Assembly: GCA_963675425.1 (NCBI GenBank)
Contig: OY776214.1
Location: forward strand, 2,316,978 to 2,380,977
Source: an uncultured Sporobacter sp.
GTDB lineage: Bacteria > Bacillota > Clostridia > Oscillospirales > Oscillospiraceae
Length of the DNA: 64,000 nt
Direction: 5' to 3'
Part shown: positions 1 to 64,000 of the stretch, piece after piece
Numbering within the stretch: the first letter of the stretch is position 1
How the letters are laid out: each line of letters begins with the position of its first letter
Program-made: the position numbers and the translations under genes
The notes under the pieces: generated by a model
The model's input: only the letters and a program-made list of their open reading frames with translations
The model's database searches: none
What the model was told of the DNA's origin: nothing

Positions 1-1516
1 CATGCAGGAGCTGATCGAGAATTTCTATATCAAGATATGGGACCTCAACAAGCTCAGAAATCACATTTTAATCAAAACCTTTGGCAACGGCGGCATCGGC
101 GGCCCGGCGCTCACCGTGGGCGGTATCAAAAAAGACGGAGGCGACGGCACCAACGAGCTGACCTTCATGGTGCTTGACGCCCACGCCCACGTACGCATTC
201 CCGCGCCGTGGCTGGCCGTGCGGCTGCACGCCAACACGCCCTGGGAGCTGAAGGTCAAGACGGCCAATCTTATCCGCATGGGCACCGGCGAACCGAAGAT
301 ATTCAACGACGATGTCGCCATCCCCAGCATGCTCACCTCCAATGTCGATCTGTTCGATGCCCGGGATTATCAGGTCGTCGGCTGCGTGGAGCCCGACGTT
401 TCCGGCAAATCCTACGGCTGGAAGGACTGCGGCCATATGAACATTGCACGCGTTTTGGAGCTGGCGATCAACGACGGACGCTGCTTCAACTGCTCGGATC
501 AGTGCCCGCGCTGGGAAAAATGCGCCGGTATCGGCGGGCAATTGGGCCTTAAAACCGGCAGCCTTGCCGACTTTACGTCCTTTGAGCAGGTGCTTGAGGC
601 GTATGACAAGCAGATGGAATACTGGTGCGACCGGCAGGTGGCGCTGTTAAATGCCGTGGATCTGGCGCATCAGGCGCTGCGCCCGCTGCCGTACCTGTCC
701 ATCCTTATGGACGGCTGCATAGAGAACGGGAAAGACGTGACGATGGGCGGCACGAAATACAACTTTACCGGTCCTCAGGGCGTTGGCATCGGCACGGCAG
801 GCGACGGGCTGGCGACCATCAAGCAGCTTGTGTTTGATGAAAAGCGCATCACGGGCCGAGAACTCCTTGACGCCGCCATCGCCAACTGGGAAGGGCACGA
901 GGCCCTGTACGCCTACGTCAACTCCGACCGGGTCCACCACTACGGCAACGACGACGATTATGCCGACCGGCTCACGAAATTCGCCATGGATACCTGGTGC
1001 AAGCATATCGAGCACCGACCCAACGCCCACGGCGGCTTCTTCCAGCCCGGCGCGTACTCCGTCACCGTCAATGTCGCCCACGGGCAGAACCAGTGGGCTT
1101 CCGTCGAGGGCCGCAAAGCCTTTGAGCCGGTTTCGGACTGCATGGGGGCCGTCCATACGAAATGCTGTTCCCATGATATCAAGGGGCCCATCGCCATCTG
1201 TAAGTCTGTGACGAAGCTGGACCATGCACGCGCCACCAACGGCACGCTGCTGAACTGGAAGTTCTCGCCCTCCACGCTGGTCGGCGAGACCGGGCGCGAC
1301 AATTTCATCGCGCTCATGGACGAGTACGTCCACCGTAAGGGCATGCACAGCCAGTTCACCGTGGCCAATCGGGAGACGCTTGTGGCCGCGCAGAAAGACC
1401 CGGACGAATACCGGGACCTGCTCGTCCGCGTCGCCGGGTACAGCGCGTACTTCGTAGAGCTCAACAAGGCCCTGCAAGACGATATTATCGGCCGTACGGA
1501 ATTATCGTTCGATTAA
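1..1516 (+). CDS. Glycyl radical enzyme (PFL2/GD/PD-like eliminase class), 5'-truncated by window edge
   Basis: Cys-loop YQVVGCVEP (nt ~368-394) and C-terminal glycyl radical motif LLVRVAGYSAYF; LLNWKF and MHSQFTV motifs; activase downstream. The ATG at 2 is probably an internal Met. Confidence 0.95.
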   Translation, partial: MQELIENFYIKIWDLNKLRNHILIKTFGNGGIGGPALTVGGIKKDGGDGTNELTFMVLDAHAHVRIPAPWLAVRLHANTPWELKVKTANLIRMGTGEPKIFNDDVAIPSMLTSNVDLFDARDYQVVGCVEPDVSGKSYGWKDCGHMNIARVLELAINDGRCFNCSDQCPRWEKCAGIGGQLGLKTGSLADFTSFEQVLEAYDKQMEYWCDRQVALLNAVDLAHQALRPLPYLSILMDGCIENGKDVTMGGTKYNFTGPQGVGIGTAGDGLATIKQLVFDEKRITGRELLDAAIANWEGHEALYAYVNSDRVHHYGNDDDYADRLTKFAMDTWCKHIEHRPNAHGGFFQPGAYSVTVNVAHGQNQWASVEGRKAFEPVSDCMGAVHTKCCSHDIKGPIAICKSVTKLDHARATNGTLLNWKFSPSTLVGETGRDNFIALMDEYVHRKGMHSQFTVANRETLVAAQKDPDEYRDLLVRVAGYSAYFVELNKALQDDIIGRTELSFD

Positions 1517-1519
1517 AAA

Positions 1520-1539
1520 GGGGCGGCTTATGCCGCCCT
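1520..1539. repeat. 20-bp palindromic direct repeat (target-site duplication or terminator hairpin), copy 1; copy 2 at 1762-1781
   Basis: gggcggc-ttat-gccgccc hairpin present twice, directly after the GRE stop codon. Confidence 0.85.
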
Positions 1540-1761
1540 CAGACTGTCGAAAAAAGCCACGGATGCGGCTTTTTCGACAAATAAAGGGTTCTCGCGCTGA
1601 GGCGCTCGCAAAGTAATGCTTTTCGGAAGTGAATGCCTCAAAGCATTGAAATTAAACCATTTTCGCCGATGAGACCAGACAACTCGCCGTCATCGCCGAA
1701 AATTAAATCGCACGGCGATTGGACGCACAAAAGAAGGACAAAAGACTTTTTCGACAAGCTG
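1540..1761. mobile_element. MITE-like non-autonomous element (IS1182-like ends)
   Basis: Imperfect terminal inverted repeats cagactgtcgaaaaa (1540-1554) and tttttcgacaagctg (1747-1761), flanked by a perfect 20-bp direct repeat ggggcggcttatgccgccct at 1520-1539 and 1762-1781; no transposase. Confidence 0.7.
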
Positions 1762-1966
1762 GGGGCGGCTTATGCCGCCCTGATTTCATATCCCGCTCTC
1801 TGCCCAATTAAGGTATAGGGCTTCAGTTCTGCCAAGCCTGACATGGGTAACAGATTGTTCGGAGACATGGATCACAGTTTAAAGTGTTTCCGGCCTTGGG
1901 CTCAAGCTTGGCCTGGGCAATCCTATATCAACAGGGTAGGGGACCGGTATAAACGGAGGTTGCCTC

Positions 1967-2956
1967 TTGCTGTACAGAAACGCCGCCGGCGAGCCGTGCG
2001 CGCTCGTCAGCAATATTCAGAAATATACGATCCACGACGGTCCGGGCATCCGCACGGAGATTTTCTTCAAAGGATGTCCGCTTCGCTGCCTGTGGTGCTC
2101 CAATCCCGAAACGCTCGATACGAAGCCGCGTATTGGCGTTTATCCGACAAAGTGCCTGACGCTTACAAAATGCGGTGCATGCGTTAAAGCCTGTCCGGGA
2201 AATGGCACGCCGCTTGAATTTGAAAACGGTGTTTTAAAGGCTGCAAATATGACCGATGCCTGCAAGGGCTGTTTCAAATGTACCGACGTCTGTCCGCCCC
2301 GGGCGCTCAAGCAGTGGGGCGAGTGGATGAGCCTTCCTGAGCTGATGAAAGTCATTGCCGAGGACCGGAGCTTTTATCAGAAGACGGGCGGCGGCGTTAC
2401 GCTCAGCGGCGGGGAAGTGCTTCTGCAATGGGAAATCGCGGCGATGCTGCTGGAGGAATGCCATAAAGAGCATATCAATACATGTGTCGAGTCGGCTCTT
2501 TGTTGCCCGCCGGAGCACATGGAAACCGTCTGGCAGCATACGGACCTTGTCATTACCGATATTAAGCATATGGACCCGCTGAAACACCGGGAATACACCG
2601 GTGTTGACAACAAGCTGATCCTTGAAAATATCAAACGCACCGTTGAGCTCGGCAAGAAGCTCGTGATCCGGACGCCCGTCGTCGCGGGGTATAACGATGA
2701 TCTGGAAAACATACGCGCCACCGGCGCGTTTATCCGGGATGAGCTGGGTGGCAAAATCGTCCAGTATCAGCTTCTGCCTTATCGCAGGCTGGGCATGGAA
2801 AAATATGATTCACTCAACCTGCCATACCCGATGGGGGATTACGTAATGCCCGAGCGCGCCGTCTGGGAAGAGAATCTTCTGAAACTGACCGACATCCTCG
2901 TCTCGGAGTATGGCCTACCCGCCGTCGCTGGCTCCGGCAGCAAGCTGGAATTTTGA
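1967..2956 (+). CDS. Glycyl radical enzyme activating enzyme (radical SAM, ferredoxin-like insert)
   Basis: IQKYTIHDGPGIRTEIFFKGCPLRCLWCSNPE; Cys-rich insert (CLTLTKCGACVKACP ... CKGCFKCTDVCP); GGGVTLSGGE; TTG start with GGAGG RBS. Confidence 0.95.
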   Translation: MLYRNAAGEPCALVSNIQKYTIHDGPGIRTEIFFKGCPLRCLWCSNPETLDTKPRIGVYPTKCLTLTKCGACVKACPGNGTPLEFENGVLKAANMTDACKGCFKCTDVCPPRALKQWGEWMSLPELMKVIAEDRSFYQKTGGGVTLSGGEVLLQWEIAAMLLEECHKEHINTCVESALCCPPEHMETVWQHTDLVITDIKHMDPLKHREYTGVDNKLILENIKRTVELGKKLVIRTPVVAGYNDDLENIRATGAFIRDELGGKIVQYQLLPYRRLGMEKYDSLNLPYPMGDYVMPERAVWEENLLKLTDILVSEYGLPAVAGSGSKLEF

Positions 2957-3057
2957 ATATGTAAAATACCCATCTTTATCTGAAGCGCAGTGATCTGAGA
3001 TGTAGAGACTTTTGGCTAAAGCCAAAAATGAAGGTCTTTCACACATATATTTATGAT

Positions 3058-3104
3058 AAAAACGGCCGCTATCTCTTGTATAAAGTGATTGCGGCCGTTT
3101 TTTT
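3058..3104. terminator. Probable bidirectional intrinsic terminator
   Basis: aaaacggccgc...gcggccgttttttt between the convergent activase and DUF169 genes. Confidence 0.65.
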
Positions 3105-3146
3105 ATTACGTTGTCTGCAGTCGGAGGTTATTTCTATATTACGCAG

Positions 3147-3920
3147 TCAAATACATTGGGGATCCTCTTCCAGCTCCTGAGCCAGATCAGCAAAAACCTG
3201 TTTGTCAAATTCAATATACTTTTCCCGCCCCAGGGTATAAGCTTTGGGGACCCAGTTCATTTCGTTAAGGTTTTGGGTTATTTCAGGAATTTTTTGGTAG
3301 GGTATGGTTACCAATATCATTCCTTCCGGGAAACACTCCCTTGACTTGGCGCCGAAAGCCAAGCCGGTTACGAGATAATTGATCTTCCCGCTCTTATAGG
3401 GATAAACCAGCTGCCAGGAACAGTTTAGGACAGGCGTTGATTTGGATTCGACGATATCCCCGCTGGAATAGGATATGGCCCGGACAAGAACTTCCGCCTG
3501 GCTGGGTTTGGCGGTAAGGATGAGAAGGTCGGGTTCAAATGTCAGCTGATCCAGAGGAGCAAAAACCACATAATTCATAAGGCCTTTTTTAAACAGGTAA
3601 AATTGGTCGTATAGTCTCCCGTTGGCGCGTCCTTCCTGAAAAATGTCAAGTTTTTCGCCGAGTTGCCCGTATTCCGCAAAAGGCGGCAGGTCTTCCCAGC
3701 CCATGGCTAATTTGCCCGCGCAGTCCTCATTTTCTTTGGTAATATAAAACGGCTTGTCGCTCTCCTGAGCTTTCCAGAACATTTCGCATAAGCCGGCGGT
3801 CCCTTTCATTTTTTCAATTCCTTCGGGTTCGTGCAATAAAAATTTTACGCCTATCGGCGGCCGTTCAAAACCGAATTTATTGTAAATGGACAGGTCTTGT
3901 TTTAATGCTCTCATTTTCAT
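3147..3920 (-). CDS. DUF169-family protein
   Basis: FERPPIGVKF, LCEMFWKAQ, EDCAGKLAMG, PDLLIL and CSW motifs typical of DUF169; start placed at ATG 3920 rather than the ORF-track 3965. Confidence 0.75.
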   Translation of the reverse strand: MKMRALKQDLSIYNKFGFERPPIGVKFLLHEPEGIEKMKGTAGLCEMFWKAQESDKPFYITKENEDCAGKLAMGWEDLPPFAEYGQLGEKLDIFQEGRANGRLYDQFYLFKKGLMNYVVFAPLDQLTFEPDLLILTAKPSQAEVLVRAISYSSGDIVESKSTPVLNCSWQLVYPYKSGKINYLVTGLAFGAKSRECFPEGMILVTIPYQKIPEITQNLNEMNWVPKAYTLGREKYIEFDKQVFADLAQELEEDPQCI

Positions 3921-4071
3921 CGTTATAATAATTCCTTTCGAATCGTTCAAGGCACAAAACGGCATGAACCCTATTGTCCTTGAGCGTTATTTACTTTAAT
4001 AATTAAACAAGATAACAAGAATTCTGAACGATAAGTTGTTGATTAACCAGTCTGCAGATACGATCGATAGG

Positions 4072-4764
4072 TTACATTGGCCTTAATATTACACGGGCAG
4101 GAGCAGCATCCCCATCGTGAACTTTAAGCGGCAGACAGATCATTTCGTAGTTTCCGGGTTTTACGTCGTATAAGTCGAGCGATTCCATGATCCAGACGCC
4201 GCCGTTAAATAGGGTAACATGACCAAACACGATATCATCAAAATCAGGACCGGCTATTGCAATATAATCGATACCGGCAATAAGAGTTTTTTTCTCAACC
4301 AGGTAGAGTGCGGCATCCGGAGCAACTGCGACAAAATTATCAAACCAAGTTTTTTCCTTGGACCTGTAATAAGTAGAATTTATTGTCTTGAACAGAAGAC
4401 GTTCGCCGGTTTTAATATCATGGCGTTCAAGCTCTTTACGCCTGATTGCAGTCTTGTCCTCAATTTCGATAACACGGGCCGGCCCGATAACAACATCCAT
4501 CGGTATCTCATCGATACTGGTCCGTTTGGGAACCATTTCTTTAGAAAAATGGCGGGGAGCGTCAATATGTGTGCCGGTGTGAGGATTCACCGTCAGTTGA
4601 ACCAGATAATCCATATGGTGGTGCTTATCCGGATGGCGAACCCAATCGACACGGGGATCCAATGGATCCATCGGATTAAAATGCATGCCGTTGAAAATAG
4701 GGTAGGTCACATCGATCCACTCGGATGTGGTATTGCTGATGTCAATGGGTTTTTCCGCAGCCAA
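4072..4764 (-). CDS. Cyclase-family metal-dependent hydrolase (kynurenine formamidase/isatin hydrolase-like)
   Basis: Canonical HTGTHIDAPRH motif, GIDY, downstream His (FGHVTL) and IMESL Glu, GDAAPARVIL C-terminus. Confidence 0.9.
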   Translation of the reverse strand: MAAEKPIDISNTTSEWIDVTYPIFNGMHFNPMDPLDPRVDWVRHPDKHHHMDYLVQLTVNPHTGTHIDAPRHFSKEMVPKRTSIDEIPMDVVIGPARVIEIEDKTAIRRKELERHDIKTGERLLFKTINSTYYRSKEKTWFDNFVAVAPDAALYLVEKKTLIAGIDYIAIAGPDFDDIVFGHVTLFNGGVWIMESLDLYDVKPGNYEMICLPLKVHDGDAAPARVILRPM

Positions 4765-4806
4765 TATTCATACCTCCTAACAATTTATTATTGATAATGA
4801 AATATT

Positions 4807-5496
4807 CTATTTTAACGGTCTCAAGACGGCCCGGGCGGGAGCGGCGTCTCCGTCCAGAATTTTTATGGGCAGGCAGAATATTTCATACTGCCCCGGTTCG
4901 ACAGAGTACAAGTCAATAGCTCCCAGGAGCCAGACGCCGCTATCAAGAAGTGTTGCGCGAACCTTATCAAAGGGGTTTAGTTCCTTTTCGCCGAAGGTAA
5001 CAGTACTGTAGGGACCGAGACCTAAATAATCGAAGCCTACGACTGATACTTTTTTTTCTGCGAGAAAGCGTGCGGCTTCAAGTGTGAGGTAACAATAATA
5101 ATCAACAAAATGCTCCATTTTATAGTATGAAGAGTTAATGGTTTTAAAAAGAATCCGTTCACCCGGCTGAATATTGTGAGTTTCAAGCTCCTCAGGGTTT
5201 ATCGACACGCTGTCTTTGATTTCTATCACACGTGCCGGGCCGATAATGGCGGTCAGAGGCATCTTGTCAACACTGGTCTTGTTCGGATCAAAATGACGCG
5301 CGGTTTCGACATGGGTACCGTTATGACCGTTTATACAATATTGATACATGTAACACGCACTGCCTATGGCGGGGTCTATCACCCAGTCAAGGTGCGGCGG
5401 TATGTTGTCAGTCGGCAGATACTGCATATTGGGGCTGAGCGCATATGTAATATCTATCCAATCGGTGGAATCGCTGTTTGTTAGCATCTCTTTCAA
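4807..5496 (-). CDS. Cyclase-family paralog with degenerate metal site
   Basis: HNGTHVETARH (D>E, P>A); the equivalents of the second-metal His and Glu appear replaced (KVRATLL, LLGAID); same GDAAPARAVL tail. Confidence 0.85.
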   Translation of the reverse strand: MKEMLTNSDSTDWIDITYALSPNMQYLPTDNIPPHLDWVIDPAIGSACYMYQYCINGHNGTHVETARHFDPNKTSVDKMPLTAIIGPARVIEIKDSVSINPEELETHNIQPGERILFKTINSSYYKMEHFVDYYCYLTLEAARFLAEKKVSVVGFDYLGLGPYSTVTFGEKELNPFDKVRATLLDSGVWLLGAIDLYSVEPGQYEIFCLPIKILDGDAAPARAVLRPLK

Positions 5497-5551
5497 AATA
5501 AACCATCCATTCTTAATTTGCTAATAGTGAGATTAATTCATTTTTATACAG

Positions 5552-6850
5552 TTAAGCTAGGAAGGTCACAATCTGGGGAAATGCGACTAGTATTGCAGCA
5601 CACACAATGATTGCTATTAAAAATGGCCATATTCCTTTAAAAATATCTTCGAGAGGTACTTCTTCTTTAACGATGTCTTTTACGACATAAACATTCATTC
5701 CTACCGGAGGTGTAATAATCCCCATACCTTGTATCAGTAGTATTACTACTCCGAACCACATGGGGTCATATCCCAAAACGTTCACAACTACAGGGTAGAA
5801 AACCGGAATGGTAAGTAACACTAAAGCGGGAATGTCGATAAAACAACCTAAAACCAGGTAGACAAATAATATTGCTGCCATAATTATAAAACGTGGTAAT
5901 GATAATACACTGACAGCATTGGCTAAGGAGGTGGGAAGGTTGCTAAGCGCCATGAAGCGCCCAAAAACTATCGCTCCGGCAATTAAAAGAAGGATCATTG
6001 CAACAGAGCGGGCTGTCGAATATAGAGATCTTTTAATACCGTCCCATTTCAAATCGCCTGACAGCAACGTTACAATAAGTACCCCGAATGCACCTACGGC
6101 GCCGGCTTCAGTGGGGGTAAACCAACCGGCGAACAATCCGCCAAGGGACAGAATAAAAATAGCAACTATTTGCCAAAGGCCGCCTGTCAGAGATTTAAAT
6201 CTCTCTTTCCAGTTTGATTTTTCAGTTCTGGGAGCCAGGGCCGGATTGCGTCTAACTAAAATATAAATAACGATTATATTAAGACACAGGAGAATTATCC
6301 CGGGAATTACGGAGCATTTAAACAAAGTTTTAATTGAATTTTGCGTTGCAATACCGTATAACATTATGACGGTACTCGGAGGTATTAAAACTCCCAGGAT
6401 TCCTCCGCAAGCTACACTCGATGTTGCCAGCTTCATATCATAGTTGTATTTTTTCATCTCGGGTATGGCGATGGAGCCAATTGTGGCCGTTGCAGCCAAA
6501 ACCGATCCGCAGATTGCCCCGAAAACAGCACTGGCGCATTGAGCAGCCATAGCCAGGCCGCCCCGCCGATGCCCAATCCATTTGTTAGCCGTATCAAAAA
6601 ACTTACTGCCGATACCTGATTCATATGCAAGGTAACCCATCCATATATACATGGGCACCACAATATAATTGTAATTAGAAAACTCTTGAAATAAATTCAA
6701 AGAAACCGTTTCAAAAGCAACTTGAGGCGAAGTATATATCCACACGCCGATAAAGCCTATTAAAAGCATTGAAAATGAAATAGGCATACCCATCAACATG
6801 ACAACAAGAAAAACCAACATCAGCAACAGGCCTATTATTTCCGGGCTCAT
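5552..6850 (-). CDS. dctM: TRAP transporter large permease
   Basis: 432 aa hydrophobic protein; GGILGVLIPPS, TPTEAGAVG and ITPPVGMNVYV motifs. Confidence 0.95.
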   Translation of the reverse strand: MSPEIIGLLLMLVFLVVMLMGMPISFSMLLIGFIGVWIYTSPQVAFETVSLNLFQEFSNYNYIVVPMYIWMGYLAYESGIGSKFFDTANKWIGHRRGGLAMAAQCASAVFGAICGSVLAATATIGSIAIPEMKKYNYDMKLATSSVACGGILGVLIPPSTVIMLYGIATQNSIKTLFKCSVIPGIILLCLNIIVIYILVRRNPALAPRTEKSNWKERFKSLTGGLWQIVAIFILSLGGLFAGWFTPTEAGAVGAFGVLIVTLLSGDLKWDGIKRSLYSTARSVAMILLLIAGAIVFGRFMALSNLPTSLANAVSVLSLPRFIIMAAILFVYLVLGCFIDIPALVLLTIPVFYPVVVNVLGYDPMWFGVVILLIQGMGIITPPVGMNVYVVKDIVKEEVPLEDIFKGIWPFLIAIIVCAAILVAFPQIVTFLA

Positions 6851-7356
6851 TTTTCTTCACTTCCTTTCCCAAATTCATTTATAATTTTCATTAAAATAGC
6901 CAGAGCCAGGATCAATATACCTATTGCTAAGACATAATAAAGAGGGTAATGCGGCGTTGATGTTGTTAAAGTAGTCTTTCCGCTCAGCTTCACATTTTTA
7001 GCATAGCATGACAGAATAAACCAGCCAATTGCCCCAAACATTATCGTGCTGATTACATTAAGAATTATCCTAACCAGTTTTTGAACTATTACAGGAAATT
7101 TATCCATAATAAAAGTAATATTAACGTGGCCGTCGGTTAGATAGCAGTGGGCGAGAGACAAGCTAATTGCTGATATAAACAGCATCAACAAAATGTCATA
7201 AACACCCCTGATTGGAGTATTAAAAAAAGCCCGTAAAGCAACATTAACGACTATCAAAGCCATCATTGCAGCGATTAATATCTCACTTGCAATATTTAGA
7301 ACTGAACATAGTTTTTCTATAGTTTTGTTGATTAATTTCATATTAAACCAGCTCAC
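6847..7356 (-). CDS. dctQ: TRAP transporter small permease
   Basis: Four TM segments, GHVNITF motif, between dctP and dctM. Confidence 0.9.
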   Translation of the reverse strand: MSWFNMKLINKTIEKLCSVLNIASEILIAAMMALIVVNVALRAFFNTPIRGVYDILLMLFISAISLSLAHCYLTDGHVNITFIMDKFPVIVQKLVRIILNVISTIMFGAIGWFILSCYAKNVKLSGKTTLTTSTPHYPLYYVLAIGILILALAILMKIINEFGKGSEEK

Positions 7357-7387
7357 CTTTGATTTCCCAATATTATTTTTATTTCAT

Positions 7388-7419
7388 CGCACCCGAAGAT
7401 AATACCCCGGGTGCGATGA
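7388..7419. terminator. Stem-loop between dctP and dctQ (mRNA stabiliser or attenuator)
   Basis: tcatcgcaccc...gggtgcgatga 11-bp inverted repeat. Confidence 0.45.
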
Positions 7420-7439
7420 TCTTGTTTATTTTTATTTTT

Positions 7440-8633
7440 TTATTGATACTGAGCGATTAACGCGTCTATTCTTCCTCTCAAATCGGCAGAATAGTCTGCG
7501 AACTCTGTGTTATATTGGTCTACCAATTCTCCGATCTTTGCTAAAGCTTCGGTTCCCGGTAAGCCTTGTTCGTTTAAGAAATCTTCATATGATTGTCGTG
7601 AAGAGGACAACGCTTCTGTAATTTTTCCGTATTCTCCGTCGGAGAGCGTCGTTACTTTGAGGCCGTTCTGCAGGCCGAATTCCAGACTATCACAATATAT
7701 GTCGTCAAAAGCGGTGGACACATCTTCAAAATGCTGTTCATTAACCTCACGGATAATATTTTGGAGATCTTCAGGCAAACTGTTCCATGCATCTTTATTC
7801 ATGCAGACATTTGGTGAAGCGTTATACAAACAGGGCACTTCTACCATGTAATCGACGACTTCATATAAATTCCAGCCGACTAAAGGTTCGGTATTACCTA
7901 AAACTCCGTCTATGGTGTTTTTGGAGAGAGCTTCATAGGCTTCCGCCATTGTCATGGCTACAGGTGTTGCACCCAATGCAGCTACAGCATCGGAGGCCGA
8001 GCTATCGCACCTAATCTGCAAGCCTTTTAAATCTGCTAAGCTTTCTATCGGTTTATTAGTAAAAATGCAGCCGGGCGCCGGGGAAAAGATAAACATGAAT
8101 TCTAAATCAGAATCTACTACTTCAGGAAATGCTTTGACGTAGTCATTATTTACATTAATGGCAACTCTGCCGTTAGTCCATTCAAAACCGGGAACCGCCA
8201 GAGCATTAAACAGCGGAAGTTCGCCCGGACAATAATTATTGATAACTAAGCCTGCATCGGCAAGGCCACTGCCAATTCCTTGAAGCGCGCTGTCGGCTGC
8301 TAATAATGTTCCACCGTAATACATTGTAAATTGTACCCGCCCATTGGTGGCTTCCTCAACTTTTTCCACCCAAGGATCCATAAAGTTTTCAACCATTGGG
8401 TGCCCGTCGGGCATTGGGGAGGCAAAAGTAAAGACGTAAGTTTCCGAAGAATTTTCTTTGCCAGAAGCAGCGCCTTCACTGGAAGCAGCGTCCCCGCCGG
8501 AAGCAGCGTCCCCGCCGGAATCAGCGCCTTCTGCTGCATTATTGTTGGCACATCCGGAGAATAACATAAAAGTGGTGAGAATCAGGGCCAGGGCTACCAA
8601 AATTGAAATACCTTTAAAATTTTTAATCTTCAA
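7440..8633 (-). CDS. dctP: TRAP substrate-binding lipoprotein
   Basis: Lipobox FSGC; low-complexity linker; YYGGTL, DLKGLQIR, LGATPVAMTMAEAYEALSKNTIDG motifs; TTG start with GAGGAGG RBS. Confidence 0.93.
   Translation of the reverse strand: MKIKNFKGISILVALALILTTFMLFSGCANNNAAEGADSGGDAASGGDAASSEGAASGKENSSETYVFTFASPMPDGHPMVENFMDPWVEKVEEATNGRVQFTMYYGGTLLAADSALQGIGSGLADAGLVINNYCPGELPLFNALAVPGFEWTNGRVAINVNNDYVKAFPEVVDSDLEFMFIFSPAPGCIFTNKPIESLADLKGLQIRCDSSASDAVAALGATPVAMTMAEAYEALSKNTIDGVLGNTEPLVGWNLYEVVDYMVEVPCLYNASPNVCMNKDAWNSLPEDLQNIIREVNEQHFEDVSTAFDDIYCDSLEFGLQNGLKVTTLSDGEYGKITEALSSSRQSYEDFLNEQGLPGTEALAKIGELVDQYNTEFADYSADLRGRIDALIAQYQ
8461..8531. repeat. 18-bp coding tandem repeat (GGDAAS linker) in dctP
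   Basis: ggaagcagcgtccccgcc twice exactly, plus degenerate flanking copies. Confidence 0.8.
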
Positions 8634-8976
8634 AACAATTCCTCCTCATAATTTTTATAGTTCATGCTGATCTTTTAAGGATATTTAGCCCAAATATAAT
8701 TCTCATCCCTTCCTTCCCTTCCTTCTTGATAGGCTATCTCTTTCCTTTCAGCACGTTCATTCACCCAATATATAGCCGGCAGATTTCATTTTCTTGCAAA
8801 TAATATTGAGTAATTATTGTAATCCAAGCTGTAAGAAATTAGCGGCTTATTCGTTCTTGGTTCCTGGAATACTTCCGCCTCTCATATCTGCTATGTATAT
8901 TCCGGGCATTTTTATATGCGGTTGAGCCTCTGTAAACATGGGGGCGTTCAAATATAATCCGTATTTTTACAGTGTA

Positions 8977-9285
8977 TATTTACGCCGTAAGATTATCACG
9001 TCGCTGTTCTAATAGCAATACCTAAATTAAATAGTTATGCTCGTCTTTTTTTGTTATTATTGTTATTTGTCAAAGGGGATTAGGGTGATGTTTCTTGCAG
9101 AATGCACATGACTTATCGACATACCGAGCTTTACAAACAGAATTTTATGCCGACAGGCAGGCGTTTAAAATTAACTGCAATTAATATTTACGCCGTAAGA
9201 ATATCATGCCTTTTTTCTAATAGCAATACCTTATTTAAAATCATTATGCGAACTTATTTTTGTTATTGTTTTCACTTGTCAAGGG
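8977..9285. promoter_or_regulatory. Duplicated ~105-bp intergenic block (8977-9078 and 9184-9285) with TTAC-N3-GTAA palindromes
   Basis: atatttacgccgtaaga-tatca...tctaatagcaatacct...ttatgc...tgttatt...ttgtcaa-gg occurs twice; third short copy tttacaatgtaagaatat near 9316-9333. Confidence 0.7.
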
Positions 9286-9348
9286 TCATTAAATATGTTA
9301 CTCTGATAATATAAATTTACAATGTAAGAATATAAAGGAGTTGATTAC

Positions 9349-9621
9349 ATGAATTGGGAACAGATCGTTATTTATAAAAAAGATGAGGTTGATGCTTTAT
9401 TAACAGAAAGAGGGATACTTGATGAGGACATAAAAAAAGTAATTTCGCAGGCTATAGAAAGCGGCGAAAAATTATACCAGGAAGAGGAGTACAGATTTCT
9501 GGCTAAAGCCAAGCTGGAGAGGTTTACAGTTTATGTGGAATATTCACCTGAAAATGACGGATTCCGCATCCATACAGGTTATAGCCATCGAGTTGATTTT
9601 AAATCAGAGCATGTAGAATAG
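9349..9621 (+). CDS. Small protein resembling the isolated C-terminal domain of the oxidoreductase/dicluster protein of DVU_155x-type loci
   Basis: LLTERGILDEDIKKVISQAIESGEKL...FTVYVEYSPENDGFRIHTGYSHR; AAGGAG RBS; family resemblance from recall. Confidence 0.65.
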   Translation: MNWEQIVIYKKDEVDALLTERGILDEDIKKVISQAIESGEKLYQEEEYRFLAKAKLERFTVYVEYSPENDGFRIHTGYSHRVDFKSEHVE

Positions 9622-9635
9622 GAGGTGTTTAATAA

Positions 9636-9827
9636 ATGGGTGAATGGTTATGTTCAACTTGTAAAGTAAAAATGGAAGAAGTGGATGATATCCAGATCTT
9701 TTATGGAGAAGTAGACTTGCCGGATGCATTAGGGATCAGATGCCCGAGCTGCGGCCGAGAATATCTATTGGAACAATTTGTGACGGATGAACTCATCGCT
9801 GCTGAAGAAATGCTTGAAGGCAAATAG
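9636..9827 (+). CDS. DVU_1557-family Zn-ribbon redox protein
   Basis: WLCSTCKV...IRCPSCGREYL...AAEEMLEGK; two CxxC pairs; GGAGG RBS. Confidence 0.8.
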   Translation: MGEWLCSTCKVKMEEVDDIQIFYGEVDLPDALGIRCPSCGREYLLEQFVTDELIAAEEMLEGK

Positions 9828-9838
9828 GAGAAACCTGA

Positions 9839-10576
9839 ATGGCGAAGACAGAAAAACCGTTGATTGAAGTATTTGGTCAGCGTCCTGGCCGGTTTAAGTT
9901 AGCGCTGAAGGGCGCTGAAATAGCAGGCATAAACTGCCGAAGTAAAGTTTTGGAAGTTGGCTGTTCTTACGGCGACACCTCGTTTTTGCTGGCGGAGTCC
10001 TTTGACTGTGAAGTAACCGGGATTGATTTAGAGCGTGAGTACATTGTCCAGGCCGCTGCCAGGACAGATCATACCGACCATAAAGTGCAATTTTGCGTTG
10101 CTGATGTGGTAAAAATGCCTTTTATGGATCAAGCGTTTGATTATATATTTTGCGAAGCGGCGTATTCTCTTTTAAAAGATAAAGAAGCTGCCGTAGATGA
10201 ATATCATAGAGTTTTGGGCGAAAAAGGAAAGGTAATTGTTAATGATTTTTATTTAAAAAGACAAGTTTCGGAAAACGTTCAAAAAAAGATGGATTTTATA
10301 CCGTGCTTTTATGGAATAAAAACTGCTGAAGAATATTGTAAGATTTTTAGCGAGAAAGGATTCAGTCAACTGTTGTTTGCTGATTATTCAAGTGAAATTA
10401 TCAGGATTTCAATGTGGCTGAGCAAAGCGTATGGCGTATCTTCCAAAGAATTGAACCGGCTGTTTGTCAAGCTTTTAAGCCAAAATGATGACGATCATTG
10501 TGATTGTTTAAACGACAGCAACGAATTTTTCAAGGAAGCCAGGCTGGGTTACGGCCAATTTATATTCGGAAAATAA
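9839..10576 (+). CDS. Class I SAM-dependent methyltransferase (DVU_1556-like by context)
   Basis: VLEVGCSYGDT motif I, VTGIDL, MPFMDQAFDYIFCE. Confidence 0.85.
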   Translation: MAKTEKPLIEVFGQRPGRFKLALKGAEIAGINCRSKVLEVGCSYGDTSFLLAESFDCEVTGIDLEREYIVQAAARTDHTDHKVQFCVADVVKMPFMDQAFDYIFCEAAYSLLKDKEAAVDEYHRVLGEKGKVIVNDFYLKRQVSENVQKKMDFIPCFYGIKTAEEYCKIFSEKGFSQLLFADYSSEIIRISMWLSKAYGVSSKELNRLFVKLLSQNDDDHCDCLNDSNEFFKEARLGYGQFIFGK

Positions 10577-10595
10577 TGATAAGAAGGGGATTCAA

Positions 10596-11384
10596 ATTAT
10601 TTTTGCAGGTGTAGATATTGGGTCGACAACGGCAAAAGCAGTATTGCTTGATGAGAATGAAGAAATTTTAGCGTCGGCAATTGTTTATACGAGCTTTGAC
10701 CGCAATGAAAGCGGTATGGAAGTATTAAATCTGGCATTGGAAGAATGCGGGAAATCATTAAAAGATGTAGAATATGTGGTTTCAACGGGTTATGGCAGAA
10801 GAGCCCTGAAGATATCCAATGATGCCATACCGGAGATCATTGGCCACGCTTTGGGAACCCAAAAATTATATCCCGGGGTACGGACCATTATTGACATCGG
10901 AGGCCAGGACAGCAAAGTCATCGCGCTTGATGAAAAAGGAATAATCGAAAAATTTGAGATGAATGACAAATGCGCTGCAGGAACAGGCCGCTTTTTTGAA
11001 GTTTTAGCAGGCCGTTTGTTAAATATATCAATGGATGAATTGGGGCCGCTTTATCTAAAAGCTGAAAATCCTTGTACAATCAGCAGTATGTGTACCATTT
11101 TTGCCGAATCGGAGATTATTTCCTACTTGTCGGAAGGTAAGCTCAAAGAAGACATCATTGCAGGAATGATTAATTCCGTAGCCCGCAGGGTGGTGGCCAT
11201 GGGTAAAACCGGGCAGATTCGATATGAAGAGCCGATTATTCTCTCGGGGGGAGTAGCCAAAAACATCGGGGCGGTAAAAGCCTTTTCAGAAATTATCGGC
11301 AAAGAAGTTCAGGCTATTGAAAACCCACAGTTAACGGGGGCAATGGGGGCGGCACTGAAAGCAAAGGACGAATTTACGAAATAG
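10596..11384 (+). CDS. 2-hydroxyacyl-CoA dehydratase/benzoyl-CoA reductase activase (ASKHA ATPase, HgdC/BadF-like)
   Basis: In-frame upstream of the ORF-track start: (I)IFAGVDIGSTTAKAVLL; STGYGR, IDIGGQDSK, MNDKCAAGTGRF, ISSMCTIFAESE, GGVAKN; probable ATT start at 10596. Confidence 0.93.
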   Translation: MIFAGVDIGSTTAKAVLLDENEEILASAIVYTSFDRNESGMEVLNLALEECGKSLKDVEYVVSTGYGRRALKISNDAIPEIIGHALGTQKLYPGVRTIIDIGGQDSKVIALDEKGIIEKFEMNDKCAAGTGRFFEVLAGRLLNISMDELGPLYLKAENPCTISSMCTIFAESEIISYLSEGKLKEDIIAGMINSVARRVVAMGKTGQIRYEEPIILSGGVAKNIGAVKAFSEIIGKEVQAIENPQLTGAMGAALKAKDEFTK

Positions 11385-11398
11385 GAAGGTGAACAAGG

Positions 11399-12793
11399 GT
11401 GAAGGATTTTGACGTGGTTGTAATCGGCGGTGGTTCCGGCGGTTGTGCCGCTGCAAGCAGGTCGGCCGATCTCGGGAAAAAGGTGGCGTTAATCGAAGGC
11501 AGAGGGAAAGAAGGCCTCGGCGGAACATGTATTAATAGGGGCTGTATACCGGCTAAAATACTTTTGGCATCCGCTGAAACGTATTCCGGGGTGCAGAAAG
11601 CCAAAGATTTTGGAATTGGGGTAACAGGCATCTCCTTTGACTATGAAAAAATCGAGCAGAAAAAACAGGCGTCAATCAAAACCTTGCGGTTCGGCTTGCA
11701 GAATTACATTCTTAAACCCAGAGGAATTGAAATTATCACCGGTTTTGGTAAGATAATTGACTCTCATACGGTAGAGGTGCATGACAACGGGCAGACAGAA
11801 CGGGTTCGGGGTGAAAATATAATTATTGCTTCCGGTTCCGAGCCGGCTATGATTCCATCTTTTCATATTGATGGCCATAACGTCATTACCAGTGACGAAG
11901 CTTTAGAGGTTCGGGAGATCCCCCCGAAGATTACAATTATCGGAGCGGGCGCCCTGGGACTTGAGTTTGCGCATTTGTTTTCAACGTTTGGCAGCAAGGT
12001 GACAGTTGTGGAAATGGCGCCTCAGGTCGTGCCGGCTTTGAAGGATAAGGAATTCACCGGTATGGTTCAAAAATACTTGGAGAAGCAGGGAATTACCGTC
12101 AAGACCGGAGTCAAAATCGACGGCGTAGAAGTCGTTGATGCAGGAAAGGTCGTTTCCAGTTTAAGCAACGGTGAGAAAATCGAAAGCAGTAAAGTGCTGG
12201 TCGCCATCGGCCGCAAACTGAATACCGAAAATATGGGGATTTCGGAATCAGGAATAAAAATGGAAAAGGGCTGTATTCTTGTTGATGATGAAATGAGAAC
12301 GAATATCCCTAATGTATTAGCGGTAGGAGATATCGTCCACGGCCCCCAGCTTTCCCATAAAGCGCAACGGGAAGGAATCGTAGCTGCCGAAGTGATTGCA
12401 GGACTGAGTACGAAAATGGATTATGAGGTTATTCCCTGGGCTATTTTTACACAGCCTGAAATTGCAGCGGTAGGGCTGACCAGGGACGAAGCGGAAGAAC
12501 AGGGAATTAAAACTATTGTCGGCTCCATGCCTTTGATGGCGAATGAAAAGGCCAATGTCATGAAAAAAACAACCGGACAGGTTAAAATTGTAGCTCGCGT
12601 AGATAACAAACAGGTAATTGGCGCTCAGATTTTTGCAGCTGAAGCTTCCATTTTAATTGGCGAATTGGCCGTGGCAGTAAAAAACAAAATTTCCATTGAA
12701 GGCTTATCCAACACGGTTCATGTTCATCCGTCCTTGTCCGAAGCGATTATGGAAGCGAGTAAGAGCAGCTTAGGCAAAGCCTTTCACAAATAA
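11399..12793 (+). CDS. lpdA: Dihydrolipoyl dehydrogenase-like flavoprotein disulfide reductase
   Basis: GGGSGG, redox disulfide GGTCINRGCIPAK, GAGALGLE, HVHPSLSE; GTG start. Confidence 0.92.
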   Translation: MKDFDVVVIGGGSGGCAAASRSADLGKKVALIEGRGKEGLGGTCINRGCIPAKILLASAETYSGVQKAKDFGIGVTGISFDYEKIEQKKQASIKTLRFGLQNYILKPRGIEIITGFGKIIDSHTVEVHDNGQTERVRGENIIIASGSEPAMIPSFHIDGHNVITSDEALEVREIPPKITIIGAGALGLEFAHLFSTFGSKVTVVEMAPQVVPALKDKEFTGMVQKYLEKQGITVKTGVKIDGVEVVDAGKVVSSLSNGEKIESSKVLVAIGRKLNTENMGISESGIKMEKGCILVDDEMRTNIPNVLAVGDIVHGPQLSHKAQREGIVAAEVIAGLSTKMDYEVIPWAIFTQPEIAAVGLTRDEAEEQGIKTIVGSMPLMANEKANVMKKTTGQVKIVARVDNKQVIGAQIFAAEASILIGELAVAVKNKISIEGLSNTVHVHPSLSEAIMEASKSSLGKAFHK

Positions 12794-12834
12794 ATTTCAA
12801 CGAAATTATTTACCCCAAAAAGGAGGCTAAAAGA

Positions 12835-13989
12835 ATGGAAAAAACTTTACGAGAATTGGATGAAGCAGCGAAAAAACGCCCCATTCAGCTGAAAGAGGCA
12901 AAGAAACAAGGCAAAAAGGTTATTCAATACACGGGTAATTTTATACCACCGGAAATGATTTATGCGGCAGGAGCGGAGCCGTATCTTATGTGCAGGGGCG
13001 GAGAACCTGAACCGCCGGACGCTGTCCTGGAGTATATGCTGCGTTTTATGAATCCGCTGGCCAGGTCCATGGCCGGTTATCACATGCTGGGCCTTGATCC
13101 TGTAACGCCGATATCTGATCTGATCGTGACCCAGCAGACCGATTGTCATGTAGGCAGGGTGACAGAACTGTTGGAATTTTTAAAACTGCCCATTCATAAA
13201 GTAGGTGTTCCCTCCGACTGGAAAAAAGGATTTACAGCTGAGTATTACTATAAGTCTTTAGATAAATTAAAAAAAAGACTGGAGGATATAACCGGCAATA
13301 GTATCACGAACGACAATCTGAAGAAATATATCGGTTATACCAACCGGATTAATCGAGTATTAAGAAAAATCGACGACCTGCGTAAAAAAGATAATCCGCC
13401 GCTCGGGGAAAACGAATTCATTCACCTCAATCATTATTCTTTGCTGTGCGAGCCTGAATTTGCAGCTGACAAACTGGAAGAACTATATGAAAAGATAAAA
13501 GACGCTCCCGGCAAGTTCCCGGAAAAAGCTCCCAGATTGCTTTTCGCGGGGCATGCCCTGGCAATCGGAGATTACATTGTCCCTAAACTGATCGAGGACT
13601 ATGGCTCCGTGATTGTTACAGAAATGCTTGATGAAGGAATCCGGCCTTTCAAGTTTGATATAGAAACCGAAGGGGATATGCTTCGTAATTTTGGGGAAAC
13701 CATGTTTTTGAAAAAGACACCTATTAATGTGTTCCAGCCTTCCTGGGAAGACAGGTTTGCCTACATGAAGCAGCTCATCAGTGACTATAAGGTAGACGGC
13801 GTAATTTGGTATCAATTATGTTTCGACGAAATTTACGACATGGAGTGTACCTGCCTGGCTAAATGGCTCGGTGAATTGAACATACCGCTTTTAAAACTGG
13901 AATCCTCTTATGAATACTCCAGGGAGGCAATGGGCCCGCTAAAAACAAGAGTTGAGAGTTTTCTCGAATCTATAAAAGGGAGGAAATAG
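12835..13989 (+). CDS. 2-hydroxyacyl-CoA dehydratase-family subunit (beta/HgdB/BcrC-like)
   Basis: IQYTGNFIPPEMIYAAG, LEDITGNSITNDNLKK, DYKVDGVIWYQLCFDE, LKTRVESFLE. Confidence 0.88.
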   Translation: MEKTLRELDEAAKKRPIQLKEAKKQGKKVIQYTGNFIPPEMIYAAGAEPYLMCRGGEPEPPDAVLEYMLRFMNPLARSMAGYHMLGLDPVTPISDLIVTQQTDCHVGRVTELLEFLKLPIHKVGVPSDWKKGFTAEYYYKSLDKLKKRLEDITGNSITNDNLKKYIGYTNRINRVLRKIDDLRKKDNPPLGENEFIHLNHYSLLCEPEFAADKLEELYEKIKDAPGKFPEKAPRLLFAGHALAIGDYIVPKLIEDYGSVIVTEMLDEGIRPFKFDIETEGDMLRNFGETMFLKKTPINVFQPSWEDRFAYMKQLISDYKVDGVIWYQLCFDEIYDMECTCLAKWLGELNIPLLKLESSYEYSREAMGPLKTRVESFLESIKGRK

Positions 13990-13990
13990 C

Positions 13991-15415
13991 ATGGCTACTA
14001 ATGTGTATGAAGAGTTTTTGGAGCTTTGTGCTTTTGAGCCGGAGGAAATACCGGAAATCCTGCCGCAATGGATCGAGGCCGCTAAGACTTTTGAGCTGAC
14101 GGAAGAGGACATCCGCTTCTCTATAGAAAAGTGGATCCCGGAGAATTGGGATATCCAGTATAGGGGTATCCGCAAGATGATTGGTGCTTGGATCAGGGAA
14201 CTGATTGAACTTAGCAAGGCAACGAAGTATAAAGAAGCGGGCGCCAAGATAATCTATGGGATCATACCGGCTATTACAACCAGTTATCAGGCGATGAAAT
14301 ACAGCGCCGGGGACAATATTTACATAAGTTTTCCCGACGCTATGCTGGTAACGGTCCTGAATGCATTTTTCCATAAAGTCAACCCCTACTTGGAATGTGC
14401 GGAGGAAAACGGCTTTACCTATGGCTGCCGTCATTGTGCGTTGAATAAAACAAGGATTGCAGCCCGCTGGAAAAAAGTGATCCCGGCTCCCGATGTGATC
14501 TGGTCCTGGGGGTTTAACTGCGACGAAGGACCGAAAACGGATGAATATATTCAATGCCTGTTTGATAAGGATTGGAAATACGTTATTACCAGGCTTCCGC
14601 ACGATACCAGTTTTGGGGAGAACGACGACGAACTGGAAGACCGGGTAGAATTTGTGGCTCAGGAGATCAAGGACGGCCTGAGACAAATTGAGGAGATAAC
14701 GGGAATTGAAATAACGGAAGAGCATATGAAAAAAGCGCTGCAAGATTCCAACAGGTATGCGTTTAAAAACGGGATGCTCGTTAGTTTAATGTCCAAAGCT
14801 GATCCCGTGCCTCTGGGTGGAAGTGATATCGTCAATTTCCAGCAGCCGATGGGTGTGCCCTTTAATACCGGTCTAAAATACCTGGAGGAAGCGATTGATT
14901 TGACCATCAAAGAAGTCAGACAAGCCATAAAAGACGGGAAAGGCGTGGCTCCCAAAGGCGCTCCCAAAGTAGCCTTTTACGGCGTGCCTATTGCCGTACC
15001 CTGGGTTGACAGAATGTTCCGGGAGAACGGGGTTGCCCCTACGTTAAGTTTTAATCTGTCGCCAACGAAAAAAATGCTGATGCCTCAAAAATATACGGAC
15101 CCGTATATGGCAACAGCCGAACAATGGTTAAGAATGCCCTTGGGCATGAACATGAGAAGTGAAACAGATACCATGGTGCAAAAAATAAAAGATAATAAGC
15201 CGGATGCCGTGGTTATGGGTTTCTTCGACTTTGACAGGTGGCTCGGCGCCCAGCAAAAGATGGCGGCGAAGCTTATGGAAGATGAGACGGGGGTGTCTAC
15301 TTTTTATATGGAAGCGGACTGGTGGGAAGACAGGGACTATAGTCCGGAAGCCCTTCGTACCAGGATAGAAAGTATTTCCCAGGTATTAAAGCTTAAAAAA
15401 ATAAGCAATGAATAG
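13991..15415 (+). CDS. 2-hydroxyacyl-CoA dehydratase-family subunit (alpha-like), paralog 1, with N-terminal extension
   Basis: CRHCALNK, GFNCDEGPK, LEEITGIEITEEHMKKAL, EADWWEDRDYSPEALRTRIESI. Confidence 0.85.
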   Translation: MATNVYEEFLELCAFEPEEIPEILPQWIEAAKTFELTEEDIRFSIEKWIPENWDIQYRGIRKMIGAWIRELIELSKATKYKEAGAKIIYGIIPAITTSYQAMKYSAGDNIYISFPDAMLVTVLNAFFHKVNPYLECAEENGFTYGCRHCALNKTRIAARWKKVIPAPDVIWSWGFNCDEGPKTDEYIQCLFDKDWKYVITRLPHDTSFGENDDELEDRVEFVAQEIKDGLRQIEEITGIEITEEHMKKALQDSNRYAFKNGMLVSLMSKADPVPLGGSDIVNFQQPMGVPFNTGLKYLEEAIDLTIKEVRQAIKDGKGVAPKGAPKVAFYGVPIAVPWVDRMFRENGVAPTLSFNLSPTKKMLMPQKYTDPYMATAEQWLRMPLGMNMRSETDTMVQKIKDNKPDAVVMGFFDFDRWLGAQQKMAAKLMEDETGVSTFYMEADWWEDRDYSPEALRTRIESISQVLKLKKISNE

Positions 15416-15425
15416 TATTGAGCGA

Positions 15426-15561
15426 AAGCATAGCCAGTTAATGCTTAGTGTATAATAATTATTGGCCAGAAATAAGGAGGAATAGCGAAACTATTCCTCC
15501 TGTATACGAACTTGTTAATGTTGCCAACGTTTACCTGATACATGCCGGCTAATGGCTGTGC
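15426..15561 (+). other. Structured intergenic segment with a strong hairpin
   Basis: 11-bp perfect stem aggaggaatag/ctattcctcct (15475-15501); 15428-15440 can pair imperfectly with 15550-15561. Confidence 0.45.
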
Positions 15562-15635
15562 TTGCTTTTAGAATAAAATTAAGGTAATGTTTTCTATAGG
15601 GCAGTATCAATAATAATTGGAAGGCGCATGAGGCT

Positions 15636-17057
15636 ATGAATAATAATATTTATAAAGAGTTTTTAATGCTGACCGGTTTTGAAAAAGAAGAAATTGCAGA
15701 GTATTTGCCTGAATGGATAAAAGCCTCAAAAAAATTGGGTATTTCTGAAGAGGATATGAATCATGCTGTTAGAGAATGGCTACCCAAACACTGGAGTATT
15801 AACTTAAGGGGAATTAGGAAATGTATTGGCGCTTATATCAGAGAAGTAATTGAAATAACAAAAATATTTGAATATAAACAAAACGGAATTAAAGTGGTTT
15901 ATGGCTCTTTACCGGCTAATCCGATTAGTTTTCAGGCGATCAAAATAAGCGGCGGAGAAAAGGTTTTTGTGGGTTATCCGGGAATTCACATTGTTACAGT
16001 CTTGGGTTCCTTTTTTCATAAGACCTCGGCGTTTACTGAAAAGACTAATAAATGCATTCTGAATGCCGGTTGTCCTCACTGTGGCCTGACCAAGATGAGA
16101 TTGAGTGCCAAAATGGCGGAAGTAATTCCTTCGCCCGACGCCATTTGGAGCTGGGGATTTAATTGTAACGAAGCACCAAAAATGGATGAGTTTATTCATT
16201 GTTATGCTGATGCAAATTGGAAATCAGTATATTGCAGCCTTCCCCATGATACCTATTTAGGGGAAATAGAAAATGAAAGCCAAGAGAGGGTAAAGTATTT
16301 AGCTTTGCAAATTGAAGACGGGCAGCGGCAAATTGAAAAAATAACCGGGATCAAAGTAAGCGAGCAGCATTTTAACCAGGCCCTGGAGGATGCCGACCGG
16401 TTATTGCAAAAAGTTAATTGTCTCAATGATTTGGTTATTAATGCGGACCCGCAACCCTTAAGCGGCAATGAATTATCCCTTATCGAACAGATGATAACCA
16501 TAGCCTTTAATACCGGTTTAAAATATATGGAAGAGGCTATTGATATCACTATCGAGGAAGTGCGGGATTTAATTGACAGAAAAGAAGGAATTTTGCCGGT
16601 TGGAGCGCCTAAGCTGGGTTGTTATTTTGTCCCCTTCTGCGTGCCATGGGTTAATGGGTTATTCCTGGAAAACGGCGTGAATTTATCTTTTAGCACGTTC
16701 TATACAGCGGCGGATAAATTCCTGGAAAAGTCAAGCTATCAGGACCCATTCAGCATAATTGCTGAACAATGGCTGCAAATGCCGGGCAGTGTCAATATAG
16801 CATACGAAGTGGAACTGAATTGCCGGATACTTAGTAAATATAAGCCTGATGCCATGCTGCTTGGTTTCTACAGCTTTGAAAGATGGGTGGGGGTACATCA
16901 CAAAATAATTGTTAATAAGATTGAAGAAAAAATGAAAATACCTCATTTTTATATAGAAGGGGACATCTGGGAAGACGGGATGTTTCGCCTGGATGATTTA
17001 AGAACAAGGATCGAAACTATTTGCAATTTCTTGAAAATGAATAAAATGATTATTTAG
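15636..17057 (+). CDS. 2-hydroxyacyl-CoA dehydratase-family alpha-like paralog 2
   Basis: Colinear with 13991 protein: CPHCGLTK, GFNCNEAPK, ADPQPLSGNE, EGDIWED, LRTRIETI. Confidence 0.85.
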   Translation: MNNNIYKEFLMLTGFEKEEIAEYLPEWIKASKKLGISEEDMNHAVREWLPKHWSINLRGIRKCIGAYIREVIEITKIFEYKQNGIKVVYGSLPANPISFQAIKISGGEKVFVGYPGIHIVTVLGSFFHKTSAFTEKTNKCILNAGCPHCGLTKMRLSAKMAEVIPSPDAIWSWGFNCNEAPKMDEFIHCYADANWKSVYCSLPHDTYLGEIENESQERVKYLALQIEDGQRQIEKITGIKVSEQHFNQALEDADRLLQKVNCLNDLVINADPQPLSGNELSLIEQMITIAFNTGLKYMEEAIDITIEEVRDLIDRKEGILPVGAPKLGCYFVPFCVPWVNGLFLENGVNLSFSTFYTAADKFLEKSSYQDPFSIIAEQWLQMPGSVNIAYEVELNCRILSKYKPDAMLLGFYSFERWVGVHHKIIVNKIEEKMKIPHFYIEGDIWEDGMFRLDDLRTRIETICNFLKMNKMII

Positions 17058-17080
17058 ACTGTTTATTAGGAGCAGGTTAT

Positions 17081-18511
17081 ATGGGGGCGTTTTATGAAAA
17101 AATTCTTTCTCTTTGCGGCTTTGATCAGCAAGAAATAGCAAAGAATACCGGCAAACTACGCAGGGCTTGCGAAAAATTTGGGATTGATGAAGAACAGGTA
17201 GCCTTTGCTGCAGAGAAGTGGATACCTCAAAATTATGATTTAAAGCTGGAGGGAATAAGGAAACTTATTGGCGTTTATATCCGTGAATTTCTCAGCATTT
17301 TGGACCTGTCTCTGGATAAAAATGATAATCGTAAAATTGTCTACGGGACGGTTCCTTCCCCTGTGCCTCTTTTTCATGCCTTGAAAGACAGCTGCAAGGA
17401 GGGAATATATACTGGTGCCCCGGATTTTGTTTTCATGATCGTGTTAAACAGCTTTTTTCATTGGCGTAATATAGGTTTGGAAAGATTGGAGGAACAAGGA
17501 TTTACTCAAGCTTGCAGGCATTGCGCCCTTAATAAAATGCGGGCATTTATCTATTCCGATAATTATATTCCCAGTCCTGATATCGTCTGGACCTGGGGAA
17601 CTGCTTGTGATGAGGCGCCTAAAACTGAAGAGTTTATCCAATTTTGTTATGGTAAACAGTGGTTTTATGTTTCCACAAAAATGCCGCATGATACCTGCAA
17701 AGATGAACAGGGCGACAAGGAGCGGATAACATATCTGGCCAGGCAAATACAAGACGCCGTTTATACAATTGAACAAAAATGCCGATTAAAACTATCCCAA
17801 GAAGCTGTGAGGAAGGCAATGTATAATTGGGGTAAAATTACGGCCAAGATATATTACCTGAATACTTTGATTGCCAATGCCGACCCGGTCCCACTGGGAG
17901 GTAATGAGCTTTCCCTGATTAATTCATTGCAGCTGGCGCCATTGAATATAGAGGTTGAGCTTATTGAGGAGTCTATTGATATTATCATTAAAGAAGTAAA
18001 GGAACGGATCAGAAACGCAGAGGGAATATTACCACGTGGAGCTCCGAGGTTAGGTTGCTATCTTGTCCCTTTTTGCCTTCCCCATATTGTTAAACATTTT
18101 GAAAGGGCCGGTGTTGCTTTAACATTTAATACTTGTATGATGAGGGCAGGCATTCCGGATAATAAAGTACATGGTAGCTGTAAAGTGAGAGATAATAAAA
18201 CGGTTAAGCATCCTTATGAAATAATAGCCGGACAATGGCTGAGCTTGCCGTTGTTTAATAATGTTTTTTATGAAGCAAAGGCAATTGCTCATTTGCTTGC
18301 CAAGTATAAGAATGATGGTTTGATACTCGGTTTTTTCACATTTGACCGTTGGTTGGGGGCACACCAAAACCTTCTGAAAATCATACTCAAAGAATCAATT
18401 GCGAAACCGGTTTTTATAATGGAAGCAAATTTCTGGGATGAACGGTTTAATAATAAACAAAGAATAATAAATCAAATTGAAAGTATCGGAAGATTATTGG
18501 AGAAAGCGTAA
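17081..18511 (+). CDS. 2-hydroxyacyl-CoA dehydratase-family alpha-like paralog 3
   Basis: CRHCALNK, GTACDEAPK, ADPVPLGGNE, EANFWDER. Confidence 0.83.
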   Translation: MGAFYEKILSLCGFDQQEIAKNTGKLRRACEKFGIDEEQVAFAAEKWIPQNYDLKLEGIRKLIGVYIREFLSILDLSLDKNDNRKIVYGTVPSPVPLFHALKDSCKEGIYTGAPDFVFMIVLNSFFHWRNIGLERLEEQGFTQACRHCALNKMRAFIYSDNYIPSPDIVWTWGTACDEAPKTEEFIQFCYGKQWFYVSTKMPHDTCKDEQGDKERITYLARQIQDAVYTIEQKCRLKLSQEAVRKAMYNWGKITAKIYYLNTLIANADPVPLGGNELSLINSLQLAPLNIEVELIEESIDIIIKEVKERIRNAEGILPRGAPRLGCYLVPFCLPHIVKHFERAGVALTFNTCMMRAGIPDNKVHGSCKVRDNKTVKHPYEIIAGQWLSLPLFNNVFYEAKAIAHLLAKYKNDGLILGFFTFDRWLGAHQNLLKIILKESIAKPVFIMEANFWDERFNNKQRIINQIESIGRLLEKA

Positions 18512-19108
18512 ATGCCAAGAAAAAAAGTGATATTTGAAAAACAGAAAATTATTGATGCTTCTTTTCATATTATTAAAAGTGAGGGCAATGAAGCTTTCTC
18601 GGCCAGAAGATTAGCCACGGAACTAAACATTTCGTCAATGACTGTCTATAATTATTACAAAAACATTGATGAAATAAAAAAAGAAGTTATTATTAGAGGT
18701 TTTAGTATTCTTTACAAGATGATTTTTCGTGATATGGAAAACAAAAAGGAAAAGTTGGATGAAGACGGTATTGGTTGTTTATGCAGAATTATCGCGCTCA
18801 ATATGATGAATTTCGCTTTGGAAAATAAAGAAATATATATTTTGATGTTTACTGAGTACGGTTATAAGTTTAGAAATGATCACGAGATCAGGCTTTTTTA
18901 CAATTTCTTGCCGCAACTAGCCAATAGCATTAAACTTGCTCAATCTGAAGCGCAGGAATTAAAAAAAAGGTGCTATATATTTGAAAGCATGATTCAAAGG
19001 CTAATTATGGAAAAATTAAATAAGCTATATGATTATTCCCTGGAAGAATATAATGATTATATTGATTTTAGTTTAAAGCATTTATTTAGGATCGATTCAG
19101 AAGGATGA
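18512..19108 (+). CDS. TetR/AcrR-family transcriptional regulator
   Basis: N-terminal HTH SARRLATELNISSMTVYNYYKNIDEI; TAA-ATG coupling to the upstream gene. Confidence 0.92.
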   Translation: MPRKKVIFEKQKIIDASFHIIKSEGNEAFSARRLATELNISSMTVYNYYKNIDEIKKEVIIRGFSILYKMIFRDMENKKEKLDEDGIGCLCRIIALNMMNFALENKEIYILMFTEYGYKFRNDHEIRLFYNFLPQLANSIKLAQSEAQELKKRCYIFESMIQRLIMEKLNKLYDYSLEEYNDYIDFSLKHLFRIDSEG

Positions 19109-19117
19109 GGTGGAAAA

Positions 19118-20455
19118 ATGAATAGTATAACTGACACGAAAAGTCTATGTCCGGAATGTCTGAACATAATCCCGGCGCATTATGTTGTTGATAATAATAA
19201 TGTCTATTTACATAAAGAATGTCCTGAACATGGTCCGTATAAAGCCCTGGTATGGAGAGATGCCGAGTTATATGAACAATGGCAATCACAGAGTACCCAT
19301 GCGGAAAAAATGGAAAATGGCATTCCCCCGGTAAAGGGGTGTCCCTTGGACTGCGGCTTGTGTACCGAACATGAGGGAGGGACCTGTACAGCCGTTGTGG
19401 AAGTTACTTATCGCTGCAATATGAATTGTCCCGTTTGTTTTGCGGATAGTGCTCAAGAAATTTTCGAGCCGGACATCGATAAAATCCGGGAGATGTTTGT
19501 TGCTGTCCAGAATGAACAAAACACCCTTTGTTCGGTCCAAATAAGCGGAGGGGAACCAACAGTGAGAGATGATCTGCATGAGATTATCCGGTTGGGGAAA
19601 GAGATGGGGTTCGAGCATATTCAAGTTAATACGAACGGCTTGAGAATAGCGGAAGACTTTAATTATTTGCAGCAGCTTAAAGATAGTGGCGCTGATCTAA
19701 TATATTTGCAGTTTGACGGACTGAATGATGACATCTATCAAGCGCTTCGCGGAAAAAAAATGCTTGATACCAAGTTGAAGGCCATCGAAAACTGCCGGGC
19801 TGTTAATATTGGGGTCCTTTTGGTGCCGACAATTGTTCCCCAAGTTAATTTTTCTGAAATAGGTCGGATTATTAATTTTGCCAGAGAACAAATGCCCATA
19901 GTCAAGGGAATCCACTTTCAGCCTGTAAGTTACTTCGGTCGTTTTCCGGTAAGCAGCCCGCAGGATGAGGATAGAGTCACGCTGGCTGATATTGTCAAAG
20001 GAATCGAAGCGCAGACCCAGGGAGAAATAAAAGTTAGGAACCTTGTTCCCCGTAAAAGGTTCAATTCTCACTGCGCGTTCAGCGGATTGTTTTATTTACA
20101 GGATAATGGGAAGTTTCAGCCTATTACCCAAAACAAAACAGAGGAAGTGCCCGAACCCGAAAAAACGACTCAGGATTTTGTGGCCAAGGCAAATCAGTAC
20201 ACCAAAAACCATTGGCAACTGACAAGCGATCCTCAGAAGGAAAAGCAGACGCCTCAATCCGGAAGCCTGGCGAAAAGAATAAAAGACTATACCCTGTCGC
20301 TAACCGGTATGCCTTTCCAGGACGTTTGGAATATTGATATAGGCAGGCTAAAGGGCTGTTGTGTTCAGGTGGTTGATAATAAGGGACAGCTAATTCCACT
20401 TTGCGCTTTTCATCTGACCAGTACAAAAGGGAAAAGGTTGTATCGCAATGAATAA
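19118..20455 (+). CDS. Radical SAM protein, TrsS/MJ0619(Tes)-like architecture, copy 1
   Basis: N-terminal CPEC...CPEHG, GCPLDCGLC, CNMNCPVC SAM motif, SGGEPT, C-terminal HCAF, GCCVQV, PLCAF. Confidence 0.9.
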   Translation: MNSITDTKSLCPECLNIIPAHYVVDNNNVYLHKECPEHGPYKALVWRDAELYEQWQSQSTHAEKMENGIPPVKGCPLDCGLCTEHEGGTCTAVVEVTYRCNMNCPVCFADSAQEIFEPDIDKIREMFVAVQNEQNTLCSVQISGGEPTVRDDLHEIIRLGKEMGFEHIQVNTNGLRIAEDFNYLQQLKDSGADLIYLQFDGLNDDIYQALRGKKMLDTKLKAIENCRAVNIGVLLVPTIVPQVNFSEIGRIINFAREQMPIVKGIHFQPVSYFGRFPVSSPQDEDRVTLADIVKGIEAQTQGEIKVRNLVPRKRFNSHCAFSGLFYLQDNGKFQPITQNKTEEVPEPEKTTQDFVAKANQYTKNHWQLTSDPQKEKQTPQSGSLAKRIKDYTLSLTGMPFQDVWNIDIGRLKGCCVQVVDNKGQLIPLCAFHLTSTKGKRLYRNE

Positions 20456-21758
20456 ACAACGGGACAGGGCATTTTTAATTAAAGAAACCGTAAGCTTATG
20501 CCCTCGCTGTCTGAAGCGGATCCCGGCCAGAATAGAGGAAGTAAACAGCGAGATATATATGAATAAAAGGTGCCCCGAGCATGGCGAATTTCAAACGGTT
20601 ATCTGGCGGGACAATAAGGAAAACTATCTGCAATGGCTGGAATATGGCGGGGGAGAGTCTTTCCTTTCTTCGGAAATACAATCCGACTCCGGTTCAGGAT
20701 GTCCTCATGACTGCGGGCTGTGTGAAGACCACCGGCAGGAAATTTGTTCAGCAGCAATTATGGTTACCAACCGATGCAATCTTAATTGTCCGGTTTGCTT
20801 TACCCGGAGTCCTGAAGAGCATTATTATGAACCTGATTTAAACAGTATTAGAAGTATGTATGAATTTTACCTAAATTCGTGTGGTGAACCATATCCTGTG
20901 GAATTATGCGGGGGTGAACCTACGGTAAGGGATGACCTGCCGCAAATCATTGCGTTGGGAAAGCAATTGGGTTTTGATTATATCCAGCTCAACACGAATG
21001 GCATTAGAATCGCCCAGGATCAGGAGTATTTACATAAGTTAAAAAATGCCGGATTAACAACCGTATACTTGGGATTAGACGGAATATCGGAAGAGCCTTA
21101 TAAATATTCTTCCGGGTATTATCTGGGAAAAAGCATTCTAAGTTATAAGCTGCAGGCTATTAAAAACTGTGCGGAAGCCGGTTTGGCTGTGATTTTGGTT
21201 CCCTGTGTTATTCCCGGGGTCAATGACAGTCAATTAGGAGAAATTATCCGTCTGGCGAAGAAATGGATGCCGGCGGTTAAAGGCGTTCATTTTCAGCCAA
21301 TCAGCTATTTCGGCAATTATCCTGTCGAGCCTCAAAATAAAGACAGGATTACCATACCGGAAGTTTTACGGGCCATCGAAGAACAAACCGGTGGCGAGGT
21401 AAAACGGGATCATTTTCTGCCGACGGGCTGCGAGCATCCCCAATGTTCCTTTAATGGATTTTTTATGATGGCGAAAAATGGAAAGCTGCAGGCTTTGACC
21501 AAATACCAAAAAAGAGAGCAGCGGGAGAGTGAGCCCGCAAAAAAGACGCGTCGTTTCACCAAAACCCAATGGATATATAATGAGCGGATGTCTTTAACCA
21601 TAGGAGGAATGGCGTTCCAGGATGCCTGGAATGTTGATCTTGAAAGATTAAAGCGGTGTATTATTCATATTATCTGCTCTAATCAAAAATTTGTTCCTTT
21701 ATGCGCCAAGTATCTGACGGGTGAAAATGGGTTAAAAATCTTTCCGGGGATAAGCTGA
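20448..21758 (+). CDS. Radical SAM protein, TrsS/MJ0619(Tes)-like architecture, copy 2
   Basis: CPRC...CPEHG, GCPHDCGLC, CNLNCPVC, GGEPT, GCEHPQCSF, RCIIHI, PLCAK; overlaps copy 1 by 8 nt. Confidence 0.9.
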   Translation: MNKQRDRAFLIKETVSLCPRCLKRIPARIEEVNSEIYMNKRCPEHGEFQTVIWRDNKENYLQWLEYGGGESFLSSEIQSDSGSGCPHDCGLCEDHRQEICSAAIMVTNRCNLNCPVCFTRSPEEHYYEPDLNSIRSMYEFYLNSCGEPYPVELCGGEPTVRDDLPQIIALGKQLGFDYIQLNTNGIRIAQDQEYLHKLKNAGLTTVYLGLDGISEEPYKYSSGYYLGKSILSYKLQAIKNCAEAGLAVILVPCVIPGVNDSQLGEIIRLAKKWMPAVKGVHFQPISYFGNYPVEPQNKDRITIPEVLRAIEEQTGGEVKRDHFLPTGCEHPQCSFNGFFMMAKNGKLQALTKYQKREQRESEPAKKTRRFTKTQWIYNERMSLTIGGMAFQDAWNVDLERLKRCIIHIICSNQKFVPLCAKYLTGENGLKIFPGIS

Positions 21759-21769
21759 GGTATTTATTT

Positions 21770-23134
21770 ATGAATGGCATTGTGAAGATGCAGGACGGCC
21801 TGTTCAGGCTGTGCAGGAACCAGATTACCGAAGAAAAGCAATTCGGGCAGGAAAAAAATCTGACGCCGGACGCTAAAATCACGAATCAAATATTTGAGGA
21901 ATTCCGTTTATATAAATTAAAGAAAACGCTGCAGTACGTTTATGATAAAAGTAAATTTTACCGTGAGCTTTTCGACCGGCATAACATATTACCGGAAGAT
22001 ATTCAGTCTATACAGGACTTAAAAAAGATCCCATTAACGTCCTCCCAGGACCTGGCTGCCAGGGGGTACGACTTTCTATGCCTGTCGCAGGGAGCAATGG
22101 AAAAAGCTGTTACCTTTACCAGTTCGGGGACTGTTGGCCCTCAGAAGAAGATCTTTTTTACCGCAGGTGATCTGGAAAAGATGACAGATTTTATGGGTGT
22201 GGGCATGAATACTGTAACCGGGGCGGATGGTGTTGTCCAGATCCTGCTTCCCAGTGGGCCGGTCATGGGTCAAGCCGATTTGCTGGCCCAGGGAGTTCGG
22301 AAAATGGGAGCGGAAGCTGTTTATACAGGGATGTTTGTTCCCAGCGAAGAGCAGATTCAAGCAATTATTAAGTATGGAAGCACTGTGATTTTTGGCGAAA
22401 CCAGATTGATTTACCGCATAACAAAAGAGATGGAAGATAAGTACGATCTAGCTAAATTGGGCGTTAAGACACTCTTCGTAACAACAAGTCATCTTTCGGA
22501 TGTTATGCGTCAAAATCTTGAAACAGCCTGGAATTGTCAAATAGTGACCCACTATGGTCTGACTGAAATGGGCCTGGGCCTGGCAGTTGATTGTCCTTAT
22601 GGTGAGGGTTACCACACCAACGAGTTAGATGTAATTGCCGAGCTTGTTGATCCGAAAACAGGTGAGGTTTTGCCGGACGGAAAAGAGGGCGAACTGGTAT
22701 TTACGACGATCACCAGGGATGGGATGCCGTTAATCCGTTACCGGACGCATGATATAGCCACGTTAACCTCTCAAACTTGCCCCTGTGGTTCTCATTTAAA
22801 TACAATCAGCCGAATCAACCGCAGGTTGGAATCCATTGTGCAAATAAGCCCGGAATTCAGTATTTATCCCGCTTTATTTGACGATGTTTTGTTTAAACTA
22901 CCCGAGGTAGTAGATTACGAAATTTACCTGGAGAAAAAGGACGGGAAACAAAACCTTATATTTGAAGTGGAGCTTACTGCAGAGAGTGAAAATGTAAAAA
23001 AAGAAATCATACGGCAATTACAGAATAACGAAATTATTATGAAATACTTTGATTTGCCGGTGATAAAAACCGTTCCCCCGGGAGCTTTAAAGGGTGGGGC
23101 ACATTTTAAAAAGATGATTAGAGTTTTACCTTAG
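21770..23134 (+). CDS. AMP-dependent CoA ligase, PaaK/F390-synthetase-like (DVU_1553-like by context)
   Basis: FTSSGTVG P-loop, HYGLTEMG, GELVFTT, PLIRYRTHD. Confidence 0.88.
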   Translation: MNGIVKMQDGLFRLCRNQITEEKQFGQEKNLTPDAKITNQIFEEFRLYKLKKTLQYVYDKSKFYRELFDRHNILPEDIQSIQDLKKIPLTSSQDLAARGYDFLCLSQGAMEKAVTFTSSGTVGPQKKIFFTAGDLEKMTDFMGVGMNTVTGADGVVQILLPSGPVMGQADLLAQGVRKMGAEAVYTGMFVPSEEQIQAIIKYGSTVIFGETRLIYRITKEMEDKYDLAKLGVKTLFVTTSHLSDVMRQNLETAWNCQIVTHYGLTEMGLGLAVDCPYGEGYHTNELDVIAELVDPKTGEVLPDGKEGELVFTTITRDGMPLIRYRTHDIATLTSQTCPCGSHLNTISRINRRLESIVQISPEFSIYPALFDDVLFKLPEVVDYEIYLEKKDGKQNLIFEVELTAESENVKKEIIRQLQNNEIIMKYFDLPVIKTVPPGALKGGAHFKKMIRVLP

Positions 23135-23215
23135 TAGGAATTTTTGTCTTGAAAGTATTTAACCGGGACTTACCGCAAACGCGGACATAATAATTTTAAG
23201 ATTTGAGGTATCGCT

Positions 23216-23860
23216 ATGGAAAACAAAACATCAGGAATACAAAGCCGGTCCGAGGCGGCGGTTATACCCGCGCCCGAACCCGATCCCAAAAGCATGTTCG
23301 GCGTAGATAAAAACATAAATATGGCGACCATAGACGATTGGCTTGGACGCGGCGACGTTCTTTACAGGGATGTCAGGATGCTGTTTGACCCGGCCGAATA
23401 CGCCACCATCGGCGGCAATCAGGAACTGTCCGAAACGATCACAGGTTTCAAAATCGTTCCCCATCCTTACCTTGCGACGCTTATGAAGCTCCCGGTCAAG
23501 AACGCCTATTTGGGCGATACGCTCTTTACGCTTACGTGGGATAAAAAGGGCGCGATCACGTCGGCGACAGCTAATTACAAGGAATCACTGACTATCCTTG
23601 AGGAGCTCTTCCCCAAAAACAAAAAAATATTCATTATGTGCGGCGGCGGCGGTTATGCCTCCATGACACGGGCGCTCCTGATCCATCTGGGTTGGAACGC
23701 GAACGACCTGTATAATATCGGCGGAAACTGGGCCTATAAAGGCGGTAACGCGCTCAAACTCATCGAGTACCCGGAAGAAACGGGCGGCGACACCCTTTAT
23801 GCGCTTTGGAGGGCCGACTATGCGCTGATCGATTTTACCAGACTTCACAAAGCGGAGTAA
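23216..23860 (+). CDS. Rhodanese-like domain protein
   Basis: YRDVRML, FIMCGGGGYAS active-site loop, YNIGGNWAY. Confidence 0.7.
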   Translation: MENKTSGIQSRSEAAVIPAPEPDPKSMFGVDKNINMATIDDWLGRGDVLYRDVRMLFDPAEYATIGGNQELSETITGFKIVPHPYLATLMKLPVKNAYLGDTLFTLTWDKKGAITSATANYKESLTILEELFPKNKKIFIMCGGGGYASMTRALLIHLGWNANDLYNIGGNWAYKGGNALKLIEYPEETGGDTLYALWRADYALIDFTRLHKAE

Positions 23861-23902
23861 CACCGCTTTCCGCGCCGGCGGGCCGGGACGGCATCAGCAG
23901 TT

Positions 23903-23941
23903 AAGTGTGTAAACCGGAAATACGGTTTACACACTTTTTTC
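23903..23941 (+). terminator. Intrinsic terminator
   Basis: aagtgtgtaaaccg-gaaata-cggtttacacactt followed by a T tract. Confidence 0.75.
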
Positions 23942-24188
23942 TGGCGGTTGGCCCCTCGACGGTATAACACAGCATTGAGTAAAATTCATTTACCTCGTCC
24001 AATCCTGCCCTTGGTTACCCCGAAATGTCAAAAAGCTCGTTGTAGAAAGGCGGCCGCGAGAAGTCCGGCTGCACCTCTTTGGACAGCTGCGCATACCCCA
24101 TACCCCGGTCATAAATTAAGATGATATCCGGTTTATAAGTACAGTGCTTAGCAGCGCTGTAACAATTCCAATATAGGATCCTTGCGGC

Positions 24189-24235
24189 AGCATTGGAAAA
24201 GCAGCGAAGAATTCCTTCGCTGCTTTTCCAATGCT
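24189..24235. repeat. Perfect 21-bp inverted repeat
   Basis: agcattggaaaagcagcgaag-aattc-cttcgctgcttttccaatgct. Confidence 0.85.
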
Positions 24236-24377
24236 ATACTATTACAGACTGCATCAAACGCTTTAGACACGGCTTCCCATCAACAAAGTCGAATCTCATA
24301 AGCTATTGTTATAGAATCCATATAAAAATACGGGTAATACGCAATCAAGCGATTACCCGTGTTCTAAATTCCTTATT

Positions 24378-25355
24378 TCAGGCCTGGCTGGCTTTAAGCT
24401 TCTTCGATCTGAGTTCGGTGGTAATATAGTCGACAAGGAGCGCTGCAACGAGCAGGAGTCCGGAAGCTACGATCTGCCAGTAAGTGCCAAGCCCAATAAT
24501 GGACAGCCCATTGTTGAAAAAGTTTAACAAAAGCAGGCCGAAAAACGCGCCGAGCATGCCGCCGGAGCCGCCGCCGAAGGAGATGCCGCCGAGCAGGATG
24601 GCGATAATACCGTCAATTTCCGTACCGTGTACGGAAAAAGGCGTGGCGTTGTGCATACGCCCGACGAGAATGGACCCGCCGATTGTGGAGATCACGGAGC
24701 AATTAATTAATAGGAGGGTCTGCACGCGTTTAATGTTAATGCCGGCCAGCCGCGCGGCGTTCCTGTTGCCGCCGACCATATAGATATTCCGTCCAAAATT
24801 TGAGTGCTTGAGCATCAGGCCGTATAAGACATACAACACGATCATAATAACGAAGGGAAGCGGAAGACCCAAAATCGATATAACGCCGATTTTATGAAAA
24901 GCCGCATTGGAGACGGAAATGCTTTGATTATCGGTTATGATGTAGCCCAGCCCTTTCCAGACGGATGCCATTGCCAGCGTTGATATGAAGGGCATCATAC
25001 GACACACATTGATAAAAAATGCGTTGAGAAATCCGGCGGCCACGCCAAATCCCATGGCGATGAGAAGCGATGGGAACCAGCCCAGGCCCGCATTCATTAA
25101 CATAGCAAGTAAGAGGCCGCCTATGCAGCCGACAGCGCCGGTCGAAAGGTCTGGAATGCCTAAAATGAGAAGACAACCCATGCCCACAGCCAGCGTACCG
25201 GAAAGGCTGGCGGCGTTGAGTATGTTACGGAAATTGTCGGAGGACATATAGTTTTTGTTAACAAGCTGGAAAATGATGATAATTGCTATAAGCACAATCA
25301 GAAGCGTAAAGCTTCTATCTTTGACAAATTTTTTAATAAAGGTATTACTTTTCAT
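24378..25355 (-). CDS. Sugar-type (CUT2/RbsC-like) ABC permease
   Basis: PDLSTGAV, FGRNIYMVGGNRNAARLAGI, LLGGISFGGGSG. Confidence 0.93.
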   Translation of the reverse strand: MKSNTFIKKFVKDRSFTLLIVLIAIIIIFQLVNKNYMSSDNFRNILNAASLSGTLAVGMGCLLILGIPDLSTGAVGCIGGLLLAMLMNAGLGWFPSLLIAMGFGVAAGFLNAFFINVCRMMPFISTLAMASVWKGLGYIITDNQSISVSNAAFHKIGVISILGLPLPFVIMIVLYVLYGLMLKHSNFGRNIYMVGGNRNAARLAGINIKRVQTLLLINCSVISTIGGSILVGRMHNATPFSVHGTEIDGIIAILLGGISFGGGSGGMLGAFFGLLLLNFFNNGLSIIGLGTYWQIVASGLLLVAALLVDYITTELRSKKLKASQA

Positions 25356-25423
25356 ACTTTCCTCCTTCTAATCGAGCAAGGGAACGACAGCACTGTTTCT
25401 TTGTCGCATCCACTCGGAAGTCG

Positions 25424-26401
25424 TCATAAAAGCTTTCTTTCCTTGCGCATCATACTGATAAAATCAAGCATTAGCGCAATCAGCAGCAGCGCACCGGAAG
25501 CGACTGTCTGCCAGTACGGGTTAACGTTCATGACGGTCATACCATTATTGAAGCAGTTTAGCAGGAGTAAGCCGAAAAATGCCCCGAGCATACCGCCGGA
25601 ACCGCCGCCGAAGGAAATGCCGCCGAGAATTGCGGCCGTAATACCGGCGAACTGACTTGCTGAGATGCCGGTGACGGTGGCCGATTTCATACGAGCGGCC
25701 AGAATGATACCGGAAAGCGATGCTAAAATGCCCATGTTAACAAACAGAATATAGCAGATTTTTTCAGGCTTCAGGCCAGCAAGGCGGGCTGCTTCACGGT
25801 TGCAGCCACACATATACACGGAGCGCCCAAATTCCGTTTTACTCATGATGAGACCATAAATCAAAAATAGTGCGAGGGCAATGATGACGGAGATAGGGAT
25901 GAGCCCGTCTGCAAAACGGTACGTGCCGATAAACGTCAAAACAGGGTCTTTGACTTCTACGGCAGCAGCGTTGCCGAAAACGTAGGTCAGGCCTTCGGCA
26001 ACCGATGCCATAGCCAATGTCGCTATAAAACCCTGAAAGCGGAATTTAACAATCAGCGTGGCATTTAATATACCGAAAGCCGCGCCGACGGCAAATGCGG
26101 CCAGCAGACTTATATACCACGGAAGACCGAGGTTGGTCAAAGCGCAGCCGAGGATAACGGAGGATAACGTACCCACAGCGCCGCTGGACAGATCGATATT
26201 TCCATAAATGATCAGCATGCCTTCGCCGATGGTCAGGAAGCTGACGATAACCATAGCGTTGAGAATATTGCGGATATTTAAAGGTTTAATAAAGATGCCG
26301 CCTGTAAAAATCGTGAAGAAGACTATAACGGCAATAGTCAGCAGGAGCATAGTAAACGCTTTTGACTTGAAAAATGACTTTAATCGATAGCTGTTTTTCA
26401 T
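25424..26401 (-). CDS. Sugar-type ABC permease (second)
   Basis: NIDLSSGAV, FGRSVYMCGCNREAARLAGL, ILGGISFGGGSG. Confidence 0.93.
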   Translation of the reverse strand: MKNSYRLKSFFKSKAFTMLLLTIAVIVFFTIFTGGIFIKPLNIRNILNAMVIVSFLTIGEGMLIIYGNIDLSSGAVGTLSSVILGCALTNLGLPWYISLLAAFAVGAAFGILNATLIVKFRFQGFIATLAMASVAEGLTYVFGNAAAVEVKDPVLTFIGTYRFADGLIPISVIIALALFLIYGLIMSKTEFGRSVYMCGCNREAARLAGLKPEKICYILFVNMGILASLSGIILAARMKSATVTGISASQFAGITAAILGGISFGGGSGGMLGAFFGLLLLNCFNNGMTVMNVNPYWQTVASGALLLIALMLDFISMMRKERKLL

Positions 26402-26413
26402 GATACTCTCCTT

Positions 26414-27907
26414 CTAGCCGAGCATGGCCAGCGACAGAACTTTTTCTTCAGTTGCCTCCTGTCTGGACAGTCTGCCGGTGATATGGCCGCTTTGCATGAC
26501 GATAATATTGTCACAAACATTTAGGACTTCTGTCAGCTCCGACGAGATAAAAATGACGCCGATGCCCTGCTTGGCAAAATCGCATACCTGTTGGTAAATC
26601 TCGGCCTTAGTTCCAACGTCGATGCCTTTGGTCGGCTCGTCCAGCAAAAGGACCTTCGTCGTCATAAGCTCAGACGTCCAGCGGCCCAGAATGACCTTCT
26701 GCTGATTGCCGCCGGAGAGCTCTGCCGTGAGTTTATCGATTGTCGGGGTCCTTATCGAATATTTCTTTACGGCCGCTTCGGCTAAATCCATCTCGATTTT
26801 GCGATTTAAAAACGGCCATTTTTTAACTTTTTTAAGGACCGGAATACTGATGTTATCCGATATGGAGCGCAGCAGCGCCAGCCCCTGATCCTTACGGTCC
26901 TCCGGGCACAGGGCGATGCCGGCGTCAACGGCGTCCCTCGGCATTTTAAATTTTACGGGTTTACCCTCCAGCAGTATTTCCCCTGAGATAATCGGGTCGG
27001 CCGCAAAAATCGCGCGCATAACCTCCGTGCGCCCCGCGCCGACAAGGCCGGCAAATCCCAAAACTTCGCCGGCCCGCAGCGTGAAGCTAACATCGTGCAC
27101 CATGTCGGTCTCAAGATGCCTCACCTCCAGCAGCACATCGCCGTACCGCTCATTCCGGCTGAGGTTTTTATATGTATCACCGATATCCCTGCCCACCATC
27201 GCTGTGATAAGCTCCGGTTCGCTCGTTTGAGATGTTTGATATTTCTTGATAAATTTGCCGTCCTTCAAGACGACAATCTCGTCGGTTACCTGGAATATTT
27301 CCGCCATGCGGTGCGATACGTACAGGATGATCTTGCCCTCTTTTTTAAGTTGCTTGATAATTCGGAAGAGGATTTTAATCTCCGCGTCCGTTAGAGGCGC
27401 TGTCGGTTCATCAAATGCGATAATCGTGGAATCGCGTCGATACGCCTTCATGATTTCAACCATCTGCTGATACGCAACGCTAAGGCGGCCAACAAGTTCG
27501 GTAGGGTCGATCGGCAAGCCGAATGTATCAATAATTTCTTGTGCTTTCCGCTTGAGCTCGCCGCCTCTGATAATGCCAAGCTTCGTCCTCGGTAGGTCAT
27601 CCAGAAAGATGTTTTCCATGACCGTCATGGTTGGGACGAGCTGGCGTTCTTGATAAATAACGCTGATGCTGGATTTAATTGCCTCGTTGGGACCTGAAAA
27701 CTTTTTTACCTCGCCGTTAATACTGAGCGTACCTTCATCCGGTTTCAGATCACCGCTCAATATCTTCAGTAAGGTACTTTTGCCCGCTCCGTTTTCGCCC
27801 AGCAACGCGCAGATGTTCCCTCCGTTTATATCGAAGCTTATGTCCTTAAGCGCCTGTACACCGGGGAACGCCTTGCTGATTCCTCTGAACTCCATCTTGT
27901 GATTCAC
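26414..27907 (-). CDS. Sugar ABC transporter ATP-binding protein (RbsA/AraG-like, two NBDs)
   Basis: GENGAGKST, FDEPT, LSGGNQQK, LDEPTKGIDVG; GTG start at 27907 with GGAGGG RBS. Confidence 0.95.
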   Translation of the reverse strand: MNHKMEFRGISKAFPGVQALKDISFDINGGNICALLGENGAGKSTLLKILSGDLKPDEGTLSINGEVKKFSGPNEAIKSSISVIYQERQLVPTMTVMENIFLDDLPRTKLGIIRGGELKRKAQEIIDTFGLPIDPTELVGRLSVAYQQMVEIMKAYRRDSTIIAFDEPTAPLTDAEIKILFRIIKQLKKEGKIILYVSHRMAEIFQVTDEIVVLKDGKFIKKYQTSQTSEPELITAMVGRDIGDTYKNLSRNERYGDVLLEVRHLETDMVHDVSFTLRAGEVLGFAGLVGAGRTEVMRAIFAADPIISGEILLEGKPVKFKMPRDAVDAGIALCPEDRKDQGLALLRSISDNISIPVLKKVKKWPFLNRKIEMDLAEAAVKKYSIRTPTIDKLTAELSGGNQQKVILGRWTSELMTTKVLLLDEPTKGIDVGTKAEIYQQVCDFAKQGIGVIFISSELTEVLNVCDNIIVMQSGHITGRLSRQEATEEKVLSLAMLG

Positions 27908-28143
27908 TGTTTCCCTCCTGTTCTGTATTACCCTCATTATAAAATTGGTAAATAAGATACATGATGTTTCTTTTAGGCCCTATATAATAACGCATCGGTG
28001 TCGTGTCGATGATTATGTTAATGATGAATAACAGATCAACCGATTTAACCGATGCTATAACTTTATGGGGTGCTGCCCAGATATAGCGGGGACGGGAGAG
28101 CGCCCCCGCCATACAGGGTACTAAGAGGAAAGCTGTTATATCA

Positions 28144-30417
28144 TTAAGCCTGCTCAAACTCTCGCTCAAGCTCTAGCATGATATCCATATCGTCGGTTGG
28201 ACGCTCCAGATCAAATTCGACGCGGTCTATTACGCCCGTGTACCTGAAGTAACCCTTACCCTTATGCTGATGCTGTACGGGAGAGGAGGCATATCGTCCA
28301 ATTCCCAGTCCGCCGGCAGCAGGGAACAGCGGGTATTCGCTGATGGCGATGGGTTGTCCGGCCTGGCCGTCTACCAGCACCCGGCCAACGCCCTTATCCG
28401 GGCTTGTATTTACGAAGTCGAATACGAAATTATGCTCGCCGTCCTCAATCTCAGTAGCGGATTCTACTTGATAGTATCGCTCGTCGAGATAGTTGAAATG
28501 GAATTTGAGCCGATTGCCCTCAATGTACAAAACGTATCCGCCAACGTTAACGCCGGCAGAAACCAGCACGCCCTCGTCTCCTTTTTTGTAATTGGCCACG
28601 ACCATGAGTGTGAACGATTTATTGCCCAGACGCGGTGCGGGGCCGTTGATATCCATTTCAGGGTAAAATATGAGATGAGATTTATATTCAACCGGAGCAA
28701 AACGCAGCATTCGGTTAAAATCAAAACCGTCCCGTTTGGTGAAATGGCTTTCCAGCATCGGCAGTACGCCGTATGTGCCGGCTTCGTGCCACCAGAGATT
28801 AATGAGTTCCTTGAGTTTTTCCGGATGTTGTTCCGCCAGATCACGGGACTCGGAGAAATCCTTATCCGTGTTGTAAAGCTCCCACTTATCCTGATCGAAA
28901 TCCAGCGTGTCTACATGATTGGCAACAGCCTTCCAACCATCGCGCCAGATACCGCGATTTCCAAGCATTTCATAGTACTGGACATGGCGCCGGCGCTGCG
29001 CGTGTGCGTCATCAAAGCTGTACCGCATACTGATACCGGGCTTTTTTTCCTGGGTTACGCCACGGATGACGTCCGGCTGAGCAATACCGCATATGTCGAG
29101 AACTGTAGTGTTGATGTCAATAACGTGATGATATTGGCTGCGGATGCCGCCCTTGTCCCGAATATGGTCTGGACAACTAATGATGAGGGGCACCTTGACG
29201 CCACCGGCGTGTGTCCATGTTTTGTACCATTTGAGTGGAGTGTTGCCCGCCCAAGCCCAACCGGGCGGATAATTGTTCTGGGCGTCTTCCGTGCCGATTT
29301 TCTCATATTCCTCCTCGTCGGCGAGCTTTGGCCAGTGCATGGACAGCAGATGGTACAGCTCGCTTACACTCCCGTTAGGGCCGCCTTCGGCGGAAGCGCC
29401 GTTGTCGGATACTAAAACAATCATGGTGTTGTCGTACTGGCCGATTTTTTTGAGATAATCAAGCAGACGTCCCAGTTGGGCATCCGTATAATTGAGATAG
29501 CCGGCAAAGGCTTCCATGAAACGTGCGTAAACCTTTTTCTCCCAAGGGGTCAAGGAGTCCCAGGGTTTTGCCATGTCGTTGCGCTCGGTTAAGACAGTGT
29601 CTTCAGGAAAGAGACCCAATTGCTTCTGGCGGTTAAATACTTTTTCGCGGTATACGTCATAACCCTCGTCAAACTCTCCGCTAAATTTATCCAAATACTC
29701 TTTGGGCGCGTGGTGCGGCCCGTGCATTGCGCCGAGCGCGAGATAGCAGAAGAAGGGCTTTTCCGGAGCCACAGATTTTTGTGTGCCTATGTATTTAATC
29801 GTGTGGTCAATCAGGTCTGCGCTTAGGTGATACTCCTTGTCAGGATGTTTCGGTGGATCAATTGAAGTGTTATCCTGAATAAGGGTTGGATGGAACTGGC
29901 TTGTGGAAGCGTTTAAAAAGCCATAGTATTTTTCAAAGCCTCTTCCCAAAGGCCATTGGTCATACGGGCCGGCGCCGCTCATACTGGTCTGATTGCACAG
30001 GTGCCACTTACCAACGGCAAATGTAGAATAACCGCTTTCCAGAAGCGTCTCGCTAATGTAGCCGTACTTGGGATTAATATTTCCGGATACAGCCGGAAAG
30101 CCGAGGTTGTAATTGGACAGATAACCCAATCCTACGGTGTGATGATTGCAGCCTGTCAATAGGCTAGCGCGTGTTGGCGAGCACATGGCGTTTACATGAA
30201 AATCACTGTACCGGAGGCCATCTGCCGCGATGGAATCGATATTCGGTGTGGGTACCAGCGAGCCGTAACAGCCGAGCTGAGAATAGCCGGTATCATCCAG
30301 CACGACATACAGCACATTTGGTGCACCTTCCGGTGGCTTTTTAGAAGCCGGCCACCACGGGGCGGAATCCATATAGCTGGTTTCAATAACGCCTTTAAAT
30401 CCTACGCTGTCTGACAA
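28144..30417 (-). CDS. Cys-type formylglycine arylsulfatase (AtsA-like), no signal peptide, C-terminal beta domain
   Basis: VLDDTG, CSPTRASLLTG (CxPxR), GKWHL, SDNGA, WELYN motifs. Confidence 0.95.
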   Translation of the reverse strand: MSDSVGFKGVIETSYMDSAPWWPASKKPPEGAPNVLYVVLDDTGYSQLGCYGSLVPTPNIDSIAADGLRYSDFHVNAMCSPTRASLLTGCNHHTVGLGYLSNYNLGFPAVSGNINPKYGYISETLLESGYSTFAVGKWHLCNQTSMSGAGPYDQWPLGRGFEKYYGFLNASTSQFHPTLIQDNTSIDPPKHPDKEYHLSADLIDHTIKYIGTQKSVAPEKPFFCYLALGAMHGPHHAPKEYLDKFSGEFDEGYDVYREKVFNRQKQLGLFPEDTVLTERNDMAKPWDSLTPWEKKVYARFMEAFAGYLNYTDAQLGRLLDYLKKIGQYDNTMIVLVSDNGASAEGGPNGSVSELYHLLSMHWPKLADEEEYEKIGTEDAQNNYPPGWAWAGNTPLKWYKTWTHAGGVKVPLIISCPDHIRDKGGIRSQYHHVIDINTTVLDICGIAQPDVIRGVTQEKKPGISMRYSFDDAHAQRRRHVQYYEMLGNRGIWRDGWKAVANHVDTLDFDQDKWELYNTDKDFSESRDLAEQHPEKLKELINLWWHEAGTYGVLPMLESHFTKRDGFDFNRMLRFAPVEYKSHLIFYPEMDINGPAPRLGNKSFTLMVVANYKKGDEGVLVSAGVNVGGYVLYIEGNRLKFHFNYLDERYYQVESATEIEDGEHNFVFDFVNTSPDKGVGRVLVDGQAGQPIAISEYPLFPAAGGLGIGRYASSPVQHQHKGKGYFRYTGVIDRVEFDLERPTDDMDIMLELEREFEQA

Positions 30418-30903
30418 TTTGCCTTCCTCCTTATTGTGTTTAGCTAATAAGTGCCCGGAAATGTTCCGTCGTTTTTCGGCGCCTTCCAGTTAGCCTGCCC
30501 TCCATTTCAAATGGTCACATGCCACTCCAAATCATGGACGGGGGATGAGCTGCGGTGGTTGCTGAGCCATATATCCTGGAGCACAGAAAACAGGAAGCAC
30601 TATTTCGTCATTTGCACCTAATAATACCAAAAAATGATACTTTATTTTATTGTAAACGTTGATTACCGATAAAACAATTTCTATTCAGAATGACAGCCAT
30701 TCCACACAGAAATAGCGGGGAAGGGGCGTGGATTTCGTGATTGTTTATTCCGGTGGCGAATCACTATAAGTCTCCATTTGAATTGATGCTAAACACCGTT
30801 AATGATACATTACAAATAGGATTTTTAAATAAAATGTATAGACTTGTCCATGGTAATACAAGTTTATATAAGCAATACACACAAATAATAAGGAGGAAAC
30901 AAG

Positions 30904-32184
30904 ATGAAAAAAATGGCATGTATCCTATTGGCATTCGTTTTACTGCTAGCTCTGGCAGCCTGTGGCACGGGCGGCAGCACGACGCCTGGTGAATCATCTT
31001 CGCCAGCTTCCACAGTACCCGAATCACCGGAACCCGACGGCGAATCGCCGGCAGCACCGCCGGAAGACGCGGCTGACGACGCCACAAAGGAAGATATCAT
31101 TAAAGGACTCATCGGTGATGACGTCGAGATTTTCCCCGAATTTCTCGGCCTCGTTGGCGGCTCGGTCGGATATATAACCGACGATGTGGACCACCAGGCC
31201 CGAGATACGTATCAGTTTGTGTTGATCGGAAACACGTCTTCATCCGCCACAACGAACACATTCAACGGCTTCGTTCAATTCTCCAAGTACTTTAATTATG
31301 AAATCGAGCAATCCTACAGCGACAATGATAACGACAAATTTATAACCTTGATGGAGACGTATGCGCTTCAGGGCAAAAACGGCTTTATACTTAATCCAGA
31401 CAACAACGTGTTTGACCGGATCAAGGAAGTTGCCGATGAACTGGAAATACCGTACATATTCATCCTGACACCGTACAAGGACGAAGACGGGCACAATCTT
31501 GTCCCATGCGTCGGTGAAGATGATTATACGGACGGCAGCAATGTGATGAACTGGCTGCTGGACAACTATCAGGACAGACTTGGTGATATTAATATGGACG
31601 ACGTCGGCGTGATGGCTATTGGTTGGTCTGTTGTAAAGCCCTTCGCTGTCCGTGCGCAGGCCGCAGAGGACGTCTGGAATGAACGCTTCCCAGGCCGAGA
31701 GGATCAGTTCTATTTTATTGATACCGCAGCACAGGATAACCCCGTTACGCAGGAAGCCGCTTATAACGAGGTTGCCGCCTTCGTATCGGCACATCCTGAA
31801 ATTAAATACTGGATTATTCCGAGTGGGGCAGGCCTGTTTGCCAATGGCGCCGCCCGCGCGCTTGAGTCCCTGAATGTCGATCAAAACTGCATTATTTGCT
31901 CCATCGGCATTGAAGAGCTTATCAATGAATGGAATGCCGGCTATGACGGGTGCTGGGCTGCCTGCTTGTCCATTAAGCCCAACATCTACTCCATGCCAAT
32001 GCTGGCCGGACTGCTTGCACTAGCGGATGGCCGAGCCACGCCTGAAACACTCTGGCAGGAAGTTCGTGCGGAAGGTGATAAAGCCACCTACTATATTATG
32101 GATACTACGGTTATTACGAGAGATACATATAAACAATACGGAGAAGCCTGTGATATTCTCGCGGCGAAATTTACAGTTGAGTAA
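30904..32184 (+). CDS. Sugar-type ABC substrate-binding lipoprotein (periplasmic binding protein type I fold)
   Basis: Lipobox LAACG, Pro/Ser/Glu linker, VGEDDYTDG, EVAAFVSAHPEI; divergent from the permease operon. Confidence 0.75.
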   Translation: MKKMACILLAFVLLLALAACGTGGSTTPGESSSPASTVPESPEPDGESPAAPPEDAADDATKEDIIKGLIGDDVEIFPEFLGLVGGSVGYITDDVDHQARDTYQFVLIGNTSSSATTNTFNGFVQFSKYFNYEIEQSYSDNDNDKFITLMETYALQGKNGFILNPDNNVFDRIKEVADELEIPYIFILTPYKDEDGHNLVPCVGEDDYTDGSNVMNWLLDNYQDRLGDINMDDVGVMAIGWSVVKPFAVRAQAAEDVWNERFPGREDQFYFIDTAAQDNPVTQEAAYNEVAAFVSAHPEIKYWIIPSGAGLFANGAARALESLNVDQNCIICSIGIEELINEWNAGYDGCWAACLSIKPNIYSMPMLAGLLALADGRATPETLWQEVRAEGDKATYYIMDTTVITRDTYKQYGEACDILAAKFTVE

Positions 32185-32221
32185 TCGCTGATTTGCTTCC
32201 CAAAATAAAAATTTAATGCTG

Positions 32222-32255
32222 AAAAAGCCGCCGGCTTATGCCGGCGGCCTCTTTT
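32222..32255. terminator. Bidirectional terminator-like hairpin
   Basis: aaaaa-gccgccggc-ttat-gccggcggc-ctctttt between convergent genes. Confidence 0.7.
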
Positions 32256-32267
32256 GGTAGCTTTGAA

Positions 32268-33182
32268 TTACAGTGGGGTGTTCTTTTTTATAGTGTCCAG
32301 GTACTTTATAAACATCGTCAGTGGAGCGCTCATGTAGTCGCAGTTCCACGCGAGCACGGTGTGTACGGACGGTGAATTGCTTATGGGGATCAGCCTAAGC
32401 GCATTGGTATTGCAACATTCGCTTTCGTTCATGATCCCGATGTAGTCCGAAGCGGCGACATGCATCATCATACCATAGTAAGAGCTTTCATTTGATTTTA
32501 TTTCTGGCATTATACCGTTATCTGCAAATATATCAAGTGCCATTTTATGTGCGCTGGGCGAGTAACTTTCTCGGACGTTTACAAAGCAAAAGTCCGTAAG
32601 GTCCATCAGTTCAGGCGCGTCGAACTTCTCAAACAGCGGATGGTCGCGTCGGGCGATAGCAACCATCTTGCATGTGGACAGAATCCTGAATTCGCCTTCG
32701 GCGATGAAGGTCATATCATGCTGCTTGGTGATAATTGCATCAATTTTCTTGGAAATAAGCAAATTGCGGGCAGTCTTCGTCGTCATGGGTATATAATCGA
32801 TGCTATAAAGCGGGCATTCTTTATAAAAACTATAAAAGATATCGGTAATTTCTTTAACGATACCATGCATGCCATAGATGCCGATGTCAATATGGCCACG
32901 CTTACCTTCATTGATTTCCCGCGCGTAGGCCGTTGCATTCTGCATCTCAAGAAGAGAGTTTTTAAAATATTCGTATAGATATTCACCCGCGGGAGTAAGC
33001 GTTACATTGCGGTTGCTTCTTAAAAATAGTTGGCAACCTAGCGTCTGTTCAAGGCTGGCTATGCTTTTTGACAGAGATGACTGCGTTGTATAAAGTCTGT
33101 TGGCCGCTTCGGTAAAACTGAGGCATTTTGCGATTTCGCAAAATGCAAATATTTTCGGATAATCAACCATAAGCATTACCAC
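32268..33182 (-). CDS. LysR-family transcriptional regulator
   Basis: SFTEAANRLYTTQSSLSKSIASLEQTLGCQLFLRSNRNVTLTPAG. Confidence 0.95.
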   Translation of the reverse strand: MVMLMVDYPKIFAFCEIAKCLSFTEAANRLYTTQSSLSKSIASLEQTLGCQLFLRSNRNVTLTPAGEYLYEYFKNSLLEMQNATAYAREINEGKRGHIDIGIYGMHGIVKEITDIFYSFYKECPLYSIDYIPMTTKTARNLLISKKIDAIITKQHDMTFIAEGEFRILSTCKMVAIARRDHPLFEKFDAPELMDLTDFCFVNVRESYSPSAHKMALDIFADNGIMPEIKSNESSYYGMMMHVAASDYIGIMNESECCNTNALRLIPISNSPSVHTVLAWNCDYMSAPLTMFIKYLDTIKKNTPL

Positions 33183-33299
33183 TTCCTTTTTAAGGGCTAA
33201 AAAGTTCGTCTGTTTTCACTATACATTTTAAAATACAACCATGGATTTTGTCAATTATATTCTATTCTGTCAATTAAGTAACTTTGAGAGGGTGATTTG

Positions 33300-34424
33300 A
33301 TGCCGCCAATCAGCGTACTTATCAAACCGGCGTCAGGAAAATGCAACTTGAGGTGTGAATACTGCTTTTATGAAGACATAGCCGTTAACCGCAGCGTAGC
33401 GGATTTTGGATTTATGACGCCGGAAACACTGGAAACCATCGTTCGAAAAGTCATGGCGTTTGCCGACGGTCAGGCGACGTTTTCATTTCAGGGCGGCGAG
33501 CCGACGCTGCGGGGTTTGGATTTTTACCGAATGCTGATTGATCTTCAAAAGAAATATAACACAAAAAACGTCACGGTCAGCAATTGCATCCAAACTAATG
33601 GAATATTACTTGACATAGAGTGGGCTGAATTCCTTCACGACAATGGTTTTCTCGTGGGCTTGTCGCTCGACGGCCCCCAAAAATTACATGACCTGTACCG
33701 AAAGGATGCAGTTGGCGGCGGCACGTATACCACGGTAATGCAAAAAGCGCGCCTTTTGAAAAAATATGGTGTGGATTTTAATATTTTATTGGTGGTTACA
33801 GGTGCTACGACGGAAGACGCGGGGAAAACATATGCATTCTTTCAAAAGAATGGATTTAATTATCTGCAATTTATTCCATGTATTGACCCGCTGGCAGAAA
33901 AGAGGGGCGGTTATTCCTTTTCTTTGCGTCCGGCTGAATACACGCGTTTCCTAAAAAGATTTTTCGATAGATGGAGTGCTGATATCCTGAGCGGAACGGA
34001 TGTCAGCGTAAGATATTTTGATAACCTGGTACGAATGATAATGGGTATGCCGCCCGAGACATGCAGTATGCGCGGTATATGCAGCTGTCAGTTTGTATTT
34101 GAGGCAGATGGATCATGTTACCCATGCGATTTCTATGTCACGGAAAACTGGCGACTGGGAAACATACACGAAATGGGAATTATGAATTTTTACGAATCAA
34201 AGACGAATCAATGCTTTCTCGATATGAGTAAAGCCGTCGCTGACGAATGCCGACGATGTAAATGGCAGCAGCTCTGTCGCGGCGGCTGCCGGAGAGACCG
34301 AGAGGATGCTCTGGCTGGCGCCCCAGGCAGAAACTATTTCTGTCAGTCTTTCTATAGTTTTTTCGACTACGCCTACCCAAGGCTCAAGGAAATAGCGCAT
34401 TATATTATCCGCCAAGCAAAATAG
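33300..34424 (+). CDS. Anaerobic sulfatase-maturating enzyme (anSME, radical SAM/SPASM)
   Basis: IKPASGKCNLRCEYCFY, QGGEPTL, SPASM Cys (CSMRGICSC, CYPCDF, CRRCKWQQLCRGGC). Confidence 0.95.
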   Translation: MPPISVLIKPASGKCNLRCEYCFYEDIAVNRSVADFGFMTPETLETIVRKVMAFADGQATFSFQGGEPTLRGLDFYRMLIDLQKKYNTKNVTVSNCIQTNGILLDIEWAEFLHDNGFLVGLSLDGPQKLHDLYRKDAVGGGTYTTVMQKARLLKKYGVDFNILLVVTGATTEDAGKTYAFFQKNGFNYLQFIPCIDPLAEKRGGYSFSLRPAEYTRFLKRFFDRWSADILSGTDVSVRYFDNLVRMIMGMPPETCSMRGICSCQFVFEADGSCYPCDFYVTENWRLGNIHEMGIMNFYESKTNQCFLDMSKAVADECRRCKWQQLCRGGCRRDREDALAGAPGRNYFCQSFYSFFDYAYPRLKEIAHYIIRQAK

Positions 34425-34504
34425 CGCTCACTGATGTATCGGCGGCACGGCGGTAAAGGTCGGCGTCCGTATTTGAGTGTGTTTTAGCAGGCAAGAGGTT
34501 ATCT

Positions 34505-35299
34505 ATGTACATAATATTTTTCATCATCAGCATCTCCGCGTCTATGATCGGGGCAATTTGCGGTATTGGCGGCGGCATCATCATCAAGCCGGTTTTGGAC
34601 GCGTTCGGGGTGTTGAGCGTTGCCGCCATCAATTTTCTTTCCGGGTGCACGGTTTTGTCCATGACGCTGTGTACGGTTGTCAAATCCAAAATCAAGAAAG
34701 AATCGACTATTGATTTCAAGGTCAGCGCCGCGCTAGCTGCCGGGGCGATTTTGGGCGGAATACTGGGTAAGGCGTTATTTCAAACCATTTGGAATAACGT
34801 GGCGGACAAAAATATCGTCGGTTTAATTCAGGCGCTCTGCCTTATAGCCGTTACAGCGGGCACGCTTGTCTATACCGTCTGTCAGAAAAAAATCCAAACG
34901 AAGAAAATAGAAAACATTATTGTTACGGTAATTCTGGGTTTAGTTTTGGGACTGATGTCCTCGTTTTTGGGTATCGGCGGCGGCCCTGTTAATCTTGCTG
35001 TTCTTTTTTACTTTTTCTCGATGGAGATTAAAGTGGCTGCAGAAAATTCACTTTTCATTATTCTGTTTTCACAATCGGCAAACCTCGTGAGCTCTGCTGT
35101 CACGCATACGATCCCCGGTATTGACGGCTTGTTGCTGATTTTGATGATTGGCGCTGGGATTGCGGGCGGCCTGATTGGCAAGGCGATCAATAAAAAGATC
35201 GACAGTGCAGCAGTTGGAAAATTGTTTACGGGATTAATGCTGTTTATTATTCTTGTCAACATTTATAACGCTGTCCGTTTTTCATTGCTCTGCGTATAA
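34505..35299 (+). CDS. Sulfite exporter TauE/SafE-family membrane protein
   Basis: GAICGIGGGIIIKP and repeated SFLGIGGGP half-motifs. Confidence 0.88.
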   Translation: MYIIFFIISISASMIGAICGIGGGIIIKPVLDAFGVLSVAAINFLSGCTVLSMTLCTVVKSKIKKESTIDFKVSAALAAGAILGGILGKALFQTIWNNVADKNIVGLIQALCLIAVTAGTLVYTVCQKKIQTKKIENIIVTVILGLVLGLMSSFLGIGGGPVNLAVLFYFFSMEIKVAAENSLFIILFSQSANLVSSAVTHTIPGIDGLLLILMIGAGIAGGLIGKAINKKIDSAAVGKLFTGLMLFIILVNIYNAVRFSLLCV

Positions 35300-35364
35300 A
35301 ACCAAATATGACATACCCTGTGCAAATCGTTAACTCTTCAGAATTCAAACCTGACTTTCCGGAG

Positions 35365-35405
35365 AAAAGAAAAAAGAGCCGAAAACAGTGTGTTTTCGGC
35401 TCTTT
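35365..35405 (-). terminator. Intrinsic terminator (minus strand) immediately after a tRNA-like 3' end
   Basis: aaagagccgaaaac-agtgt-gttttcggctcttt, with an A-run on + giving a U-tract on -. Confidence 0.7.
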
Positions 35406-35450
35406 GGCACCCCCGAGACGATTCGAACGTCCGACCCCTGCGCGTAGGAG
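35405..35450 (-). pseudogene. 3' fragment of a tRNA (Arg-CCT-like); putative att site
   Basis: Minus strand CTCCTAC GCGCA GGGGTC GGACG TTCGAAT CGTCT CGGGGGT G CCA: intact T arm and CCA end, but no matching 5' acceptor or D arm upstream. Confidence 0.65.
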
Positions 35451-35476
35451 TATGCGGTGTTGTACAGTCTAGCGTT

Positions 35477-35507
35477 TGGAGTGGTGTCTTGCAGTGCCCC
35501 AAACCCG
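35477..35507. repeat. 31/32-bp direct repeat, copy 1 (copy 2 at 46110-46141)
   Basis: tggagtggtgtcttgcagtgcc(g)ccaaacccg. Confidence 0.85.
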
Positions 35508-35696
35508 AAAGATATTATCTCTGATTTGCGCCGCTTTTGCCGAAGCAACAGCCTTAGATATCACATCTTCTTTCGTCATAGAAGCGTGCTCTGGCTGTGG
35601 ATAATTCCGTCTGTTCCCGGCCACACTTCGGGTACCGGGAACGGCATCGCGTGACCGAGTATTCATTCCTACTAATTCTTGTGTGTCGCAGTGCGG

Positions 35697-36068
35697 TTAC
35701 ACCTCTGCGATGAGTTCAATTTCGCAAAGGACATTCTTTGGAAGGGTCTTTACGGCAACGCAGGAACGGGCCGGTTTCCCGGTGAAGTACCCGGCGTAAA
35801 TTTCGTTAAATGCGGCAAAATCGCCCATGTCAGCCAGATAGCACGTGGTTTTAACAACCTTTGTGAAATCGGTTCCCGCTGCTTCAAGAACGGCCTTCAG
35901 GTTTTTGCAGACCTGTTCTGTCTGACTTTCAATGCTTGTGCCTGCGATTTCACCCGTCAGCGGGTTTACAGGTATCTGACCGGAGGTGTACAGCATATTG
36001 CCGGAAATAAAGGCTTGAGAATACGGCCCGATGGCCGCCGGCGCCTGATTTGAGTGAATGAGTTTCAT
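35697..36068 (-). CDS. ridA: RidA/YjgF enamine-imine deaminase
   Basis: APAAIGPYSQA, SGQIP, FNEIYA, PARSCV, LCEIELIA. Confidence 0.95.
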   Translation of the reverse strand: MKLIHSNQAPAAIGPYSQAFISGNMLYTSGQIPVNPLTGEIAGTSIESQTEQVCKNLKAVLEAAGTDFTKVVKTTCYLADMGDFAAFNEIYAGYFTGKPARSCVAVKTLPKNVLCEIELIAEV

Positions 36069-36144
36069 ATATAATCCTTACTTTCTTAATGTTGGTGTTT
36101 CCTGCCGTTGTACATCTTACCTGACCGCATAAGCCGAAGTCTCG

Positions 36145-37131
36145 TTATAAGACGTCCCGCAGCAGGCGCAGCACGTTTCCGCGTGCGAATTTTTCAACCT
36201 GACGCTCCGATAGCCCCTTTTTTAAGAGTGCCTGGAACAGCATTTCCATGTCCGTGGGCTGACCGATCTCAAATTGCCCTTGAATCCCATCGAAATCTGT
36301 GCCGAGGCCAACGCAGTCCTCACCGCCCTGGTTTACGAAATGAAGCACGTGACGGCAGATATCATCGATGCGGCTTTCACATTTTCCATCTCCGGTGAGG
36401 AATTCCGGCCCGAAATTTACTCCGGAGACACCCCCTGCGGCAGCAAGCTGCCGGATCATTGCATCCGTGAGATTCCGGGGATGATCACATAGCGCTCTGC
36501 AATTAGAATGGGTCGCGGCAAACGGCTTTGCCGAATGCTGTGCCACGTCCCAAAAGCCACCGTCCGACAAGTGTGATACGTCCACAAGAAGTCCCATGGA
36601 ATTCATTTCTGACAGAGCGTCCATACCGAAGCCGGTCAGTCCCAAACGCATGAGTTCGGGATCGGAGGAGTTAGGGTATCCAAAGCAATTGGGATGATTC
36701 CACGTTAAGGACATGGCGCGTACCCCTGTGTCGTAAAGCCGACGCAGCCGCCGTAGGTCGCTGTCCACAACGCGGGCGTCCTCAACGGTCAGAACGGCGG
36801 AGCAAAGACCCGCCGTCTCATTTCTGACGATGTCGGCTGCATTGTATGCCATCGCGATGACGTCCGGGTGCGCTGCAACGGTATCCAGCAATAAAGCAGC
36901 AGCTTTTTCAAACAGATCGTCATCCGCGGGGAACGGCCTGCTTTCTCCAGATGTGGAATGGCCGGACGGCCTTGGCGGAAAGAACACCGCGAAGAATTGA
37001 GCGCCTTGACCGGCTAAGGCCATCCGGGACACATCAAACATGTGTCCCGGATGGTCGTACAGTTGTCCGTCCATGATTCCCTTGAGAATAGAATCACAGT
37101 GCATATCAATATATCTGTGCGCCTTGTTCAT
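36145..37131 (-). CDS. Membrane/renal dipeptidase family (M19)
   Basis: DMHCDS, LTVED, SLTWN, DVSHL, THSN, VGLGTDFDG. Confidence 0.92.
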   Translation of the reverse strand: MNKAHRYIDMHCDSILKGIMDGQLYDHPGHMFDVSRMALAGQGAQFFAVFFPPRPSGHSTSGESRPFPADDDLFEKAAALLLDTVAAHPDVIAMAYNAADIVRNETAGLCSAVLTVEDARVVDSDLRRLRRLYDTGVRAMSLTWNHPNCFGYPNSSDPELMRLGLTGFGMDALSEMNSMGLLVDVSHLSDGGFWDVAQHSAKPFAATHSNCRALCDHPRNLTDAMIRQLAAAGGVSGVNFGPEFLTGDGKCESRIDDICRHVLHFVNQGGEDCVGLGTDFDGIQGQFEIGQPTDMEMLFQALLKKGLSERQVEKFARGNVLRLLRDVL

Positions 37132-37170
37132 GATCTCTCCTGCAAAGGAAATCGAGGTTTATGACTTAGA

Positions 37171-38856
37171 TTATTTTGCTGCGGTCCATTGGTATATAAC
37201 GACGCCTGCGGCATTTTTAACCCACGTGTAATCTTGATTCTCAAGGTTTGAGGCAGCCAGCTGGTACAGCGGCAGGATAGCCGCGTCGTTGAGGATTAAT
37301 TTTTCCATATCAGCTTGAGCCTGAATACGCTTATCCTGATCCAATGAATACTCACCGTTCTCTAATGCGAACAGCGCATCATAGTCAGGGTTGCTGTAAG
37401 CACCGTAGTTCATCTGAGCATCCGAGGTCCAAATGTCAACATAAGTTGAAGCTTCAGGATAATCCGCGTACCAACGCGTGAAACCAAGCTGGAAGTCCTG
37501 GGCGCCCATCAGTTCAAGACGGTTGTTGTAAGTGGTCGATACGAGGTTGATGGTGAGGCCGGGAAGGGTGTTTTGCCACTCGGACTGCAGATAGGCGCAC
37601 ACAGCCGGGAATATGGGGTCCTCATTGTACAGCAGATCGAGAGTAAGGCTGTCGACGCCGAGCTCGGTTTTTGCTTTTTCCCACAGTTCAGCGGCCTTTG
37701 CCTTGTCCATGGTGTTATAGGTCGGATTGCCGATTTTATCGCGGAAGAATACACCGTCAGCATCTGGAGCGAAGGTATCGGGAATGATATAGTCCGCGGC
37801 TTTCGATCCATTGTTGAGGATGTTGTCCACGATGGCTTGCTTATCAACAGCAAGCGAGAGGGCCATGCGCAGGTTGTCGTTGGCGATTGTCTCATCCGTC
37901 ATATTAAATGCCACCCAAAACATAGCGGCCATATCGTTGATAACAAGCGCAGGATCATCCTTGTACTTTGGCACATAGTCGCCGCTTACGTTAACAAAAT
38001 CCAATGCGCCGCTGTCCCAACTCATCAGCGTCTGTGATGGATCGGTGATGACACTAAAGTTGAGTTCCTCGGCGGTCACCTGGTCCGCATTGTAAAATTT
38101 ATCGTTCTTAACTAAAGTATAGCTTGTACCGCCGACTTCCCAATCGGAGAAGACATAAGGGCCGCACGAGAGATAATGGTCGATGTCAAGTCCAAACTGG
38201 TCGCCGCACTCATTGAAATAGGCTTCGTTAATGGGCATGAGGTAGCTTGAAAGTGCGGTGAGATAGAGAAAATAGGAGCGGGGGGCGTCCAGCTCCACGA
38301 CAAAGGTGGATTCATCCGGAGCGCTGATGCCAAGGGTGTCAACCGGTGCACCGGCATAGGCAACGGCAAAACCATTCTTTACGCCGCTGGCGCCTAACGC
38401 ATACGCAACAGGGGAACCGGTGGCGGGGTCAGTGACATGTTGCCAGGCAAACAAAAAGTCATAAGCTGTTACCTTATCGCCGTTGTTCCAATAAGCGTCA
38501 TCACGAATATGGAAAGTATAAGTCAATCCATCGTCGCTGAGGTCGTAGCTGTCGGCTAAGCCGTAGGTAACTGCACCGTCCTTATCAAAGGACATCAGGC
38601 CATAGTTGGTCAACGTGATCATTGTCATGGTCCACATCGAGCCATTCTGAGAGGGATCCAGAGTGCTTAAGGCTTCGCTAATTGATAGGTTCAGTTTTAC
38701 ACCTTCAGTGGCTGCTGCGGAATCAGTCGCCGCACTGCTGCCGGGAGTAGTACCGGGGGATACTTCGCCGTTGTCCGTGGCCTTACAGCCCGCAAGAACG
38801 GTAACCAACATTGCTATACCCATAAGTAAGGCTAGAATTCTTGTTCGGTTTTTCAT
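37171..38856 (-). CDS. oppA: Oligopeptide ABC substrate-binding lipoprotein
   Basis: Lipobox LAGC, STLDPS, DGLTYTFHIRDDAYWNNGDKVTAYDF, GPYVF, RWYADY. Confidence 0.92.
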   Translation of the reverse strand: MKNRTRILALLMGIAMLVTVLAGCKATDNGEVSPGTTPGSSAATDSAAATEGVKLNLSISEALSTLDPSQNGSMWTMTMITLTNYGLMSFDKDGAVTYGLADSYDLSDDGLTYTFHIRDDAYWNNGDKVTAYDFLFAWQHVTDPATGSPVAYALGASGVKNGFAVAYAGAPVDTLGISAPDESTFVVELDAPRSYFLYLTALSSYLMPINEAYFNECGDQFGLDIDHYLSCGPYVFSDWEVGGTSYTLVKNDKFYNADQVTAEELNFSVITDPSQTLMSWDSGALDFVNVSGDYVPKYKDDPALVINDMAAMFWVAFNMTDETIANDNLRMALSLAVDKQAIVDNILNNGSKAADYIIPDTFAPDADGVFFRDKIGNPTYNTMDKAKAAELWEKAKTELGVDSLTLDLLYNEDPIFPAVCAYLQSEWQNTLPGLTINLVSTTYNNRLELMGAQDFQLGFTRWYADYPEASTYVDIWTSDAQMNYGAYSNPDYDALFALENGEYSLDQDKRIQAQADMEKLILNDAAILPLYQLAASNLENQDYTWVKNAAGVVIYQWTAAK

Positions 38857-38905
38857 TTGTTTTCCTCCTTTTAATTTATATTGTCAGCTGATGCTGCAAT
38901 AAACT

Positions 38906-39850
38906 TTAAAGTGTCCATTTTTCAATTTCGCTTTCTGTTCCAAGAACCATGTGGGTTGGTGTAAGAAAATGCTCTTTGCCCACCAGGTAGTCAATACCCT
39001 CGGCGGCACGGTCATACGAAACCGATTTTTTATGGCGTTCAACCATCGGGTTTGGCTCAGGAATAGCTGATAAAAGCGATCTGGTATAGGGATGTATAGG
39101 ATTATTAAAAATCTCGTCCTTTGTTCCGGCTTCCACCAGGTGACCCAGATGAATAACACCTATGTCGTCAGATATATACTTGACCATAGACAGATCGTGA
39201 GCAATAAACAGATATGTCAGGTTCCGCTCAATTTGCAGGTCTTTCATCAAATTGACGACCTGTGCCTGAATGGACACGTCAAGAGCTGATATGCATTCGT
39301 CAGCTATGATTAGGTCCGGCTCCATGATAATGGCTCTTGCGATACCCACACGCTGCCGCTGCCCACCGGAAAACATGTGCGGATAGCGACACGCAAACTC
39401 GCGAGACAGGCCGACGCGCTCCAACATTGCACACACTTTTTCCTCGCGCTCAGCTGCGGACTTGCAAAGATGATTGGCGTCGAGCCCTTCGGCGACAATA
39501 TCAATAATCTTTTTTCGTGGGTTCAGGCTGGCCATGGGGTCCTGAAAAATCATTTGCATCTTCTGTGTAATAAAGCGGCGGGTTTCTTTATTGAGTTTGC
39601 CGGCGATTTCCACATTGTTAAAGGTGACGCTGCCGGCGGTCGGGTCGTAGAGCCGAATCAGCGCCCTGCCGATGGTAGATTTACCGCTCCCAGACTCTCC
39701 GACCAACCCGAAGGTGCTGCCGCGTCTTATTTTGAAGCTGACACCGTCAACCGCTTTGACCAACTGGTCTCTACTGGGGCAAAAATACTGTTTGAGGGCG
39801 TTGACGTCCAAAATGTTTTCTGTATCTTTATTGGTTTTCATCACCGGCAC
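38906..39850 (-). CDS. oppF: Oligopeptide ABC ATP-binding protein
   Basis: GESGSGKST, FSGGQRQR, HPYTRSLLSA. Confidence 0.95.
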   Translation of the reverse strand: MPVMKTNKDTENILDVNALKQYFCPSRDQLVKAVDGVSFKIRRGSTFGLVGESGSGKSTIGRALIRLYDPTAGSVTFNNVEIAGKLNKETRRFITQKMQMIFQDPMASLNPRKKIIDIVAEGLDANHLCKSAAEREEKVCAMLERVGLSREFACRYPHMFSGGQRQRVGIARAIIMEPDLIIADECISALDVSIQAQVVNLMKDLQIERNLTYLFIAHDLSMVKYISDDIGVIHLGHLVEAGTKDEIFNNPIHPYTRSLLSAIPEPNPMVERHKKSVSYDRAAEGIDYLVGKEHFLTPTHMVLGTESEIEKWTL

Positions 39851-40943
39851 CTCCTAGCTTGACGTTACTGAGTATTTTATCTATTCTCTGACGGAGCGTT
39901 TCAGGCATTTCAACCGTCGGTGCGTCAGGATGCCGGAGCCAGGAGGCTACTTCATGGGTATCGGAAATTTTAAAGACCGGCGCCTCCTCCTCAAAGTCAA
40001 TATTCAGTGCAAAGGTGTTTCGGACAGCAAATGCGTCACCCTTGACATGGTGCAAAAGATTGGGGGGCGAGCCCGGGATTGTATAAAGCCGGTCGTCTGC
40101 TGTGCTGAGATCCGGCATGGATAACAGTAAGCCCCATGTATAGGGATGAGCCGGCTCAAAATAAATCTCATATGCTGTCCCGCGTTCCACAATTTTTCCG
40201 GCATACATGACTGCGACATAATCGGCTACCTTGGCAACGACACCAAGATCATGGGTGATATAGATGACGGAGATATTCCTTTTTTTCTGCAGGGACTGAA
40301 TCAGCTCGAGAATTTTGGCTTGAATTGTCACGTCCAGCGAGGTGGTAGGCTCATCGCAGATAAGAATATCCGGATTGCAGCTGATGGCAATGGCAATAAC
40401 AACACGCTGCCTCATACCGCCTGACAGCTGATGCGGATAGCGCTTCATATTCAGTTCGGGGTTGGTGATGCCGACCTCCCTGAGCAGTTCAACACCCTTT
40501 TTCCAAGCCTCTTTTTTGCTTACATTCAAATGGAGCCTTATGCCTTCGGTAAGCTGATACCCAATGGTCAGCAGCGGATTTAACGCTGTCATGGGGTCCT
40601 GAAATACCATGGCAATGTGTTTGCCGTTGATCTCGCTAACCATTTGCTGTTTTGTGTATTTTAGTAAATCAACCGTTTTCTTCTCACCGTGGTCTATATA
40701 AGTGAAGATAATTTCACCGTCATTGATGATCTGGTTGCTGCTGCGGATGCCCATAACCCCTTTAACCGTTACGGACTTCCCACTGCCGGATTCTCCCACA
40801 ATAGCCAAAGTTTCACCCTTGCGCAGGGAAAAGTTAACGCCGCGAATCGCGTTGAGCGGTCCTCTGGAGGTTTCAAAGGATACTGACAGGTTTTTTACTT
40901 CAAGAATGGGGTCTCCCATCCGAATCTCGTTTTTCTGCTCCAT
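39828..40943 (-). CDS. oppD: Oligopeptide ABC ATP-binding protein
   Basis: GESGSGKS, LSGGMRQR, DEPTT, HPYTWGLL. Confidence 0.95.
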   Translation of the reverse strand: MEQKNEIRMGDPILEVKNLSVSFETSRGPLNAIRGVNFSLRKGETLAIVGESGSGKSVTVKGVMGIRSSNQIINDGEIIFTYIDHGEKKTVDLLKYTKQQMVSEINGKHIAMVFQDPMTALNPLLTIGYQLTEGIRLHLNVSKKEAWKKGVELLREVGITNPELNMKRYPHQLSGGMRQRVVIAIAISCNPDILICDEPTTSLDVTIQAKILELIQSLQKKRNISVIYITHDLGVVAKVADYVAVMYAGKIVERGTAYEIYFEPAHPYTWGLLLSMPDLSTADDRLYTIPGSPPNLLHHVKGDAFAVRNTFALNIDFEEEAPVFKISDTHEVASWLRHPDAPTVEMPETLRQRIDKILSNVKLGGAGDENQ

Positions 40944-40954
40944 CTGTATCCTCC

Positions 40955-41947
40955 TTAAACCCTTTTCATGGTTGGATCCAGCGCATCTCTGAGACCGTCG
41001 CCGATGATATTGAGCGAGAGCATTAAAAGCGCAAAGAAAACAGTCGGAATTGTCAGCTGATAGGAATACAGCAGCATGTTCTGAAAACCGTCATTAATAA
41101 GTGACCCCAGAGACGCTTGCGGATTTGGAATTCCCAAACCCACGAAGGAGAGGAACGCTTCCATGAAAATAGCTCCCGGTATGGACAGCATGGTCATGAC
41201 GATAACGGTGCTTAAAAGGTTTGGGAATATTTCCCTGAACATGATGCGCCATGTCCCAACACCAAGAGTTCTCGATGCCATAACATGCTCTGTTTCTTTA
41301 AGCCTTAGAGTGCTTGCGCGAACAAGTCTTGCTGTAACGGTCCATTGTGAGATGGCCATGGCAATGATAATGGACATGATGCCCGGATTAAGCACGATGA
41401 CCAACAATGACACGATGACAAGAGTCGGAATGCCGGCGATGACTTCGAGAATACGTTGCATCAAGATATCCAGTTTGCCGCCTTTGTAGCCGGAGACAAG
41501 GCCATACGTTACGCCAATGATCATATTAAGAAGCGCGCTGACAGCGCCAATAAGCAGAGATATCTGCGTGCCCATGCAAAAGCGGGTAAAGAGATCGCGG
41601 CCAAGCTTATCGGTTCCAAATAAAAAATATGAATCGTTAAAGCCCTTGGCCAGATAGATGTCTTCGCCGTTACGCATGCCGTTGAATATCCCGATGTTTT
41701 CCAAAAGAGGGATTCTCGGGGGAAGATTCTGCCGCGCCAATTCAATTCCGTCATAGGTGTAGCCACTCAAAAGCGGGCCGACCAAAGACACGATAATCAT
41801 GACAATCAAGAAGATAAAGCTGATAACAGCGCCCTTGTTTTTCGAGAATACCAGGAGCGTTTCTTTCCATTGGGGGCGGCTTTCATAAACTTCGTCCAGA
41901 ATGCTGTCGGGGCGTTTTGCAAAAGCAAACTTATTTAATATATCCAT
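40955..41947 (-). CDS. oppC: Oligopeptide ABC permease
   Basis: FGTDKLGRDLF, EAA-like ASRTLG, EAFLSFVGLG. Confidence 0.95.
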   Translation of the reverse strand: MDILNKFAFAKRPDSILDEVYESRPQWKETLLVFSKNKGAVISFIFLIVMIIVSLVGPLLSGYTYDGIELARQNLPPRIPLLENIGIFNGMRNGEDIYLAKGFNDSYFLFGTDKLGRDLFTRFCMGTQISLLIGAVSALLNMIIGVTYGLVSGYKGGKLDILMQRILEVIAGIPTLVIVSLLVIVLNPGIMSIIIAMAISQWTVTARLVRASTLRLKETEHVMASRTLGVGTWRIMFREIFPNLLSTVIVMTMLSIPGAIFMEAFLSFVGLGIPNPQASLGSLINDGFQNMLLYSYQLTIPTVFFALLMLSLNIIGDGLRDALDPTMKRV

Positions 41948-42883
41948 TTATTTACGCCCTCCCGCCAGTCGGATTCGCGGATCGATAACACCGTATAGAA
42001 GATCAACCACGAGCATTGTTCCAATAAAAAGCGCGCTAAAAATGAAGGCAAGGGTCAAGACGACATTATAGTCGTTTGTTGTAATCGCGGTGACAAACAG
42101 CTTACCGATTCCGGGGATTGAAAAAATGTTTTCAATAACGGTGCTTCCGGTTAATAACATGATTACCATTGGCGCCATTGCCGTGATTAATGGAACCAGC
42201 GTATTCTTCAGTGCGTGCACAACGAGAACGCGTTTCCTTGGAACGCCTTTCGTCTCAGCGAGGGTTATGTACTCGCTGCTTAGTACCTCCAGCATTTCGT
42301 TTCGAGTAAATCGGGCCGCAATGGCCATTGGGAAAATTGCCATAGACGCTGTTGCCAATATCGTCGAATATATCGGTTCTTTTGTAGAGTAGGTCAGCGG
42401 GAACCATCCAAGTTTAAACGCTAAGACATAAACCATTCCAAGAGCGAGCACCTGGGCTGGAATACTTGCGCCGATCATTGCGATAAAAGTTGTTAATGTG
42501 TCCCAAAAGCCGTTGTGGAAGATTGCCGCAACGATTCCCAGAATCACACCTAAGGTCAGCCCGATTGCGGCGGCCGAAAGCCCAATGCGAAGTGTCGTGG
42601 GAAATTTGTTTGCAATCAGGCCCGCTACTGGGTAGTTGGGCTGAATGGAATACGAGACGCCAAAGTCGCCCGACATCATATTCTTGATGTAAAGAAGTAT
42701 TTGCACGAATATAGGCTTATCCAACCCATATTTAGCCTCCACCGCCGCCCTTTGCACATCTGTCATTCGTTCGTTGTTAAACGGCGAGCCCGGCATCAGC
42801 TTGAGAAGGCAGAATAGAACTACAATTATAACGAGCAATGTAATAGCCGCAATAAAGAGTCTCTTCAAGGTGTACTTGACCAT
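41948..42883 (-). CDS. oppB: Oligopeptide ABC permease
   Basis: MPGSPF, GDFGVSY, AETKG..HALKN, IPGIG. Confidence 0.95.
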   Translation of the reverse strand: MVKYTLKRLFIAAITLLVIIVVLFCLLKLMPGSPFNNERMTDVQRAAVEAKYGLDKPIFVQILLYIKNMMSGDFGVSYSIQPNYPVAGLIANKFPTTLRIGLSAAAIGLTLGVILGIVAAIFHNGFWDTLTTFIAMIGASIPAQVLALGMVYVLAFKLGWFPLTYSTKEPIYSTILATASMAIFPMAIAARFTRNEMLEVLSSEYITLAETKGVPRKRVLVVHALKNTLVPLITAMAPMVIMLLTGSTVIENIFSIPGIGKLFVTAITTNDYNVVLTLAFIFSALFIGTMLVVDLLYGVIDPRIRLAGGRK

Positions 42884-42959
42884 AATTTCCCTCCGTTGCT
42901 TGAAAACCTTTGTGTTATTGGCACTTGCTTAGTACGCAACATTAATTTGTTGCACCGCT

Positions 42960-44147
42960 TCAGCGTTCTTTCAGAGCCAAACTTAGGCGGTGCAGGGCCT
43001 CCTGCAGGACGTGTGTCGGGCAAGCGATATTAATACGTTCAAAGCCCTTCCCGGATTCACCGAACATATATCCCTCATCCAAGAAAAGATAGGCCTTCTT
43101 TGTCATGAATTCTTTCATTTCTTCGTCGTTGTCAAATAGGTTCCGGCAGTCCCACCATTGGAGATAAGTGCCTTCGAGAGGATAGACTTTTATCTCCGGA
43201 ATATATTCCGCCATGTAGTCTTCTATAAACCTGGCATTGTGATGGATAAGCTCAATGACTTGATCCAGCCAATCCTCGCACTGTGTATAGGCAATTTCGC
43301 AGGCCTTGTATCCGATTGTATTCAGAGTAAACAGTGCGCTGCTGAACACTTGCTTTGAAAACGTTTCACGCAGTGCGTCGTTTGGAACAAAGATATTGGA
43401 GGTTTGAAGCCCGGCCAGCGAAAAAGCTTTTGACGGCGCTGTGAATATCAGACAGTTTTGCTCCGCTTCCTTTGAAATTGTGGCGTAGACGGTATGTTTA
43501 TACCCCGGCATGATCAGGTCGTTATGTATCTCATCAGAGAGCAAAAGCACATCGTTGGCAAGGCATATTTTCGAAAGCCGTGTGAGTTCCTCCACCGTCC
43601 ATACACGTCCTACAGGATTATGTGGACTGCAAAACAATAGCACCTTATTCGCCGGATCCCTTGCCGCTTCTTCAAATTTATCCCAGTCTATCTCATAGTG
43701 CATATCATGGTCAATAAGCGGGATATCCACGACGGTACGCTGAGACACGTCGATCGACATCTTAAATGGATAGTAAACAGGCGTGAAAATAACGACGCCG
43801 TCTCCAGGCTCTGTAAAGGCTTTTACAGCGTTAAAAAATGCACTGACGACACCGGGGCTTAAGACGTTCCAGCTCATATCCACATCCCAGTTGTGACGCC
43901 TTTTCATCCAGCCCCGAACAGCCTTGTTATAGCTTTCTGTGGGGGATGTGTAGCCAAAGGATACTGTATCAACATCAAGGAATTCCCGAAGCCCTTCCAT
44001 GATCTGAGGGGCGTTTTTAAACTCCATATCGGCAACGGAGAACGGGACGATGCCATCGGGGACGTCCGGATTTGCCTTTTTCATGCCACTCCACTTGCTG
44101 GATCCAATCTTGCTGCGGTCTATAATGTTTTCAAAATCATATATCAT
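42960..44147 (-). CDS. MalY/PatB-family PLP-dependent cystathionine beta-lyase (C-S lyase)
   Basis: VADMEF, CSPHNPVGRVW, SDEIH, APSKAFSLAG (PLP Lys), RINIAC; start at Met27 of the ORF-track protein. Confidence 0.93.
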   Translation of the reverse strand: MIYDFENIIDRSKIGSSKWSGMKKANPDVPDGIVPFSVADMEFKNAPQIMEGLREFLDVDTVSFGYTSPTESYNKAVRGWMKRRHNWDVDMSWNVLSPGVVSAFFNAVKAFTEPGDGVVIFTPVYYPFKMSIDVSQRTVVDIPLIDHDMHYEIDWDKFEEAARDPANKVLLFCSPHNPVGRVWTVEELTRLSKICLANDVLLLSDEIHNDLIMPGYKHTVYATISKEAEQNCLIFTAPSKAFSLAGLQTSNIFVPNDALRETFSKQVFSSALFTLNTIGYKACEIAYTQCEDWLDQVIELIHHNARFIEDYMAEYIPEIKVYPLEGTYLQWWDCRNLFDNDEEMKEFMTKKAYLFLDEGYMFGESGKGFERINIACPTHVLQEALHRLSLALKER

Positions 44148-44399
44148 TTTGTATAACCTTCCGGCGTCATATTTTGACGACTTGAAATTAACAAAAGGCG
44201 GCAATAGAATCATCTGTGATGACACCCTTGCCGCTCTTTCTTCTATATATTGAGGTTCATCAAATGTAATTCACTCATGTGCCTCATGTTAAATCTATAT
44301 TAAAAATACCACAGAGGATTTTAGAATGTAATCCGTAAAAGGTTGACTTTTAAGGTGCTGAATTTATACTAAGGATATAAATAGCTGGGAGGTCTGGCG

Positions 44400-45956
44400 A
44401 TGAGAATCAGTATGTGGATGTTATATGATGCGATATCTGCTTCAGTTTGCGATCATAACCTCGGCGATACGGCAGAGACGCGCCTGTTAGAAGGTGTGTT
44501 ACCCTTTCTGCCCGGAGAATCAGCGGCGGCGGACCACGTTTATCTGGCGCATATATCAGATTTAGGAAAAGAACGACTGAGCGACGGGGTATCTCTGGTC
44601 ATCTACGGAGACGGGGACGCGGTTCAGGCTGACATCGGTAACCAATACATTCGTCTTGAGCCGGAATTGAGCGCCGGTGCATCCTTCAAGCTTGTGCTCA
44701 ATGCCTTTGAGAAATATAACACCTGGTATGACAGGCTGCGGCAGGAGCTCATTGGAAAGCCTGATCTGATGCGCATTTGTGAGATAGGCAATGAGCTGCT
44801 TGATAATTATATCACGTTGTTTAATCCGGAGCACGTTCTCATTGCTTATGCTGATCTGCCTCCACAGATGATCGGTTCGGTATTGGAAAATAAAGGTGGA
44901 TCTTATTACTCGCTGACGGATACTGCTTATAAAGCAATGGTAAGCAGCCCTCAGCATACGGATGACATGAGGGCGGAACACGCGGCGTTTTTCTTTGATC
45001 CAATGCGGCAGCTCCGGATTTTGTACGCTAACGTCGGTCCGGGCAGCTTTGAGTGCCGGCTTTGTATCGGCGAGGAAAAGCGCTTGTTTAAACAGAGCGA
45101 CGCCCAGCTTTGTGAGGTACTTGCGGAAGTTCTCCTGACCGCCTTCCAAAATGATCATTTAAGCGGTGCGGGTACCAAAACGAATTTGCGGGATTTGCTC
45201 CAGAGTATTCTTAAGGAGTATTCTGTTGAAAACGTTACACTTGAAAGGAATCTGACAGGGATACAGTGGAGCCGGTACGACAGCTTTATCTGCATGGAGA
45301 TCGAAAAGATAAACCCGGATAACATGTTCGTTTCCAATGATCGGTATATCTGTTCGAGAATCGAAGAGCTTCTAAATGACGACGCCTGTGCTTTCTTCAT
45401 GGATGGGAAAATTATCTGTCTTGCCAGACTGCTGCCTGAGGAGCAGCCTGAACAGGTTGTTGAACGATTGGCCGGTTTCCTGAGGGACAGCATTTTTATC
45501 GTCGGCGCCAGTGAAAAATTCAAGGATATATTGGATATTGGAAACCACTATAAGCAAGCATGCATTGCTGCACAGCTGGGAAGAGTAAAGCGCCCCGACG
45601 ACTGGTACCACATGTTTGCAAACTATGCACTTTTGCACTTTTTCCAGTATGGGACATCCATACTGCCTGCCATTTATTATTGCGACCGAAATGTACAAAA
45701 GCTGATGGAGATTACCAATACAAAGGTTGATTACTGCGAAACGCTGCGGGTTTATCTGGAAAACGACCGTAACCTGCTTCATGCCTCGGCAGCGCTTCAT
45801 ATCCATCGAACCACCCTGTTTTATCGCTTAAACCGTATTGATGAGATGATTGACGGCAGCCTGGATGATCCGAACGTACGGCTGCGTATGTTGTTTTCCT
45901 TCGAATTGCTTGAGTTGGATAAAAATCCGCGTAGGTTTGTGGGGGTATTGTCCTGA
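44400..45956 (+). CDS. PucR/CdaR-family transcriptional regulator
   Basis: C-terminal TLRVYLENDRNLLHASAALHIHRTTLFYRLNRI HTH; divergent from patB. Confidence 0.9.
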   Translation: MRISMWMLYDAISASVCDHNLGDTAETRLLEGVLPFLPGESAAADHVYLAHISDLGKERLSDGVSLVIYGDGDAVQADIGNQYIRLEPELSAGASFKLVLNAFEKYNTWYDRLRQELIGKPDLMRICEIGNELLDNYITLFNPEHVLIAYADLPPQMIGSVLENKGGSYYSLTDTAYKAMVSSPQHTDDMRAEHAAFFFDPMRQLRILYANVGPGSFECRLCIGEEKRLFKQSDAQLCEVLAEVLLTAFQNDHLSGAGTKTNLRDLLQSILKEYSVENVTLERNLTGIQWSRYDSFICMEIEKINPDNMFVSNDRYICSRIEELLNDDACAFFMDGKIICLARLLPEEQPEQVVERLAGFLRDSIFIVGASEKFKDILDIGNHYKQACIAAQLGRVKRPDDWYHMFANYALLHFFQYGTSILPAIYYCDRNVQKLMEITNTKVDYCETLRVYLENDRNLLHASAALHIHRTTLFYRLNRIDEMIDGSLDDPNVRLRMLFSFELLELDKNPRRFVGVLS

Positions 45957-46109
45957 CAAACGCGTTGCCCTGACCGAAATAGCTTACGCGAACCTAACGA
46001 CCTGCAAATCTAGGTTAGGTGCCACACAAAACCTTCATATATAAAAGGTATCTGCGAGATATTGCGGACTGGTACGCGTTGGGAACTTATTAACGATATA
46101 GGTATGCTC

Positions 46110-46141
46110 TGGAGTGGTGTCTTGCAGTGCCGCCAAACCCG
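46110..46141. repeat. Direct repeat copy 2
   Basis: tggagtggtgtcttgcagtgccgccaaacccg. Confidence 0.85.
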
Positions 46142-46690
46142 CACAGTACAAGGAATATTAGCGATTAGAATGTTATTTTGTGTTCGCCCGTGTTCGCTGG
46201 TTCTTGCTGGTTTCTCAGCTTTTAATTGGTAAAAAATCTACAAAAAACGAAAAACGACAACAGGACACCTCCCAGTGCCCTGTAAAAGTGTGTTTGTTAT
46301 CCACATTTCAGAGTGATTTTGCAGATTGCCGTCCGCATTTGTGCCTTAAAATGCCGGGAGTGCCTCAATTTGTTTTGAGACACTCCCTTTTTTATATAAC
46401 ATTGATTATGATAGTTGGCTGGTGGGTTACAAGGTGCGGATAAAACCATTCCGGCTATTGTCTGTCTGCTTGTTCTTGTGGCCATGCTTGGAGTAGCCTA
46501 GTCGCACTCAAGCTCCGCTCAGCGAACGCATATAACTTAAAACAATGGTGACGCCACTTGAAAAACGGTGCCAGCTTGATTATTTCTCTGGTGTTTTACG
46601 ATTGGGGATTCTTTCTCGTGTCCGTTTACTCTAGGGCAGTACACATTACAGATGCTATAACTTTTGGTGTGTTTCCATTACGTGGACTTT

Positions 46691-47749
46691 TCATAACGGC
46701 TTATTGTCCGGCAAAATAACGGGACTTGGGCAGCTTTCTCTATAAGTAAGAATGCATTCGTGTTTTTTTACGTTGCCCTTTCCAATGGCGCCTCTCATCG
46801 ATTGGTCTATCATCTGGATACAGTCATAACCCATATCGCTGGTGGGTGGGCAGATGCTAGTAATTGTCGGAGTTATAATCTCGCATGCAGTGTTGTTGCC
46901 ATAGGAAATTATGAATATATCGCCTGGTATCGAGCAACCATGATCTGTACAGCACTTAACGAAACCGGCCAGCATTGAATCTCCGGATACAAATACGCCG
47001 AAGGGCTCTTTGGCACTTTTTATGATCCTTTGCGCGGCGGCGTACCCGCCGTTGAAGTTATTCTCTTCATAAATAGTGTATATGTTTTCATACGGAAGCC
47101 CTGCTTTCACGCACGTATCATAAAATCCGGCATACCTAATACCTGGGTTTTTATGCATGATAAGAGGATTGATACAAGCCATTGAGACCGGAGAATTATT
47201 AAGCAGGCATTTTGCGGCTCTTTGACCAACAGAGTAATTGTCGATATATACCGCATTATAGTTGCCGGTGTCATTATTGAAAAGGACGATGGGCATCTCG
47301 GTATTTACCGACTTAAGAAAATCTTCATCTTCTTCGGAAAGACCTGTAACGACAATCCCCTGATAGATCCCAAGAGAAATTATTTGACTCATTGAAGACA
47401 GCGTGCCGGTCTCGTAAGGATGGATGGCGAACTCAAAGCCGGGTACACATTCGTTTTTATATCGCATTAATCCTTCAAAAAATTCTTTTAGCGGGCCATG
47501 GTCGAAGAAAGCTTCCCAGAATATACATACAATTGGATTCTCGACAGCATTACCCATGGCGAGCTTCTTTGCGTAGACATTAGTCCTGTATTTTAGTTCT
47601 TTAGCCACAGAGAGAACTTTCGCCTGTGTATTTTTTGATATTCTGTACTTGTTTCCATTATTGTTGAGGATGATGGAGACGGTGCTGGGCGATACGCCAG
47701 CTGCTACGGCTACATCTTTTATTGTGATGACTTTATTTTTTTTTGCCAT
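46691..47749 (-). CDS. LacI-family transcriptional regulator
   Basis: TIKDVAVAAGVSPSTVSIILN HTH, IDNYSVG, GYGNN-like ISYGNN, PTITSI. Confidence 0.95.
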   Translation of the reverse strand: MAKKNKVITIKDVAVAAGVSPSTVSIILNNNGNKYRISKNTQAKVLSVAKELKYRTNVYAKKLAMGNAVENPIVCIFWEAFFDHGPLKEFFEGLMRYKNECVPGFEFAIHPYETGTLSSMSQIISLGIYQGIVVTGLSEEDEDFLKSVNTEMPIVLFNNDTGNYNAVYIDNYSVGQRAAKCLLNNSPVSMACINPLIMHKNPGIRYAGFYDTCVKAGLPYENIYTIYEENNFNGGYAAAQRIIKSAKEPFGVFVSGDSMLAGFVKCCTDHGCSIPGDIFIISYGNNTACEIITPTITSICPPTSDMGYDCIQMIDQSMRGAIGKGNVKKHECILTYRESCPSPVILPDNKPL

Positions 47750-47862
47750 AACTCAGACATCCCCTTTGCAGAAATACTAAAACAATTATACATCAATTGC
47801 CATTACTTTCAAATAATATTACCGGAGTTGAATTTGTCCACCCGCGGTAGTGGCAATGGCGA

Positions 47863-47880
47863 TTGCTAAACTTTTAGCAA
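47863..47880. promoter_or_regulatory. LacI-type operator 1
   Basis: TTGCTAAA-CT-TTTAGCAA palindrome in the lacI/ABC divergent intergenic region. Confidence 0.65.
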
Positions 47881-48041
47881 TATTTTAGCATTATATCGGT
47901 CGTTTGTCAAAGTGAAATGCTTAAATATATTGAAATAATAAACAAAATATTATTTAAGATAATGTTATTATAAACGAAATTGTCAAATATTTAAAATTTA
48001 CCCTTGAAATATCCGCAGTTTTAATTTAACATTTGCTTAAT

Positions 48042-48059
48042 TGCAAAATCGTTTTAGCA
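48042..48059. promoter_or_regulatory. LacI-type operator 2
   Basis: TGCAAAATCGTTTTAGCA, with central CG, related to operator 1. Confidence 0.6.
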
Positions 48060-48111
48060 TCATTTGAAAGTGTGTAGGACCTCACTTTGAACGCCGAAGG
48101 GAAATGAGGAT

Positions 48112-49044
48112 ATGGGTAAATTCATTTTAAGGCGGTTGCTCTGGATAATCCCAGTCATAATCGCAGTATCAATCTTTGTCTTCACAATCATGTATTTCAC
48201 GCCGGGTGATCCAGCGATGATCATTCTTGGCCCAAATGCATCCGAGGAGATGTACGAAGCACAACGAGCTGAGTTGGGTATTGACGAGCCATACATAGTG
48301 CAGCTTGGGGTTTTTTTGAAAGATGTGTTTTTAAAGGGAGACCTGGGAAATTCCTTTAAAACGGATCAAGAAGTCTCCAAACAAGTAATAATGCGCCTTC
48401 CGTACACACTTAAGCTGGCTCTGGGCAGTGTGCTGTTGTCTGTATTGATAGGAATACCAATGGGTGTCTATGCAGCAACCCATCAGGCAAGCTGGAAGGA
48501 CAACCTCTCAATGTTTGGGGCACTCTTCTGCCTTTCTATGCCGGACTTTTGGTTTGCCCTACTGCTGGTAATGTTGTTTTCACTTAAGCTCGGATGGCTG
48601 CCGTCAATCGGAGCGGACGGCTTTATATACTATATATTGCCCTGTTTTGCACTGGCTCTCGGTGGTGCCGCTTCAATAGCCAGGCAAACACGATCAAGTA
48701 TGTTGGAGGTTATCCGCCAGGATTATATTGTAACGGCCAGATCAAAAGGACAGAAGGAACGCGTAGTTATTTATCGTCATGCCCTCAAAAATGCGCTCAT
48801 CCCTATTATAACAGTCGCCGGCATGCAGACCGCCAAAATGTTTGGAGGCGCGATCGTAGCGGAAGTAATTTTCTCGATACCTGGCGTTGGTTCCTATATG
48901 CTGACAGCTATCAATAACCGTGACTATCCGGCGGTACGTGGGGGCGTTCTCATCATTGCCGTATGCTTTTGCTTAATCATGTTGATTGTCGATATCATAT
49001 ATGCCGTCGTAGATCCCAGAATCCGCGAGCAATACGAATCATGA
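48112..49044 (+). CDS. Peptide/nickel-type ABC permease (DppB-like)
   Basis: TPGDPA, GDLGNSF, TARSKG..HALKNA, IPGVG. Confidence 0.95.
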   Translation: MGKFILRRLLWIIPVIIAVSIFVFTIMYFTPGDPAMIILGPNASEEMYEAQRAELGIDEPYIVQLGVFLKDVFLKGDLGNSFKTDQEVSKQVIMRLPYTLKLALGSVLLSVLIGIPMGVYAATHQASWKDNLSMFGALFCLSMPDFWFALLLVMLFSLKLGWLPSIGADGFIYYILPCFALALGGAASIARQTRSSMLEVIRQDYIVTARSKGQKERVVIYRHALKNALIPIITVAGMQTAKMFGGAIVAEVIFSIPGVGSYMLTAINNRDYPAVRGGVLIIAVCFCLIMLIVDIIYAVVDPRIREQYES

Positions 49045-49057
49045 AGAAGGTGCGCTA

Positions 49058-49948
49058 ATGGACAACATAATGAACGAATCCGCGAAGGCCTCAAAATCCC
49101 CCAAAAACAAATCCCGCTCTGCCACGGTATTCCGCCAATTGAAAAAGAACAAGCTTGCTATGGCGGGTATGGTTATCATAATCTGCCTTATAATCCTCGC
49201 TGTCATTGCCCCCTTTATCACGCCTTACGAATATGATTATCAGGATCTTAACGCCGTCCTGGTTTCGCATTCTAAGGACCACCTTCTTGGAACCGATAGT
49301 CTCGGAAGGGATATCCTCAGCAGGCTTATATACGGCGCGCGCGTTTCACTCTCGATGGGCTTGATGATCGTTGTCATCGGTGCGGTTATCGGAATAATTC
49401 TGGGTAGTATATCTGGATTTTATGGTGGGAGGACCGACAACTACATTATGCGTTTTCTTGACATATACCAGTCGATACCCAGCGTCCTGCTTGCCATAGC
49501 GCTGGCCACCGCAATGGGTCCGGGTATTAAGAGTGCGGTCATCGCACTGGGAGTAGCGTCCTTTCCTAAATATGCAAGACTAATAAGAGCCGCCATACTA
49601 CAAGTCAGAGGGCTGGAGTATGTCGAAGCCTCGCGTGTTATCGGCGCAAGCGATTTCCGAATTCTGCTGACGCATATTATTCCCAATGCGTTTTCCCCAA
49701 TGATCGTCTTTATTACGATGTATGTCGGAACAAGCATACTGGTTGCAGCATCGCTCAGCTTCATAGGCCTTGGCGCTGAGGCGCCGCTGCCGGAATGGGG
49801 CGCAATGCTTTCCGGCGGCAGATCTCTGATGCGCGATTATCCAACGCTGGTCCTCTACCCGGGGATCATGATAATGATAACTGTGCTGGCGTTTAACGTG
49901 TTCGGAGATGGGCTCAGAGATGCGCTGGATCCGAGACTGAATGACTAA
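49058..49948 (+). CDS. Peptide/nickel-type ABC permease (DppC-like)
   Basis: LGTDSLGRDILSRL, EYVEASRVIGA, LSFIGLG, PEWGAML. Confidence 0.95.
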   Translation: MDNIMNESAKASKSPKNKSRSATVFRQLKKNKLAMAGMVIIICLIILAVIAPFITPYEYDYQDLNAVLVSHSKDHLLGTDSLGRDILSRLIYGARVSLSMGLMIVVIGAVIGIILGSISGFYGGRTDNYIMRFLDIYQSIPSVLLAIALATAMGPGIKSAVIALGVASFPKYARLIRAAILQVRGLEYVEASRVIGASDFRILLTHIIPNAFSPMIVFITMYVGTSILVAASLSFIGLGAEAPLPEWGAMLSGGRSLMRDYPTLVLYPGIMIMITVLAFNVFGDGLRDALDPRLND

Positions 49949-49959
49949 GGAGAAGAATC

Positions 49960-50982
49960 ATGGCTGAAAAAAAGGGGAAGACCATCGATGCAGAGCGGCT
50001 TGTCGAACATGCTGAGACATTACTGACGGTTAATGATCTGGTCGTCAAATACATAACCAGTCTCAATACAATAAATGCCGTAAACAGCGTTAGCTTTTCC
50101 ATTAACAAAGGGGAAACGCTTGGTTTGGTTGGCGAAACTGGCGCAGGAAAAACCACAATAGCAAAGGCAATTATGCGCATACTCCCGGAACCGCCATCAA
50201 AAATCTGTGGTGGAGAGATAAGACTTAACGGTGAAGAGATTCTTACAGCTAAACCGATTCGTATTAGGGCCATTCGAGGCGATAAGATTTCCATGATATT
50301 TCAGGATCCGATGACATCGCTAAACCCAATTGAGAAGGTTGGTAATCAGATTGCTGAATCTATCAAACTCCATTCCAGTTTTTTGAAAAAGGAAGTCGTA
50401 GAGCGTGGAATGCAGATGCTTGAGAAGGTCGGGATTCCCCGTGAGCGTTATTACGATTATCCAAACCAATTTTCCGGTGGTATGAAGCAGCGTGTTGTAA
50501 TAGCTATGGCACTGGCCTGCAACCCGGAGCTTCTGATTGCGGACGAACCGACAACGGCTCTTGATGTCACGATTCAGGCCCAGGTGCTAGAGATGATGAA
50601 CAACCTTAAAACCGAGCTGGGAACGTCTATGATTTTGATAACCCATGATCTGGGGATAGTGGCCGAGACATGTGATAATGTAGCCATTGTTTACGCGGGT
50701 GAAATAGTTGAATACGGAACAGCAGAGGAAATCTTCGACCATACAGCACATCCATATACAATCGGACTATTCAATTCAATTCCTGGAGCCAATAAAAAAG
50801 CGCGGCGCCTGAACCCTATTAAAGGTCTTATGCCTGATCCCTCAAACCTGCCATCTGGATGCAAATTCCACGAAAGGTGTCCATATGCCACAAAGCGCTG
50901 TTCTCATGATATTCCTGATTACAGATACCGTTCAGACACACATTACACGAGATGTTTTGTTGAAGGAGACATGAAACGGTGA
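49960..50982 (+). CDS. ABC ATP-binding protein (DppD-like)
   Basis: [17 protein letters not shown]-terminal CKFHERCP...C. Confidence 0.95.
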
Positions 50983-51935
50983 ATTCAATGATTGAAGTCA
51001 AGAACCTGAAAAAATACTTTAAAACGTCACATGGAATGCTGCATGCCGTCGATGATGTGAGCTTTACAATAAAACCCGGTAGGACATTCGGACTTGTCGG
51101 CGAGTCCGGATGCGGTAAATCCACTCTGGGGAGGCTCCTGGTCCACCTCACGGAGAGTACCGGCGGGCAAATAATGTTCAACGGCAGGGATATTACCCAT
51201 CTGAAAAAGACGGAGTTAAAGGAATACAGAAGTCACGCGCAGATTATTTTCCAGGATCCATACGCATCCCTAGATCCGCGGAAGACGGTCAGGCAAACAA
51301 TTGCCGAGCCGCTCGTCATAAGACGAGAGCTTTCCAGACAGGAAATATATGATAAAGGCAACGAGCTTATGGAATTGGTCGGGCTTGCAGAACGTTTTGC
51401 TGAGGCCTATCCCCACGAGCTCGACGGCGGTCGCAGGCAGCGTATCGGCATAGCAAGGGCGCTGGCCCTTGAACCACAGTTTATTGTCTGTGATGAGCCT
51501 GTCTCTGCTCTGGACGTATCCATTCAGGCCCAGATAATCAATCTGCTGCAGGATCTACAGGAACAACTGGGGCTGGCCTATATATTCATAACCCACGATC
51601 TTTCGGTTGTTGAACATATTTCCGATGAAATTGCGGTTATGTATCTCGGACAGATTGTTGAGAAGTCCTCCACCGAGGCGCTTTTTGAAAACCCACTGCA
51701 CCCGTACACTAAAATTCTGCTATCGGCCATACCGGTACCCGATGTCCACTTTACTCAAAAACGCATCATTGCAAAAGGCGAGATAACCTCACCCATCAAC
51801 CCTGCCCCCGGCTGCCGATTTGCTGCCAGGTGCCATTATGCAACTGAGGAATGTAAAAAGCCGCAGGCGCTGGAGGAAATTAGAAGTGATCATTTTGTTT
51901 CTTGCTGCAGAGTAAAAGAAATAAATGGTTTATGA
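50979..51935 (+). CDS. ABC ATP-binding protein (DppF-like)
   Basis: GESGCGKST, LDGGRRQR, CRFAARC. Confidence 0.95.
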   Translation: MNSMIEVKNLKKYFKTSHGMLHAVDDVSFTIKPGRTFGLVGESGCGKSTLGRLLVHLTESTGGQIMFNGRDITHLKKTELKEYRSHAQIIFQDPYASLDPRKTVRQTIAEPLVIRRELSRQEIYDKGNELMELVGLAERFAEAYPHELDGGRRQRIGIARALALEPQFIVCDEPVSALDVSIQAQIINLLQDLQEQLGLAYIFITHDLSVVEHISDEIAVMYLGQIVEKSSTEALFENPLHPYTKILLSAIPVPDVHFTQKRIIAKGEITSPINPAPGCRFAARCHYATEECKKPQALEEIRSDHFVSCCRVKEINGL

Positions 51936-51959
51936 AAATAATATGAAAGGAAGAAAGAA

Positions 51960-53564
51960 ATGAAGAAATGTATTGTTGTCCTGCTTTGCTTGGTTTTAAT
52001 GTTCTCCTTTGTAGCTTGCACTTCTACTCCAAACAGCAATTCCCAAGAGACCGTATCTTCAGGAGACGCGTCGTCGGGTGACACGTCGTCAGATAACGGA
52101 GCTTCTCAGCCCGCTGAAGCGATAGATTCTATAGTTGTAGCCTATCCCACAGACCCTGGAAACCTGAGCCCCTTCGGAACCAGTAATTCCTTTACAGACT
52201 TTATTGTATACAATATATACGAACCCCTGTTTAAACTCGAGGATGCCACCGGTGAGATCGTCCCGGTCATTATGGAAAGCTATGACTTGAGCGATGATGG
52301 TTTAATCTACACCTTCCACCTCAATAAAGGTGTTAAGGACATCAACGGAAACGAGATCACAGCCCAGGATTGTCTTTTCAGTTTCCTTCTTTGCAAAGAC
52401 AGCCCGATGGGAAGCAATACGAATATGATCGACTTTGACAAAACGGAAGTCGTTGACGACTATACCTTCAAACTGGTTACAACGAGCACCGGGAAAATAT
52501 ATATGTCACAAATCGCCAAGATCTATATTATCAGTGAGAAATCATATACCGAGAGCCCCGATCAGTTTGTCACAACACCCGTCGGAACAGGCCCCTACAA
52601 GCTGGATGAGTGGGTGCAGGGATCTTCTGTCAAGCTTGTCGCAAACGATAACTACTGGAATGACAATAAACCCACAGTTCAAAATTTAGAGTTTAAAATT
52701 ATAGGTGAGCCGTCCCAGCGTACAAACACGCTTATGACCGGCGAGTGTAACTTCGTATATGATTATCTCATCAGCGACGCCGATTACATAAACGGCACAG
52801 ACGGTTTGAAAACCGAGGACCGCAACACAAATACCGTATATGCCATTTTCTTCAATTGTGCTGAAGGCAAAGCCGGTTACGATATCAACTTCAGAAAAGC
52901 TGTCTGTCTCGCCCTTAATAACGAAGGCCTGACAAACATGATTTATCAAGGACACAATACGCCGGCAACTACCTGTGAATCCAACTCCTGCTCGGATTAT
53001 ACTCAGGAATGGGAAGGCTGCGAGTTCTATAAATATGACGTCGAGGCCGCCAAGGAGTACCTTGCGCAGTCAAACTATGACGGCTCACCACTTGTGCTTG
53101 TTACCAAAAGCAATGTAAATAACTTTCAGATGCTGTGCGAAGCCGTACAAAATCAGCTTAAGCAAATTGGCGTAACTGTAGAAATCCAGCAGTATGAAGC
53201 GGCGACGCTGAGGACTATTATCATAGAGCAGCCTGAAGATTGGGATATGCAGATATCGGATCACAGCACATTCTCAAACTACGGTGTAGACTCCATTCAT
53301 AACATGCATGTAAGACGTAACTATCCCCACATTGAGGGTGAATTATTTGATTTATTCACTGAGTACTGCGAAAAGGCTATCTCCAGCACCAACGAACAGG
53401 AGTGTTTGGAGTATGCTGCAAAAGCGGTCCAGCTCAATCAGGACAACTGTACTATTCGCGGGATTTGCTATGCAACTATGAAAATTGCCTATGCAGATTA
53501 CATCTCCAATATTAACACCTATACCACCAACAAAATTGACTGGCGTGAGGTAACCATCGGGTAA
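51960..53564 (+). CDS. Family-5 ABC substrate-binding lipoprotein
   Basis: Lipobox FVAC, IYEPLF, DGLIYTFHL, PVGTGPYK. Confidence 0.92.
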   Translation: MKKCIVVLLCLVLMFSFVACTSTPNSNSQETVSSGDASSGDTSSDNGASQPAEAIDSIVVAYPTDPGNLSPFGTSNSFTDFIVYNIYEPLFKLEDATGEIVPVIMESYDLSDDGLIYTFHLNKGVKDINGNEITAQDCLFSFLLCKDSPMGSNTNMIDFDKTEVVDDYTFKLVTTSTGKIYMSQIAKIYIISEKSYTESPDQFVTTPVGTGPYKLDEWVQGSSVKLVANDNYWNDNKPTVQNLEFKIIGEPSQRTNTLMTGECNFVYDYLISDADYINGTDGLKTEDRNTNTVYAIFFNCAEGKAGYDINFRKAVCLALNNEGLTNMIYQGHNTPATTCESNSCSDYTQEWEGCEFYKYDVEAAKEYLAQSNYDGSPLVLVTKSNVNNFQMLCEAVQNQLKQIGVTVEIQQYEAATLRTIIIEQPEDWDMQISDHSTFSNYGVDSIHNMHVRRNYPHIEGELFDLFTEYCEKAISSTNEQECLEYAAKAVQLNQDNCTIRGICYATMKIAYADYISNINTYTTNKIDWREVTIG

Positions 53565-53596
53565 GCGCGTTGCAATAAAACCGAGGCGTCTATGGA

Positions 53597-53626
53597 GAGG
53601 GGCTGCCTAAAAACAGCCCCTTTTGT
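53597..53626 (+). terminator. Hairpin or terminator after the SBP gene
   Basis: aggggctg-cctaaaaa-cagcccct-tttgtt. Confidence 0.55.
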
Positions 53627-53655
53627 TATTAAGCTATCATTTAGGAGAAATAGCA

Positions 53656-56010
53656 ATGAATAATGATGAAATGTTAGAAACTACGCCTGTTACAGCGAGT
53701 GCCACAACAAAGGGCTTTGGTGGGGATGTGACCGTTACCCTGACAGTACTTGAGGACAGGATCACAGATTGCCTGATTCGCGGAGACGATGAAACCCCGG
53801 ATACCGGCGGCCGTGCAATAAGGACAATGCAGACAAGGGTTATTGAGGCCGGAATTGCAAAAGTGGACGGGGTCAGCGGTGCGACCTCTACCTCCAGAGC
53901 GGTTTTAAGAGCCGCTGCTAAAGCCTATAATGAAGCGACTGGCCGCGAAGCGGGAGAAGTGAAAATGATGCCCGGCGAATACACAGCCGCTGAAACGGGG
54001 TACTGGGGTATATGGAAGCTGCCTGTAACTATTACGGTAAATGAAAAGGCTTTGCTGAAAATTGAAGTGCCAAGTGACCGCTTTGCCCACGGAGAAACAG
54101 AGGTGATTTTGCAAAGCGTTAAGGATAAGCTGTTTCCACGCATAATCGAAACCCAATCTCTCAATGTGGATGCAATAGCAGGCGCGACAGTATCAAGTAA
54201 TGCCGCCAAGCAGGCTATTGAGTCCGCGCTTAAAGAAGCGCTTGCAGAAGGGGAGTCGGAGGAATCCGCGATTGAGCATTTTTATAAACCGCTGTATAAG
54301 ACTGAAACAGATATGATAGAGGAGATTGATACAGATCTTCTCGTTGTTGGGATGAGTACAGGCGGTATTCTGGGACTGTACAGCGCGATGGAGACGATGA
54401 AGAGCCTCAACGGGAATAAGCGCGTCAGTATCCTTGCTATCGATAAGGCTGGAAAGTATGGAGGGAGGTCTGCGCTTGTTCATGAAATGGCCGCTGTCAA
54501 TCCTCGGGAATACCAGAACGCCGTTAATAATGGCGAGGATTTTGTTGATTCGGCAAGATTTTTGAAGGAATGGCTTGATTATACGACAAACAATGGCGTT
54601 CAAAGCGCTAAGGAAGAGTTGATTAGACTGTTCTTCGAGGAATCCGGGAAGACAATCGATCTGATGTACAAGCTGGGCTGGTTGTTCGGTACTGCTAAAA
54701 AATCTGACATGACCGACGGTTACACGGCTTTCAACACCGCGCTGACTTCCAATGTGGATATCGGCACATATGAAGACCGCCGCAATATTCTCGACACTTA
54801 TTATAAATATCTTTTAGCCGCTGTGGTGGCGCAGGGTGGCAATTATATGCTTGAAACCGAGGGTTATGATTTTGTAATGGACGAAGACCGGGTTAAAGGC
54901 GTGAAAGCCCGGAATATCGTTACCGGCAAAGAATATTTAATTAACGCCAAAGCCGTGATTATGTCAACAGGCGGTTTCGGTGGTAATGACAAGATGTTAA
55001 CTGAACTTATTGATCCCCGCTGGGCAGGCCCACGGAAAAAGCTCGGAACAGGAATGGACGATGGCAAGATGTTTAAGGCGGCTCTTGAATCCGGCGCTGG
55101 AACATGGAATATAAATATGTCGCCGCTTGTCATGCATTTTAGCCTGCCACATACATTAACGCGTTTTCCAATCATGCTTCAGGAAGGTACTTTGAACGGG
55201 AGAACCGGGCGCAGTACATCTTGGACGCTTAACGACTTGCCTCTCGGTTTAGGTATCTCAGCCGACACGATATACGTCAACAAAGACGGCACGCGCTTTT
55301 GCGACGAGTCGCGTGTAGGACAATTCGCGACTGACCCCACTATGGATTCATGGCTCGGTTCATTGGCTGGACAGTATTACTATGCCATTTATTCAAAAGA
55401 CCAGCTGGATGTCATAGCGAAAGAAGGCCTGAATAATGTATCACGTTGGGAAGGTTATTGCAGTCAGGGCGGCGTCCCAAAAGACCTCCCCATTCCGGTG
55501 GTATATGAGTGCCTTGATGTCTGTGTGGAAGAAGGGATGGCGTGGAAAGGCGACACTCTTCATGAGCTGGAAAAGCAGATGGAGATGGAACGGGACTCAT
55601 TGGTCAAAGCAGTAAACACCTATAATAACTTCTGCGCTACCGGCAATGATGAGCAATTTGGTAAGGCTTCAAAGTATCTGGCTGGCGTAGGTTCAGGCCC
55701 TTATTATGCTATCAAGATCATGTGTGTCATCTTTGCTACTTCCGGCGGTTTGGATGTCGATACTCAGATTCGCGTTCTAAAGTCGGATCACAAAACCCCA
55801 ATTTGCGGTCTTTACGCGATTGGAAATGATTCTCTCGGCGTGCTTCTCAATGGGGATCGTAATTACATTGGTTTCGGCGGTATTGCCCAGGGGTGGCTTG
55901 CTACATCAGGCCGCCTGGCAGGCATGAACGCAACAAAGTATATCAATGAAGCGTATGGACTTGCGGACGTCAGTCCAGCACTTGTGAACCTCGATTCAAT
56001 GATATCATAA
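53656..56010 (+). CDS. Flavoenzyme with two N-terminal FMN-binding domains and an FAD-binding (flavocytochrome c/SdhA-like) domain
   Basis: VDGVSGATSTS and VDAIAGATVSS flavinylation-type motifs; KAVIMSTGGFG, GPYYAI, TSGGLDVD, GLYAIGND; no signal peptide; start Met12 (AGGAG RBS). Confidence 0.88.
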   Translation: MNNDEMLETTPVTASATTKGFGGDVTVTLTVLEDRITDCLIRGDDETPDTGGRAIRTMQTRVIEAGIAKVDGVSGATSTSRAVLRAAAKAYNEATGREAGEVKMMPGEYTAAETGYWGIWKLPVTITVNEKALLKIEVPSDRFAHGETEVILQSVKDKLFPRIIETQSLNVDAIAGATVSSNAAKQAIESALKEALAEGESEESAIEHFYKPLYKTETDMIEEIDTDLLVVGMSTGGILGLYSAMETMKSLNGNKRVSILAIDKAGKYGGRSALVHEMAAVNPREYQNAVNNGEDFVDSARFLKEWLDYTTNNGVQSAKEELIRLFFEESGKTIDLMYKLGWLFGTAKKSDMTDGYTAFNTALTSNVDIGTYEDRRNILDTYYKYLLAAVVAQGGNYMLETEGYDFVMDEDRVKGVKARNIVTGKEYLINAKAVIMSTGGFGGNDKMLTELIDPRWAGPRKKLGTGMDDGKMFKAALESGAGTWNINMSPLVMHFSLPHTLTRFPIMLQEGTLNGRTGRSTSWTLNDLPLGLGISADTIYVNKDGTRFCDESRVGQFATDPTMDSWLGSLAGQYYYAIYSKDQLDVIAKEGLNNVSRWEGYCSQGGVPKDLPIPVVYECLDVCVEEGMAWKGDTLHELEKQMEMERDSLVKAVNTYNNFCATGNDEQFGKASKYLAGVGSGPYYAIKIMCVIFATSGGLDVDTQIRVLKSDHKTPICGLYAIGNDSLGVLLNGDRNYIGFGGIAQGWLATSGRLAGMNATKYINEAYGLADVSPALVNLDSMIS

Positions 56011-56051
56011 GATGCATTTTGAAATAATTATGGACACATGGAGAACAAAAT

Positions 56052-56984
56052 GTGGATATACATACCGTAAAATGCTCATTTTTCAACACCGAGAACACCA
56101 TCACCGCCGCTTGTGATCCGCCGCTGTTGGAACGGGTGATAGCAATGTGTAATTTCTATGACCGTCTGCTCAGCAAGACCGCTCCGGGAAGCGACGTGTG
56201 GAGACTCAACCAGGCGCACGATGTCCCGGTTGAGGTGAGCGAGCACACTATCAAAATCCTGAAGCTGGCGATGGAGATGTATGAGGTTTCCGGAGGGCGG
56301 TTTAATATCGCGATAGGTTCCGTTATGGCGCTTTGGAACTTTAATGGCGGGAACGAAGACCTCCCGCCTTCAGCGGCATTGGATGAAGCGCTGGGTATTA
56401 TGGACTGTAAAAAGATTAGGCTATCAGGACGTTTTGTTCGTGTTCCGGACGGAATGCAAATCGACTTAGGCGGTATTGCCAAAGGGTACATTGCCGATAG
56501 AATCGCAGAGGAGTTGCGCAAAAACGGTGTAGAGAGCGCCCTCGTTAACCTCGGCGGGAATATTATTACAATAGGTAAAAAGCCGGATGGAACGCCGTGG
56601 AGAGTCGGCTTACAGGTTCCGTTTACTGAACGGAGTTATCGGGACAGCTTCTGGTCGGCTGTAGATTGTACCGACGCATCCATTGTGACAAGCGGCTCTT
56701 ATGAGCGTGGATTTTCCAAAGGCAATCGCTGGTATCACCATATAATCAATCCAGAAACAGGGATGCCGGTTGATAATGACGTCCTGTCGGTCACAGTCTG
56801 CGCGACGTCGAGTTTTCTGGCAGATGCTCTGTCCACACCATTATTTATGCTCGGTAAGCGTGAGGGAATGGATTTGGCTGAACGCTATGGTGTTGACGTC
56901 GCGTATTATCTTCGGGATAACCGCGTGATTGTCAGCAGCGGCATGGAAAAGAGGTTGCGTGTTCAGGTAAACATTGAGAAATGA
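56052..56984 (+). CDS. apbE: FAD:protein FMN transferase
   Basis: IDLGGIAKGY, VTSGSYER, YHHIINPETG, ADALST; no signal peptide or lipobox. Confidence 0.93.
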   Translation: MDIHTVKCSFFNTENTITAACDPPLLERVIAMCNFYDRLLSKTAPGSDVWRLNQAHDVPVEVSEHTIKILKLAMEMYEVSGGRFNIAIGSVMALWNFNGGNEDLPPSAALDEALGIMDCKKIRLSGRFVRVPDGMQIDLGGIAKGYIADRIAEELRKNGVESALVNLGGNIITIGKKPDGTPWRVGLQVPFTERSYRDSFWSAVDCTDASIVTSGSYERGFSKGNRWYHHIINPETGMPVDNDVLSVTVCATSSFLADALSTPLFMLGKREGMDLAERYGVDVAYYLRDNRVIVSSGMEKRLRVQVNIEK

Positions 56985-56991
56985 AAGGAAT

Positions 56992-58686
56992 ATGAAGCTC
57001 ATGTATCAAATCAAGGAGTCATGCTCCGGGTGTCATTATTGTGAATTGGCGTGCCCTATGAGGGCTGTCTACTATAACGGCTCGAAATACGAGATCGACC
57101 GTGAGCAGTGCGTGGAATGCGGGCTCTGCGAGACGCTGTGCCCCACGTGTTCTATCTGCGATGAGCACGACAGGTTGAGTCCGGCGTCTCATGAAAGGAT
57201 TACCCGCAAATGCGATTTGGTCGTATGTGGCGGCGGGAGCGGTTTGGTCGCGGCTGTCAAAGCGGCCCAGCTTGGAAAGAAAGTTATTCTGCTGGAAAAG
57301 GCAAAGCGAATTGGCGGAAACATGTGCCTTGCCCACTCCTTTTTCCCGGTCTACAGCAGACTTCATGCCGAGCTTGGCTTAAATGATGTCAGGGAGGAGG
57401 CGGTCTCGGAGTTATCGGACCGCACAGGCGGCGTAATCGGCAGTGATATGATGCGTACAGCGGTGTATGGCTGCTCGGAGTTTACTGACTGGTTCTTGGA
57501 GTTTCCAGGTACGCGCAATCGGTTTTCACTTGAGCTGTCCGAACACGCGGTGGCTCGTCCTGTTTTCGGACCGGCTGTCCTGCGATTTCCCAAACGGATC
57601 GAAAACAAGCTAAGCAAGGATCCCTCCATAGGTCCGGGCTTTATGGGAAGCTTTGTGAAAAAGATCATGCTGGAGGCAATACCCAGCCAAAAGCTGGACG
57701 TTGAGATATTGCCCCGGCATGAAGCCAGACATCTGATAACCAACGGCGCCGGGAGAGTCACCGGCGTGATCGCCGGGGATCCCGGAGGTGAGACGGAAAT
57801 CCACTGCAAAGCCGTGATACTGGCGACCGGCGGTTATGGCGCAAGCGACGAAAAGCTGCAGAGGTATTTTAGATTCTTTGATACACAGTGGCCTATGCAA
57901 CGATTTACGGTTCCCAGCAATACCGGCGACGCAATCGATATGCTTCAGGAGTTGGGCGTAGAGCCTGACACTGAGCGTATGCATGTATCAACGTCCGGGC
58001 CGGCGCACCGCCCGTTCAGCTATAGCCTGTGCCGCGTATTGGAGCATCCCGCCGCATTGCTTGTTGACCTCAGCGGTAAGCGCTGGATCGATGAAAGTAC
58101 CTGCTTAACGGACGGGGCGGCAAGAATAAAGAGCAGCCTGGAAAAGGTCACATGGGGTATTTATACGCAAAAGAACATAGATGATATCATGCAAGGCTAT
58201 CTGGGTAATCCGTCACTAGCGGACGACTACGAATGCCTCGCATATTATCAGGAGGATCTGGATCGGGAGGCGGGCTACAGGAAGCCGCCCGTTTATAAGG
58301 CAGATACCATTGAAGAGCTCGCTGAAAAGCTTGATATTGACCCCGACGTACTGAAAAAGACGGCAGAGGACTATAACCGTTTCTGCAGAAACGGAATCGA
58401 TGAGGAGTTTAACAAAAACGCCGAATATCTGGCCCCAAGGGAGCAAGGGCCATACTATGCGATTTACGGGCAGTTGTTTTCGGAATGTGCCGCGGGCGGC
58501 TTAACGGTGGACGCGAAATGCCGCGTTCTGCATAACGACAACACCCCGATCTCCGGGCTTTACGCGGGCGGCGACGCTACGTCGGCGATGCAACGCCGCG
58601 GTGAGCCGGCAGTAGTTTCCGAACTGACATGGGCGCTGGCTTCAGCTTACCACTGTGCGGTTCAATCTGTAAAAGAAATGGAGTGA
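56992..58686 (+). CDS. 2x[4Fe-4S] ferredoxin fused to FAD-binding (SdhA/flavocytochrome c-like) oxidoreductase
   Basis: CSGCHYCELACP and CVECGLCETLCP; VVCGGGSG, LATGGY, TGDAI, GPYYAI, GLYAGGD. Confidence 0.88.
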   Translation: MKLMYQIKESCSGCHYCELACPMRAVYYNGSKYEIDREQCVECGLCETLCPTCSICDEHDRLSPASHERITRKCDLVVCGGGSGLVAAVKAAQLGKKVILLEKAKRIGGNMCLAHSFFPVYSRLHAELGLNDVREEAVSELSDRTGGVIGSDMMRTAVYGCSEFTDWFLEFPGTRNRFSLELSEHAVARPVFGPAVLRFPKRIENKLSKDPSIGPGFMGSFVKKIMLEAIPSQKLDVEILPRHEARHLITNGAGRVTGVIAGDPGGETEIHCKAVILATGGYGASDEKLQRYFRFFDTQWPMQRFTVPSNTGDAIDMLQELGVEPDTERMHVSTSGPAHRPFSYSLCRVLEHPAALLVDLSGKRWIDESTCLTDGAARIKSSLEKVTWGIYTQKNIDDIMQGYLGNPSLADDYECLAYYQEDLDREAGYRKPPVYKADTIEELAEKLDIDPDVLKKTAEDYNRFCRNGIDEEFNKNAEYLAPREQGPYYAIYGQLFSECAAGGLTVDAKCRVLHNDNTPISGLYAGGDATSAMQRRGEPAVVSELTWALASAYHCAVQSVKEME

Positions 58687-58691
58687 TCGAT

Positions 58692-60047
58692 ATGAGCACC
58701 CGTAGGCCCGATATGTCGCCCCACAAAACCCCGATGGCTGAGCAGCCTGTGGAGACGAGAATCAGTAATTTAAGCGAGGTGGGATTGGGTTATACCGATG
58801 AGCAGGCCATGGCCGAAGCCGAACGCTGTATGAACTGTCCCGAACGCTATTGTGCGGAAAACTGTCCGGCTCATACCGCCATACCGGTATTTATTGAAAA
58901 AATACGAGCGGGAGATTTTGAAAAGGCATATGAAATCATTGCCTCCACAAACCCGTGCGCCGCGATTTCCAGCCGGTTGTGCCCGTATGAGCGCCAATGT
59001 GAAAGCGCGTGTACACGCGGGATAAAACATGAGCCTGTAGCTATTGGACGTCTTGAGCGGTTTGTCTGCGACAAGCATCGCATGAAAGGTGCCGAAATAC
59101 TATATTCTGGGCCCCAAAAAAGAGGCAGCGCGGCTGTGGTGGGTTCAGGCCCCGCTGGATTATGCTGCGCGCGCGCCTTGGTAAAAGCAGGTGTATCAGT
59201 CACCGTTTTTGAAAAATCGGATCGCGTAGGTGGCGCTCTGTCATGGGGTATCCCGGCATTTGTGGTTCCAAAGATTCTGCTTGGGGATCTGGTCGGTGAG
59301 CTCGTTACGTATGGTGTGACGTTCAAAACCGGGATGGAGCTAGGCAGGGACATAACGCTTTGTGATTTACACAGCAAGTATGACGCGGTCTTTCTCGCCT
59401 GCGGGGCCGGTAAGCCGACCGACTTCCCCGCCATGGACGGCCAGCCAGGAGTAATGCAAGCCGCGGATTATCTGGTGGCGCCTGTGAAACCCTCCGCTGC
59501 GCGGGTTGCTGTATTCGGGGACGGTGGCACGGCAATCGATACAGCGCGGACTGCTTTAAGAGCGGGTGCGGATGAGGTTTCTTTGGTAATTTGGCGCACC
59601 GAAAAAGAAATACCCACCACTCAGGTTGAATTGGAATTAGCCCGAACAGAGGGCATAAAGGTAATTACTCTTTTAAGCCCCGCCAAATTTATTGCTGAAT
59701 CAGGAAAACTGACAGGGGTTGAGTGTCATATAATGACATTTATCGAACCCGATTATCCGGGCGGGTTTGGAAATGTCGCTCCTTCCGGACGGCGGACGGT
59801 TATAGACGCCGACCTTGCGATAATTGCTTTCGGGTTTGTAAACAAGCCTATTGAAGGAGTGAAGACGGATTCGCGAAACCGTATAATTGTGGATGAGAAA
59901 TACATGACTTCGACAAGCCGTATTTTCGCAGGGGGCGAGGCTGTGACCGGCCCTTCAACATTTATGAAATCGGCAGCCGCAGGCATGGCCGCCGCCGAAG
60001 CGATGCTACAGGTCTGCTTCGCTGACCAAATGAGGGATACAGAATAG
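58692..60047 (+). CDS. GltD/PreT/SudA-like NAD(P)H:Fe-S flavoprotein oxidoreductase
   Basis: EAERCMNC...CAENCP, RLCPYERQCESAC, GSGPAGL, GDGGTAIDTAR, FAGGEAVTGP; start at Met22. Confidence 0.88.
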   Translation: MSTRRPDMSPHKTPMAEQPVETRISNLSEVGLGYTDEQAMAEAERCMNCPERYCAENCPAHTAIPVFIEKIRAGDFEKAYEIIASTNPCAAISSRLCPYERQCESACTRGIKHEPVAIGRLERFVCDKHRMKGAEILYSGPQKRGSAAVVGSGPAGLCCARALVKAGVSVTVFEKSDRVGGALSWGIPAFVVPKILLGDLVGELVTYGVTFKTGMELGRDITLCDLHSKYDAVFLACGAGKPTDFPAMDGQPGVMQAADYLVAPVKPSAARVAVFGDGGTAIDTARTALRAGADEVSLVIWRTEKEIPTTQVELELARTEGIKVITLLSPAKFIAESGKLTGVECHIMTFIEPDYPGGFGNVAPSGRRTVIDADLAIIAFGFVNKPIEGVKTDSRNRIIVDEKYMTSTSRIFAGGEAVTGPSTFMKSAAAGMAAAEAMLQVCFADQMRDTE

Positions 60048-60048
60048 C

Positions 60049-60062
60049 GGGGGGGGGGGGGG
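60049..60062. repeat. Poly-G homopolymer (14 G)
   Basis: Directly read, immediately after the stop codon at 60047. Confidence 0.9.
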
Positions 60063-60272
60063 CCTCTTCAGCTGTGACAAGCGGATCCTGCAAATGCAGA
60101 TTTCTAAAACTCGGGTATTGGTATCATAACATCCTAGATATCCGCAGTATAGTAACCGTGTGGATCGCCCGATTTTCCATTTTTCTCGATGCGCAGTCCA
60201 CACCATTCCTTGAAACGGGAAGAGGGCTTCAAAATGAAAGCGGACTAATTTATATTATAGGGATGTGACAAC

Positions 60273-61283
60273 ATGGCAAATTCACCAAAAGAAAACCTGA
60301 TTATGGCGCTTCGGCACCAAACACCGGAATATATTCCCAACTTTCGGCTTGAGGCGATGTCTTATATTCCCTCGTGCATACATGAGCGCGCACCCGGCGA
60401 TGGATCGCCGCAGCAGCGCCAGGGGGGAACCGGGAAAGACTGGTTCGGGGTCGAATGGCTTTTTGAACCTACAGTCGGCGGTTCAATGGTCAACCCTCGT
60501 ATCCCGCCGATGCTTTATGATGTGAACGAATGGAAAGAGGTTGTTAAGTTCCCTAATTTGGACGCTATCGACTGGCAAGCAGCCCGGGAGCGGGATGAAG
60601 AACTGATCGACCGGGATAAGCTGCTTGTTATCACCATTTTAAACGGTCCCTTCGAGCGTATGCACTCGCTTATGGGTATGATAGATGCCAACTGCGCATT
60701 GGTCACCGACCCGGAGGTTTCCGCAGAATTATTAATGGCCATCGCTGAATATAAGATGAAGCTCATCGATAAAATCGTCGAGTATTATCCCGTGGATATG
60801 ATTGAGGTTCATGACGATTGGGGTCACCAGAAAAGCACCTTTATGTCGCCTGATACATGGGATGCACTCATAGCCCCGGCCATGAAAAAAATTGTGGCTC
60901 ACGTCAAGAGCAAGGGGAAGCTGTTTATGCTCCACTCCTGCGGAAAAATTGAGTCCCTGATTCCACGGATAATCGAAATCGGTATCGACCATTGGTCGTC
61001 CTGCCAGACCTGTAACGATATTGACGGGATTATCGCCAGGTATGGAGACAAAATAACGCTCCTTGGCGGGATGGATACACCCGAGCTTTCAAACTCCTCG
61101 AAGTCAAGGTCGGAGCTAAAAGAACTGGCCGCAAAACGCATTGACAAGATATGTAGAGGCTGCGGGCTTCTTGTATACGGTTCAATGAATAATCCGACGC
61201 TGATCGATGTCATTACTGAAGTAATTGAGGAAAGGAAACATTTCTTCAGTAAGCCTGAAAATCGGGAGCTGCCAAGGCTGTAA
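60273..61283 (+). CDS. Uroporphyrinogen decarboxylase-family protein (MtaA/CmuA-like methyltransferase fold)
   Basis: GKDWFGVEW, NGPFERMHSLMG, HDDWGHQ, FMSP, LHSCG. Confidence 0.82.
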   Translation: MANSPKENLIMALRHQTPEYIPNFRLEAMSYIPSCIHERAPGDGSPQQRQGGTGKDWFGVEWLFEPTVGGSMVNPRIPPMLYDVNEWKEVVKFPNLDAIDWQAARERDEELIDRDKLLVITILNGPFERMHSLMGMIDANCALVTDPEVSAELLMAIAEYKMKLIDKIVEYYPVDMIEVHDDWGHQKSTFMSPDTWDALIAPAMKKIVAHVKSKGKLFMLHSCGKIESLIPRIIEIGIDHWSSCQTCNDIDGIIARYGDKITLLGGMDTPELSNSSKSRSELKELAAKRIDKICRGCGLLVYGSMNNPTLIDVITEVIEERKHFFSKPENRELPRL

Positions 61284-61453
61284 TACATACCCGGGCGGGA
61301 GAAGAGGGAAGTTGTGAGAAACCCGCTCCCGCCATTTTTAATCAGCGAGCCCAACCCGCGCCTTTACACCGAGGTTGTCATCGGTGAGTTTGCAAGATGT
61401 ACCACAGATAACGATAATCGAATAACGTTGTTTGTTAATTGCTGGGAGATATC

Positions 61454-61482
61454 TTGACAACTTTGCCTTTGTACGCTAATAT
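61454..61482 (+). promoter_or_regulatory. Sigma70/SigA-type promoter for tetR
   Basis: TTGACA (61454-59), 17-bp spacer, TAATAT (61477-82). Confidence 0.7.
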
Positions 61483-61499
61483 GCAAGTATTCACTTGCA
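61482..61499. promoter_or_regulatory. TetR operator 1 (TGCAAGT-N4-ACTTGCA)
   Basis: tgcaagt-attc-acttgca abutting the -10 box. Confidence 0.8.
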
Positions 61500-61517
61500 G
61501 CAAGGGCGTGAGACTGG

Positions 61518-62099
61518 GTGGACGAGACGGCACAGAGAATAATCGATGCCACAATGGAGCTTTTAAAAGAAAAAGGTTATGTCGCAACGACGACAAAGGA
61601 CATAGCAAAAAAAGCCCACGTTAATGAATGTACAATTTTCCGGAAATTCAAGAGTAAAAAAGATATTGTTGTTTTGGGAATAGAACAGAATAAATGGCGG
61701 GGAAATGTTTCTTCCGAGATATTTAACAATGTCACATGGGACTTGCAGGCTGACCTCACAATGTACATGAGAAGCTATCTGGAGAGAATAACTGCAGATT
61801 TTGTTAAGCTTTCCATCGGCTTGCGCGCGCCGCAGATTAATGAGTACACCATTCCGTATATTATGAAAATTCCCGAGGCGTTTCTTAAATCACTCGTTCG
61901 ATATTTTGAGGCGATGCATGAAAAAGGTAAAATCGGTAAATTTGATTATGAAAGCCTGGCAATGACGATTTTTTCAGCCACCTTTGGTTTTACTTTTTTA
62001 ACAGCATCCTTTGGCGACCAATTAACAAAAGTAACGCAGCAGGAATATATCGAAAAAAGTGTGGCGTTATTTGTAAACGGAATAAGTATAAAAGATTGA
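61518..62099 (+). CDS. TetR/AcrR-family transcriptional regulator
   Basis: TTTKDIAKKAHVNECTIFRKFKSKKDI HTH. Confidence 0.93.
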   Translation: MDETAQRIIDATMELLKEKGYVATTTKDIAKKAHVNECTIFRKFKSKKDIVVLGIEQNKWRGNVSSEIFNNVTWDLQADLTMYMRSYLERITADFVKLSIGLRAPQINEYTIPYIMKIPEAFLKSLVRYFEAMHEKGKIGKFDYESLAMTIFSATFGFTFLTASFGDQLTKVTQQEYIEKSVALFVNGISIKD

Positions 62100-62140
62100 T
62101 GGTACCATCACAATGGATGGTACCAAAAAAATAGGCAGCA

Positions 62141-62158
62141 TGCAAGTGCGCACTTGCA
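62141..62158. promoter_or_regulatory. TetR operator 2 upstream of ilvB
   Basis: tgcaagt-gcgc-acttgca, perfect palindrome with arms identical to operator 1. Confidence 0.8.
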
Positions 62159-62180
62159 CGTCCGAAATGGAGTTGAATTT

Positions 62181-63902
62181 ATGGAGATAACAGGCGCAGA
62201 GCTTTTTGTAAAGGCTTTGAAGGAAGAGCGGGCTAATATGCTGTTTGGGTATCCCGGTGGTCAGGCCATCGACCTTTTCGACGCGCTGTATGGACAAGAT
62301 GATATCGAGATCATTTTGCCGCGCCATGAGCAGGGCTTAATTCACGCCGCAGACGGTTACGCGCGCTCAACAGGAAAGGTTGGCGTTTGCCTCGTTACAA
62401 GTGGGCCGGGTGCAACCAATCTGGTAACGGGTATCGCAACGGCAAATTATGACAGCGTACCATTGGTCTGCTTCACAGGTCAGGTGCCGACGAACCTCAT
62501 CGGCAACGACGCGTTTCAAGAGGTTGATATTGTCGGCATCACTAGAAATATTTGCAAATACGCGGTAACTGTCCGTAACCGACAGGATTTGGCGCGAATT
62601 ATCAAAAAAGCCTTTATTATAGCCAGGACGGGAAAGCCGGGCGTGGTGGTGGTTGATCTGCCCAAGGATATTCAGCGCGCCTATGGTGATGACACATACC
62701 CCGAGCTTGTTGACATTAGAGGGTATAAACCGAACAGTACCGTCCATGAAGGTCAGCTCAAAAAAGCGATGGAGGCTTTAAATCAGGCAAAGAAGCCGCT
62801 GTTTTTGGTTGGCGGCGGCGTCAATATCGCCGGGGCCGGCAAAGAAATGCGGCAACTGGCGGAACTCACCGGAATTCCTGTGGTGACAACTATGATGGGA
62901 AAAGGCGCCATACCCACAAGTCATCCCCTTTATATCGGAAATATCGGAATCCATGCCGGTTATGCCGCCAACTCAGCCATCAGCGCGTGCGACGTATTGT
63001 TTTCCATCGGAACGCGCTTCAACGATAGAATCACAGGAAAAACCGAGTCCTTCGCAAGAAATACGACGCTGATCCATATTGATATCGATCCGGCATCGAT
63101 TTCAAGAAACATTGCGGTTGATATCCCGATTGTGGCGGACGCCCAAAAAGCGATTGAGCTGCTGCTCAAGAAGGCAAAGCCTCTGGAATGCAAGGACTGG
63201 TTGGGTGAGATCGCGGCATGGAAAGAGGCCTACCCGCTTACGATGAAGCGAGGCGGCCTGACGCCACAGAGTATCATCGAACACATCAATCAAGACTTTA
63301 GAAACGCCATTGTCGTAACTGATGTGGGGCAGAACCAGCTTTGGACCACGCAGTTTCTGGAGCTGGACGAAAACAGACAGCTGCTGACCTCCGGCGGCCT
63401 TGGGACCATGGGCTATGGCCTCCCTGCCGCGCTGGGCGCCAAATTGGGAAACCCGCAAAAAGATGTTATCGTGATTTCCGGAGACGGCGGGATTCAAATG
63501 AATATTCAGGAGCTGGCCACAGCCGTTGTTCAGGAGCTGCCGGTAATCGTCTGTATATTCAATAACGGGTATCTTGGAAACGTGCGTCAATGGCAGGAAA
63601 TGTTCTATCATAAGCGGTATTCCGGCACCTGCCTGCGGTACCGAAAAGGCTGTGCGGCGCATTGCAGTGCACCTGGGCAAAATTGTCCGCCGTATACGCC
63701 CGATTATATAAAGCTGGCGGAAAGCTACGGGGCCTGCGGTATCCGTGTAACGCAGGCGGAAGAGATAGATGCGGCGTTGCAAACCGCAAAAAAGAACCTT
63801 TTCGCCCCGACTGTTATTGAATTTATAATTGAGCCGGAAGAAAACGTCTTGCCGATTGTCCCGCCGGGCAGTCCGCTCAATGACATGATTATGGAATACT
63901 AA
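62181..63902 (+). CDS. ilvB: Acetolactate synthase large subunit
   Basis: FGYPGG, RHEQG, TSGPGATN, GTRFNDRITG, ThDP motif GDGG...NN; start at Met10. Confidence 0.95.
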   Translation: MEITGAELFVKALKEERANMLFGYPGGQAIDLFDALYGQDDIEIILPRHEQGLIHAADGYARSTGKVGVCLVTSGPGATNLVTGIATANYDSVPLVCFTGQVPTNLIGNDAFQEVDIVGITRNICKYAVTVRNRQDLARIIKKAFIIARTGKPGVVVVDLPKDIQRAYGDDTYPELVDIRGYKPNSTVHEGQLKKAMEALNQAKKPLFLVGGGVNIAGAGKEMRQLAELTGIPVVTTMMGKGAIPTSHPLYIGNIGIHAGYAANSAISACDVLFSIGTRFNDRITGKTESFARNTTLIHIDIDPASISRNIAVDIPIVADAQKAIELLLKKAKPLECKDWLGEIAAWKEAYPLTMKRGGLTPQSIIEHINQDFRNAIVVTDVGQNQLWTTQFLELDENRQLLTSGGLGTMGYGLPAALGAKLGNPQKDVIVISGDGGIQMNIQELATAVVQELPVIVCIFNNGYLGNVRQWQEMFYHKRYSGTCLRYRKGCAAHCSAPGQNCPPYTPDYIKLAESYGACGIRVTQAEEIDAALQTAKKNLFAPTVIEFIIEPEENVLPIVPPGSPLNDMIMEY

Positions 63903-63919
63903 TGGAGGAGGCGGTTTTG

Positions 63920-64000
63920 GTGAAGAAAAGATGGCTCTGTTTGTTTGTAGAAAATGAAATCGGTGTACTTGCCCATATATCAGGTCTGTTTTCAGGTAAA
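63920..64000 (+). CDS. ilvN: Acetolactate synthase small (ACT) subunit, 3'-truncated by window edge
   Basis: gtg aag aaa aga tgg ... gives MKKRWLCLFVENEIGVLAHISGLFSGK; GGAGGAGG RBS. Confidence 0.85.
   Translation, partial: MKKRWLCLFVENEIGVLAHISGLFSGK

Follow-up and report, generated by a model that had tools for sequence, protein, structure and literature searches.

The glycyl radical enzyme (GRE) gene that runs into the left end of the stretch of DNA analysed here (the window, 64,000 nucleotides from an uncultured Sporobacter sp.) raises the question of whether a catalytic chain of this superfamily can carry a metal site of its own and, if it does, whether such a site marks a new kind of enzyme. 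In a first-pass annotation, a cluster of cysteines between the Cys loop region and the QLGLKTG motif had been read as a built-in Zn or Fe-S site, enough to set up a GRE subclass of its own. The starting point of that reading, that metal clusters generally lie outside GRE large subunits, agrees with a 2026 GRE review, which does not mention zinc and describes metal cofactors, with a role called 'enigmatic', only in small subunits (PMC13450708). Our own literature searches for zinc, Cys-rich inserts and metal sites in GRE catalytic subunits returned class III ribonucleotide reductase papers only. From the comparisons presented here, the cluster looks like an optional add-on in an oxygen-sensitive GRE of an anaerobe and does not set a new class of enzymes apart.

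The protein belongs to the glycyl radical enzyme superfamily, having a PFL-like barrel, an RVxGY-type motif, a catalytic Cys and an adjacent activase. Its gene is cut by the start of the window (Table 1): the full protein (P0001) has 868 aa, the gene starts at G000:C1:2315887 (equivalent to L009:10888), 1091 nt before the first letter of the window, and the first 364 codons are upstream, with the C-terminal 504 aa inside. Pfam matches were obtained to PFL-like (PF02901, 5e-107) and Gly_radical (PF01228, 6e-29), and the AlphaFold model (pLDDT 94.4) superimposes on glycerol dehydratase (GD, 1r8w) with a TM of 0.97 and an rmsd of 1.6 Å. Alignment to 1r8w pairs C492 with GD C433, E494 with E435, H219 with H164, H336/S337 with H281/S282 and D506 with D447; all of these residues are conserved, and H219, G491, C492, V493, E494 and D506 are invariant in our alignment A2. 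A CXE motif on the Cys loop, together with counterparts of GD His164 and Asp447, is the published criterion for 1,2-eliminases (PMC13450708), and by it the window GRE is such an enzyme, most likely of the dehydratase type.

Table 1. Features of the GRE gene and its downstream neighbour, in window coordinates
Feature	Position	Strand	Basis
3' part of the GRE gene (codons 365-868 and stop)	1..1516	+	Reading frame 2..1516, ORF lists
Cys loop G491-C492-V493-E494-P495, CXE motif of GRE 1,2-eliminases	380..394	+	Alignment to GD C433/E435
Cys4 insert CFNCSDQCPRWEKC (ligand candidates C525, C528, C532, C538), putative M(Cys)4 knuckle	482..523	+	Alignments, homolog conservation
Second patch DCMGAVHTKCCSHD (D743 to D756), family-specific loop, probably of the active site	1136..1177	+	Alignment
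Glycyl radical motif R840-V-A-G843-Y-S (RVAGYS, 840-845)	1427..1444	+	Sequence, Pfam Gly_radical, G843 invariant in alignment A2
GC-rich terminator-like hairpin, then ~60-nt palindromic element	1520..1600		Sequence, genome repeat count
GRE-activating radical SAM enzyme with ferredoxin-like insert, cognate activase	1967..2956	+	Pfam, TIGR02494, neighbourhood clustering

The activase scores 322 bits against TIGR02494 (cut-off 174). When neighbourhoods were clustered for 37 loci whose GRE reaches at least 60% identity, it adjoined the GRE in 28 and was the sole widely conserved neighbour, so that no substrate clue emerged from this sample; the other neighbours in the window (DUF169, two cyclases and a TRAP transporter) are convergent genes without conserved linkage to the GRE. 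An MtnA-aldolase operon occurs in relatives. Nor is there a conserved small ORF beside the GRE in the 37 loci, and hence no separate HiPIP-like polypeptide was found. The gap between the GRE and activase genes is occupied by the palindromic repeat element, present in more than 40 copies in the genome, and an Rfam search of window positions 1-4000 gave no match.

The nearest characterised family is HpfG, the (2S)-2,3-dihydroxypropanesulfonate (DHPS) dehydratase (NF048009; Liu et al. 2020 PNAS, as cited in PMC11489063 and PMC13450708), which shares with the window GRE the CXE Cys loop and the longer xVHTxxxSHD loop. The window GRE is ~46-49% identical to HpfG orthologs and scores 1013 bits against the HpfG model, for a cut-off of 1000; five true HpfG orthologs (Hungatella, Enterococcus, Faecalicatena and two others) reach about 1521-1720 bits and the whole sister clade 950-1036. 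The window activase obtains 364 bits with the HpfH model, below the cut-off of 500, and no gene for an HpfD-type Fe-ADH or an HpfE exporter is found among the neighbours of the window GRE; the locus of H. hathewayi carries hpfH (591 bits), hpfG and an Fe-ADH. The pocket motifs differ as well, with VEPD, WKDCGHMN and SDCMGAVHT in the window GRE versus VEI(S/D), WHDAAYVN and SDNMGPVHT in HpfG, and the motifs typical of the window clade (YGWKDCGHMN, FFADAY and SDCMGAVHT) are unlike those of HpfG, GD and GRE 1,2-propanediol dehydratase (PD) alike. The NCBIfam HpfG name was rejected on these grounds, which also indicate that the substrate is probably something other than DHPS. Judged by its sequence, the window GRE is a distant HpfG paralog, for which the automatic label '(2S)-3-sulfopropanediol dehydratase' would go too far. 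The same misnaming as DHPS dehydratase awaits the whole window clade (Sporobacter, Oscillospiraceae, Desulfatiglans, Pelotomaculum and Syntrophomonas), which scores at the margin of the HpfG model and whose substrate is probably different.

The cysteines at issue lie between the Cys loop and the QLGLKTG motif, where four of them do occur within 14 residues (525-538), as first reported, in the spacing C525-x2-C528-x3-C532-x5-C538. With its flanks the motif makes up an insertion of 13-15 residues relative to GD 1r8w, PD 9rco/5i2a and PflD in HMMER alignments, a gap that bears out the earlier remark that GD- and PD-type GREs have a short Cys-free linker at this place. None of the solved GREs aligned (1r8w, 9rco and 5i2a among them) has the insert, and 113 of 150 representative GRE clusters have the short linker, 22 residues over the span where the window GRE has 35. 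The insert loop follows the helix that comes after the Cys-loop hairpin; the AlphaFold model is confident here, with a pLDDT of 89-93 in the 10-residue blocks holding the insert and a short helical turn at 535-537. Sixteen other GRE paralogs of the same genome have Cys-free loops of widely differing lengths at the insert site, which, going by these paralogs, is an indel-tolerant loop.

A single sequence is little proof of a site, as shuffling the window GRE brought four Cys within 14 residues in 617 of 20000 cases (3%); it is conservation that carries the weight. Lack of conservation among close homologs had been named in advance as grounds for abandoning the idea of a site, and the insert turned out to be conserved in close and distant homologs alike, with invariant Cys. 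All four Cys are found in ~190 homologs (47-99% identity), the exact CX2CX3CX5C spacing being kept in 189 distinct ones, and two further homologs have the spacing CX2CX7CX5C. Among 93 DNA versions, all four Cys codons vary synonymously between TGC and TGT with zero replacements; the four codons are under purifying selection. In insert-bearing homologs R534 is conserved at 97% and W/Y535 at 96%, and the variable positions between the Cys are mostly polar (N/G/E/H/D, G/S, P/E/S/A/D and E/A/D/S/K). The resulting consensus consists of two knuckle-like halves, C525-x-x-C528-(G/S) and C532-P-R-(W/Y)-x-x-C538-(G/A). Three 26-aa versions of the insert, used as queries, gave no Pfam match at E up to 10, and so no zinc-finger, ferredoxin, HiPIP or rubredoxin profile, and in the PDB only unrelated matches at E of 1 or more.

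Loss of the insert is all-or-none, no sequence having been found with three of the four Cys remaining. It takes two forms: either the whole 13 aa are deleted, leaving remnants such as GRCIETG or GKCYNSD, or, as in P0051, the length is retained and all four Cys are gone. A linker of the GRDMETG type also occurs naturally. P0040, from which the insert is missing, falls inside the 20-row clade containing the window GRE, and P0051 one clade further out. In the FastTree phylogeny, the insert-bearing superclade (HpfG included) is monophyletic with a support of 100, its earliest branches are insert-positive and the state of the insert changes 10 times in all (at least 9-10), mostly by loss; from this tree, the insert appears to be ancestral to the large clade that contains HpfG. 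HpfG equivalogs at 1640-1720 bits exist in both states, with the insert in Hungatella hathewayi, Faecalicatena faecalis and a Faecalibacterium MAG and without it in Enterococcus and others. The insert-positive pair of Hungatella and Faecalicatena nests within insert-negative HpfG on weak branches (support 85-88) that do not distinguish retention from re-acquisition. Other Enterococcus orthologs and the length of the NCBIfam model suggest that the characterised Klebsiella HpfG and the HpfG of E. gilvus are likewise without insert. Strict anaerobes have lost it too, and repeatedly (Brotonthovivens, Eubacterium, Lachnospiraceae, Coriobacteriaceae and Acidaminobacter). Across 8 loss lineages the only column co-varying with loss is the adjacent L545; remote columns were sought and none found, hence no contact partner was identified, a result that fits an autonomous peripheral module. 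This patchy distribution within a known clade to which characterised HpfG belongs, the variation among true HpfG orthologs and the repeated changes argue for an accessory module and against the class marker first proposed.

The second Cys-rich patch of the first-pass annotation fared less well. The patch exists, and it does replace the SPxxGxD-type loop (residues 743-756, 4 residues longer than the GD-type ADGVSPxxGxD loop), but it holds no conserved Cys cluster. D743 is invariant and Cys occupies position 744 in 203/241 relatives (84%), HpfG and some others having N-M or N-C there; the pair C752-C753 is CC in 106/241 (44%) and otherwise AG, GG, CA, RG, LG, WG or others, and CC is seen as well in relatives that have no insert. 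The patch was ruled out as a metal site because of this variable pair, and it probably belongs to the substrate pocket.

What, then, do the four conserved cysteines of the insert do? Working from sequence comparison, we hold with moderate confidence that they make up a self-contained M(Cys)4 knuckle, most likely with structural Zn2+, which would be an accessory module in an eliminase of uncharacterised substrate. Cys that do not vary, are under purifying selection and disappear only all together bear the stamp of a metal-ligand set. The four thiolates would bind one metal ion, with Zn the likeliest putative occupant and rubredoxin-type Fe the alternative, and the metal would stiffen an otherwise floppy loop that is presumably exposed to solvent. 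Radical catalysis should proceed without the module, which would be dispensable as HpfG equivalogs occur with and without it and the pathway of Enterococcus gilvus is functional in vivo (PMC11489063); a contribution to stability, or to a docking surface, may be what it provides. That R534 and W535 are so strongly conserved suggests a role beyond passive stapling, and the Cx5C second pair, along with the lack of a Pfam or PDB motif match, points against a knuckle of this kind.

The same ligands could instead hold a redox-active iron centre within the catalytic subunit, either [2Fe-2S]/[4Fe-4S] or rubredoxin-type Fe(Cys)4, as an in-cis counterpart of the HPAD, BSS and MASS small subunits; it might quench or protect the radical, or exchange electrons with the activase. 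Such a centre is possible but doubtful. Four invariant Cys in 14 residues would suit it, and short Cys4 motifs do bind clusters, [2Fe-2S] in the case of SoxR (CX2CXCX5C) and [4Fe-4S] in that of endonuclease III (CX6CX2CX5C). Strict anaerobes, in which surface Fe or Fe-S would be stable, make up most of the hosts (Sporobacter, Desulfatiglans, Pelotomaculum, Syntrophomonas), aerotolerant Enterococcus has HpfG without the insert, and GRE systems are known to take up Fe-S/Fe modules as separate subunits with an enigmatic role, the rubredoxin-like MASS delta among them (PMC13450708). However, the repeated losses in strict anaerobes and among true HpfG orthologs make a catalytically needed redox centre unlikely, none of the ferredoxin, HiPIP or rubredoxin profiles matches the insert, and the polar, variable residues between the ligands would offer a cluster little hydrophobic shielding. 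Functional equivalence of such an iron centre with the unexplained Fe-S/Fe small subunits of HPAD, BSS and MASS is, in our opinion, unlikely.

It is quite improbable that the insert works without metal, be it as a thiol/disulfide switch, a radical-scavenging thiol patch or a structured loop for docking (of the activase or a partner, for example), in which last case R534 and W535 would be the functional residues. These two nearly match the Cys in conservation, docking of the activase is needed for GRE activation and the insert resembles no recognised metal motif; yet a docking loop needs neither four invariant Cys nor all-or-none loss, both of which a ligand set would typically show, the cytoplasm of strict anaerobes is an unlikely place for disulfides, and in the loci examined close relatives keep the neighbouring activase whether or not they have the insert. 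To read the insert as the sign of a new functional GRE subclass, with a chemistry relying on the built-in site, is hardly credible: the window clade does have distinctive pocket motifs and lacks any characterised member, but the insert recurs in no fewer than four subclades whose pocket motifs differ, as well as in the HpfG of a canonical hpfH-hpfG-Fe-ADH cluster, and close relatives of the window GRE (P0040, P0051) have no intact insert, so its presence does not track specificity.

A Cys4 insert in the HpfG-like clade is described in no paper searched and present in no solved GRE aligned; for HpfG itself no structure is known to date. If the site is structural zinc only, it amounts to a modest structural footnote. 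The natural insert-plus (Hungatella) and insert-minus (Enterococcus) forms of HpfG nevertheless constitute a matched pair in which the function of the module is easily testable and, should the iron-centre reading be true, the role of GRE metal sites in radical lifetime, quenching, activase docking or oxygen tolerance could be addressed directly.

Among known systems, it is with some true HpfG orthologs that the window GRE shares the exact CX2CX3CX5C insert. Its best solved relatives, B12-independent GD (1R8W/1R9D) and GRE PD (5I2A, 9RCO), matched at E 1.7e-186, are ~39% identical to it and differ by their short Cys-free linker and shorter ADGVSPxxGxD loop. The GRE small subunits with metal sites are [4Fe-4S] and HiPIP-like in HPAD gamma, BSS beta/gamma and MASS beta/gamma and a rubredoxin-like Fe(Cys)4 in MASS delta, and at least some of these sites look structural (PMC13450708). 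They resemble the insert, whose metal role is putative, in being GRE-linked Cys4 sites, but they are separate folded polypeptides of decarboxylases and X-succinate synthases, whereas the insert is a 14-residue motif inside an eliminase-type catalytic chain. The retroviral CCHC zinc knuckle (CX2CX4HX4C) spans 14 residues like the insert, with ligands at 1, 4, 9 and 14 instead of 1, 4, 8 and 14. The signatures of rubredoxin and zinc-ribbon knuckles are CxxCG/CPxCG; the CxxC(G/S) signature is thus common to the insert and these canonical knuckles, and the second pair is Cx5C in the former and CxxC in the latter. To our knowledge, no metal cofactor has been found in a PFL-type catalytic chain. Class III ribonucleotide reductase NrdD, with a Zn(Cys)4 site in its C-terminal glycyl radical domain, provides the precedent for a structural Cys4 metal site in a chain of the GRE superfamily; the insert of the window GRE is instead placed mid-barrel, after the Cys loop.

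The glycyl radical enzyme (GRE) gene is interrupted by the start of the window (G000:C1:2316978-2380977, in a 4.6-Mb genome assembled as a single contig), which holds only the C-terminal 504 residues, an ORF matching the Pfam PFL-like (5e-107) and Gly_radical (6e-29) domains. The whole gene, recovered from the upstream DNA, encodes a protein of 868 residues (P0001). The Cys4 motif reported in the first-pass annotation is encoded exactly as described there, 30 residues past the Cys loop and immediately ahead of QLGLKTG. HMMER alignments of P0001 to glycerol dehydratase (GD; 1r8w, E 1.7e-186), the propanediol dehydratases 9rco and 5i2a, and PflD all show a gap of 13-15 residues exactly at this point, and the motif is absent from every solved GRE aligned to P0001. 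The corresponding span, 35 residues long in P0001, is a short linker of 22 residues in 113 of 150 cluster representatives drawn from a library of 1.84 billion proteins.

Features of the GRE gene, its surroundings and related loci
Feature	Location	Strand	Basis or remark
GRE ORF, C-terminal part	window 2..1516	+	
Whole GRE gene (P0001)	L009:10888-13494		window gene's own locus
Cys loop G491-C492-V-E494-P	window 380-394	+	sequence
Cys4 insert C525-F-N-C528-S-D-Q-C532-P-R-W-E-K-C538	window 482-523	+	sequence
Second patch D743-CMGAVHTKCCSHD-756	window 1136-1177		replaces GD-type ADGVSPxxGxD
Glycyl radical motif RVAGYS	window 1427-1444	+	sequence
GC-rich terminator-like hairpin, then ~60-nt palindromic element	window 1517-1600		hairpin directly 3' of GRE stop codon
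Radical SAM activase	window 1967-2956		downstream of GRE
TRAP transporter/cyclase/DUF169 operon	window 3147-8633	-	
Example GRE paralog regions, same genome	C1:633391-638513, 1616181-1623753, 3205840-3218738		
MtnA-aldolase-FAH-GRE loci of relatives	L011:5839-8770; L014:3275-8781; also L013, L016, L017, L021		Sporobacter/Oscillospiraceae
Hungatella hathewayi DSM 13479 hpf cluster	L178:6997-14108		

Because 3% of shuffles of P0001 (19 Cys in 868 residues) also place four Cys within 14 residues, its sequence alone is weak proof, and the weight must lie on comparative evidence. Among the 120 best homologs (60-99% identity) and the loci of two genome scans, exact CX2CX3CX5C spacing occurs in 189 distinct proteins and CX2CX7CX5C in two further ones; P0125 and P0126, cluster representatives at a greater distance (~40% identity), also have the motif or a close variant. 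The spacer positions vary and are mainly polar; R534 (97%), W/Y535 (96%), G/S529 and G/A539 are kept. All four Cys codons vary synonymously between TGC and TGT in a set of 93 distinct DNA versions, none of which replaces a Cys. Loss is all-or-none: either 13 residues are deleted, at times with retention of the first Cys (GRCIETG, GKCYNSD, GRCMEDAPDAP), or, in the protein P0051, a segment of unchanged length has lost every one of the four Cys. None of the homologs compared retains exactly three of them.

We used a FastTree phylogeny of 106 proteins, with the insert columns left out. A superclade of 94 rows is monophyletic (support 100) with respect to GD/PD-like outgroups, and its earliest branches carry the insert. 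Presence or absence changes 10 times on the tree, and well-supported branches require at least nine of these changes; most are probably losses, to judge from the first-Cys remnants. The subclades differ in their pocket motifs (VVGCVEPD, VVGCVEID, GIGCVEPC and, for the DHPS dehydratase HpfG, VVGCVEIS), and both forms exist among bona fide HpfG orthologs. Those with the insert include H. hathewayi DSM 13479 (1720 bits on the HpfG equivalog model NF048009), Faecalicatena faecalis (1702) and a Faecalibacterium MAG (1640); those lacking it include Enterococcus florum (1703) and, by alignment, E. pallens, E. hulanensis, Collinsella, Lachnospiraceae M18-1 and Epulonipiscium entries. The H. hathewayi gene lies in a canonical cluster of hpfH (591 bits), hpfG, a 261-residue membrane-type ORF, Fe-ADH and a DASS transporter, and its insert, GGRCLDCGPHCMRWETCG, is spaced as in P0001, making it a ready counterpart of the Enterococcus HpfG. 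The new GRE subclass that had been proposed is therefore not borne out: we regard P0001 as a GRE of the usual eliminase type that carries an optional Cys4 module, hitherto undescribed.

The window's genome encodes an unusually large complement of 17 PFL2-type GRE paralogs, several as tandem pairs. The Cys insert is confined to the window's copy; at the equivalent position several of the other paralogs have loops without Cys whose lengths differ widely, a pattern that identifies an indel-tolerant and presumably exposed loop.

Eliminase hallmarks are present in P0001, namely the CXE motif and counterparts of GD H164, H281/S282 and D447. Although it scores 1013 bits on NF048009 (cut-off 1000), we rejected its identification as HpfG and regard it as an HpfG-like paralog, since its entire sister clade scores 950-1036 bits against 1521-1720 for five true HpfG orthologs, the window activase falls under the HpfH cut-off (364 bits versus 500), neither HpfD nor HpfE was found near the GRE, and its closest clade has pocket motifs of its own (YGWKDCGHMN, FFADAY, SDCMGAVHT). 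Its substrate is most likely a small hydroxylated compound. As the cut-off falls within the range of a clade unlike HpfG in pocket motifs, activase and gene context, naming hinges on a few bits and mis-annotation as DHPS dehydratase is likely. The closest relatives are from Sporobacter (91% and 88% identity), and the clade reaches Oscillospiraceae, Papillibacter, Desulfatiglans, Pelotomaculum, Dehalobacter and Syntrophomonas.

A metal site in the insert seems plausible. The Cys ligands are invariant and the spacers between them variable and polar; the codons show purifying selection; and the motif is lost as a whole, has repeatedly proved dispensable and sits in an indel hotspot. On this profile, a classic one for small accessory metal sites, we favour a mononuclear M(Cys)4 site that is structural or accessory, the metal most likely being Zn. 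Textbook parallels are ribosomal proteins, with their C+ and C- forms, and the lid of adenylate kinase. The motif reads as two putative knuckles, CxxC(G/S) and CP(R)(W/Y)xxC(G/A); it shares its 14-residue span with the CCHC zinc knuckle, whose ligands stand at 1, 4, 9 and 14 whereas those of P0001 stand at 1, 4, 8 and 14. An AlphaFold2 model built on the 106-row alignment (pLDDT 94.4 overall, 89-93 in the two 10-residue blocks holding the insert) has a short helical turn at 535-537 and superposes on GD with TM 0.97 and rmsd 1.6 A. No remote alignment column was found to change recurrently with insert loss, which fits a peripheral, self-contained module. Alternatively, the motif may hold a rubredoxin-type Fe or a small Fe-S cluster, as most hosts are strict anaerobes and equally short Cys4 motifs bind clusters in SoxR and endonuclease III.

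The second Cys-rich patch is present as first noted, without being a conserved Cys cluster, and we rejected it as a metal site: C752-C753 is CC in only 44% of sequences (elsewhere AG, GG, CA, RG, LG, WG and others) and shows no association with the insert. Its loop, four residues longer than the GD type, is common to the whole superclade, HpfG included (SDNMGPVHTDAGSHD); D743 is invariant, H749, T750, H755 and D756 are conserved throughout, and C744 is Cys in 84%. Judged by this pattern, it is a candidate specificity loop.

The activase is the only widely conserved neighbour of the GRE (28/37 loci). In five relatives, the orthologous GRE lies downstream of MtnA (methylthioribose-1-P isomerase; 405 bits), a class II aldolase/MtnB-like protein and an FAH-family hydrolase, and is accompanied by a second GRE paralog (5/6 loci, ~53% identity) also bearing the Cys4 insert; at the sixth locus, L011, a LysR gene stands where the second GRE would be. 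This context, absent beside the window's own GRE, suggests an eliminase coupled to a DHAP-shunt-like route for 5-deoxy/5-methylthio-pentoses (5-substituted pentoses), and a literature search found no papers linking GREs to such a route. In the window, the hairpin after the GRE is followed by a ~60-nt palindromic element (CUGUCGAAAAAAGCC...GGCUUUUUCGACA), a REP-like intergenic repeat with more than 40 copies on both strands of the genome and no Rfam match. An operon for a TRAP transporter (DctP, DctQ, DctM), a pair of paralogous cyclase-family proteins (PF04199) and one DUF169 protein is oriented convergently to the GRE and activase genes; a functional link is doubtful, as these genes are not conserved beside the GRE in relatives, DctM alone recurring (3/37 loci).

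Our full-text literature search brought up no account of a Cys-rich insert in GREs of the PFL type. A 2026 GRE review makes no mention of zinc, states that no HpfG structure exists, and confines its account of metal cofactors to the HPAD, BSS and MASS small subunits, where it calls their role enigmatic (PMC13450708). Should the site of the insert hold redox-active iron, it would be of more interest, since the natural pair of HpfG forms with and without it would provide a clean test of what a metal site does in a GRE.

Follow-up and report, generated by a model that had tools for sequence, protein, structure and literature searches.

The six minus-strand genes dctP-dctQ-dctM-cycA-cycB-DUF169, at 3147-8633 of the window (the whole 64,000-nt stretch of Sporobacter DNA analyzed here), form a lineage-specific uptake-plus-hydrolysis operon, probably for an aromatic acid conjugate. 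This single operon is one arm of a roughly 20-kb island (3147-23134) that was acquired laterally; the other arm is a divergent plus-strand operon of the Trs/2-hydroxyacyl-CoA-dehydratase-like type (Trs/HAD operon). A link between the uptake arm and this radical operon is plausible but unproven.

Operon layout and origin of the island

All six genes matched Pfam families (Table 1), which bears out the dctPQM-cyclase-cyclase-DUF169 operon claimed in an earlier note on this DNA; the 715-bp gap that it reported between this unit and the divergent radical operon is also as described. Intergenic distances range from -4 to about 150 nt, and strong ribosome-binding sites precede dctP (GAGGAGG, upstream of the TTG start codon) and cycB; no convincing internal terminator was found within the operon. 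At its distal end, the terminator, with hairpin energies of -24.8 and -22.6 kcal/mol (one value per strand), separates the DUF169 gene from the convergent activase gene of a glycyl radical enzyme (GRE) operon. The predicted DUF169 start at 3920 is more likely than the alternative at 3965 because homologs measure 251-258 aa.

Table 1. Features of the uptake operon and of its boundaries (positions in the window)
Feature	Coordinates	Strand	Evidence and remarks
Bidirectional intrinsic terminator	3058..3104	.	12-bp GC-rich stem, flanking A-run and T-run
DUF169 protein	3147..3920	-	PF02596 (COG2043), E 6e-31; alternative upstream ATG at 3965
cycB, predicted cyclase-family metallohydrolase, complete binuclear-site signature	4072..4764	-	PF04199, E 3e-20; HHDHHE
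cycA, cyclase-family paralog, degenerate metal site	4807..5496	-	PF04199, E 1e-22; signature HHEHRG
dctM, large permease subunit	5552..6850	-	PF06808, E 9e-91; 4-nt overlap with dctQ
dctQ, small membrane subunit	6847..7356	-	PF04290, E 7e-24
dctP, lipoprotein substrate-binding subunit of TRAP transporter	7440..8633	-	PF03480, E 6e-33
Shared 715-bp intergenic region	8634..9348	.	Palindrome ATTTACNNNGTAAGA x3 at 8978, 9186, 9315

The GC contents of the two arms are 0.429 and 0.422 (5.5th and 4.3rd percentiles), compared to 0.567 and 0.482 in the flanks and 50.9% in the genome; GC and GC3 values are common to both arms, and the borders of the island are exact. The island DNA had no match in three congeneric genomes, from which both arms are missing together, and the arrangement was found only in near-identical Sporobacter assemblies. 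The equally low GC and the joint absence from the congeners support the reading of the two arms as one island, in which the Trs/HAD and uptake operons arrived together and have been inherited together.

The intergenic region shared by the two arms contains three copies of the 15-nt palindrome ATTTACNNNGTAAGA, two of them within a 107-nt direct repeat. This motif has three matches in the window versus 0.33 expected, and its only three copies in the 4.6-Mb genome all lie in this region. Blocks of the region are conserved in the intergenic region of L001, a locus with orthologs of the cyclase and DUF169 genes, and an Rfam search of the region returned nothing. The two arms may share one putative operator set.

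Predicted functions of the importer, the cyclase pair and the DUF169 protein

The P, Q and M subunits of a complete DctP-type TRAP transporter are all encoded on consecutive genes, and DctM exceeds the TIGR00786 cut-off (312 bits). The five best PDB sequence matches of DctP were 4n6d, Dde_0634 (4pgn/4pgp/4nap), 4p56 and TarP_Sse 7nr2 (E 2e-35 to 5e-27). Foldseek comparison of its AF2 model (pLDDT 90) gave, down to 9e-23, solely TarP, marine 'aromatic acid' binders, 4n6d, 4p56, 5im2 and Dde_0634, the ligands of 4n6d and 4p56 being taken solely from truncated PDB entry titles. The TarP structures among these matches were open or had coumarate, ferulate, cinnamate, caffeate or 4-hydroxyphenylacetate bound; the next ligand class, comprising isethionate, pyroglutamate and lactate binders, appeared from 2e-20. 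Previous studies identified indole-3-acetate as the ligand of Dde_0634 (PMC9973260) and lignin-derived aromatics as import substrates of TarPQM (PMC3610893). The DctP residue R208 (motif LQIRCD), which is nearly invariant among 40 aligned sequences and matches the Arg of 4n6d in position, corresponds to the carboxylate-clamping domain-2 Arg; the conserved Arg of TRAP binders serves in carboxylate binding (PMC5812351).

The TarP-type systems of R. palustris, Chromohalobacter and Sagittula (7nr2, 7nra, 7nsw, 7ntd, 7nrr, 7nqg) and Dde_0634 are likewise three-subunit DctP-type importers; they are the best structure and sequence neighbors of DctP and have the carboxylate-binding Arg in common with it. 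In contrast to the TarP-type systems, the DctP studied here is a Gram-positive lipoprotein, in which the lipobox LFSGC is followed by a long low-complexity tether of Gly, Ala and Ser, and its identity to the solved aromatic binders is only 20-28%. Very few DctP homologs exceed 50% identity (53-59% among them), and the nearest clostridial relatives, at 32-38%, have uninformative gene neighbors. As judged from sequence and modeled structure, DctP is a distant member of the aromatic-carboxylate binder clade. This placement and the retained clamping Arg support the aromatic-acid part of the substrate suggestion in the earlier note; an N-heterocycle found no direct support.

Both cyclase genes, which encode cytoplasmic proteins of the cyclase fold, scored well above the PF04199 gathering cut-off (80.9 and 73.2 bits versus 23.1 bits), and the best PDB matches of cycB were the KynB structures 4cz1/4co9 (E 9e-29). 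The expectation of two cyclases was borne out for cycB, which has a full KynB-type metal site, but not for cycA, in which that site is degenerate. The cycB motif HTGTHIDAPRH fits the canonical HxGTHxDxPxH and is accompanied by the later His and Glu, whereas cycA has HNGTHVETARH, with the later His replaced by Arg and the Glu by Gly; two of its metal ligands are lost and a third is changed. Compared with the KynB ligand list (PMC4243253), cycB retains His50, His54, Asp56, His161 and Glu173 as well as the catalytic His60, whereas cycA lacks the full set. The signature HHEHRG was restricted to cycA and its L001 ortholog (2 of 82 homologs). We rejected the possibility that cycA is a pseudogene, given its dN/dS of 0.08: against the L001 orthologs, the values were 0.083 for cycA and 0.065 for cycB, and by this codon-level measure cycA is under strong purifying selection and conserved as strongly as cycB. 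It is probably a non-catalytic partner.

KynB (4cz1, 4co9, 4cob, 4cog; TIGR03035) has the fold and size of the present cyclases but is a single gene, whereas here an intact copy is accompanied by a degenerate one. Other characterized hydrolases of PF04199 are isatin hydrolase (5nna, 5nmp), the MGS0169 esterase, trans-dienelactone hydrolase and the cyclase-phosphotriesterase; the family, which also covers esterases, lactonases and a dienelactone hydrolase (PMC5341072), cleaves amide, ester or lactone bonds in a metal-dependent manner via the cyclase motif (PMC5341072, PMC6117287). The alignment to isatin hydrolase was limited to about 46 residues around the motif (E 2e-8), and the variant found in MGS0169, Gln-Gln-Asp-His, is unlike the cycA substitutions. 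The absence of any cyclase homolog at E <= 1e-20 from a sample of 300 family genomes indicates rarity. Nothing in these data points to ring opening specifically, and the label 'ring-opening arm' given to this operon earlier is an interpretation rather than an observation.

The DUF169 protein covers the full PF02596 profile (108.3 bits versus a gathering cut-off of 27), has the invariant residues C60, C82, C182, R113, D146 and R162, and evolves under a dN/dS of 0.080 relative to L001. Searches of the PDB with its AF2 model (pLDDT 90.4) recovered no protein of matching fold (best Foldseek E 0.35, best VIA-align Z 5.0); a sequence search of the PDB likewise gave no match, and the ESM Atlas returned DUF169 clusters only. 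Literature searches on DUF169 yielded gene-list mentions, and no paper was found that names both 'cyclase' and 'DUF169'. DUF169 homologs lie downstream of transporter genes in four other loci (L002, L003, L005 and L007), and in L009 a TRAP system is located about 6 kb away.

Proposed pathway and competing explanations

The best explanation of these observations, to which we assign a probability of roughly 0.4, combines TarP-like uptake, hydrolysis by cycA-cycB, handling by the DUF169 protein and delivery of an aromatic acid to the ligase and HAD-like enzyme that the divergent operon encodes. The importer would take up an aryl-substituted carboxylic acid bearing a hydrolyzable amide, ester or lactone bond. 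A cycA-cycB heterodimer with one working active site would then cleave the imported compound, by analogy with KynB, in which the pocket is lined by the partner subunit (PMC4243253). The DUF169 protein may act on or escort the imported acid, as its homologs seemingly do in other uptake operons, and hydrolysis would release an aromatic acid for use by the DVU_1553-type ligase and the ATP-driven HAD-like enzyme. Heterodimer formation, the nature of the substrate and the part played by DUF169 are our inferences. An extended version, for which we see only a slim chance, treats the 20-kb island as one undescribed anaerobic aromatic-conjugate route: TarP-like uptake, a heteromer of catalytic and pseudo-enzyme cyclases, DUF169 processing or escort, activation by the DVU_1553 ligase and transformation by the TrsS radical SAM pair and the HAD-like enzyme, all under one operator set unique in the genome.

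It is possible, if doubtful, that the arm is instead an independent uptake-and-hydrolysis cassette, co-assembled with Trs/HAD on a mobile island with no exchange of metabolites. Trs cassettes elsewhere do without these genes: of 20 TrsS loci from other Bacillota, inspected over 10 kb on each side, none had a cyclase, DUF169 or HGD gene, and a single one had a TRAP system, at a distance. The hand-over to a PaaK-like ligase and HAD-type enzyme envisaged in the earlier note therefore has no cross-genome backing. Conversely, the cyclase and DUF169 homologs in about 90 loci elsewhere never adjoin HGD, an activase or a DVU_1553-type ligase, the TrsS-like gene of one of them (L074) being 7 kb off. 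Among metagenomic cyclase loci, 0 of 80 had a TRAP system nearby and 1 of 80 a DUF169 gene; the occurrence of the three parts of the arm in unrelated contexts elsewhere suggests a recent mosaic. No HGD-alpha homolog at E <= 1e-40 was found in about 400 class genomes, which indicates rarity, and a literature search on TrsS or DVU_1553 found nothing. Since nothing outside the lineage ties the arm to the radical operon, the pathway that we propose remains a guess. However, the shared base composition, joint presence and absence, exact borders and genome-unique motif in the common intergenic region all argue against independent cassettes, as does the presence of a ligase, but of no transporter, in the Trs/HAD operon itself. 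A non-aromatic substrate, namely a small hydroxy-, keto- or lactam/lactone acid that is imported and then opened or hydrolyzed by the cyclase pair, is unlikely. Tandem cyclase arrays in three loci (L024, L025, L028) adjoin class-I fumarase/tartrate-dehydratase-like subunits, LUD-domain proteins, GlcD/CCG-type oxidoreductases and SDR genes, the DUF169 genes of L002 and L003 also adjoin GlcD/CCG types, the esterases and dienelactone hydrolase of PF04199 fit such a substrate, and the review literature cautions that TRAP ligand prediction is unreliable; against this, DctP ranks with aromatic binders in both sequence and structure, and the pyroglutamate, lactate and isethionate binders match about 1000-fold worse.

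We consider it improbable that the arm serves the adjacent HpfG-like dehydratase of the GRE family, for instance as the importer of its substrate. The LysR-GRE-activase unit lacks a transporter, an HpfG-like GRE (1019.7 bits, NF048009) lies downstream of DUF169 on the same strand in L001, and another of the genome's DUF169 paralogs is located two genes downstream of a different GRE; with 17 GREs and 8 DUF169 genes in the genome, however, two such adjacencies are by our estimate weakly above chance. The GRE differs from the six-gene arm in composition (GC 0.60 and GC3 0.80 versus about 0.43 GC), is convergent to it with the terminator in between, and is kept at 79% identity in a congener (G272) that has the GRE cluster but lacks the island; moreover, the isethionate binder matches DctP far worse than the aromatic binders do. 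The kynurenine formamidase or isatin hydrolase analogy drawn earlier proved distant, and we rejected the kynurenine-pathway reading: true enzymes of a tryptophan/indole pathway are very improbable here, even though KynB is the best PDB match, JGI names the cyclase homologs arylformamidase and the related binder Dde_0634 takes indole acids. The TIGR03035 scores (123 bits for cycB, 103 bits for cycA) fall below the 223-bit equivalog cut-off, the residue aligned with KynB Trp20 is Asn in one cyclase (cycB) and Leu in the other (cycA), aromatic in neither, the organism appears to be anaerobic, and no tryptophan 2,3-dioxygenase (PF03301) was found in the 97.6%-complete genome, although control genomes gave matches.

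If cycA and cycB form a heteromer, active and degenerate subunits would be combined in one cyclase-fold hydrolase; to our knowledge, no earlier hydrolase of this fold is of that kind. The eight DUF169 copies make this genome a good place to study that large family. Should the tie to the radical operon prove false, the arm would be an ordinary operon for uptake and hydrolysis, specific to this lineage. If the aromatic-acid reading is true, DctP would open the first experimental route to the substrate of the unsolved Trs/HAD-like radical operon.

Structure of the operon and its DUF169 gene

The gene order claimed by the earlier note proved to be real: six consecutive minus-strand genes, here called the arm, were found by Pfam, and the transporter was confirmed by NCBIfam. 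Neighboring genes are separated by anything from a 4-nt overlap up to about 150 nt, and the TTG starts of dctP and cycB are each preceded by a strong Shine-Dalgarno sequence. The DUF169 gene probably starts at the ATG at 3920, because its homologs have 251-258 amino acids. On the arm strand, the terminator scan returned only weak terminator-like matches located within open reading frames. Across the 715-bp intergenic region, a Trs-type cassette forms a plus-strand operon (start 9349) with two TrsS genes, a DVU_1553-family ligase, and a DVU_1556-like methyltransferase, as well as an activase, an E3-like reductase, and four HGD-D proteins (the Trs/HAD operon). Another Trs cassette, of canonical form (ligase, methyltransferase, TrsS), is located about 0.9 Mb away in the source genome G000 (L144, G000:C1:1378500-1398499) and lacks HGD, TRAP, cyclase, and DUF169 genes.

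Features of the arm and its boundary (window positions)
Feature	Position	Strand	Basis or remark
DctP	7440-8633	minus	Pfam
DctQ	6847-7356	minus	Pfam
DctM	5552-6850	minus	Pfam
cycA, Cyclase family	4807-5496	minus	Pfam
cycB, Cyclase family	4072-4764	minus	Pfam
DUF169	3147-3965 (likelier start 3920)	minus	Pfam
Strong bidirectional hairpin	3058-3104	both	-24.8 / -22.6 kcal/mol; closes the arm against the convergent GRE and activase genes

The last gene of the arm belongs to an uncharacterised family, DUF169, for which the literature offered gene-list mentions only. Its protein has invariant residues C60, C82, C182, R113, D146, and R162 and a confident model (pLDDT 90.4), for which no meaningful fold neighbor was found in the PDB by Foldseek (best E 0.35) or VIA-align (best Z 5.0, under the stated noise level of the tool); a sequence search of the PDB gave no match. 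Homologs elsewhere (38-70% identity) lie directly 3' of transporter genes of the MFS (L002), Peripla_BP_6/ABC (L003, L005), and SBP_bac_5 (L007) types, and in L009 a TRAP system is found about 6 kb from the homolog. G000 contains eight DUF169 genes, and their catabolic settings vary; together with its 17 glycyl-radical enzymes (GREs) and nine DctP genes, they make up a radical-enzyme and uptake repertoire that is unusually rich for a 4.6-Mb genome, the rest of the family being mostly 2-3 Mb. One such setting (L196, G000:C1:3212001-3229000) comprises Peripla_BP_4, SDR-like, GRE (817 aa), URO-D-like, DUF169 (37% identity), DAO+Rieske, and MFS genes; URO-D-like genes also occur near DUF169 in L005 and L009. 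Two further contexts are L197 and L198 (G000:C1:4560001-4566000; 3033001-3042000). In one of them, DUF169 is overlapped by a C_GCAxxG_C_C gene that comes after an enolase-superfamily gene (L002 likewise has a C_GCAxxG_C_C gene near its DUF169); the other places two hydrolases of the BD-FAE (feruloyl/acetyl-esterase) type and an ABC transporter after DUF169.

Putative ligand of the importer and chemistry of the cyclase pair

DctP carries a tether rich in Gly, Ala, and Ser after its lipobox (LFSGC), which fits a predicted Gram-positive lipoprotein, and retains the domain-2 arginine (R208, motif LQIRCD) that clamps the carboxylate and is present in about 97% of TRAP binders (PMC5812351). The nearest solved relatives by sequence were 4n6d (E 2e-35), the indole-3-acetate binder Dde_0634 (4pgn/4pgp/4nap, 3e-29; PMC9973260), 4p56 (1e-28), and 7nr2/7nra (5e-27), while SiaP and the isethionate binder scored about 1e-15. 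The AlphaFold model (pLDDT 90.1) agreed with this: all Foldseek rows down to E 9e-23 were TarP, a marine binder entitled 'specific for aromatic acid ligands', or 4n6d/4p56/5im2/Dde_0634, and the next class, from 2e-20, comprised isethionate, pyroglutamate, and lactate binders. The TarP structures were coumarate-, ferulate-, cinnamate-, caffeate-, or 4-hydroxyphenylacetate-bound or open; the TarPQM transporter takes up aromatics derived from lignin (PMC3610893). Since DctP is only 20-28% identical to the solved aromatic-clade binders, ligand prediction in the TRAP family is difficult (PMC5812351), and close homologs are scarce (a single one at 82%, then four at 53-59%, the next at 37%), an aromatic carboxylate would be our best guess for the ligand class rather than a result.

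The cycA and cycB genes are the sole PF04199 genes of the genome. CycB aligns with KynB (4cz1) over its full length (E 9e-29) and keeps the ligands of both zinc ions (His50, His54, Asp56, His161, and Glu173) and the catalytic His60 (PMC4243253). In CycA, the motif HNGTHVETARH has Glu at the Asp position, and Arg and Gly occupy the positions of His161 and Glu173. The complete HHDHHE signature was present in 80 of the 82 aligned homologs, and HHEHRG was limited to CycA and its ortholog in L001, the locus of a second Sporobacter MAG. Decay of cycA was ruled out by its dN/dS of 0.083 relative to L001 (cycB, 0.065; DUF169, 0.080; transporter genes, 0.20-0.23). Because residues of the partner subunit line the substrate pocket of KynB (PMC4243253), it is reasonable to propose a CycA-CycB heterodimer with a single working site.

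The reading of the cyclases as kynurenine formamidases did not hold, nor did orthology to KynB: both proteins scored below the TIGR03035 cut-off (123 and 103 vs 223 bits) and lack an aromatic residue at the Trp20 position, and tryptophan 2,3-dioxygenase was not found in the 97.6%-complete genome, control genomes giving matches. Given these results and the presence in PF04199 of esterase, dienelactone hydrolase, and phosphotriesterase (PMC5341072; PMC12135135), the chemistry that can be claimed from sequence is limited to a predicted metal-dependent hydrolysis of an amide, ester, or lactone, and not opening of a heterocycle.

In some metagenome contigs (L024, L025, L028), two or three cyclase paralogs, all of them intact, stand in tandem within a conserved gene block (CCG protein, LUD/Fe-S protein, class-I fumarase-type alpha and beta subunits, cyclases, SDR, FAD_binding_4, CCG), which resembles a hydroxy- or keto-acid pathway yet to be characterised. 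A pyridine-nucleotide-disulfide oxidoreductase adjoins or lies near the cyclase homolog in 11 of 80 metagenomic loci (L041, L043, L052, L057, L059, L068, L074, L078, L087, L089, L091), frequently accompanied by Zn-ADH, 6PGD-like, and GH15 genes.

Possible ties of the arm to neighboring radical-enzyme genes

The GC content of the arm (0.429, 5.5th percentile of 5-kb windows) is close to that of the Trs/HAD operon (0.422, 4.3rd percentile), whereas the flanks differ sharply (LysR-GRE-activase unit, 0.567 with GC3 0.80; right flank, 0.482), and composition breaks exactly at 2956/3147 and 23134/23216. No DNA match to the island (3147-23134) was found in three same-genus genomes. In one of these, G272, the GRE and activase genes are retained (76-79% DNA identity), and homologs of window genes 37171-45956 come next. 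A 15-nt palindrome, ATTTACNNNGTAAGA, has three copies in the 4.6-Mb genome, all within the shared 715-bp region, and its blocks are conserved in L001 amid diverged sequence. Each copy of a 107-nt direct repeat (8976-9082 / 9184-9291, with a third partial copy; 8976-9333) starts with this palindrome, a candidate operator for the island TetR (18512-19108).

The arm might instead serve the adjacent GRE, as the LysR-GRE-activase unit lacks its own transporter, DUF169 in L001 is followed, in the same orientation, by an HpfG-like GRE, and a second DUF169 paralog of G000 lies two genes after another GRE. However, this GRE is one of 17 in the genome, its composition is strongly unlike that of the arm, a terminator separates the two, and the GRE cluster is present in G272 without the arm; we consider such a role improbable. 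The G272 locus (L160, G272:C1:2386000-2405999) carries, before the activase, two GRE paralogs in tandem that share 60% and 88% identity with the window GRE, and in L001 a 61%-identical GRE paralog and then an IS200-family transposase follow DUF169 (11038-14210), which suggests rearrangement at the island border near the GRE.

A tie between the arm and the Trs/HAD operon is favored by the matching composition, joint presence or absence, and the shared unique motif. It is counted against by gene context. In 20 other Bacillota TrsS loci (10 kb each side), a core of small dicluster protein, methyltransferase, TrsS, and ligase genes was recurrent; none had a cyclase, DUF169, or HGD gene, and one had a TRAP system, 7 kb away. 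Likewise, TRAP system, HGD, and activase genes were absent from all 80 metagenomic loci that carry a cyclase homolog (39-53% identity); DUF169 adjoined in one locus (L030), and in another (L074) a TrsS-like radical SAM gene (33%) and a methyltransferase lay 7 kb away. The full arm arrangement was seen only in near-identical Sporobacter assemblies. We therefore concluded that the two operons were inherited together; they may be co-regulated, and any metabolic hand-over from the arm to the Trs/HAD operon stays an inference.

The earlier note had taken the arm as a hint that the island handles an N-heterocyclic or amido-aromatic acid. The N-heterocycle and the ring-opening pathway are unsupported, whereas the hint is reasonable for the compound class, an aromatic carboxylate, perhaps a conjugate. 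The locus is a real, lineage-specific operon for uptake plus hydrolysis, with an importer that, as a best guess from sequence and model, would be of the aromatic-acid type and a hydrolase that is probably an active/inactive heteropair.

Follow-up and report, generated by a model that had tools for sequence, protein, structure and literature searches.

A conserved but uncharacterised 13-gene cassette of anaerobes joining a Trs radical SAM module to a predicted ATP-driven iron-sulfur enzyme

The canonical Trs or DVU_1553-1559 neighbourhood (NCBIfam NF045645, NF045646, NF045663-NF045668) has been described only by comparative genomics. In 17 of 20 loci sampled from Bacillota a single TrsS is found together with a Mop aldehyde oxidoreductase, all seven canonical genes are present in 12 of the 20, and in none of them do HGD-D genes occur. 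The latter genes encode enzymes such as the (R)-2-hydroxyacyl-CoA dehydratases with their activators (HadBC/HadI, HgdAB/HgdC; PDB 3O3M), the double-cubane cluster protein DCCP with DCCP-R (PDB 6ENO, 7YYL) and the Bzd-type benzoyl-CoA reductase BzdNO (PDB 8S02). Here, we analyzed a 64,000-nt stretch of DNA from an uncultured Sporobacter sp. (contig OY776214.1, positions 2,316,978 to 2,380,977), in the following referred to as the window, in which both kinds of genes are combined in one co-directional run ending at a strong terminator (Table 1). This gene set probably encodes chemistry that has not yet been described.

The original prediction, that positions 9349-23134 carry a single run in the order small domain, zinc ribbon, methyltransferase, activase, LpdA, beta, three alpha genes, TetR, two radical SAM enzymes and CoA ligase, is confirmed by our analysis, since the 13 open reading frames exist on the plus strand in exactly this order. 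Junctions range from an 8-nt overlap to a spacing of 81 nt, with the sole exception of a 220-nt gap between alpha1 and alpha2. A tblastn search of the window revealed no Mop or XdhC homologue, as predicted, while the NTP transferase and the C-GCAxxG-C-C protein, also claimed to be missing, were not searched for. Two corrections apply. The reading frame of the activase continues further upstream than the listed TTG start, and the gene lacks a canonical start codon in this genome: the GTG start of the closest relative is GGG here, and it is also GGG in four public runs of relatives. Furthermore, a lineage-specific open reading frame and the terminator extend the unit beyond the ligase gene.

Table 1. 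Features of the Trs/HGD-D cassette and its flanks. Positions refer to the 64,000-nt window; bit scores are followed by the model cut-off where one applies.
Position	Strand	Feature	Supporting observations
8634..9348	+	Regulatory region shared with the divergent TRAP operon; direct repeat of roughly 107 nt in two copies (8976-9082, 9184-9291) and three copies of the palindrome TTACRNYGTAA (8980-8990, 9188-9198, 9317-9327), candidate operators of the in-cluster TetR	Palindrome found 3 times in 64 kb, all here, against 0.26 expected; also 23-126 nt upstream of the first cassette gene in eight other cassette loci (L011, L013, L015, L018, L030, L060, L075, L091)
9349..9621	+	Small 90-aa protein without Cys, homologous to the C-terminal domain of the type I flavo/CCG protein; predicted alpha-alpha-beta3 fold, weakly like RelE/HigB2/MqsR	Matches only the C-terminal 83 residues (675-757 of 759) of NF045663, E 7.7e-20; AF2 pLDDT 81; best Foldseek E 0.036, TM 0.57, not significant; fused to DUF7479 in proteins of about 150-169 aa
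9636..9827	+	63-aa zinc-ribbon protein (DUF7479/DVU_1557-like), CxxC...CxxC, C-terminal ...MLEGK-COOH invariant; proposed docking or carrier protein	PF24292, 43.3 bits (27); NCBIfam DVU_1557, 30.8 bits (60); C-terminal Lys in 38 of 38 cassette copies and all 22 canonical copies; first CxxC is CxxD in some members, which points to a metal site
9839..10576	+	Class I SAM methyltransferase, diverged DVU_1556/ArsM-like paralogue; one invariant Cys outside the SAM motif, in FIPCF	Best hit NF045667 (DVU_1556), 117 bits (155); 22% identical to the canonical paralogue of the same genome
10590..11384	+	HgdC/HadI-type ATP-dependent activase; probable start at an ATT codon (10590, 10596 or 10599)	TIGR00241, 226 bits (125); listed TTG start at 10644 would remove the DIGSTT nucleotide-binding motif; upstream frame and orthologues; GGG at 10587-10589 confirmed in four runs
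11399..12793	+	E3-type flavoprotein disulfide reductase (LpdA), motifs GGTCINRGCIP and HVHPSLSE; only E3-like gene in the genome, conserved in the cassette	TIGR01350 (dihydrolipoyl dehydrogenase), 472 bits (409); next-best genomic paralogue 26% identical; motifs invariant in 6 orthologues
12835..13989	+	HGD-D beta subunit (384 aa), closest to DCCP but without invariant Cys, so probably without a cluster	PF06050, 209 bits; NF040772, 193 bits (350); PDB 7YYL/6ENO, 126 bits
13991..15415	+	HGD-D alpha1 (474 aa), extra N-terminal helical domain of about 90 aa, three invariant Cys (C146, C149, C177)	PF06050; alignments; AF2 pLDDT 85; Foldseek HadB TM 0.69/0.81, plus DCCP, BzdO and MbdO
15475..15501	+	Perfect 11-bp hairpin without U-tract in the only long intergenic gap; may be an RNA processing or stability element	
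15636..17057	+	HGD-D alpha2 paralogue (473 aa)	PF06050; clade found only in Trs-linked cassettes (tree), almost always next to the TetR gene
17081..18511	+	HGD-D alpha3 paralogue (476 aa), most divergent, same three Cys kept	PF06050; alignment and tree
18512..19108	+	TetR-family regulator embedded in the operon	PF00440, 23.9 bits (24), borderline; conserved in 23 cassette loci
19118..20455	+	TrsS1, radical SAM enzyme with N-terminal zinc/iron ribbon, CPxDCGxC auxiliary motif, CNMNCPVC and C-terminal GCCV; Cys form, not Sec form	NF045646, 554 bits (490); PDB 7TOL, 301.6 bits over residues 7-311 plus 389-433
20448..21758	+	TrsS2, ancient paralogue overlapping TrsS1 by 8 nt; lacks an insertion of about 25 aa; auxiliary motif lost in some orthologues	NF045646, 513 bits (490); orthology pattern
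21770..23134	+	DVU_1553-family, PaaK/LuxE-like adenylate-forming ligase; C-terminal catalytic Lys motif present	NF045666, 340 bits (300); PF04443 LuxE, 27 bits (24.9)
23216..23860	+	214-aa ORF found only in Sporobacter relatives; membership of the system uncertain	Very weak rhodanese-like signal (CGGGGYAS), E 0.13, below cut-off
23903..23936	+	Intrinsic-terminator-like hairpin (14-bp stem plus T-run) closing the operon	

It had been put forward that the Trs module is redeployed here, without its molybdoenzyme, alongside an ATP-dependent one-electron dehydratase/reductase set, and this interpretation is supported. Three conditions under which it would have had to be abandoned were formulated in advance and each was examined. 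With regard to the first, lack of synteny elsewhere, HGD-D and Trs genes proved to be syntenic in 26 further loci representing about 18 distinct lineages and two phyla, among them Sporobacter, Anaeromicrobium, Cuneatibacter, a spirochaete as well as gut and sediment metagenomes. In these loci, the 12 cassette families recur beside the beta/alpha1 pair in rearranged orders and orientations. Second, the reading frames might not have matched the DVU_155x families. In fact, both TrsS copies and the ligase exceed the curated cut-offs, while the methyltransferase and the zinc ribbon have these families as best hits but score below cut-off. Third, the missing Mop and XdhC genes might have been co-regulated elsewhere in the genome. 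Such genes are indeed present, but they reside about 0.93 Mb away inside their own complete canonical Trs locus. Furthermore, Anaeromicrobium sediminis carries the HGD-D-linked cassette with the tandem TrsS pair but neither a canonical TrsS nor a Mop enzyme above cut-off, and the module in the window is therefore not borrowing these components. The canonical context as originally stated, with Mop, XdhC and the further genes, also proved correct. The terms hybrid and fused nevertheless understate the case, because this is an old, self-standing cassette with its own diverged paralogues, and the designation 2-hydroxyacyl-CoA dehydratase/aryl-CoA reductase holds only at superfamily level. Whether the system builds a cofactor or tailors a substrate, the alternative originally offered, was not tested. 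The cassette is rare and patchy, being present in 1 of 399 Clostridia species.

The possibility that a Trs module and an HGD-D module merely lie side by side appears very unlikely. It is true that beta-alpha1-activase trios exist without any Trs gene in at least seven long loci and that Trs modules exist without HGD-D in 20 of 20 canonical loci. On the other hand, the two gene sets are interleaved here, with Trs parts at both ends, they stay together through many rearrangements in the 26 loci, and the alpha2 and alpha3 clades as well as the tandem TrsS pair occur only in the joint cassette. This reading is contradicted by the synteny data, and protein identities of 50-60% exclude that the shared loci are one recently spread mobile element.

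Compared with the canonical neighbourhood, here termed type I, the cassette (type II) shares TrsS, the DVU_1553 ligase, a DVU_1556-like methyltransferase, a DUF7479 zinc ribbon ending in Lys, the small domain with its predicted, weakly RelE-like fold and a flavoprotein of the disulfide-reductase type. It lacks the Mop aldehyde oxidoreductase and XdhC, its flavoprotein is an E3 rather than the GltD/CCG fusion, its small domain is free-standing, and an activase, four HGD-D proteins and a TetR regulator are added. Its components are only 22-38% identical to the canonical paralogues of the same genome. TrsS is duplicated into an old pair: TrsS1 and TrsS2 are each 46-59% identical to their own orthologues but only about 38-41% identical to each other and to the canonical TrsS.

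The HGD-D part resembles the 2-hydroxyacyl-CoA dehydratases in that an alpha/beta pair is combined with one HgdC-type ATPase, the alpha1 model superposes on HadB, and alpha possesses three Cys for a cluster with an open site. It differs from them by a beta subunit devoid of Cys ligands, by the additional N-terminal domain of alpha, by three alpha paralogues for one beta, by very low equivalog scores (36-50 bits against cut-offs of 700-750) and by the absence of a CoA-transferase and a 2-hydroxyacid dehydrogenase. DCCP and benzoyl-CoA reductase provide the best sequence matches of beta (53 bits to BzdN, with DCCP scoring higher) and follow the same logic of ATP-driven electron injection. However, the 7-Cys double-cubane motif is absent, and there is only one ATPase gene, whereas benzoyl-CoA reductase needs two different ones.

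The TrsS enzymes are close to the archaeal tetraether lipid synthase GDGT-MAS/Tes (PDB 7TOL), with which TrsS1 aligns over the N-terminal ribbon, the auxiliary CPxDCGxC motif, the radical SAM core and the C-terminal MxFxD...CC motif. The context here is, however, that of a bacterial soluble pathway and a tandem heterologous pair. The similarity bears the possibility of membrane-lipid remodelling, in which the Tes-like enzymes would couple or cyclise alkyl chains, the ligase would activate a fatty acid, the methyltransferase would add branches and the HGD-D/activase enzyme would act on lipid esters as plasmalogen synthase PlsAR does. HGD-D/activase homologues (PlsA/PlsR, Ger) make ether lipids in anaerobes, TrsS1 is very close to GDGT-MAS over 305 residues, the Tes model scores 375 and 369 bits, and the ligase has a LuxE-type hit. 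Nevertheless, this reading is considered improbable. Both TrsS copies stay below the Tes cut-off of 450, and the region between residues 312 and 388, where the two proteins do not align, is about 40 residues shorter than the matching region of GDGT-MAS and unrelated to it. The cassette is patchily distributed, carries a TetR gene and uptake transporters and is devoid of glycerol-phosphate or acyltransferase genes. In addition, type I pairs with a soluble aldehyde oxidoreductase.

We regard it as shown that the stretch is a complete copy of a conserved, horizontally mobile and autonomous cassette, a second type of Trs system, the core of which is a diverged paralogue set of the canonical module and in which an ATP-dependent HGD-D enzyme occupies the slot held by Mop plus XdhC in type I, with a TetR gene inside the operon and a conserved palindrome in front of it. 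The mechanism, in contrast, is inferred and put forward only tentatively, as our best guess. In this view, an imported organic acid, possibly aromatic, would be adenylated by the ligase and converted to a thioester. The activase would then use ATP to inject one electron into the single [4Fe-4S] cluster of an alpha/beta pair, which would perform ketyl-radical dehydration, dehydroxylation or reduction, the alpha paralogues giving alternative specificities. The TrsS pair would abstract H from an unactivated carbon and, as in GDGT-MAS, form a C-C or C-S bond through an auxiliary cluster, the methyltransferase would cap the product, and the E3-like enzyme, docked through the unit of small domain and zinc ribbon, would recycle a dithiol with NAD(P)H.

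This proposal is in line with genes for uptake-type transporters of five families (TRAP, MFS, DASS, SSS and ABC) beside or inside the cassette. A CoA-ester context is suggested by genes for acyl-CoA dehydrogenase, EtfAB and FixC next to activase-beta-alpha in two of the loci (L119 and L120) and by a Sir2 gene next to the ligase gene in several loci. On the other hand, no experiment and no transcript data are available. The public runs found look like DNA assemblies. SAM-consuming radical enzymes and a methyltransferase are unusual in bulk catabolism. Beta lacks every Fe-S ligand known in HAD, BCR and DCCP enzymes, such that the path of the electron to alpha is unexplained. The substrate is not known, the flanking genes differ between lineages, and the cassette contains neither of the two accessory dehydratase-pathway genes mentioned above. 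The invariant C-terminal Lys of the zinc ribbon as well as NifS and SufBC genes inside some cassettes are better explained by an alternative.

In this alternative, which we consider possible but less likely, the zinc-ribbon protein would be a LysW- or lipoyl-domain-like carrier. The ligase would load an acyl group on the terminal Lys or on a thiol arm built there, the TrsS enzymes would insert sulfur or cross-link it as LipA and GDGT-MAS do, the methyltransferase would tailor it, and the disulfide reductase (E3 here, CCG flavoprotein in type I) would cycle the resulting dithiol. Mop in type I or the HGD-D enzyme in type II would then use the arm as electron or acyl carrier. Besides the conservation of the terminal Lys, the E-x-K motif is kept in remote members of the zinc-ribbon family, which is tiny, with 80 representatives among 1.84 billion proteins. 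The zinc ribbon is fused to the small domain in about 18 representative clusters, and in type I the same small domain is fused to the flavoprotein. Two unrelated disulfide-reductase types, recognized by the E3 motifs and by a CCG domain, respectively, occupy the same slot in the two Trs types. The ligase passes the Pfam cut-off for LuxE (acyl-protein synthetase), a NifS gene (593 bits against 531) directly precedes the TrsS pair in L120, SufC/SufBD genes lie inside another cassette locus (L012), and the Sir2 lysine deacylase is present in several cassettes. However, no modification has been observed, the ligase is closest to CoA ligases of the PaaK type, acyl-CoA dehydrogenase/Etf in L120 points to CoA esters, NifS and Suf may only serve the heavy Fe-S demand, Sir2 commonly regulates acyl-CoA synthetases, and a peptidase or transferase typical of cofactor release is absent. 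The resemblance to LysW amino-group carrier and lipoyl-lysine/E3 systems is an analogy: a very small zinc-ribbon protein with a conserved C-terminal tail residue is encoded in one operon with an ATP-dependent ligase and, in type II, an E3-type disulfide reductase, but the tail ends in Lys, not Glu, and the ligase belongs to the ANL/PaaK superfamily, not to ATP-grasp or LplA.

Finally, the cassette could handle an arsenic-, selenium- or tellurium-type compound or an organosulfur compound by radical SAM C-X bond formation, ArsM-like methylation, MerA/E3-like reduction and strongly reducing HGD-D chemistry. After DVU_1556, the next-best hits of the methyltransferase are ArsM families, TrsS is named a (seleno)protein family, the E3 also scores 331 bits on MerA, and double-cubane relatives of beta have been linked by comparative genomics to selenium use. 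In addition, DUF5714 proteins that follow the ligase in seven loci match the metal-binding double selenoprotein MbdU, and in two loci they sit next to a CobW metallochaperone. This possibility is nevertheless judged unlikely. The proteins encoded here are Cys forms, no in-frame UGA was seen, the methyltransferase keeps only one conserved Cys and not the ArsM set, beta lacks the double-cubane Cys motif, arsenic, mercury or selenium transport or resistance genes are absent from the cassette, and the adjacent transporters are of the organic-anion type.

The + strand of window 9349-23134 carries 13 ORFs, and they follow the order that had been given in the original prediction, whose observation therefore holds. 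Scans against NCBIfam and Pfam identified the ORFs as listed in the table below, which also contains the neighboring elements considered in this work.

Coordinates and identification of the features in and around the cassette and of related loci in the same genome
Coordinates	Strand	Identification	Score / cut-off (bits unless stated)
window 3147-8633	-	Divergent operon for a TRAP transporter (DctP/Q/M) and two arylformamidase-like cyclases	cyclases 123 and 103 / 223
window 9102-9314		70-aa ORF inside the repeat-bearing regulatory region, no family hit	
window 9349-9621	+	90-aa protein matching only the last 83 positions of the 759-position model NF045663	E 7.7e-20
window 9636-9827	+	63-aa DUF7479 zinc ribbon	Pfam 43.3 / 27; NCBIfam DVU_1557 30.8 / 60
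window 9839-10576	+	Class I methyltransferase, best hit DVU_1556	117 / 155
window 10587-10599		Region of the probable activase start; GGG where the closest relative has GTG, candidate ATT start at 10590-10599	
window 10644-11384	+	HgdC-type activase (TIGR00241), as listed from TTG 10644	226 / 125
window 11399-12793	+	Dihydrolipoyl dehydrogenase, E3 (TIGR01350)	471.8 / 408.8
window 12835-18511	+	Four HGD-D proteins: one 384-aa beta and three alpha of about 475 aa	PF06050
window 15475-15501		Perfect 11-bp hairpin (AGGAGGAAUAG/CUAUUCCUCCU) without a U-tract	
window 18512-19108	+	TetR	23.9 / 24 (borderline)
window 19118-20455, 20448-21758	+	Two TrsS radical SAM proteins (NF045646)	553.6 and 512.9 / 490
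window 21770-23134	+	DVU_1553-family ligase (NF045666)	340.3 / 300
window 23216-23860		214-aa ORF, present only in Sporobacter relatives	rhodanese-like signal, E 0.13
window 23903-23936		Strong terminator-like hairpin	
C1:1387825-1389123		Third TrsS of the genome	
C1:1382000-1395000 (loci L009/L010)		Complete canonical Trs locus of the same genome	
C1:1191781-1194000		Second Mop paralogue of the same genome, 71% identical	

The gaps between the genes range from an 8-nt overlap to 81 nt, the single exception being 220 nt between alpha1 and alpha2. This gap contains the 11-bp hairpin and has a fold z-score of -2.0. An Rfam search of positions 8600-24100 returned no RNA family. As listed, the activase lacks its DIGSTT motif, and no ATG, GTG or TTG start would preserve it. 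The frame stays open upstream, and the GTG used by the closest relative (locus L011; L numbers denote the loci retrieved for comparison) reads GGG here as well as in four public runs of related strains. An ATT start behind the ribosome-binding site AAGAAGGGG is therefore likely, although a weakly translated gene is also conceivable.

Whether the ORFs would indeed hit the DVU_155x families had been put forward as a critical point beforehand. Both radical SAM proteins and the ligase exceed the curated cut-offs and are thus members of the Trs families. The methyltransferase and the DVU_1557-like redox protein have these families as their best hits but stay below the cut-offs, while the canonical paralogues encoded in the same genome pass with 158 and 90.3 bits, respectively. 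These two proteins and the small 90-aa protein are diverged relatives. The window's components are only 22-38% identical to the canonical paralogues of the same genome. The neighborhood that defines the canonical system, i.e. the Mop aldehyde oxidoreductase (NF045668), the XdhC-related factor (NF045664) and the full-length flavo/dicluster protein (NF045663), is absent: no Mop or XdhC homologue lies in the window and only the C-terminal domain of NF045663 is present.

The original prediction had also stated that Trs genes normally travel with a molybdopterin aldehyde oxidoreductase, and this is verified by our data. The third TrsS of the genome is located next to the Mop aldehyde oxidoreductase, the full-length flavo/dicluster protein (661 bits), a bona fide DVU_1557, a DVU_1556 methyltransferase, a DVU_1553 ligase (458 bits) and the XdhC-related factor (381 bits). 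In a phylum-wide sample, 28 of 401 genomes have a TrsS above the cut-off, and only the genome studied here has a tandem pair. Of the 20 loci that we retrieved from this set, 12 show all seven canonical genes in the order Mop, dicluster protein, DVU_1557, methyltransferase, TrsS, ligase, XdhC, 17 have Mop, and none has a gene for an HGD-D protein, an activase or an E3 within 10 kb.

Synteny of HGD-D and Trs genes in other genomes had been named in advance as a further test, just as had the possibility that the missing Mop and XdhC genes are co-regulated elsewhere in this genome. Homologues of alpha1 with at least 50% identity number over 100 protein clusters. Gene contexts were taken from named genomes, i.e. 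a Sporobacter MAG, Anaeromicrobium sediminis, Cuneatibacter sp. and a Pleomorphochaeta MAG (Spirochaetota), and from 80 metagenome loci, and were analyzed by tblastn and ORF clustering. Several seemingly conserved long ORFs in this clustering were antisense artefacts of high-GC loci and were discarded. In 26 loci TrsS genes are found next to beta/alpha1, and 12 shorter contigs show the small protein or the zinc ribbon next to beta/alpha1. Complete sets contain the small protein, zinc ribbon, methyltransferase, activase, E3, beta, alpha1, alpha2, TetR, TrsS1, TrsS2 and ligase and occur in several different orders and in divergent orientations, for example in L044, L047, L052, L058 and L075. The view that two unrelated modules lie side by side merely by chance is contradicted by this synteny and is very unlikely. 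The A. sediminis genome has only the tandem TrsS pair and no Mop above the cut-off, and the cassette therefore does not depend on a canonical Trs/Mop locus. The interpretation that a Trs module is here combined with an ATP-dependent HGD-D system in the absence of the molybdoenzyme is thus supported. The cassette is rare. A search of genome contigs with alpha1 alone returned only the 97% identical Sporobacter MAG, and in a class-wide sample just 1 of 399 Clostridia species has an alpha1 homologue.

TrsS1 and TrsS2 each form an orthologous group with 46-59% identity within a group but are only about 38-41% identical to each other, so the duplication is old. In a tree of 139 alpha-type sequences the alpha2 and alpha3 clades are found only in Trs-linked loci, while alpha1 splits into a mostly Trs-linked clade of 59 and a clade of 30. 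The latter comes almost entirely from short contigs or from beta-alpha1-activase trios without Trs genes nearby. Such trios occur in other catabolic-looking contexts, with UbiD, ligases and GlcDEF-like flavoproteins. In L017 and L095 the trio is followed by a GlcDEF-like set (FAD_binding_4, CCG, FAD_binding_4), to which L017 adds UbiD, an AMP ligase and a molybdopterin enzyme and L095 a RACo corrinoid activator and a methyltransferase.

With an alpha/beta pair and an HgdC/HadI-type activase, the cassette contains the basic equipment of a 2-hydroxyacyl-CoA dehydratase of the HadBC/HgdAB type. The HGD-D proteins belong to the HGD-D superfamily but fail every family-level criterion, i.e. those for HAD, BCR and double-cubane proteins. 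The HadB and HadC models score 36-50 bits against cut-offs of 700-750, and the BzdN, BzdO, BcrB and BcrC models of class I benzoyl-CoA reductases (BcrABCD/BzdNOPQ) score 16-51 bits against cut-offs above 420; the two different ATPase subunits and the double-cubane-bearing N/O pair of those reductases are likewise lacking, as there is a single activase gene and the 7-Cys double-cubane motif is absent. By sequence, the best structural relatives of beta are DCCP (126 bits) and BzdN. On the double-cubane cluster protein model NF040772, however, 192.8 bits were reached where 350 are required, and the 7-Cys motif CX19CX18-19CX29CX166-170CX32-34CX32C is absent. In fact, seven orthologues of beta share no invariant cysteine. 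The alpha paralogues share three, C-x2-C plus the C in NCDEGPKTD, and carry an extra N-terminal helical domain. The AlphaFold model of alpha1 (pLDDT 85) matches HadB (TM 0.69/0.81), DCCP, BzdO and MbdO. We infer, from sequence only, a single [4Fe-4S] cluster with an open site in each alpha and none in beta, in contrast to the cluster with three Cys ligands in each subunit of the HadBC/HgdAB type. This wiring is not described for HAD, BCR or DCCP enzymes and would extend what is known of how the superfamily is wired.

TrsS1 aligns to GDGT-MAS (PDB 7TOL) at 301.6 bits over residues 7-311, plus the C-terminal MxFxD...CC motif within residues 389-433, while the middle region differs. On the tetraether lipid synthase model Tes (NF045702) the two TrsS proteins score 374.7 and 368.5 bits, below the cut-off of 450, and the full-length lipid-binding architecture is not present. 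Membrane-lipid remodelling is accordingly regarded as a very unlikely function. TrsS2 has lost the CPxDCGxC motif in some lineages. Both copies are Cys forms, and no Sec position was located in the one TrsS hit flagged with a TGA (G684), which has no in-frame stop inside the gene. A role in metalloid, selenium or sulfur chemistry is likewise considered unlikely.

The E3 fulfills the criteria for a dihydrolipoyl dehydrogenase, as GGTCxNRGCIP with the redox-active CxxxxC and the His-Glu dyad are kept in all cassette orthologues, and it is the only E3-like gene in the genome. No lipoylated partner lies in the cassette. The genome has three Biotin_lipoyl-domain hits in open frames of 138, 234 and 549 aa, which were not characterized, and GcvH was not searched for, such that these data do not settle whether the enzyme serves an E2 or H protein.

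The small protein is modeled (pLDDT 81) as an alpha-alpha-beta3 fold with only weak RelE/HigB2/MqsR resemblance. With a best E value of 0.036 the structural matches are not significant, and a toxin-antitoxin relationship is not claimed. The zinc ribbon ends in ...MLEGK in 38 of 38 cassette copies and in ...(L/M)EDK in all 22 canonical copies, always with Lys as the last residue. In several members the first CxxC is CxxD, which favors a metal site over a redox disulfide. A profile search of 1.84 billion representatives found only 80 family members. In about 18 of these, proteins of 150-169 aa, the predicted RelE-fold domain is fused in front of the zinc ribbon; one of them, P0130, is 42% identical to the window's small protein over 90 residues (E 7e-25). 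In type I, the canonical system, the same small domain is fused to the C-terminus of the flavoprotein, which carries a CCG domain (46.7 bits). Both Trs types therefore combine a disulfide-reductase-type flavoprotein, the predicted RelE-fold domain and the Lys-tailed zinc ribbon. The similarity to LysW-type carrier proteins is an analogy only, because the tail ends in Lys rather than Glu and the ligase is of the ANL/PaaK type and not an ATP-grasp enzyme.

The 715-bp region upstream of the cassette holds two copies of a roughly 107-nt repeat and three copies of the palindrome TTACRNYGTAA, the only three in the 64-kb window, against 0.26 expected. Twelve of the 13 exact matches in about 1 Mb of related loci lie 23-405 nt upstream of the first cassette gene, most of them within 126 nt, and this holds in eight different loci. 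Together with the embedded and conserved TetR gene, this argues for one regulated unit. Transcript data were not found, the public runs that contain the stretch appearing to be DNA assemblies of this organism and its relatives. The same regulatory region is shared with the divergent TRAP transporter operon, which is not found next to the cassette in other lineages.

These carry other transporters beside or inside the cassette, all of uptake type, namely MFS, a DASS/CitMHS anion symporter, an SSS with its small subunit and an ABC system with a binding protein. Accessory genes have been recruited in some lineages. In L044, L047-L049, L052, L058, L062 and L075 a Sir2-family deacylase gene is located next to or near the ligase, in most of them between TrsS1 and the ligase. 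L052 and L027 carry a CobW-type GTPase directly before a DUF5714 (MbdU-like, metal-binding) protein, and SufC/SufBD were also encountered. In the variant L119/L120 (10001-10489 and flanks) the predicted RelE-fold domain and the zinc ribbon form one 162-aa protein, NifS (593 bits against 531) directly precedes TrsS1/TrsS2, and acyl-CoA dehydrogenase, EtfAB, FixC, UbiX and an LpdD-type chaperone lie before activase-beta-alpha, while an E3 and a recognizable methyltransferase are lacking. The acyl-CoA dehydrogenase/Etf set and the PaaK-type ligase favor CoA-ester chemistry on an imported, perhaps aromatic, acid. The sulfur-mobilizing genes, the two kinds of disulfide reductase and the Lys-tailed carrier-like protein, on the other hand, favor a tethered thiol-bearing group.

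Our analysis shows that the genes constitute one functional, autonomous system, here termed type II Trs, and we are highly confident of this. The mechanism, in contrast, is inferred and put forward only tentatively: an acid would be imported and activated to a thioester, an alpha/beta pair would perform ATP-driven single-electron chemistry, the TrsS pair would carry out radical SAM C-H functionalization, forming a C-C or C-S bond as GDGT-MAS does, the product would be methylated and the E3 would recycle a dithiol. A protein-tethered prosthetic arm on the lysine of the zinc ribbon is a more doubtful alternative. In its most far-reaching form, which we consider unlikely but which is not excluded, the Trs core would both build and use such an arm. 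The 63-aa zinc-ribbon protein, docked on the predicted RelE-fold domain, would carry an acyl group on its invariant terminal lysine that is installed by the PaaK/LuxE-like ligase, thiolated or cross-linked by the GDGT-MAS-like TrsS enzymes, tailored by the methyltransferase and cycled by a dedicated disulfide reductase, E3 in this cassette and the CCG flavoprotein in type I. The arm would then shuttle electrons or acyl groups to a partner enzyme, either the Mop aldehyde oxidoreductase or, here, an ATP-driven HGD-D radical enzyme. In effect, this would be a lipoyl-like cofactor system that nobody has described.

The cassette locks together, in one conserved operon without a known substrate, GDGT-MAS-like radical SAM enzymes (C-C bonds at unactivated carbons), ATP-driven HGD-D iron-sulfur enzymes (ketyl or Birch-type reductions) and an E3 disulfide reductase, i.e. 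families known for very difficult chemistry. It occurs in human-gut, animal-gut, fermenter and sediment anaerobes, so its product or substrate is likely to matter for anaerobic carbon turnover or gut metabolite transformation. We found no published description of the HGD-D-linked type, although the paper that named TrsS (Haft and Tolstoy 2025, mSystems) is not covered by this statement, and literature searches for the DVU locus tags and for DUF5714, DUF7479 or PF23545 yielded nothing useful. The cassette also gives a handle on the canonical Trs system, from which it differs by its HGD-D enzyme in place of Mop and XdhC and which is present in about 7% of sampled Bacillota species and is equally uncharacterized. 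Comparison of the two types isolates an invariant core consisting of TrsS, the ligase, the methyltransferase, the Lys-tailed zinc ribbon, the predicted RelE-fold domain and a disulfide reductase, and shows that the Mo enzyme and the HGD-D enzyme are exchangeable partners.

Two further ORFs were set aside. The 70-aa ORF upstream of the cassette is probably not a gene and was rejected as such. The 214-aa ORF between the ligase and the terminator is not a DUF5714 protein, although such proteins take this position in other lineages, and its very weak rhodanese-like signal rests on the loop CGGGGYAS.

Follow-up and report, generated by a model that had tools for sequence, protein, structure and literature searches.

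The locus raises the question of what a flavoprotein related to dihydrolipoyl dehydrogenase (E3) does in an operon, and in a genome, where the lipoylated partners of such an enzyme are not found. The gene is located on the forward strand at positions 11399 to 12793 of the window, i.e., the entire 64,000-nucleotide stretch of DNA analyzed here. It has a GTG start, reads without stops, and encodes 464 amino acids; it starts 14 bp past the end of an activase gene (11384) and ends 41 bp ahead of the first of four HGD-D genes (12835). The initial annotation described it as an intact but orphan E3 with a CINRGC disulfide and an HPSLSE motif, and both parts of this description hold, the second throughout the genome. 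In profile searches the protein scores 471.8 bits against TIGR01350 (cut-off 408.8) and stays under the own cut-offs of MerA, glutathione reductase, SthA, and other relatives; none of the family cut-offs for glutathione, mercuric, mycothione, or thioredoxin reductase is reached. Moreover, the sequence does not have the C-terminal Cys pair of MerA and high-Mr thioredoxin reductase.

The redox-active disulfide C44-INRG-C49 (11528..11545, forward strand) and the catalytic His443-Glu448 dyad (H443-PSLS-E448; 12725..12742, forward strand) are invariant in 120/120 homologs. The pyridine-nucleotide-binding motif GAGALG with the acidic E205 (11942..12013, forward strand), apparent in the sequence and the homolog alignment, is one that we take to be of the NAD type, which suggests a preference for NAD. 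The AlphaFold model (pLDDT 95) matches solved E3 structures with TM values of 0.93-0.97. The protein thus shares its fold, the CxxxxC motif, the His-x4-Glu dyad, the FAD and NAD folds, and the NAD-type motif with dihydrolipoyl dehydrogenases (PDB 1ebd, 3lad, and 6uzi), and both sequence and modeled fold place it in the E3 family. It differs from these in identity (only 35-38%), in the otherwise kept GPGGY motif, which reads GSGGC with Cys16 (11444..11446, forward strand) in place of the Tyr according to alignments with PDB entries and homologs, in S319, E383, and F462, in that lipoylation partners are not found, and in its location in a TrsS cassette. Comparison with an 89% identical Sporobacter copy (L028) gives a dN/dS of 0.146, so the gene is under purifying selection.

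The source genome, which belongs to an anaerobe and is one contig at 97.6% completeness, is the basis of all genome-wide absence results. It has no second Lpd/E3 gene, and GcvH, an E2 core, LplA/B, LipA, and GcvP were each looked for across it and not found. An E1 of a 2-oxoacid dehydrogenase was not found in the genome either; the two E1_dh matches resemble transketolase N-terminal domains. The biotin/lipoyl matches are two MKM biotin carriers together with efflux-adaptor-like proteins, the sole ligase of the lipoate/biotin type is BirA-like, and a custom profile based on lipoyl plus biotinyl domains revealed no hidden lipoyl domain in the genome. Because no lipoylated E2 or H protein and no lipoylation enzymes were found, the E3-like protein is not the E3 component of a dehydrogenase or glycine cleavage complex. 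Where a genome lacks lipoate, a metabolic model that takes the label "dihydrolipoyl dehydrogenase" at face value can thus go astray.

The E3-like gene is part of a co-directional run of genes on the forward strand, from 9349 to 23860. The first encodes a stand-alone protein of 90 residues (9349..9621) that matches positions 675-757 of NF045663 (E 8e-20). It is followed by a DUF7479/DVU_1557-like zinc-ribbon protein of an acidic subtype (9636..9827; PF24292), with Lys63 at 9822-9824, a DVU_1556-like SAM methyltransferase (9839..10576; NF045667, 117 bits, under the cut-off of 155), and an ATP-dependent activase of the HgdC/BadF type (10596..11384; TIGR00241, 226 with a cut-off of 125). Downstream of the E3-like gene are four HGD-D family Fe-S subunits (12835..18511; individually 12835-13989, 13991-15415, 15636-17057, and 17081-18511), which all match PF06050 and none of which reaches a named-family cut-off, and a TetR-family regulator (18512..19108; a weak PF00440 match). 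These are followed by two Tes-like TrsS radical SAM paralogs (19118..21758; 19118-20455 and 20448-21758, NF045646 scores of 553.6 and 512.9, cut-off 490) and a DVU_1553-family AMP-forming ligase (21770..23134; NF045666, 340, cut-off 300). A 214-residue protein (23216..23860), with no Pfam or NCBIfam match and an 87% homolog in L019, is encoded by the last gene ahead of a strong, terminator-like hairpin (23903-23936); by eye it looks rhodanese-like, and its one Cys lies in a glycine-rich loop. The start codon of the activase ORF is ATT 10596, 6 bases after AAGGGG, and not TTG 10644; ATT is also the start codon in the Sporobacter relative L028, and ATG is used in L029. ORF callers that miss the ATT start lose the N-terminal nucleotide-binding motif of the activase. 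A promoter scan of the operon gave results at chance level. The GC content of the operon is low (42.6% vs 50.9%), and it is present in 2/15 genomes of the genus.

TrsS is among the proteins listed in PMC13188914, which cites Haft and Tolstoy 2025, and the TrsS/DVU_1551-1560 cassette is defined in NCBIfam by NF045645, NF045646, and NF045663-NF045668. Our literature search, which covered work other than the primary cassette paper, found no described chemistry for it. The core set of this cassette is complete in the window, with the two TrsS proteins and the ligase above their cut-offs and the methyltransferase and the DVU_1557 homolog below theirs. The cassette is frequent in anaerobes: of the 401 Clostridia genomes sampled, 19 carry it, according to the table of gene places. 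In its canonical layout a Mo-aldehyde oxidoreductase is followed by NF045663 and DUF7479, as seen for 29 DUF7479 places in the 401 Clostridia genomes plus a second cassette in the source genome. The window operon has DUF7479, the methyltransferase, TrsS, the AMP ligase, and the 90-residue domain in common with the canonical cassette. Unlike it, the window operon lacks the Mo-aldehyde oxidoreductase and its maturation genes (XdhC, NTP transferase) and the NF045663 flavoprotein, of which just the 90-residue C-terminal domain is present; its own features are that this domain is free, that there are two TrsS genes, that DUF7479 is acidic, and that an E3-like gene is included. An activase and HGD-D subunits are also usual in the E3-type cassette, in contrast to the canonical one. 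By its gene content, the window operon is a variant of the TrsS/DVU_1551-1560 cassette. The source genome also holds a complete canonical DVU_1551-1560 cassette with the Mo-aldehyde oxidoreductase (L178; G000:C1:1384580-1395890), so both cassette types coexist in it.

The nearest homologs of the E3-like protein (52-89% identity) split into two groups. In a quick IQ-TREE search, the protein belongs to a clade (SH-aLRT 97) in which Tyr16 is replaced by Cys, rarely by Ser or Thr; S319, E383, and F462 are further changes specific to the clade. Cys occupies position 16 in 83/119 of the closest homologs, and Tyr in 23/23 canonical E3 proteins taken from loci and in the PDB alignments. A role for Cys16 as a third catalytic thiol was considered and is ruled out, since three cassette copies have Ser or Thr at this position. 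All located copies with Cys, Ser, or Thr at position 16 (roughly 25, spread over roughly 23 operons in several families of Bacillota) are within the TrsS cassette variant, numbers that show linkage and not independent events as the operons are related. The check proposed with the initial annotation, whether lpdA is conserved in homologous clusters, hence has a positive outcome. A metagenome scan returned chiefly generic E3 proteins and glutathione reductases, with clade members at only five loci. As for the sister group that retains Tyr16, none of the three contexts read is a cassette, and none has E2 or GcvH alongside. One such sister gene ends a TusA-YeeE-DsrE-DsrE-DsrH operon (L093:5694-9392), and another follows genes for ArsR and a CxxC-bearing CMD/AhpD-like protein (L092:7212-9392); the sisters may be part of a larger set of E3-like enzymes that handle sulfur. 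Where relatives have E2 or GcvH, they retain distinct E3 genes of 34-38% identity, which in G005 and G006 are directly beside E2. The literature search found no study of the Cys16 clade. Neither this clade nor the exchange of reductases discussed below turned up in our searches; the cassette itself is already catalogued.

Wherever the contig extends far enough, the 90-residue protein and DUF7479 accompany the E3-like gene of the clade. A search seeded with the acidic DUF7479 alone led to two new genomes, both with an E3-like gene one to two genes away, and the short duplicated modules L015 and L022 keep the trio of 90-residue protein, DUF7479, and E3 together. The linkage to the cassette persists through many rearrangements. 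In two complete operons, L030 and L223, the E3-like gene is accompanied by those for the 90-residue protein, DUF7479, the methyltransferase, two TrsS proteins, and the ligase, and both activase and dehydratase are missing. The operons without activase and the trio modules argue that the E3-like gene belongs to the TrsS module and not to the activase, which it adjoins in many operons. At L230:6390-7631, the second TrsS gene is spread over several reading frames, and the HGD-D genes are present in fragments, reflecting either a decaying cassette or assembly errors.

The place of the E3-like gene appears to be taken by other reductases elsewhere. NF045663 comprises a GltD-like flavin module, a dicluster part, a CCG domain, and the fused 90-residue domain. 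It was not found in E3-type operons, and a clade member was found within approximately 7 kb of none of the 29 canonical places (at L209 the nearby E3 is a canonical one with Tyr16). In terms of gene content, the clade E3-like gene and the CCG-domain flavoprotein are thus shown to be mutually exclusive. A deltaproteobacterial operon, at L016:1-12585 and L227:9396-14081, reads trsS-trsS-ligase-hdrCBA-flxDCBA-activase-90aa-DUF7479-methyltransferase-HGD-D x2. Its layout is that of the E3 type with HdrC, HdrB, HdrA, and FlxDCBA between ligase and activase; a search of this assembly gave no clade member. It is a single example from one metagenome-assembled genome, and a search of 300 genomes of that phylum gave no second one. 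Hdr-Flx also yields reduced ferredoxin and could instead be present for the activase. Judged by domain content, the three modules carry or resemble a flavin-fed site of the disulfide-reducing type; for NF045663, a function as disulfide reductase is suggested by one CCG hit. Exchange in this slot hints that thiol/disulfide chemistry may be central to the cassette. A rule by which two TrsS proteins go with E3 and one with CCG fits the 29 canonical places and is broken by the Hdr-Flx operon, which has two.

What disulfide might be reduced? In DUF7479 the last residue is Lys in 47/47 aligned sequences, and four cysteines are invariant. The net charge is -13 to -7 in the E3-linked subtype, whereas canonical DUF7479 proteins range from -5 to +2. 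The best fold matches of the DUF7479 model are MqsA (Z 5.7, rmsd 3.1, 60 aligned) and ZifS (Z 5.3). Since the model is that of an MqsA/YgiT-type zinc ribbon, its cysteines are more likely zinc ligands than a redox substrate. The 90-residue protein is 31% identical to the C-terminus of L182, the C-terminal domain of NF045663 (E 5e-10), and 20/23 members match DUF4258 below its cut-off; it is a probable adaptor, judging from these similarities. With one protein MqsA/YgiT-like and the other weakly DUF4258-like, the two together resemble a toxin-antitoxin-like module that has been co-opted and whose cysteines are structural. The amino-group carriers of the LysW type are small acidic zinc ribbons with Glu as the invariant last residue, encoded together with an activating ligase. 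The E3-linked DUF7479 likewise is an acidic zinc ribbon with an invariant terminal residue; it ends in Lys, not Glu, it models on MqsA and ZifS, and LysW is not among the fold matches of the model; the likeness is one of analogy only. Lipoyl domains are also acidic, and E3 acts on a dithiol that is amide-linked to a lysine of such a carrier. A complex prediction for the E3-like dimer with DUF7479 and zinc, in which Lys63 was left unmodified, scored 0.02 (mark 0.32) and weighs neither for nor against an interaction.

In a part of the clade, the carrier may be a lipoyl domain. In a nested lineage (Schaedlerella, Faecalicatena, Eubacterium; G010-G013), the cassette operon has a free lipoyl domain that retains its Lys, and copies read to the end also have a lipoate ligase; no E2 or GcvH was found in these genomes. 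In L033 the free lipoyl domain has a Cys-rich N-terminal extension (12049-12342) and the lipoate ligase consists of a catalytic domain only (18396-19127), which on sequence grounds we read as a self-contained lipoyl redox relay. As lipoyl domain and ligase are present in these operons without E2 or GcvH, they suggest that the clade still accepts dithiol-on-lysine substrates, and real lipoate can, as far as gene content tells, be the partner in these Lachnospiraceae-type operons. The mycobacterial Lpd-DlaT-AhpD-AhpC system is a lipoyl redox relay outside a dehydrogenase complex. Lipoyl redox chemistry outside such a complex is also known for Staphylococcus aureus GcvH-L with LplA2 (PMC12440151). 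The Lachnospiraceae-type operons resemble both systems, which need lipoate and a lipoyl domain, whereas neither was found in the source genome. In Cuneatibacter, a fusion partner of DUF5714 is lipoyl-like but has no lipoyl lysine (L021:4022-5131).

Collectively, the gene content suggests that the enzyme is, in a broad sense, probably a disulfide reductase dedicated to the cassette. On balance, we favor as the best explanation overall an NADH:disulfide oxidoreductase dedicated to this variant of the TrsS cassette and working without a 2-oxoacid dehydrogenase or glycine cleavage complex. NADH would reduce FAD, and the electrons would move on to C44-C49 and from there to a disulfide of the cassette itself, with His443-Glu448 acting as the acid-base pair; the machinery is evident from the sequence, the direction of flow and the substrate are inferred. 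A sulfur carrier not described so far probably serves the cassette. The likeliest single substrate, named here tentatively, would be an acyl arm that bears a thiol and is bound through an amide to Lys63 of DUF7479, a functional analogue of lipoyl-lysine. Tyr16 of E3 presumably lines the lipoamide channel, and its replacement by Cys, Ser, or Thr might widen the channel for the arm. The AMP-forming ligase would load the acyl arm onto Lys63, and the Tes-like TrsS enzymes would supply its sulfur. Tes, a relative of TrsS, forms a C-S bond in its substrate with the use of an auxiliary cluster (PMC13459092). The arm is thus suggested by the acidic, lysine-ended DUF7479 in combination with an acid-activating ligase and the C-S chemistry of Tes; TrsS could instead form C-C bonds, which Tes does as well. 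A more general and equally speculative model is that the TrsS cassette makes an undescribed thiol cofactor, a lipoyl analogue, which stays bound to a zinc-ribbon carrier protein through its C-terminal lysine, and that three unrelated reductases (the E3 clade, the flavin/CCG fusion, and Hdr-Flx) have been recruited for its recycling. Most cassette proteins are oxygen-sensitive Fe-S enzymes, and the E3-type flavoprotein, which is easy to express and assay, is therefore a direct means of getting at the substrate of the cassette.

Among the other explanations, the one that survives best, although we consider it unlikely, is that the enzyme reduces an imported free small disulfide (lipoate or a dithio-acid) as the first catabolic step, with the ligase, the methyltransferase, and the dehydratase-type subunits processing the resulting thiol acid. 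There is precedent in LpdA of Advenella mimigardefordensis, an E3 that cleaves the non-lipoyl disulfide 3,3'-dithiodipropionate (PMC5373536); this is a housekeeping-type E3 of an aerobe acting on a free compound, and no dedicated clade or cassette has been described for it. TRAP or SSF transporters flank several operons (5552-8633 in the window, L030, and L036), and patchy occurrence combined with low GC content is a feature of catabolic islands. However, the flanking transporters vary from operon to operon, and the fixed pairing of the E3-like gene with the 90-residue protein and DUF7479, and the acidic shift of the latter, are left unexplained.

Two further possibilities appear less probable still, and equally so. 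In the first, the enzyme is an NADH diaphorase giving electrons to the activase or to radical SAM clusters. The adjacency to the activase noted above and the Hdr-Flx replacement, as a possible source of reduced ferredoxin, are in keeping with this, and E3 enzymes show diaphorase side activity. Yet the disulfide and the His-Glu dyad are invariant though such activity does not need them, and at least two small ferredoxins as well as flavodoxin-like proteins are encoded in the genome. NADH, at approximately -320 mV, is ill suited to reduce an activase normally fed by ferredoxin or flavodoxin, and its potential is unfavorable without bifurcation, which to our knowledge E3 enzymes do not perform. 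Given this, together with the operons that have neither activase nor dehydratase (L030, L223), direct feeding of the activase, as proposed in the initial annotation, is unlikely. In the second, the enzyme reduces a CxxC disulfide in DUF7479, C-GCAxxG-C-C, or DUF5714 proteins directly, in the manner of thioredoxin reductase. The constant linkage to DUF7479, the name "redox protein" given to DVU_1557 in NCBIfam, and the Tyr16 sisters, whose neighbors are a CxxC-bearing CMD/AhpD-like protein or sulfur carriers (TusA/DsrE/DsrH), favor this reading; the zinc-ribbon model with its four invariant cysteines does not, nor does the lack of C-terminal shuttle cysteines in the E3-like enzyme. Moreover, the buried disulfide of E3 is normally reached by a long arm, and genes for C-GCAxxG-C-C and DUF5714 proteins were not found in the window operon. 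Of the earlier suggestion that the enzyme recycles thiols for the CxxC protein, a thiol-recycling role tied to the module of this protein stands, while its CxxC motifs are doubtful as substrate. Finally, that the enzyme is a standard E3 whose lipoyl protein is encoded far away or in unassembled sequence, or that its gene is a passenger, is largely refuted and very improbable: the TIGR01350 score and a genome that is not 100% complete would allow for it, against which stand six separate lipoate functions not found in one contig, the separate E3 genes of relatives with E2 or GcvH, and a cassette linkage that has outlasted many rearrangements.

Two observations concern the surroundings of the operon and of its genome. 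Upstream of the operon (8971-9333), a segment of approximately 110 bp is duplicated (8976-9082 and 9184-9291, 72-86% alike), and the same region has three copies of a TTTAC-N3-GTAAG box, candidates for the operator of the operon's TetR protein. Elsewhere in the source genome (L180:7663-12127, G000 near 4.298 Mb), genes for a methyltransferase, a radical SAM-DUF5714 fusion, and a thioredoxin-thioredoxin reductase fusion follow one another; here, too, a disulfide reductase accompanies a radical SAM module.
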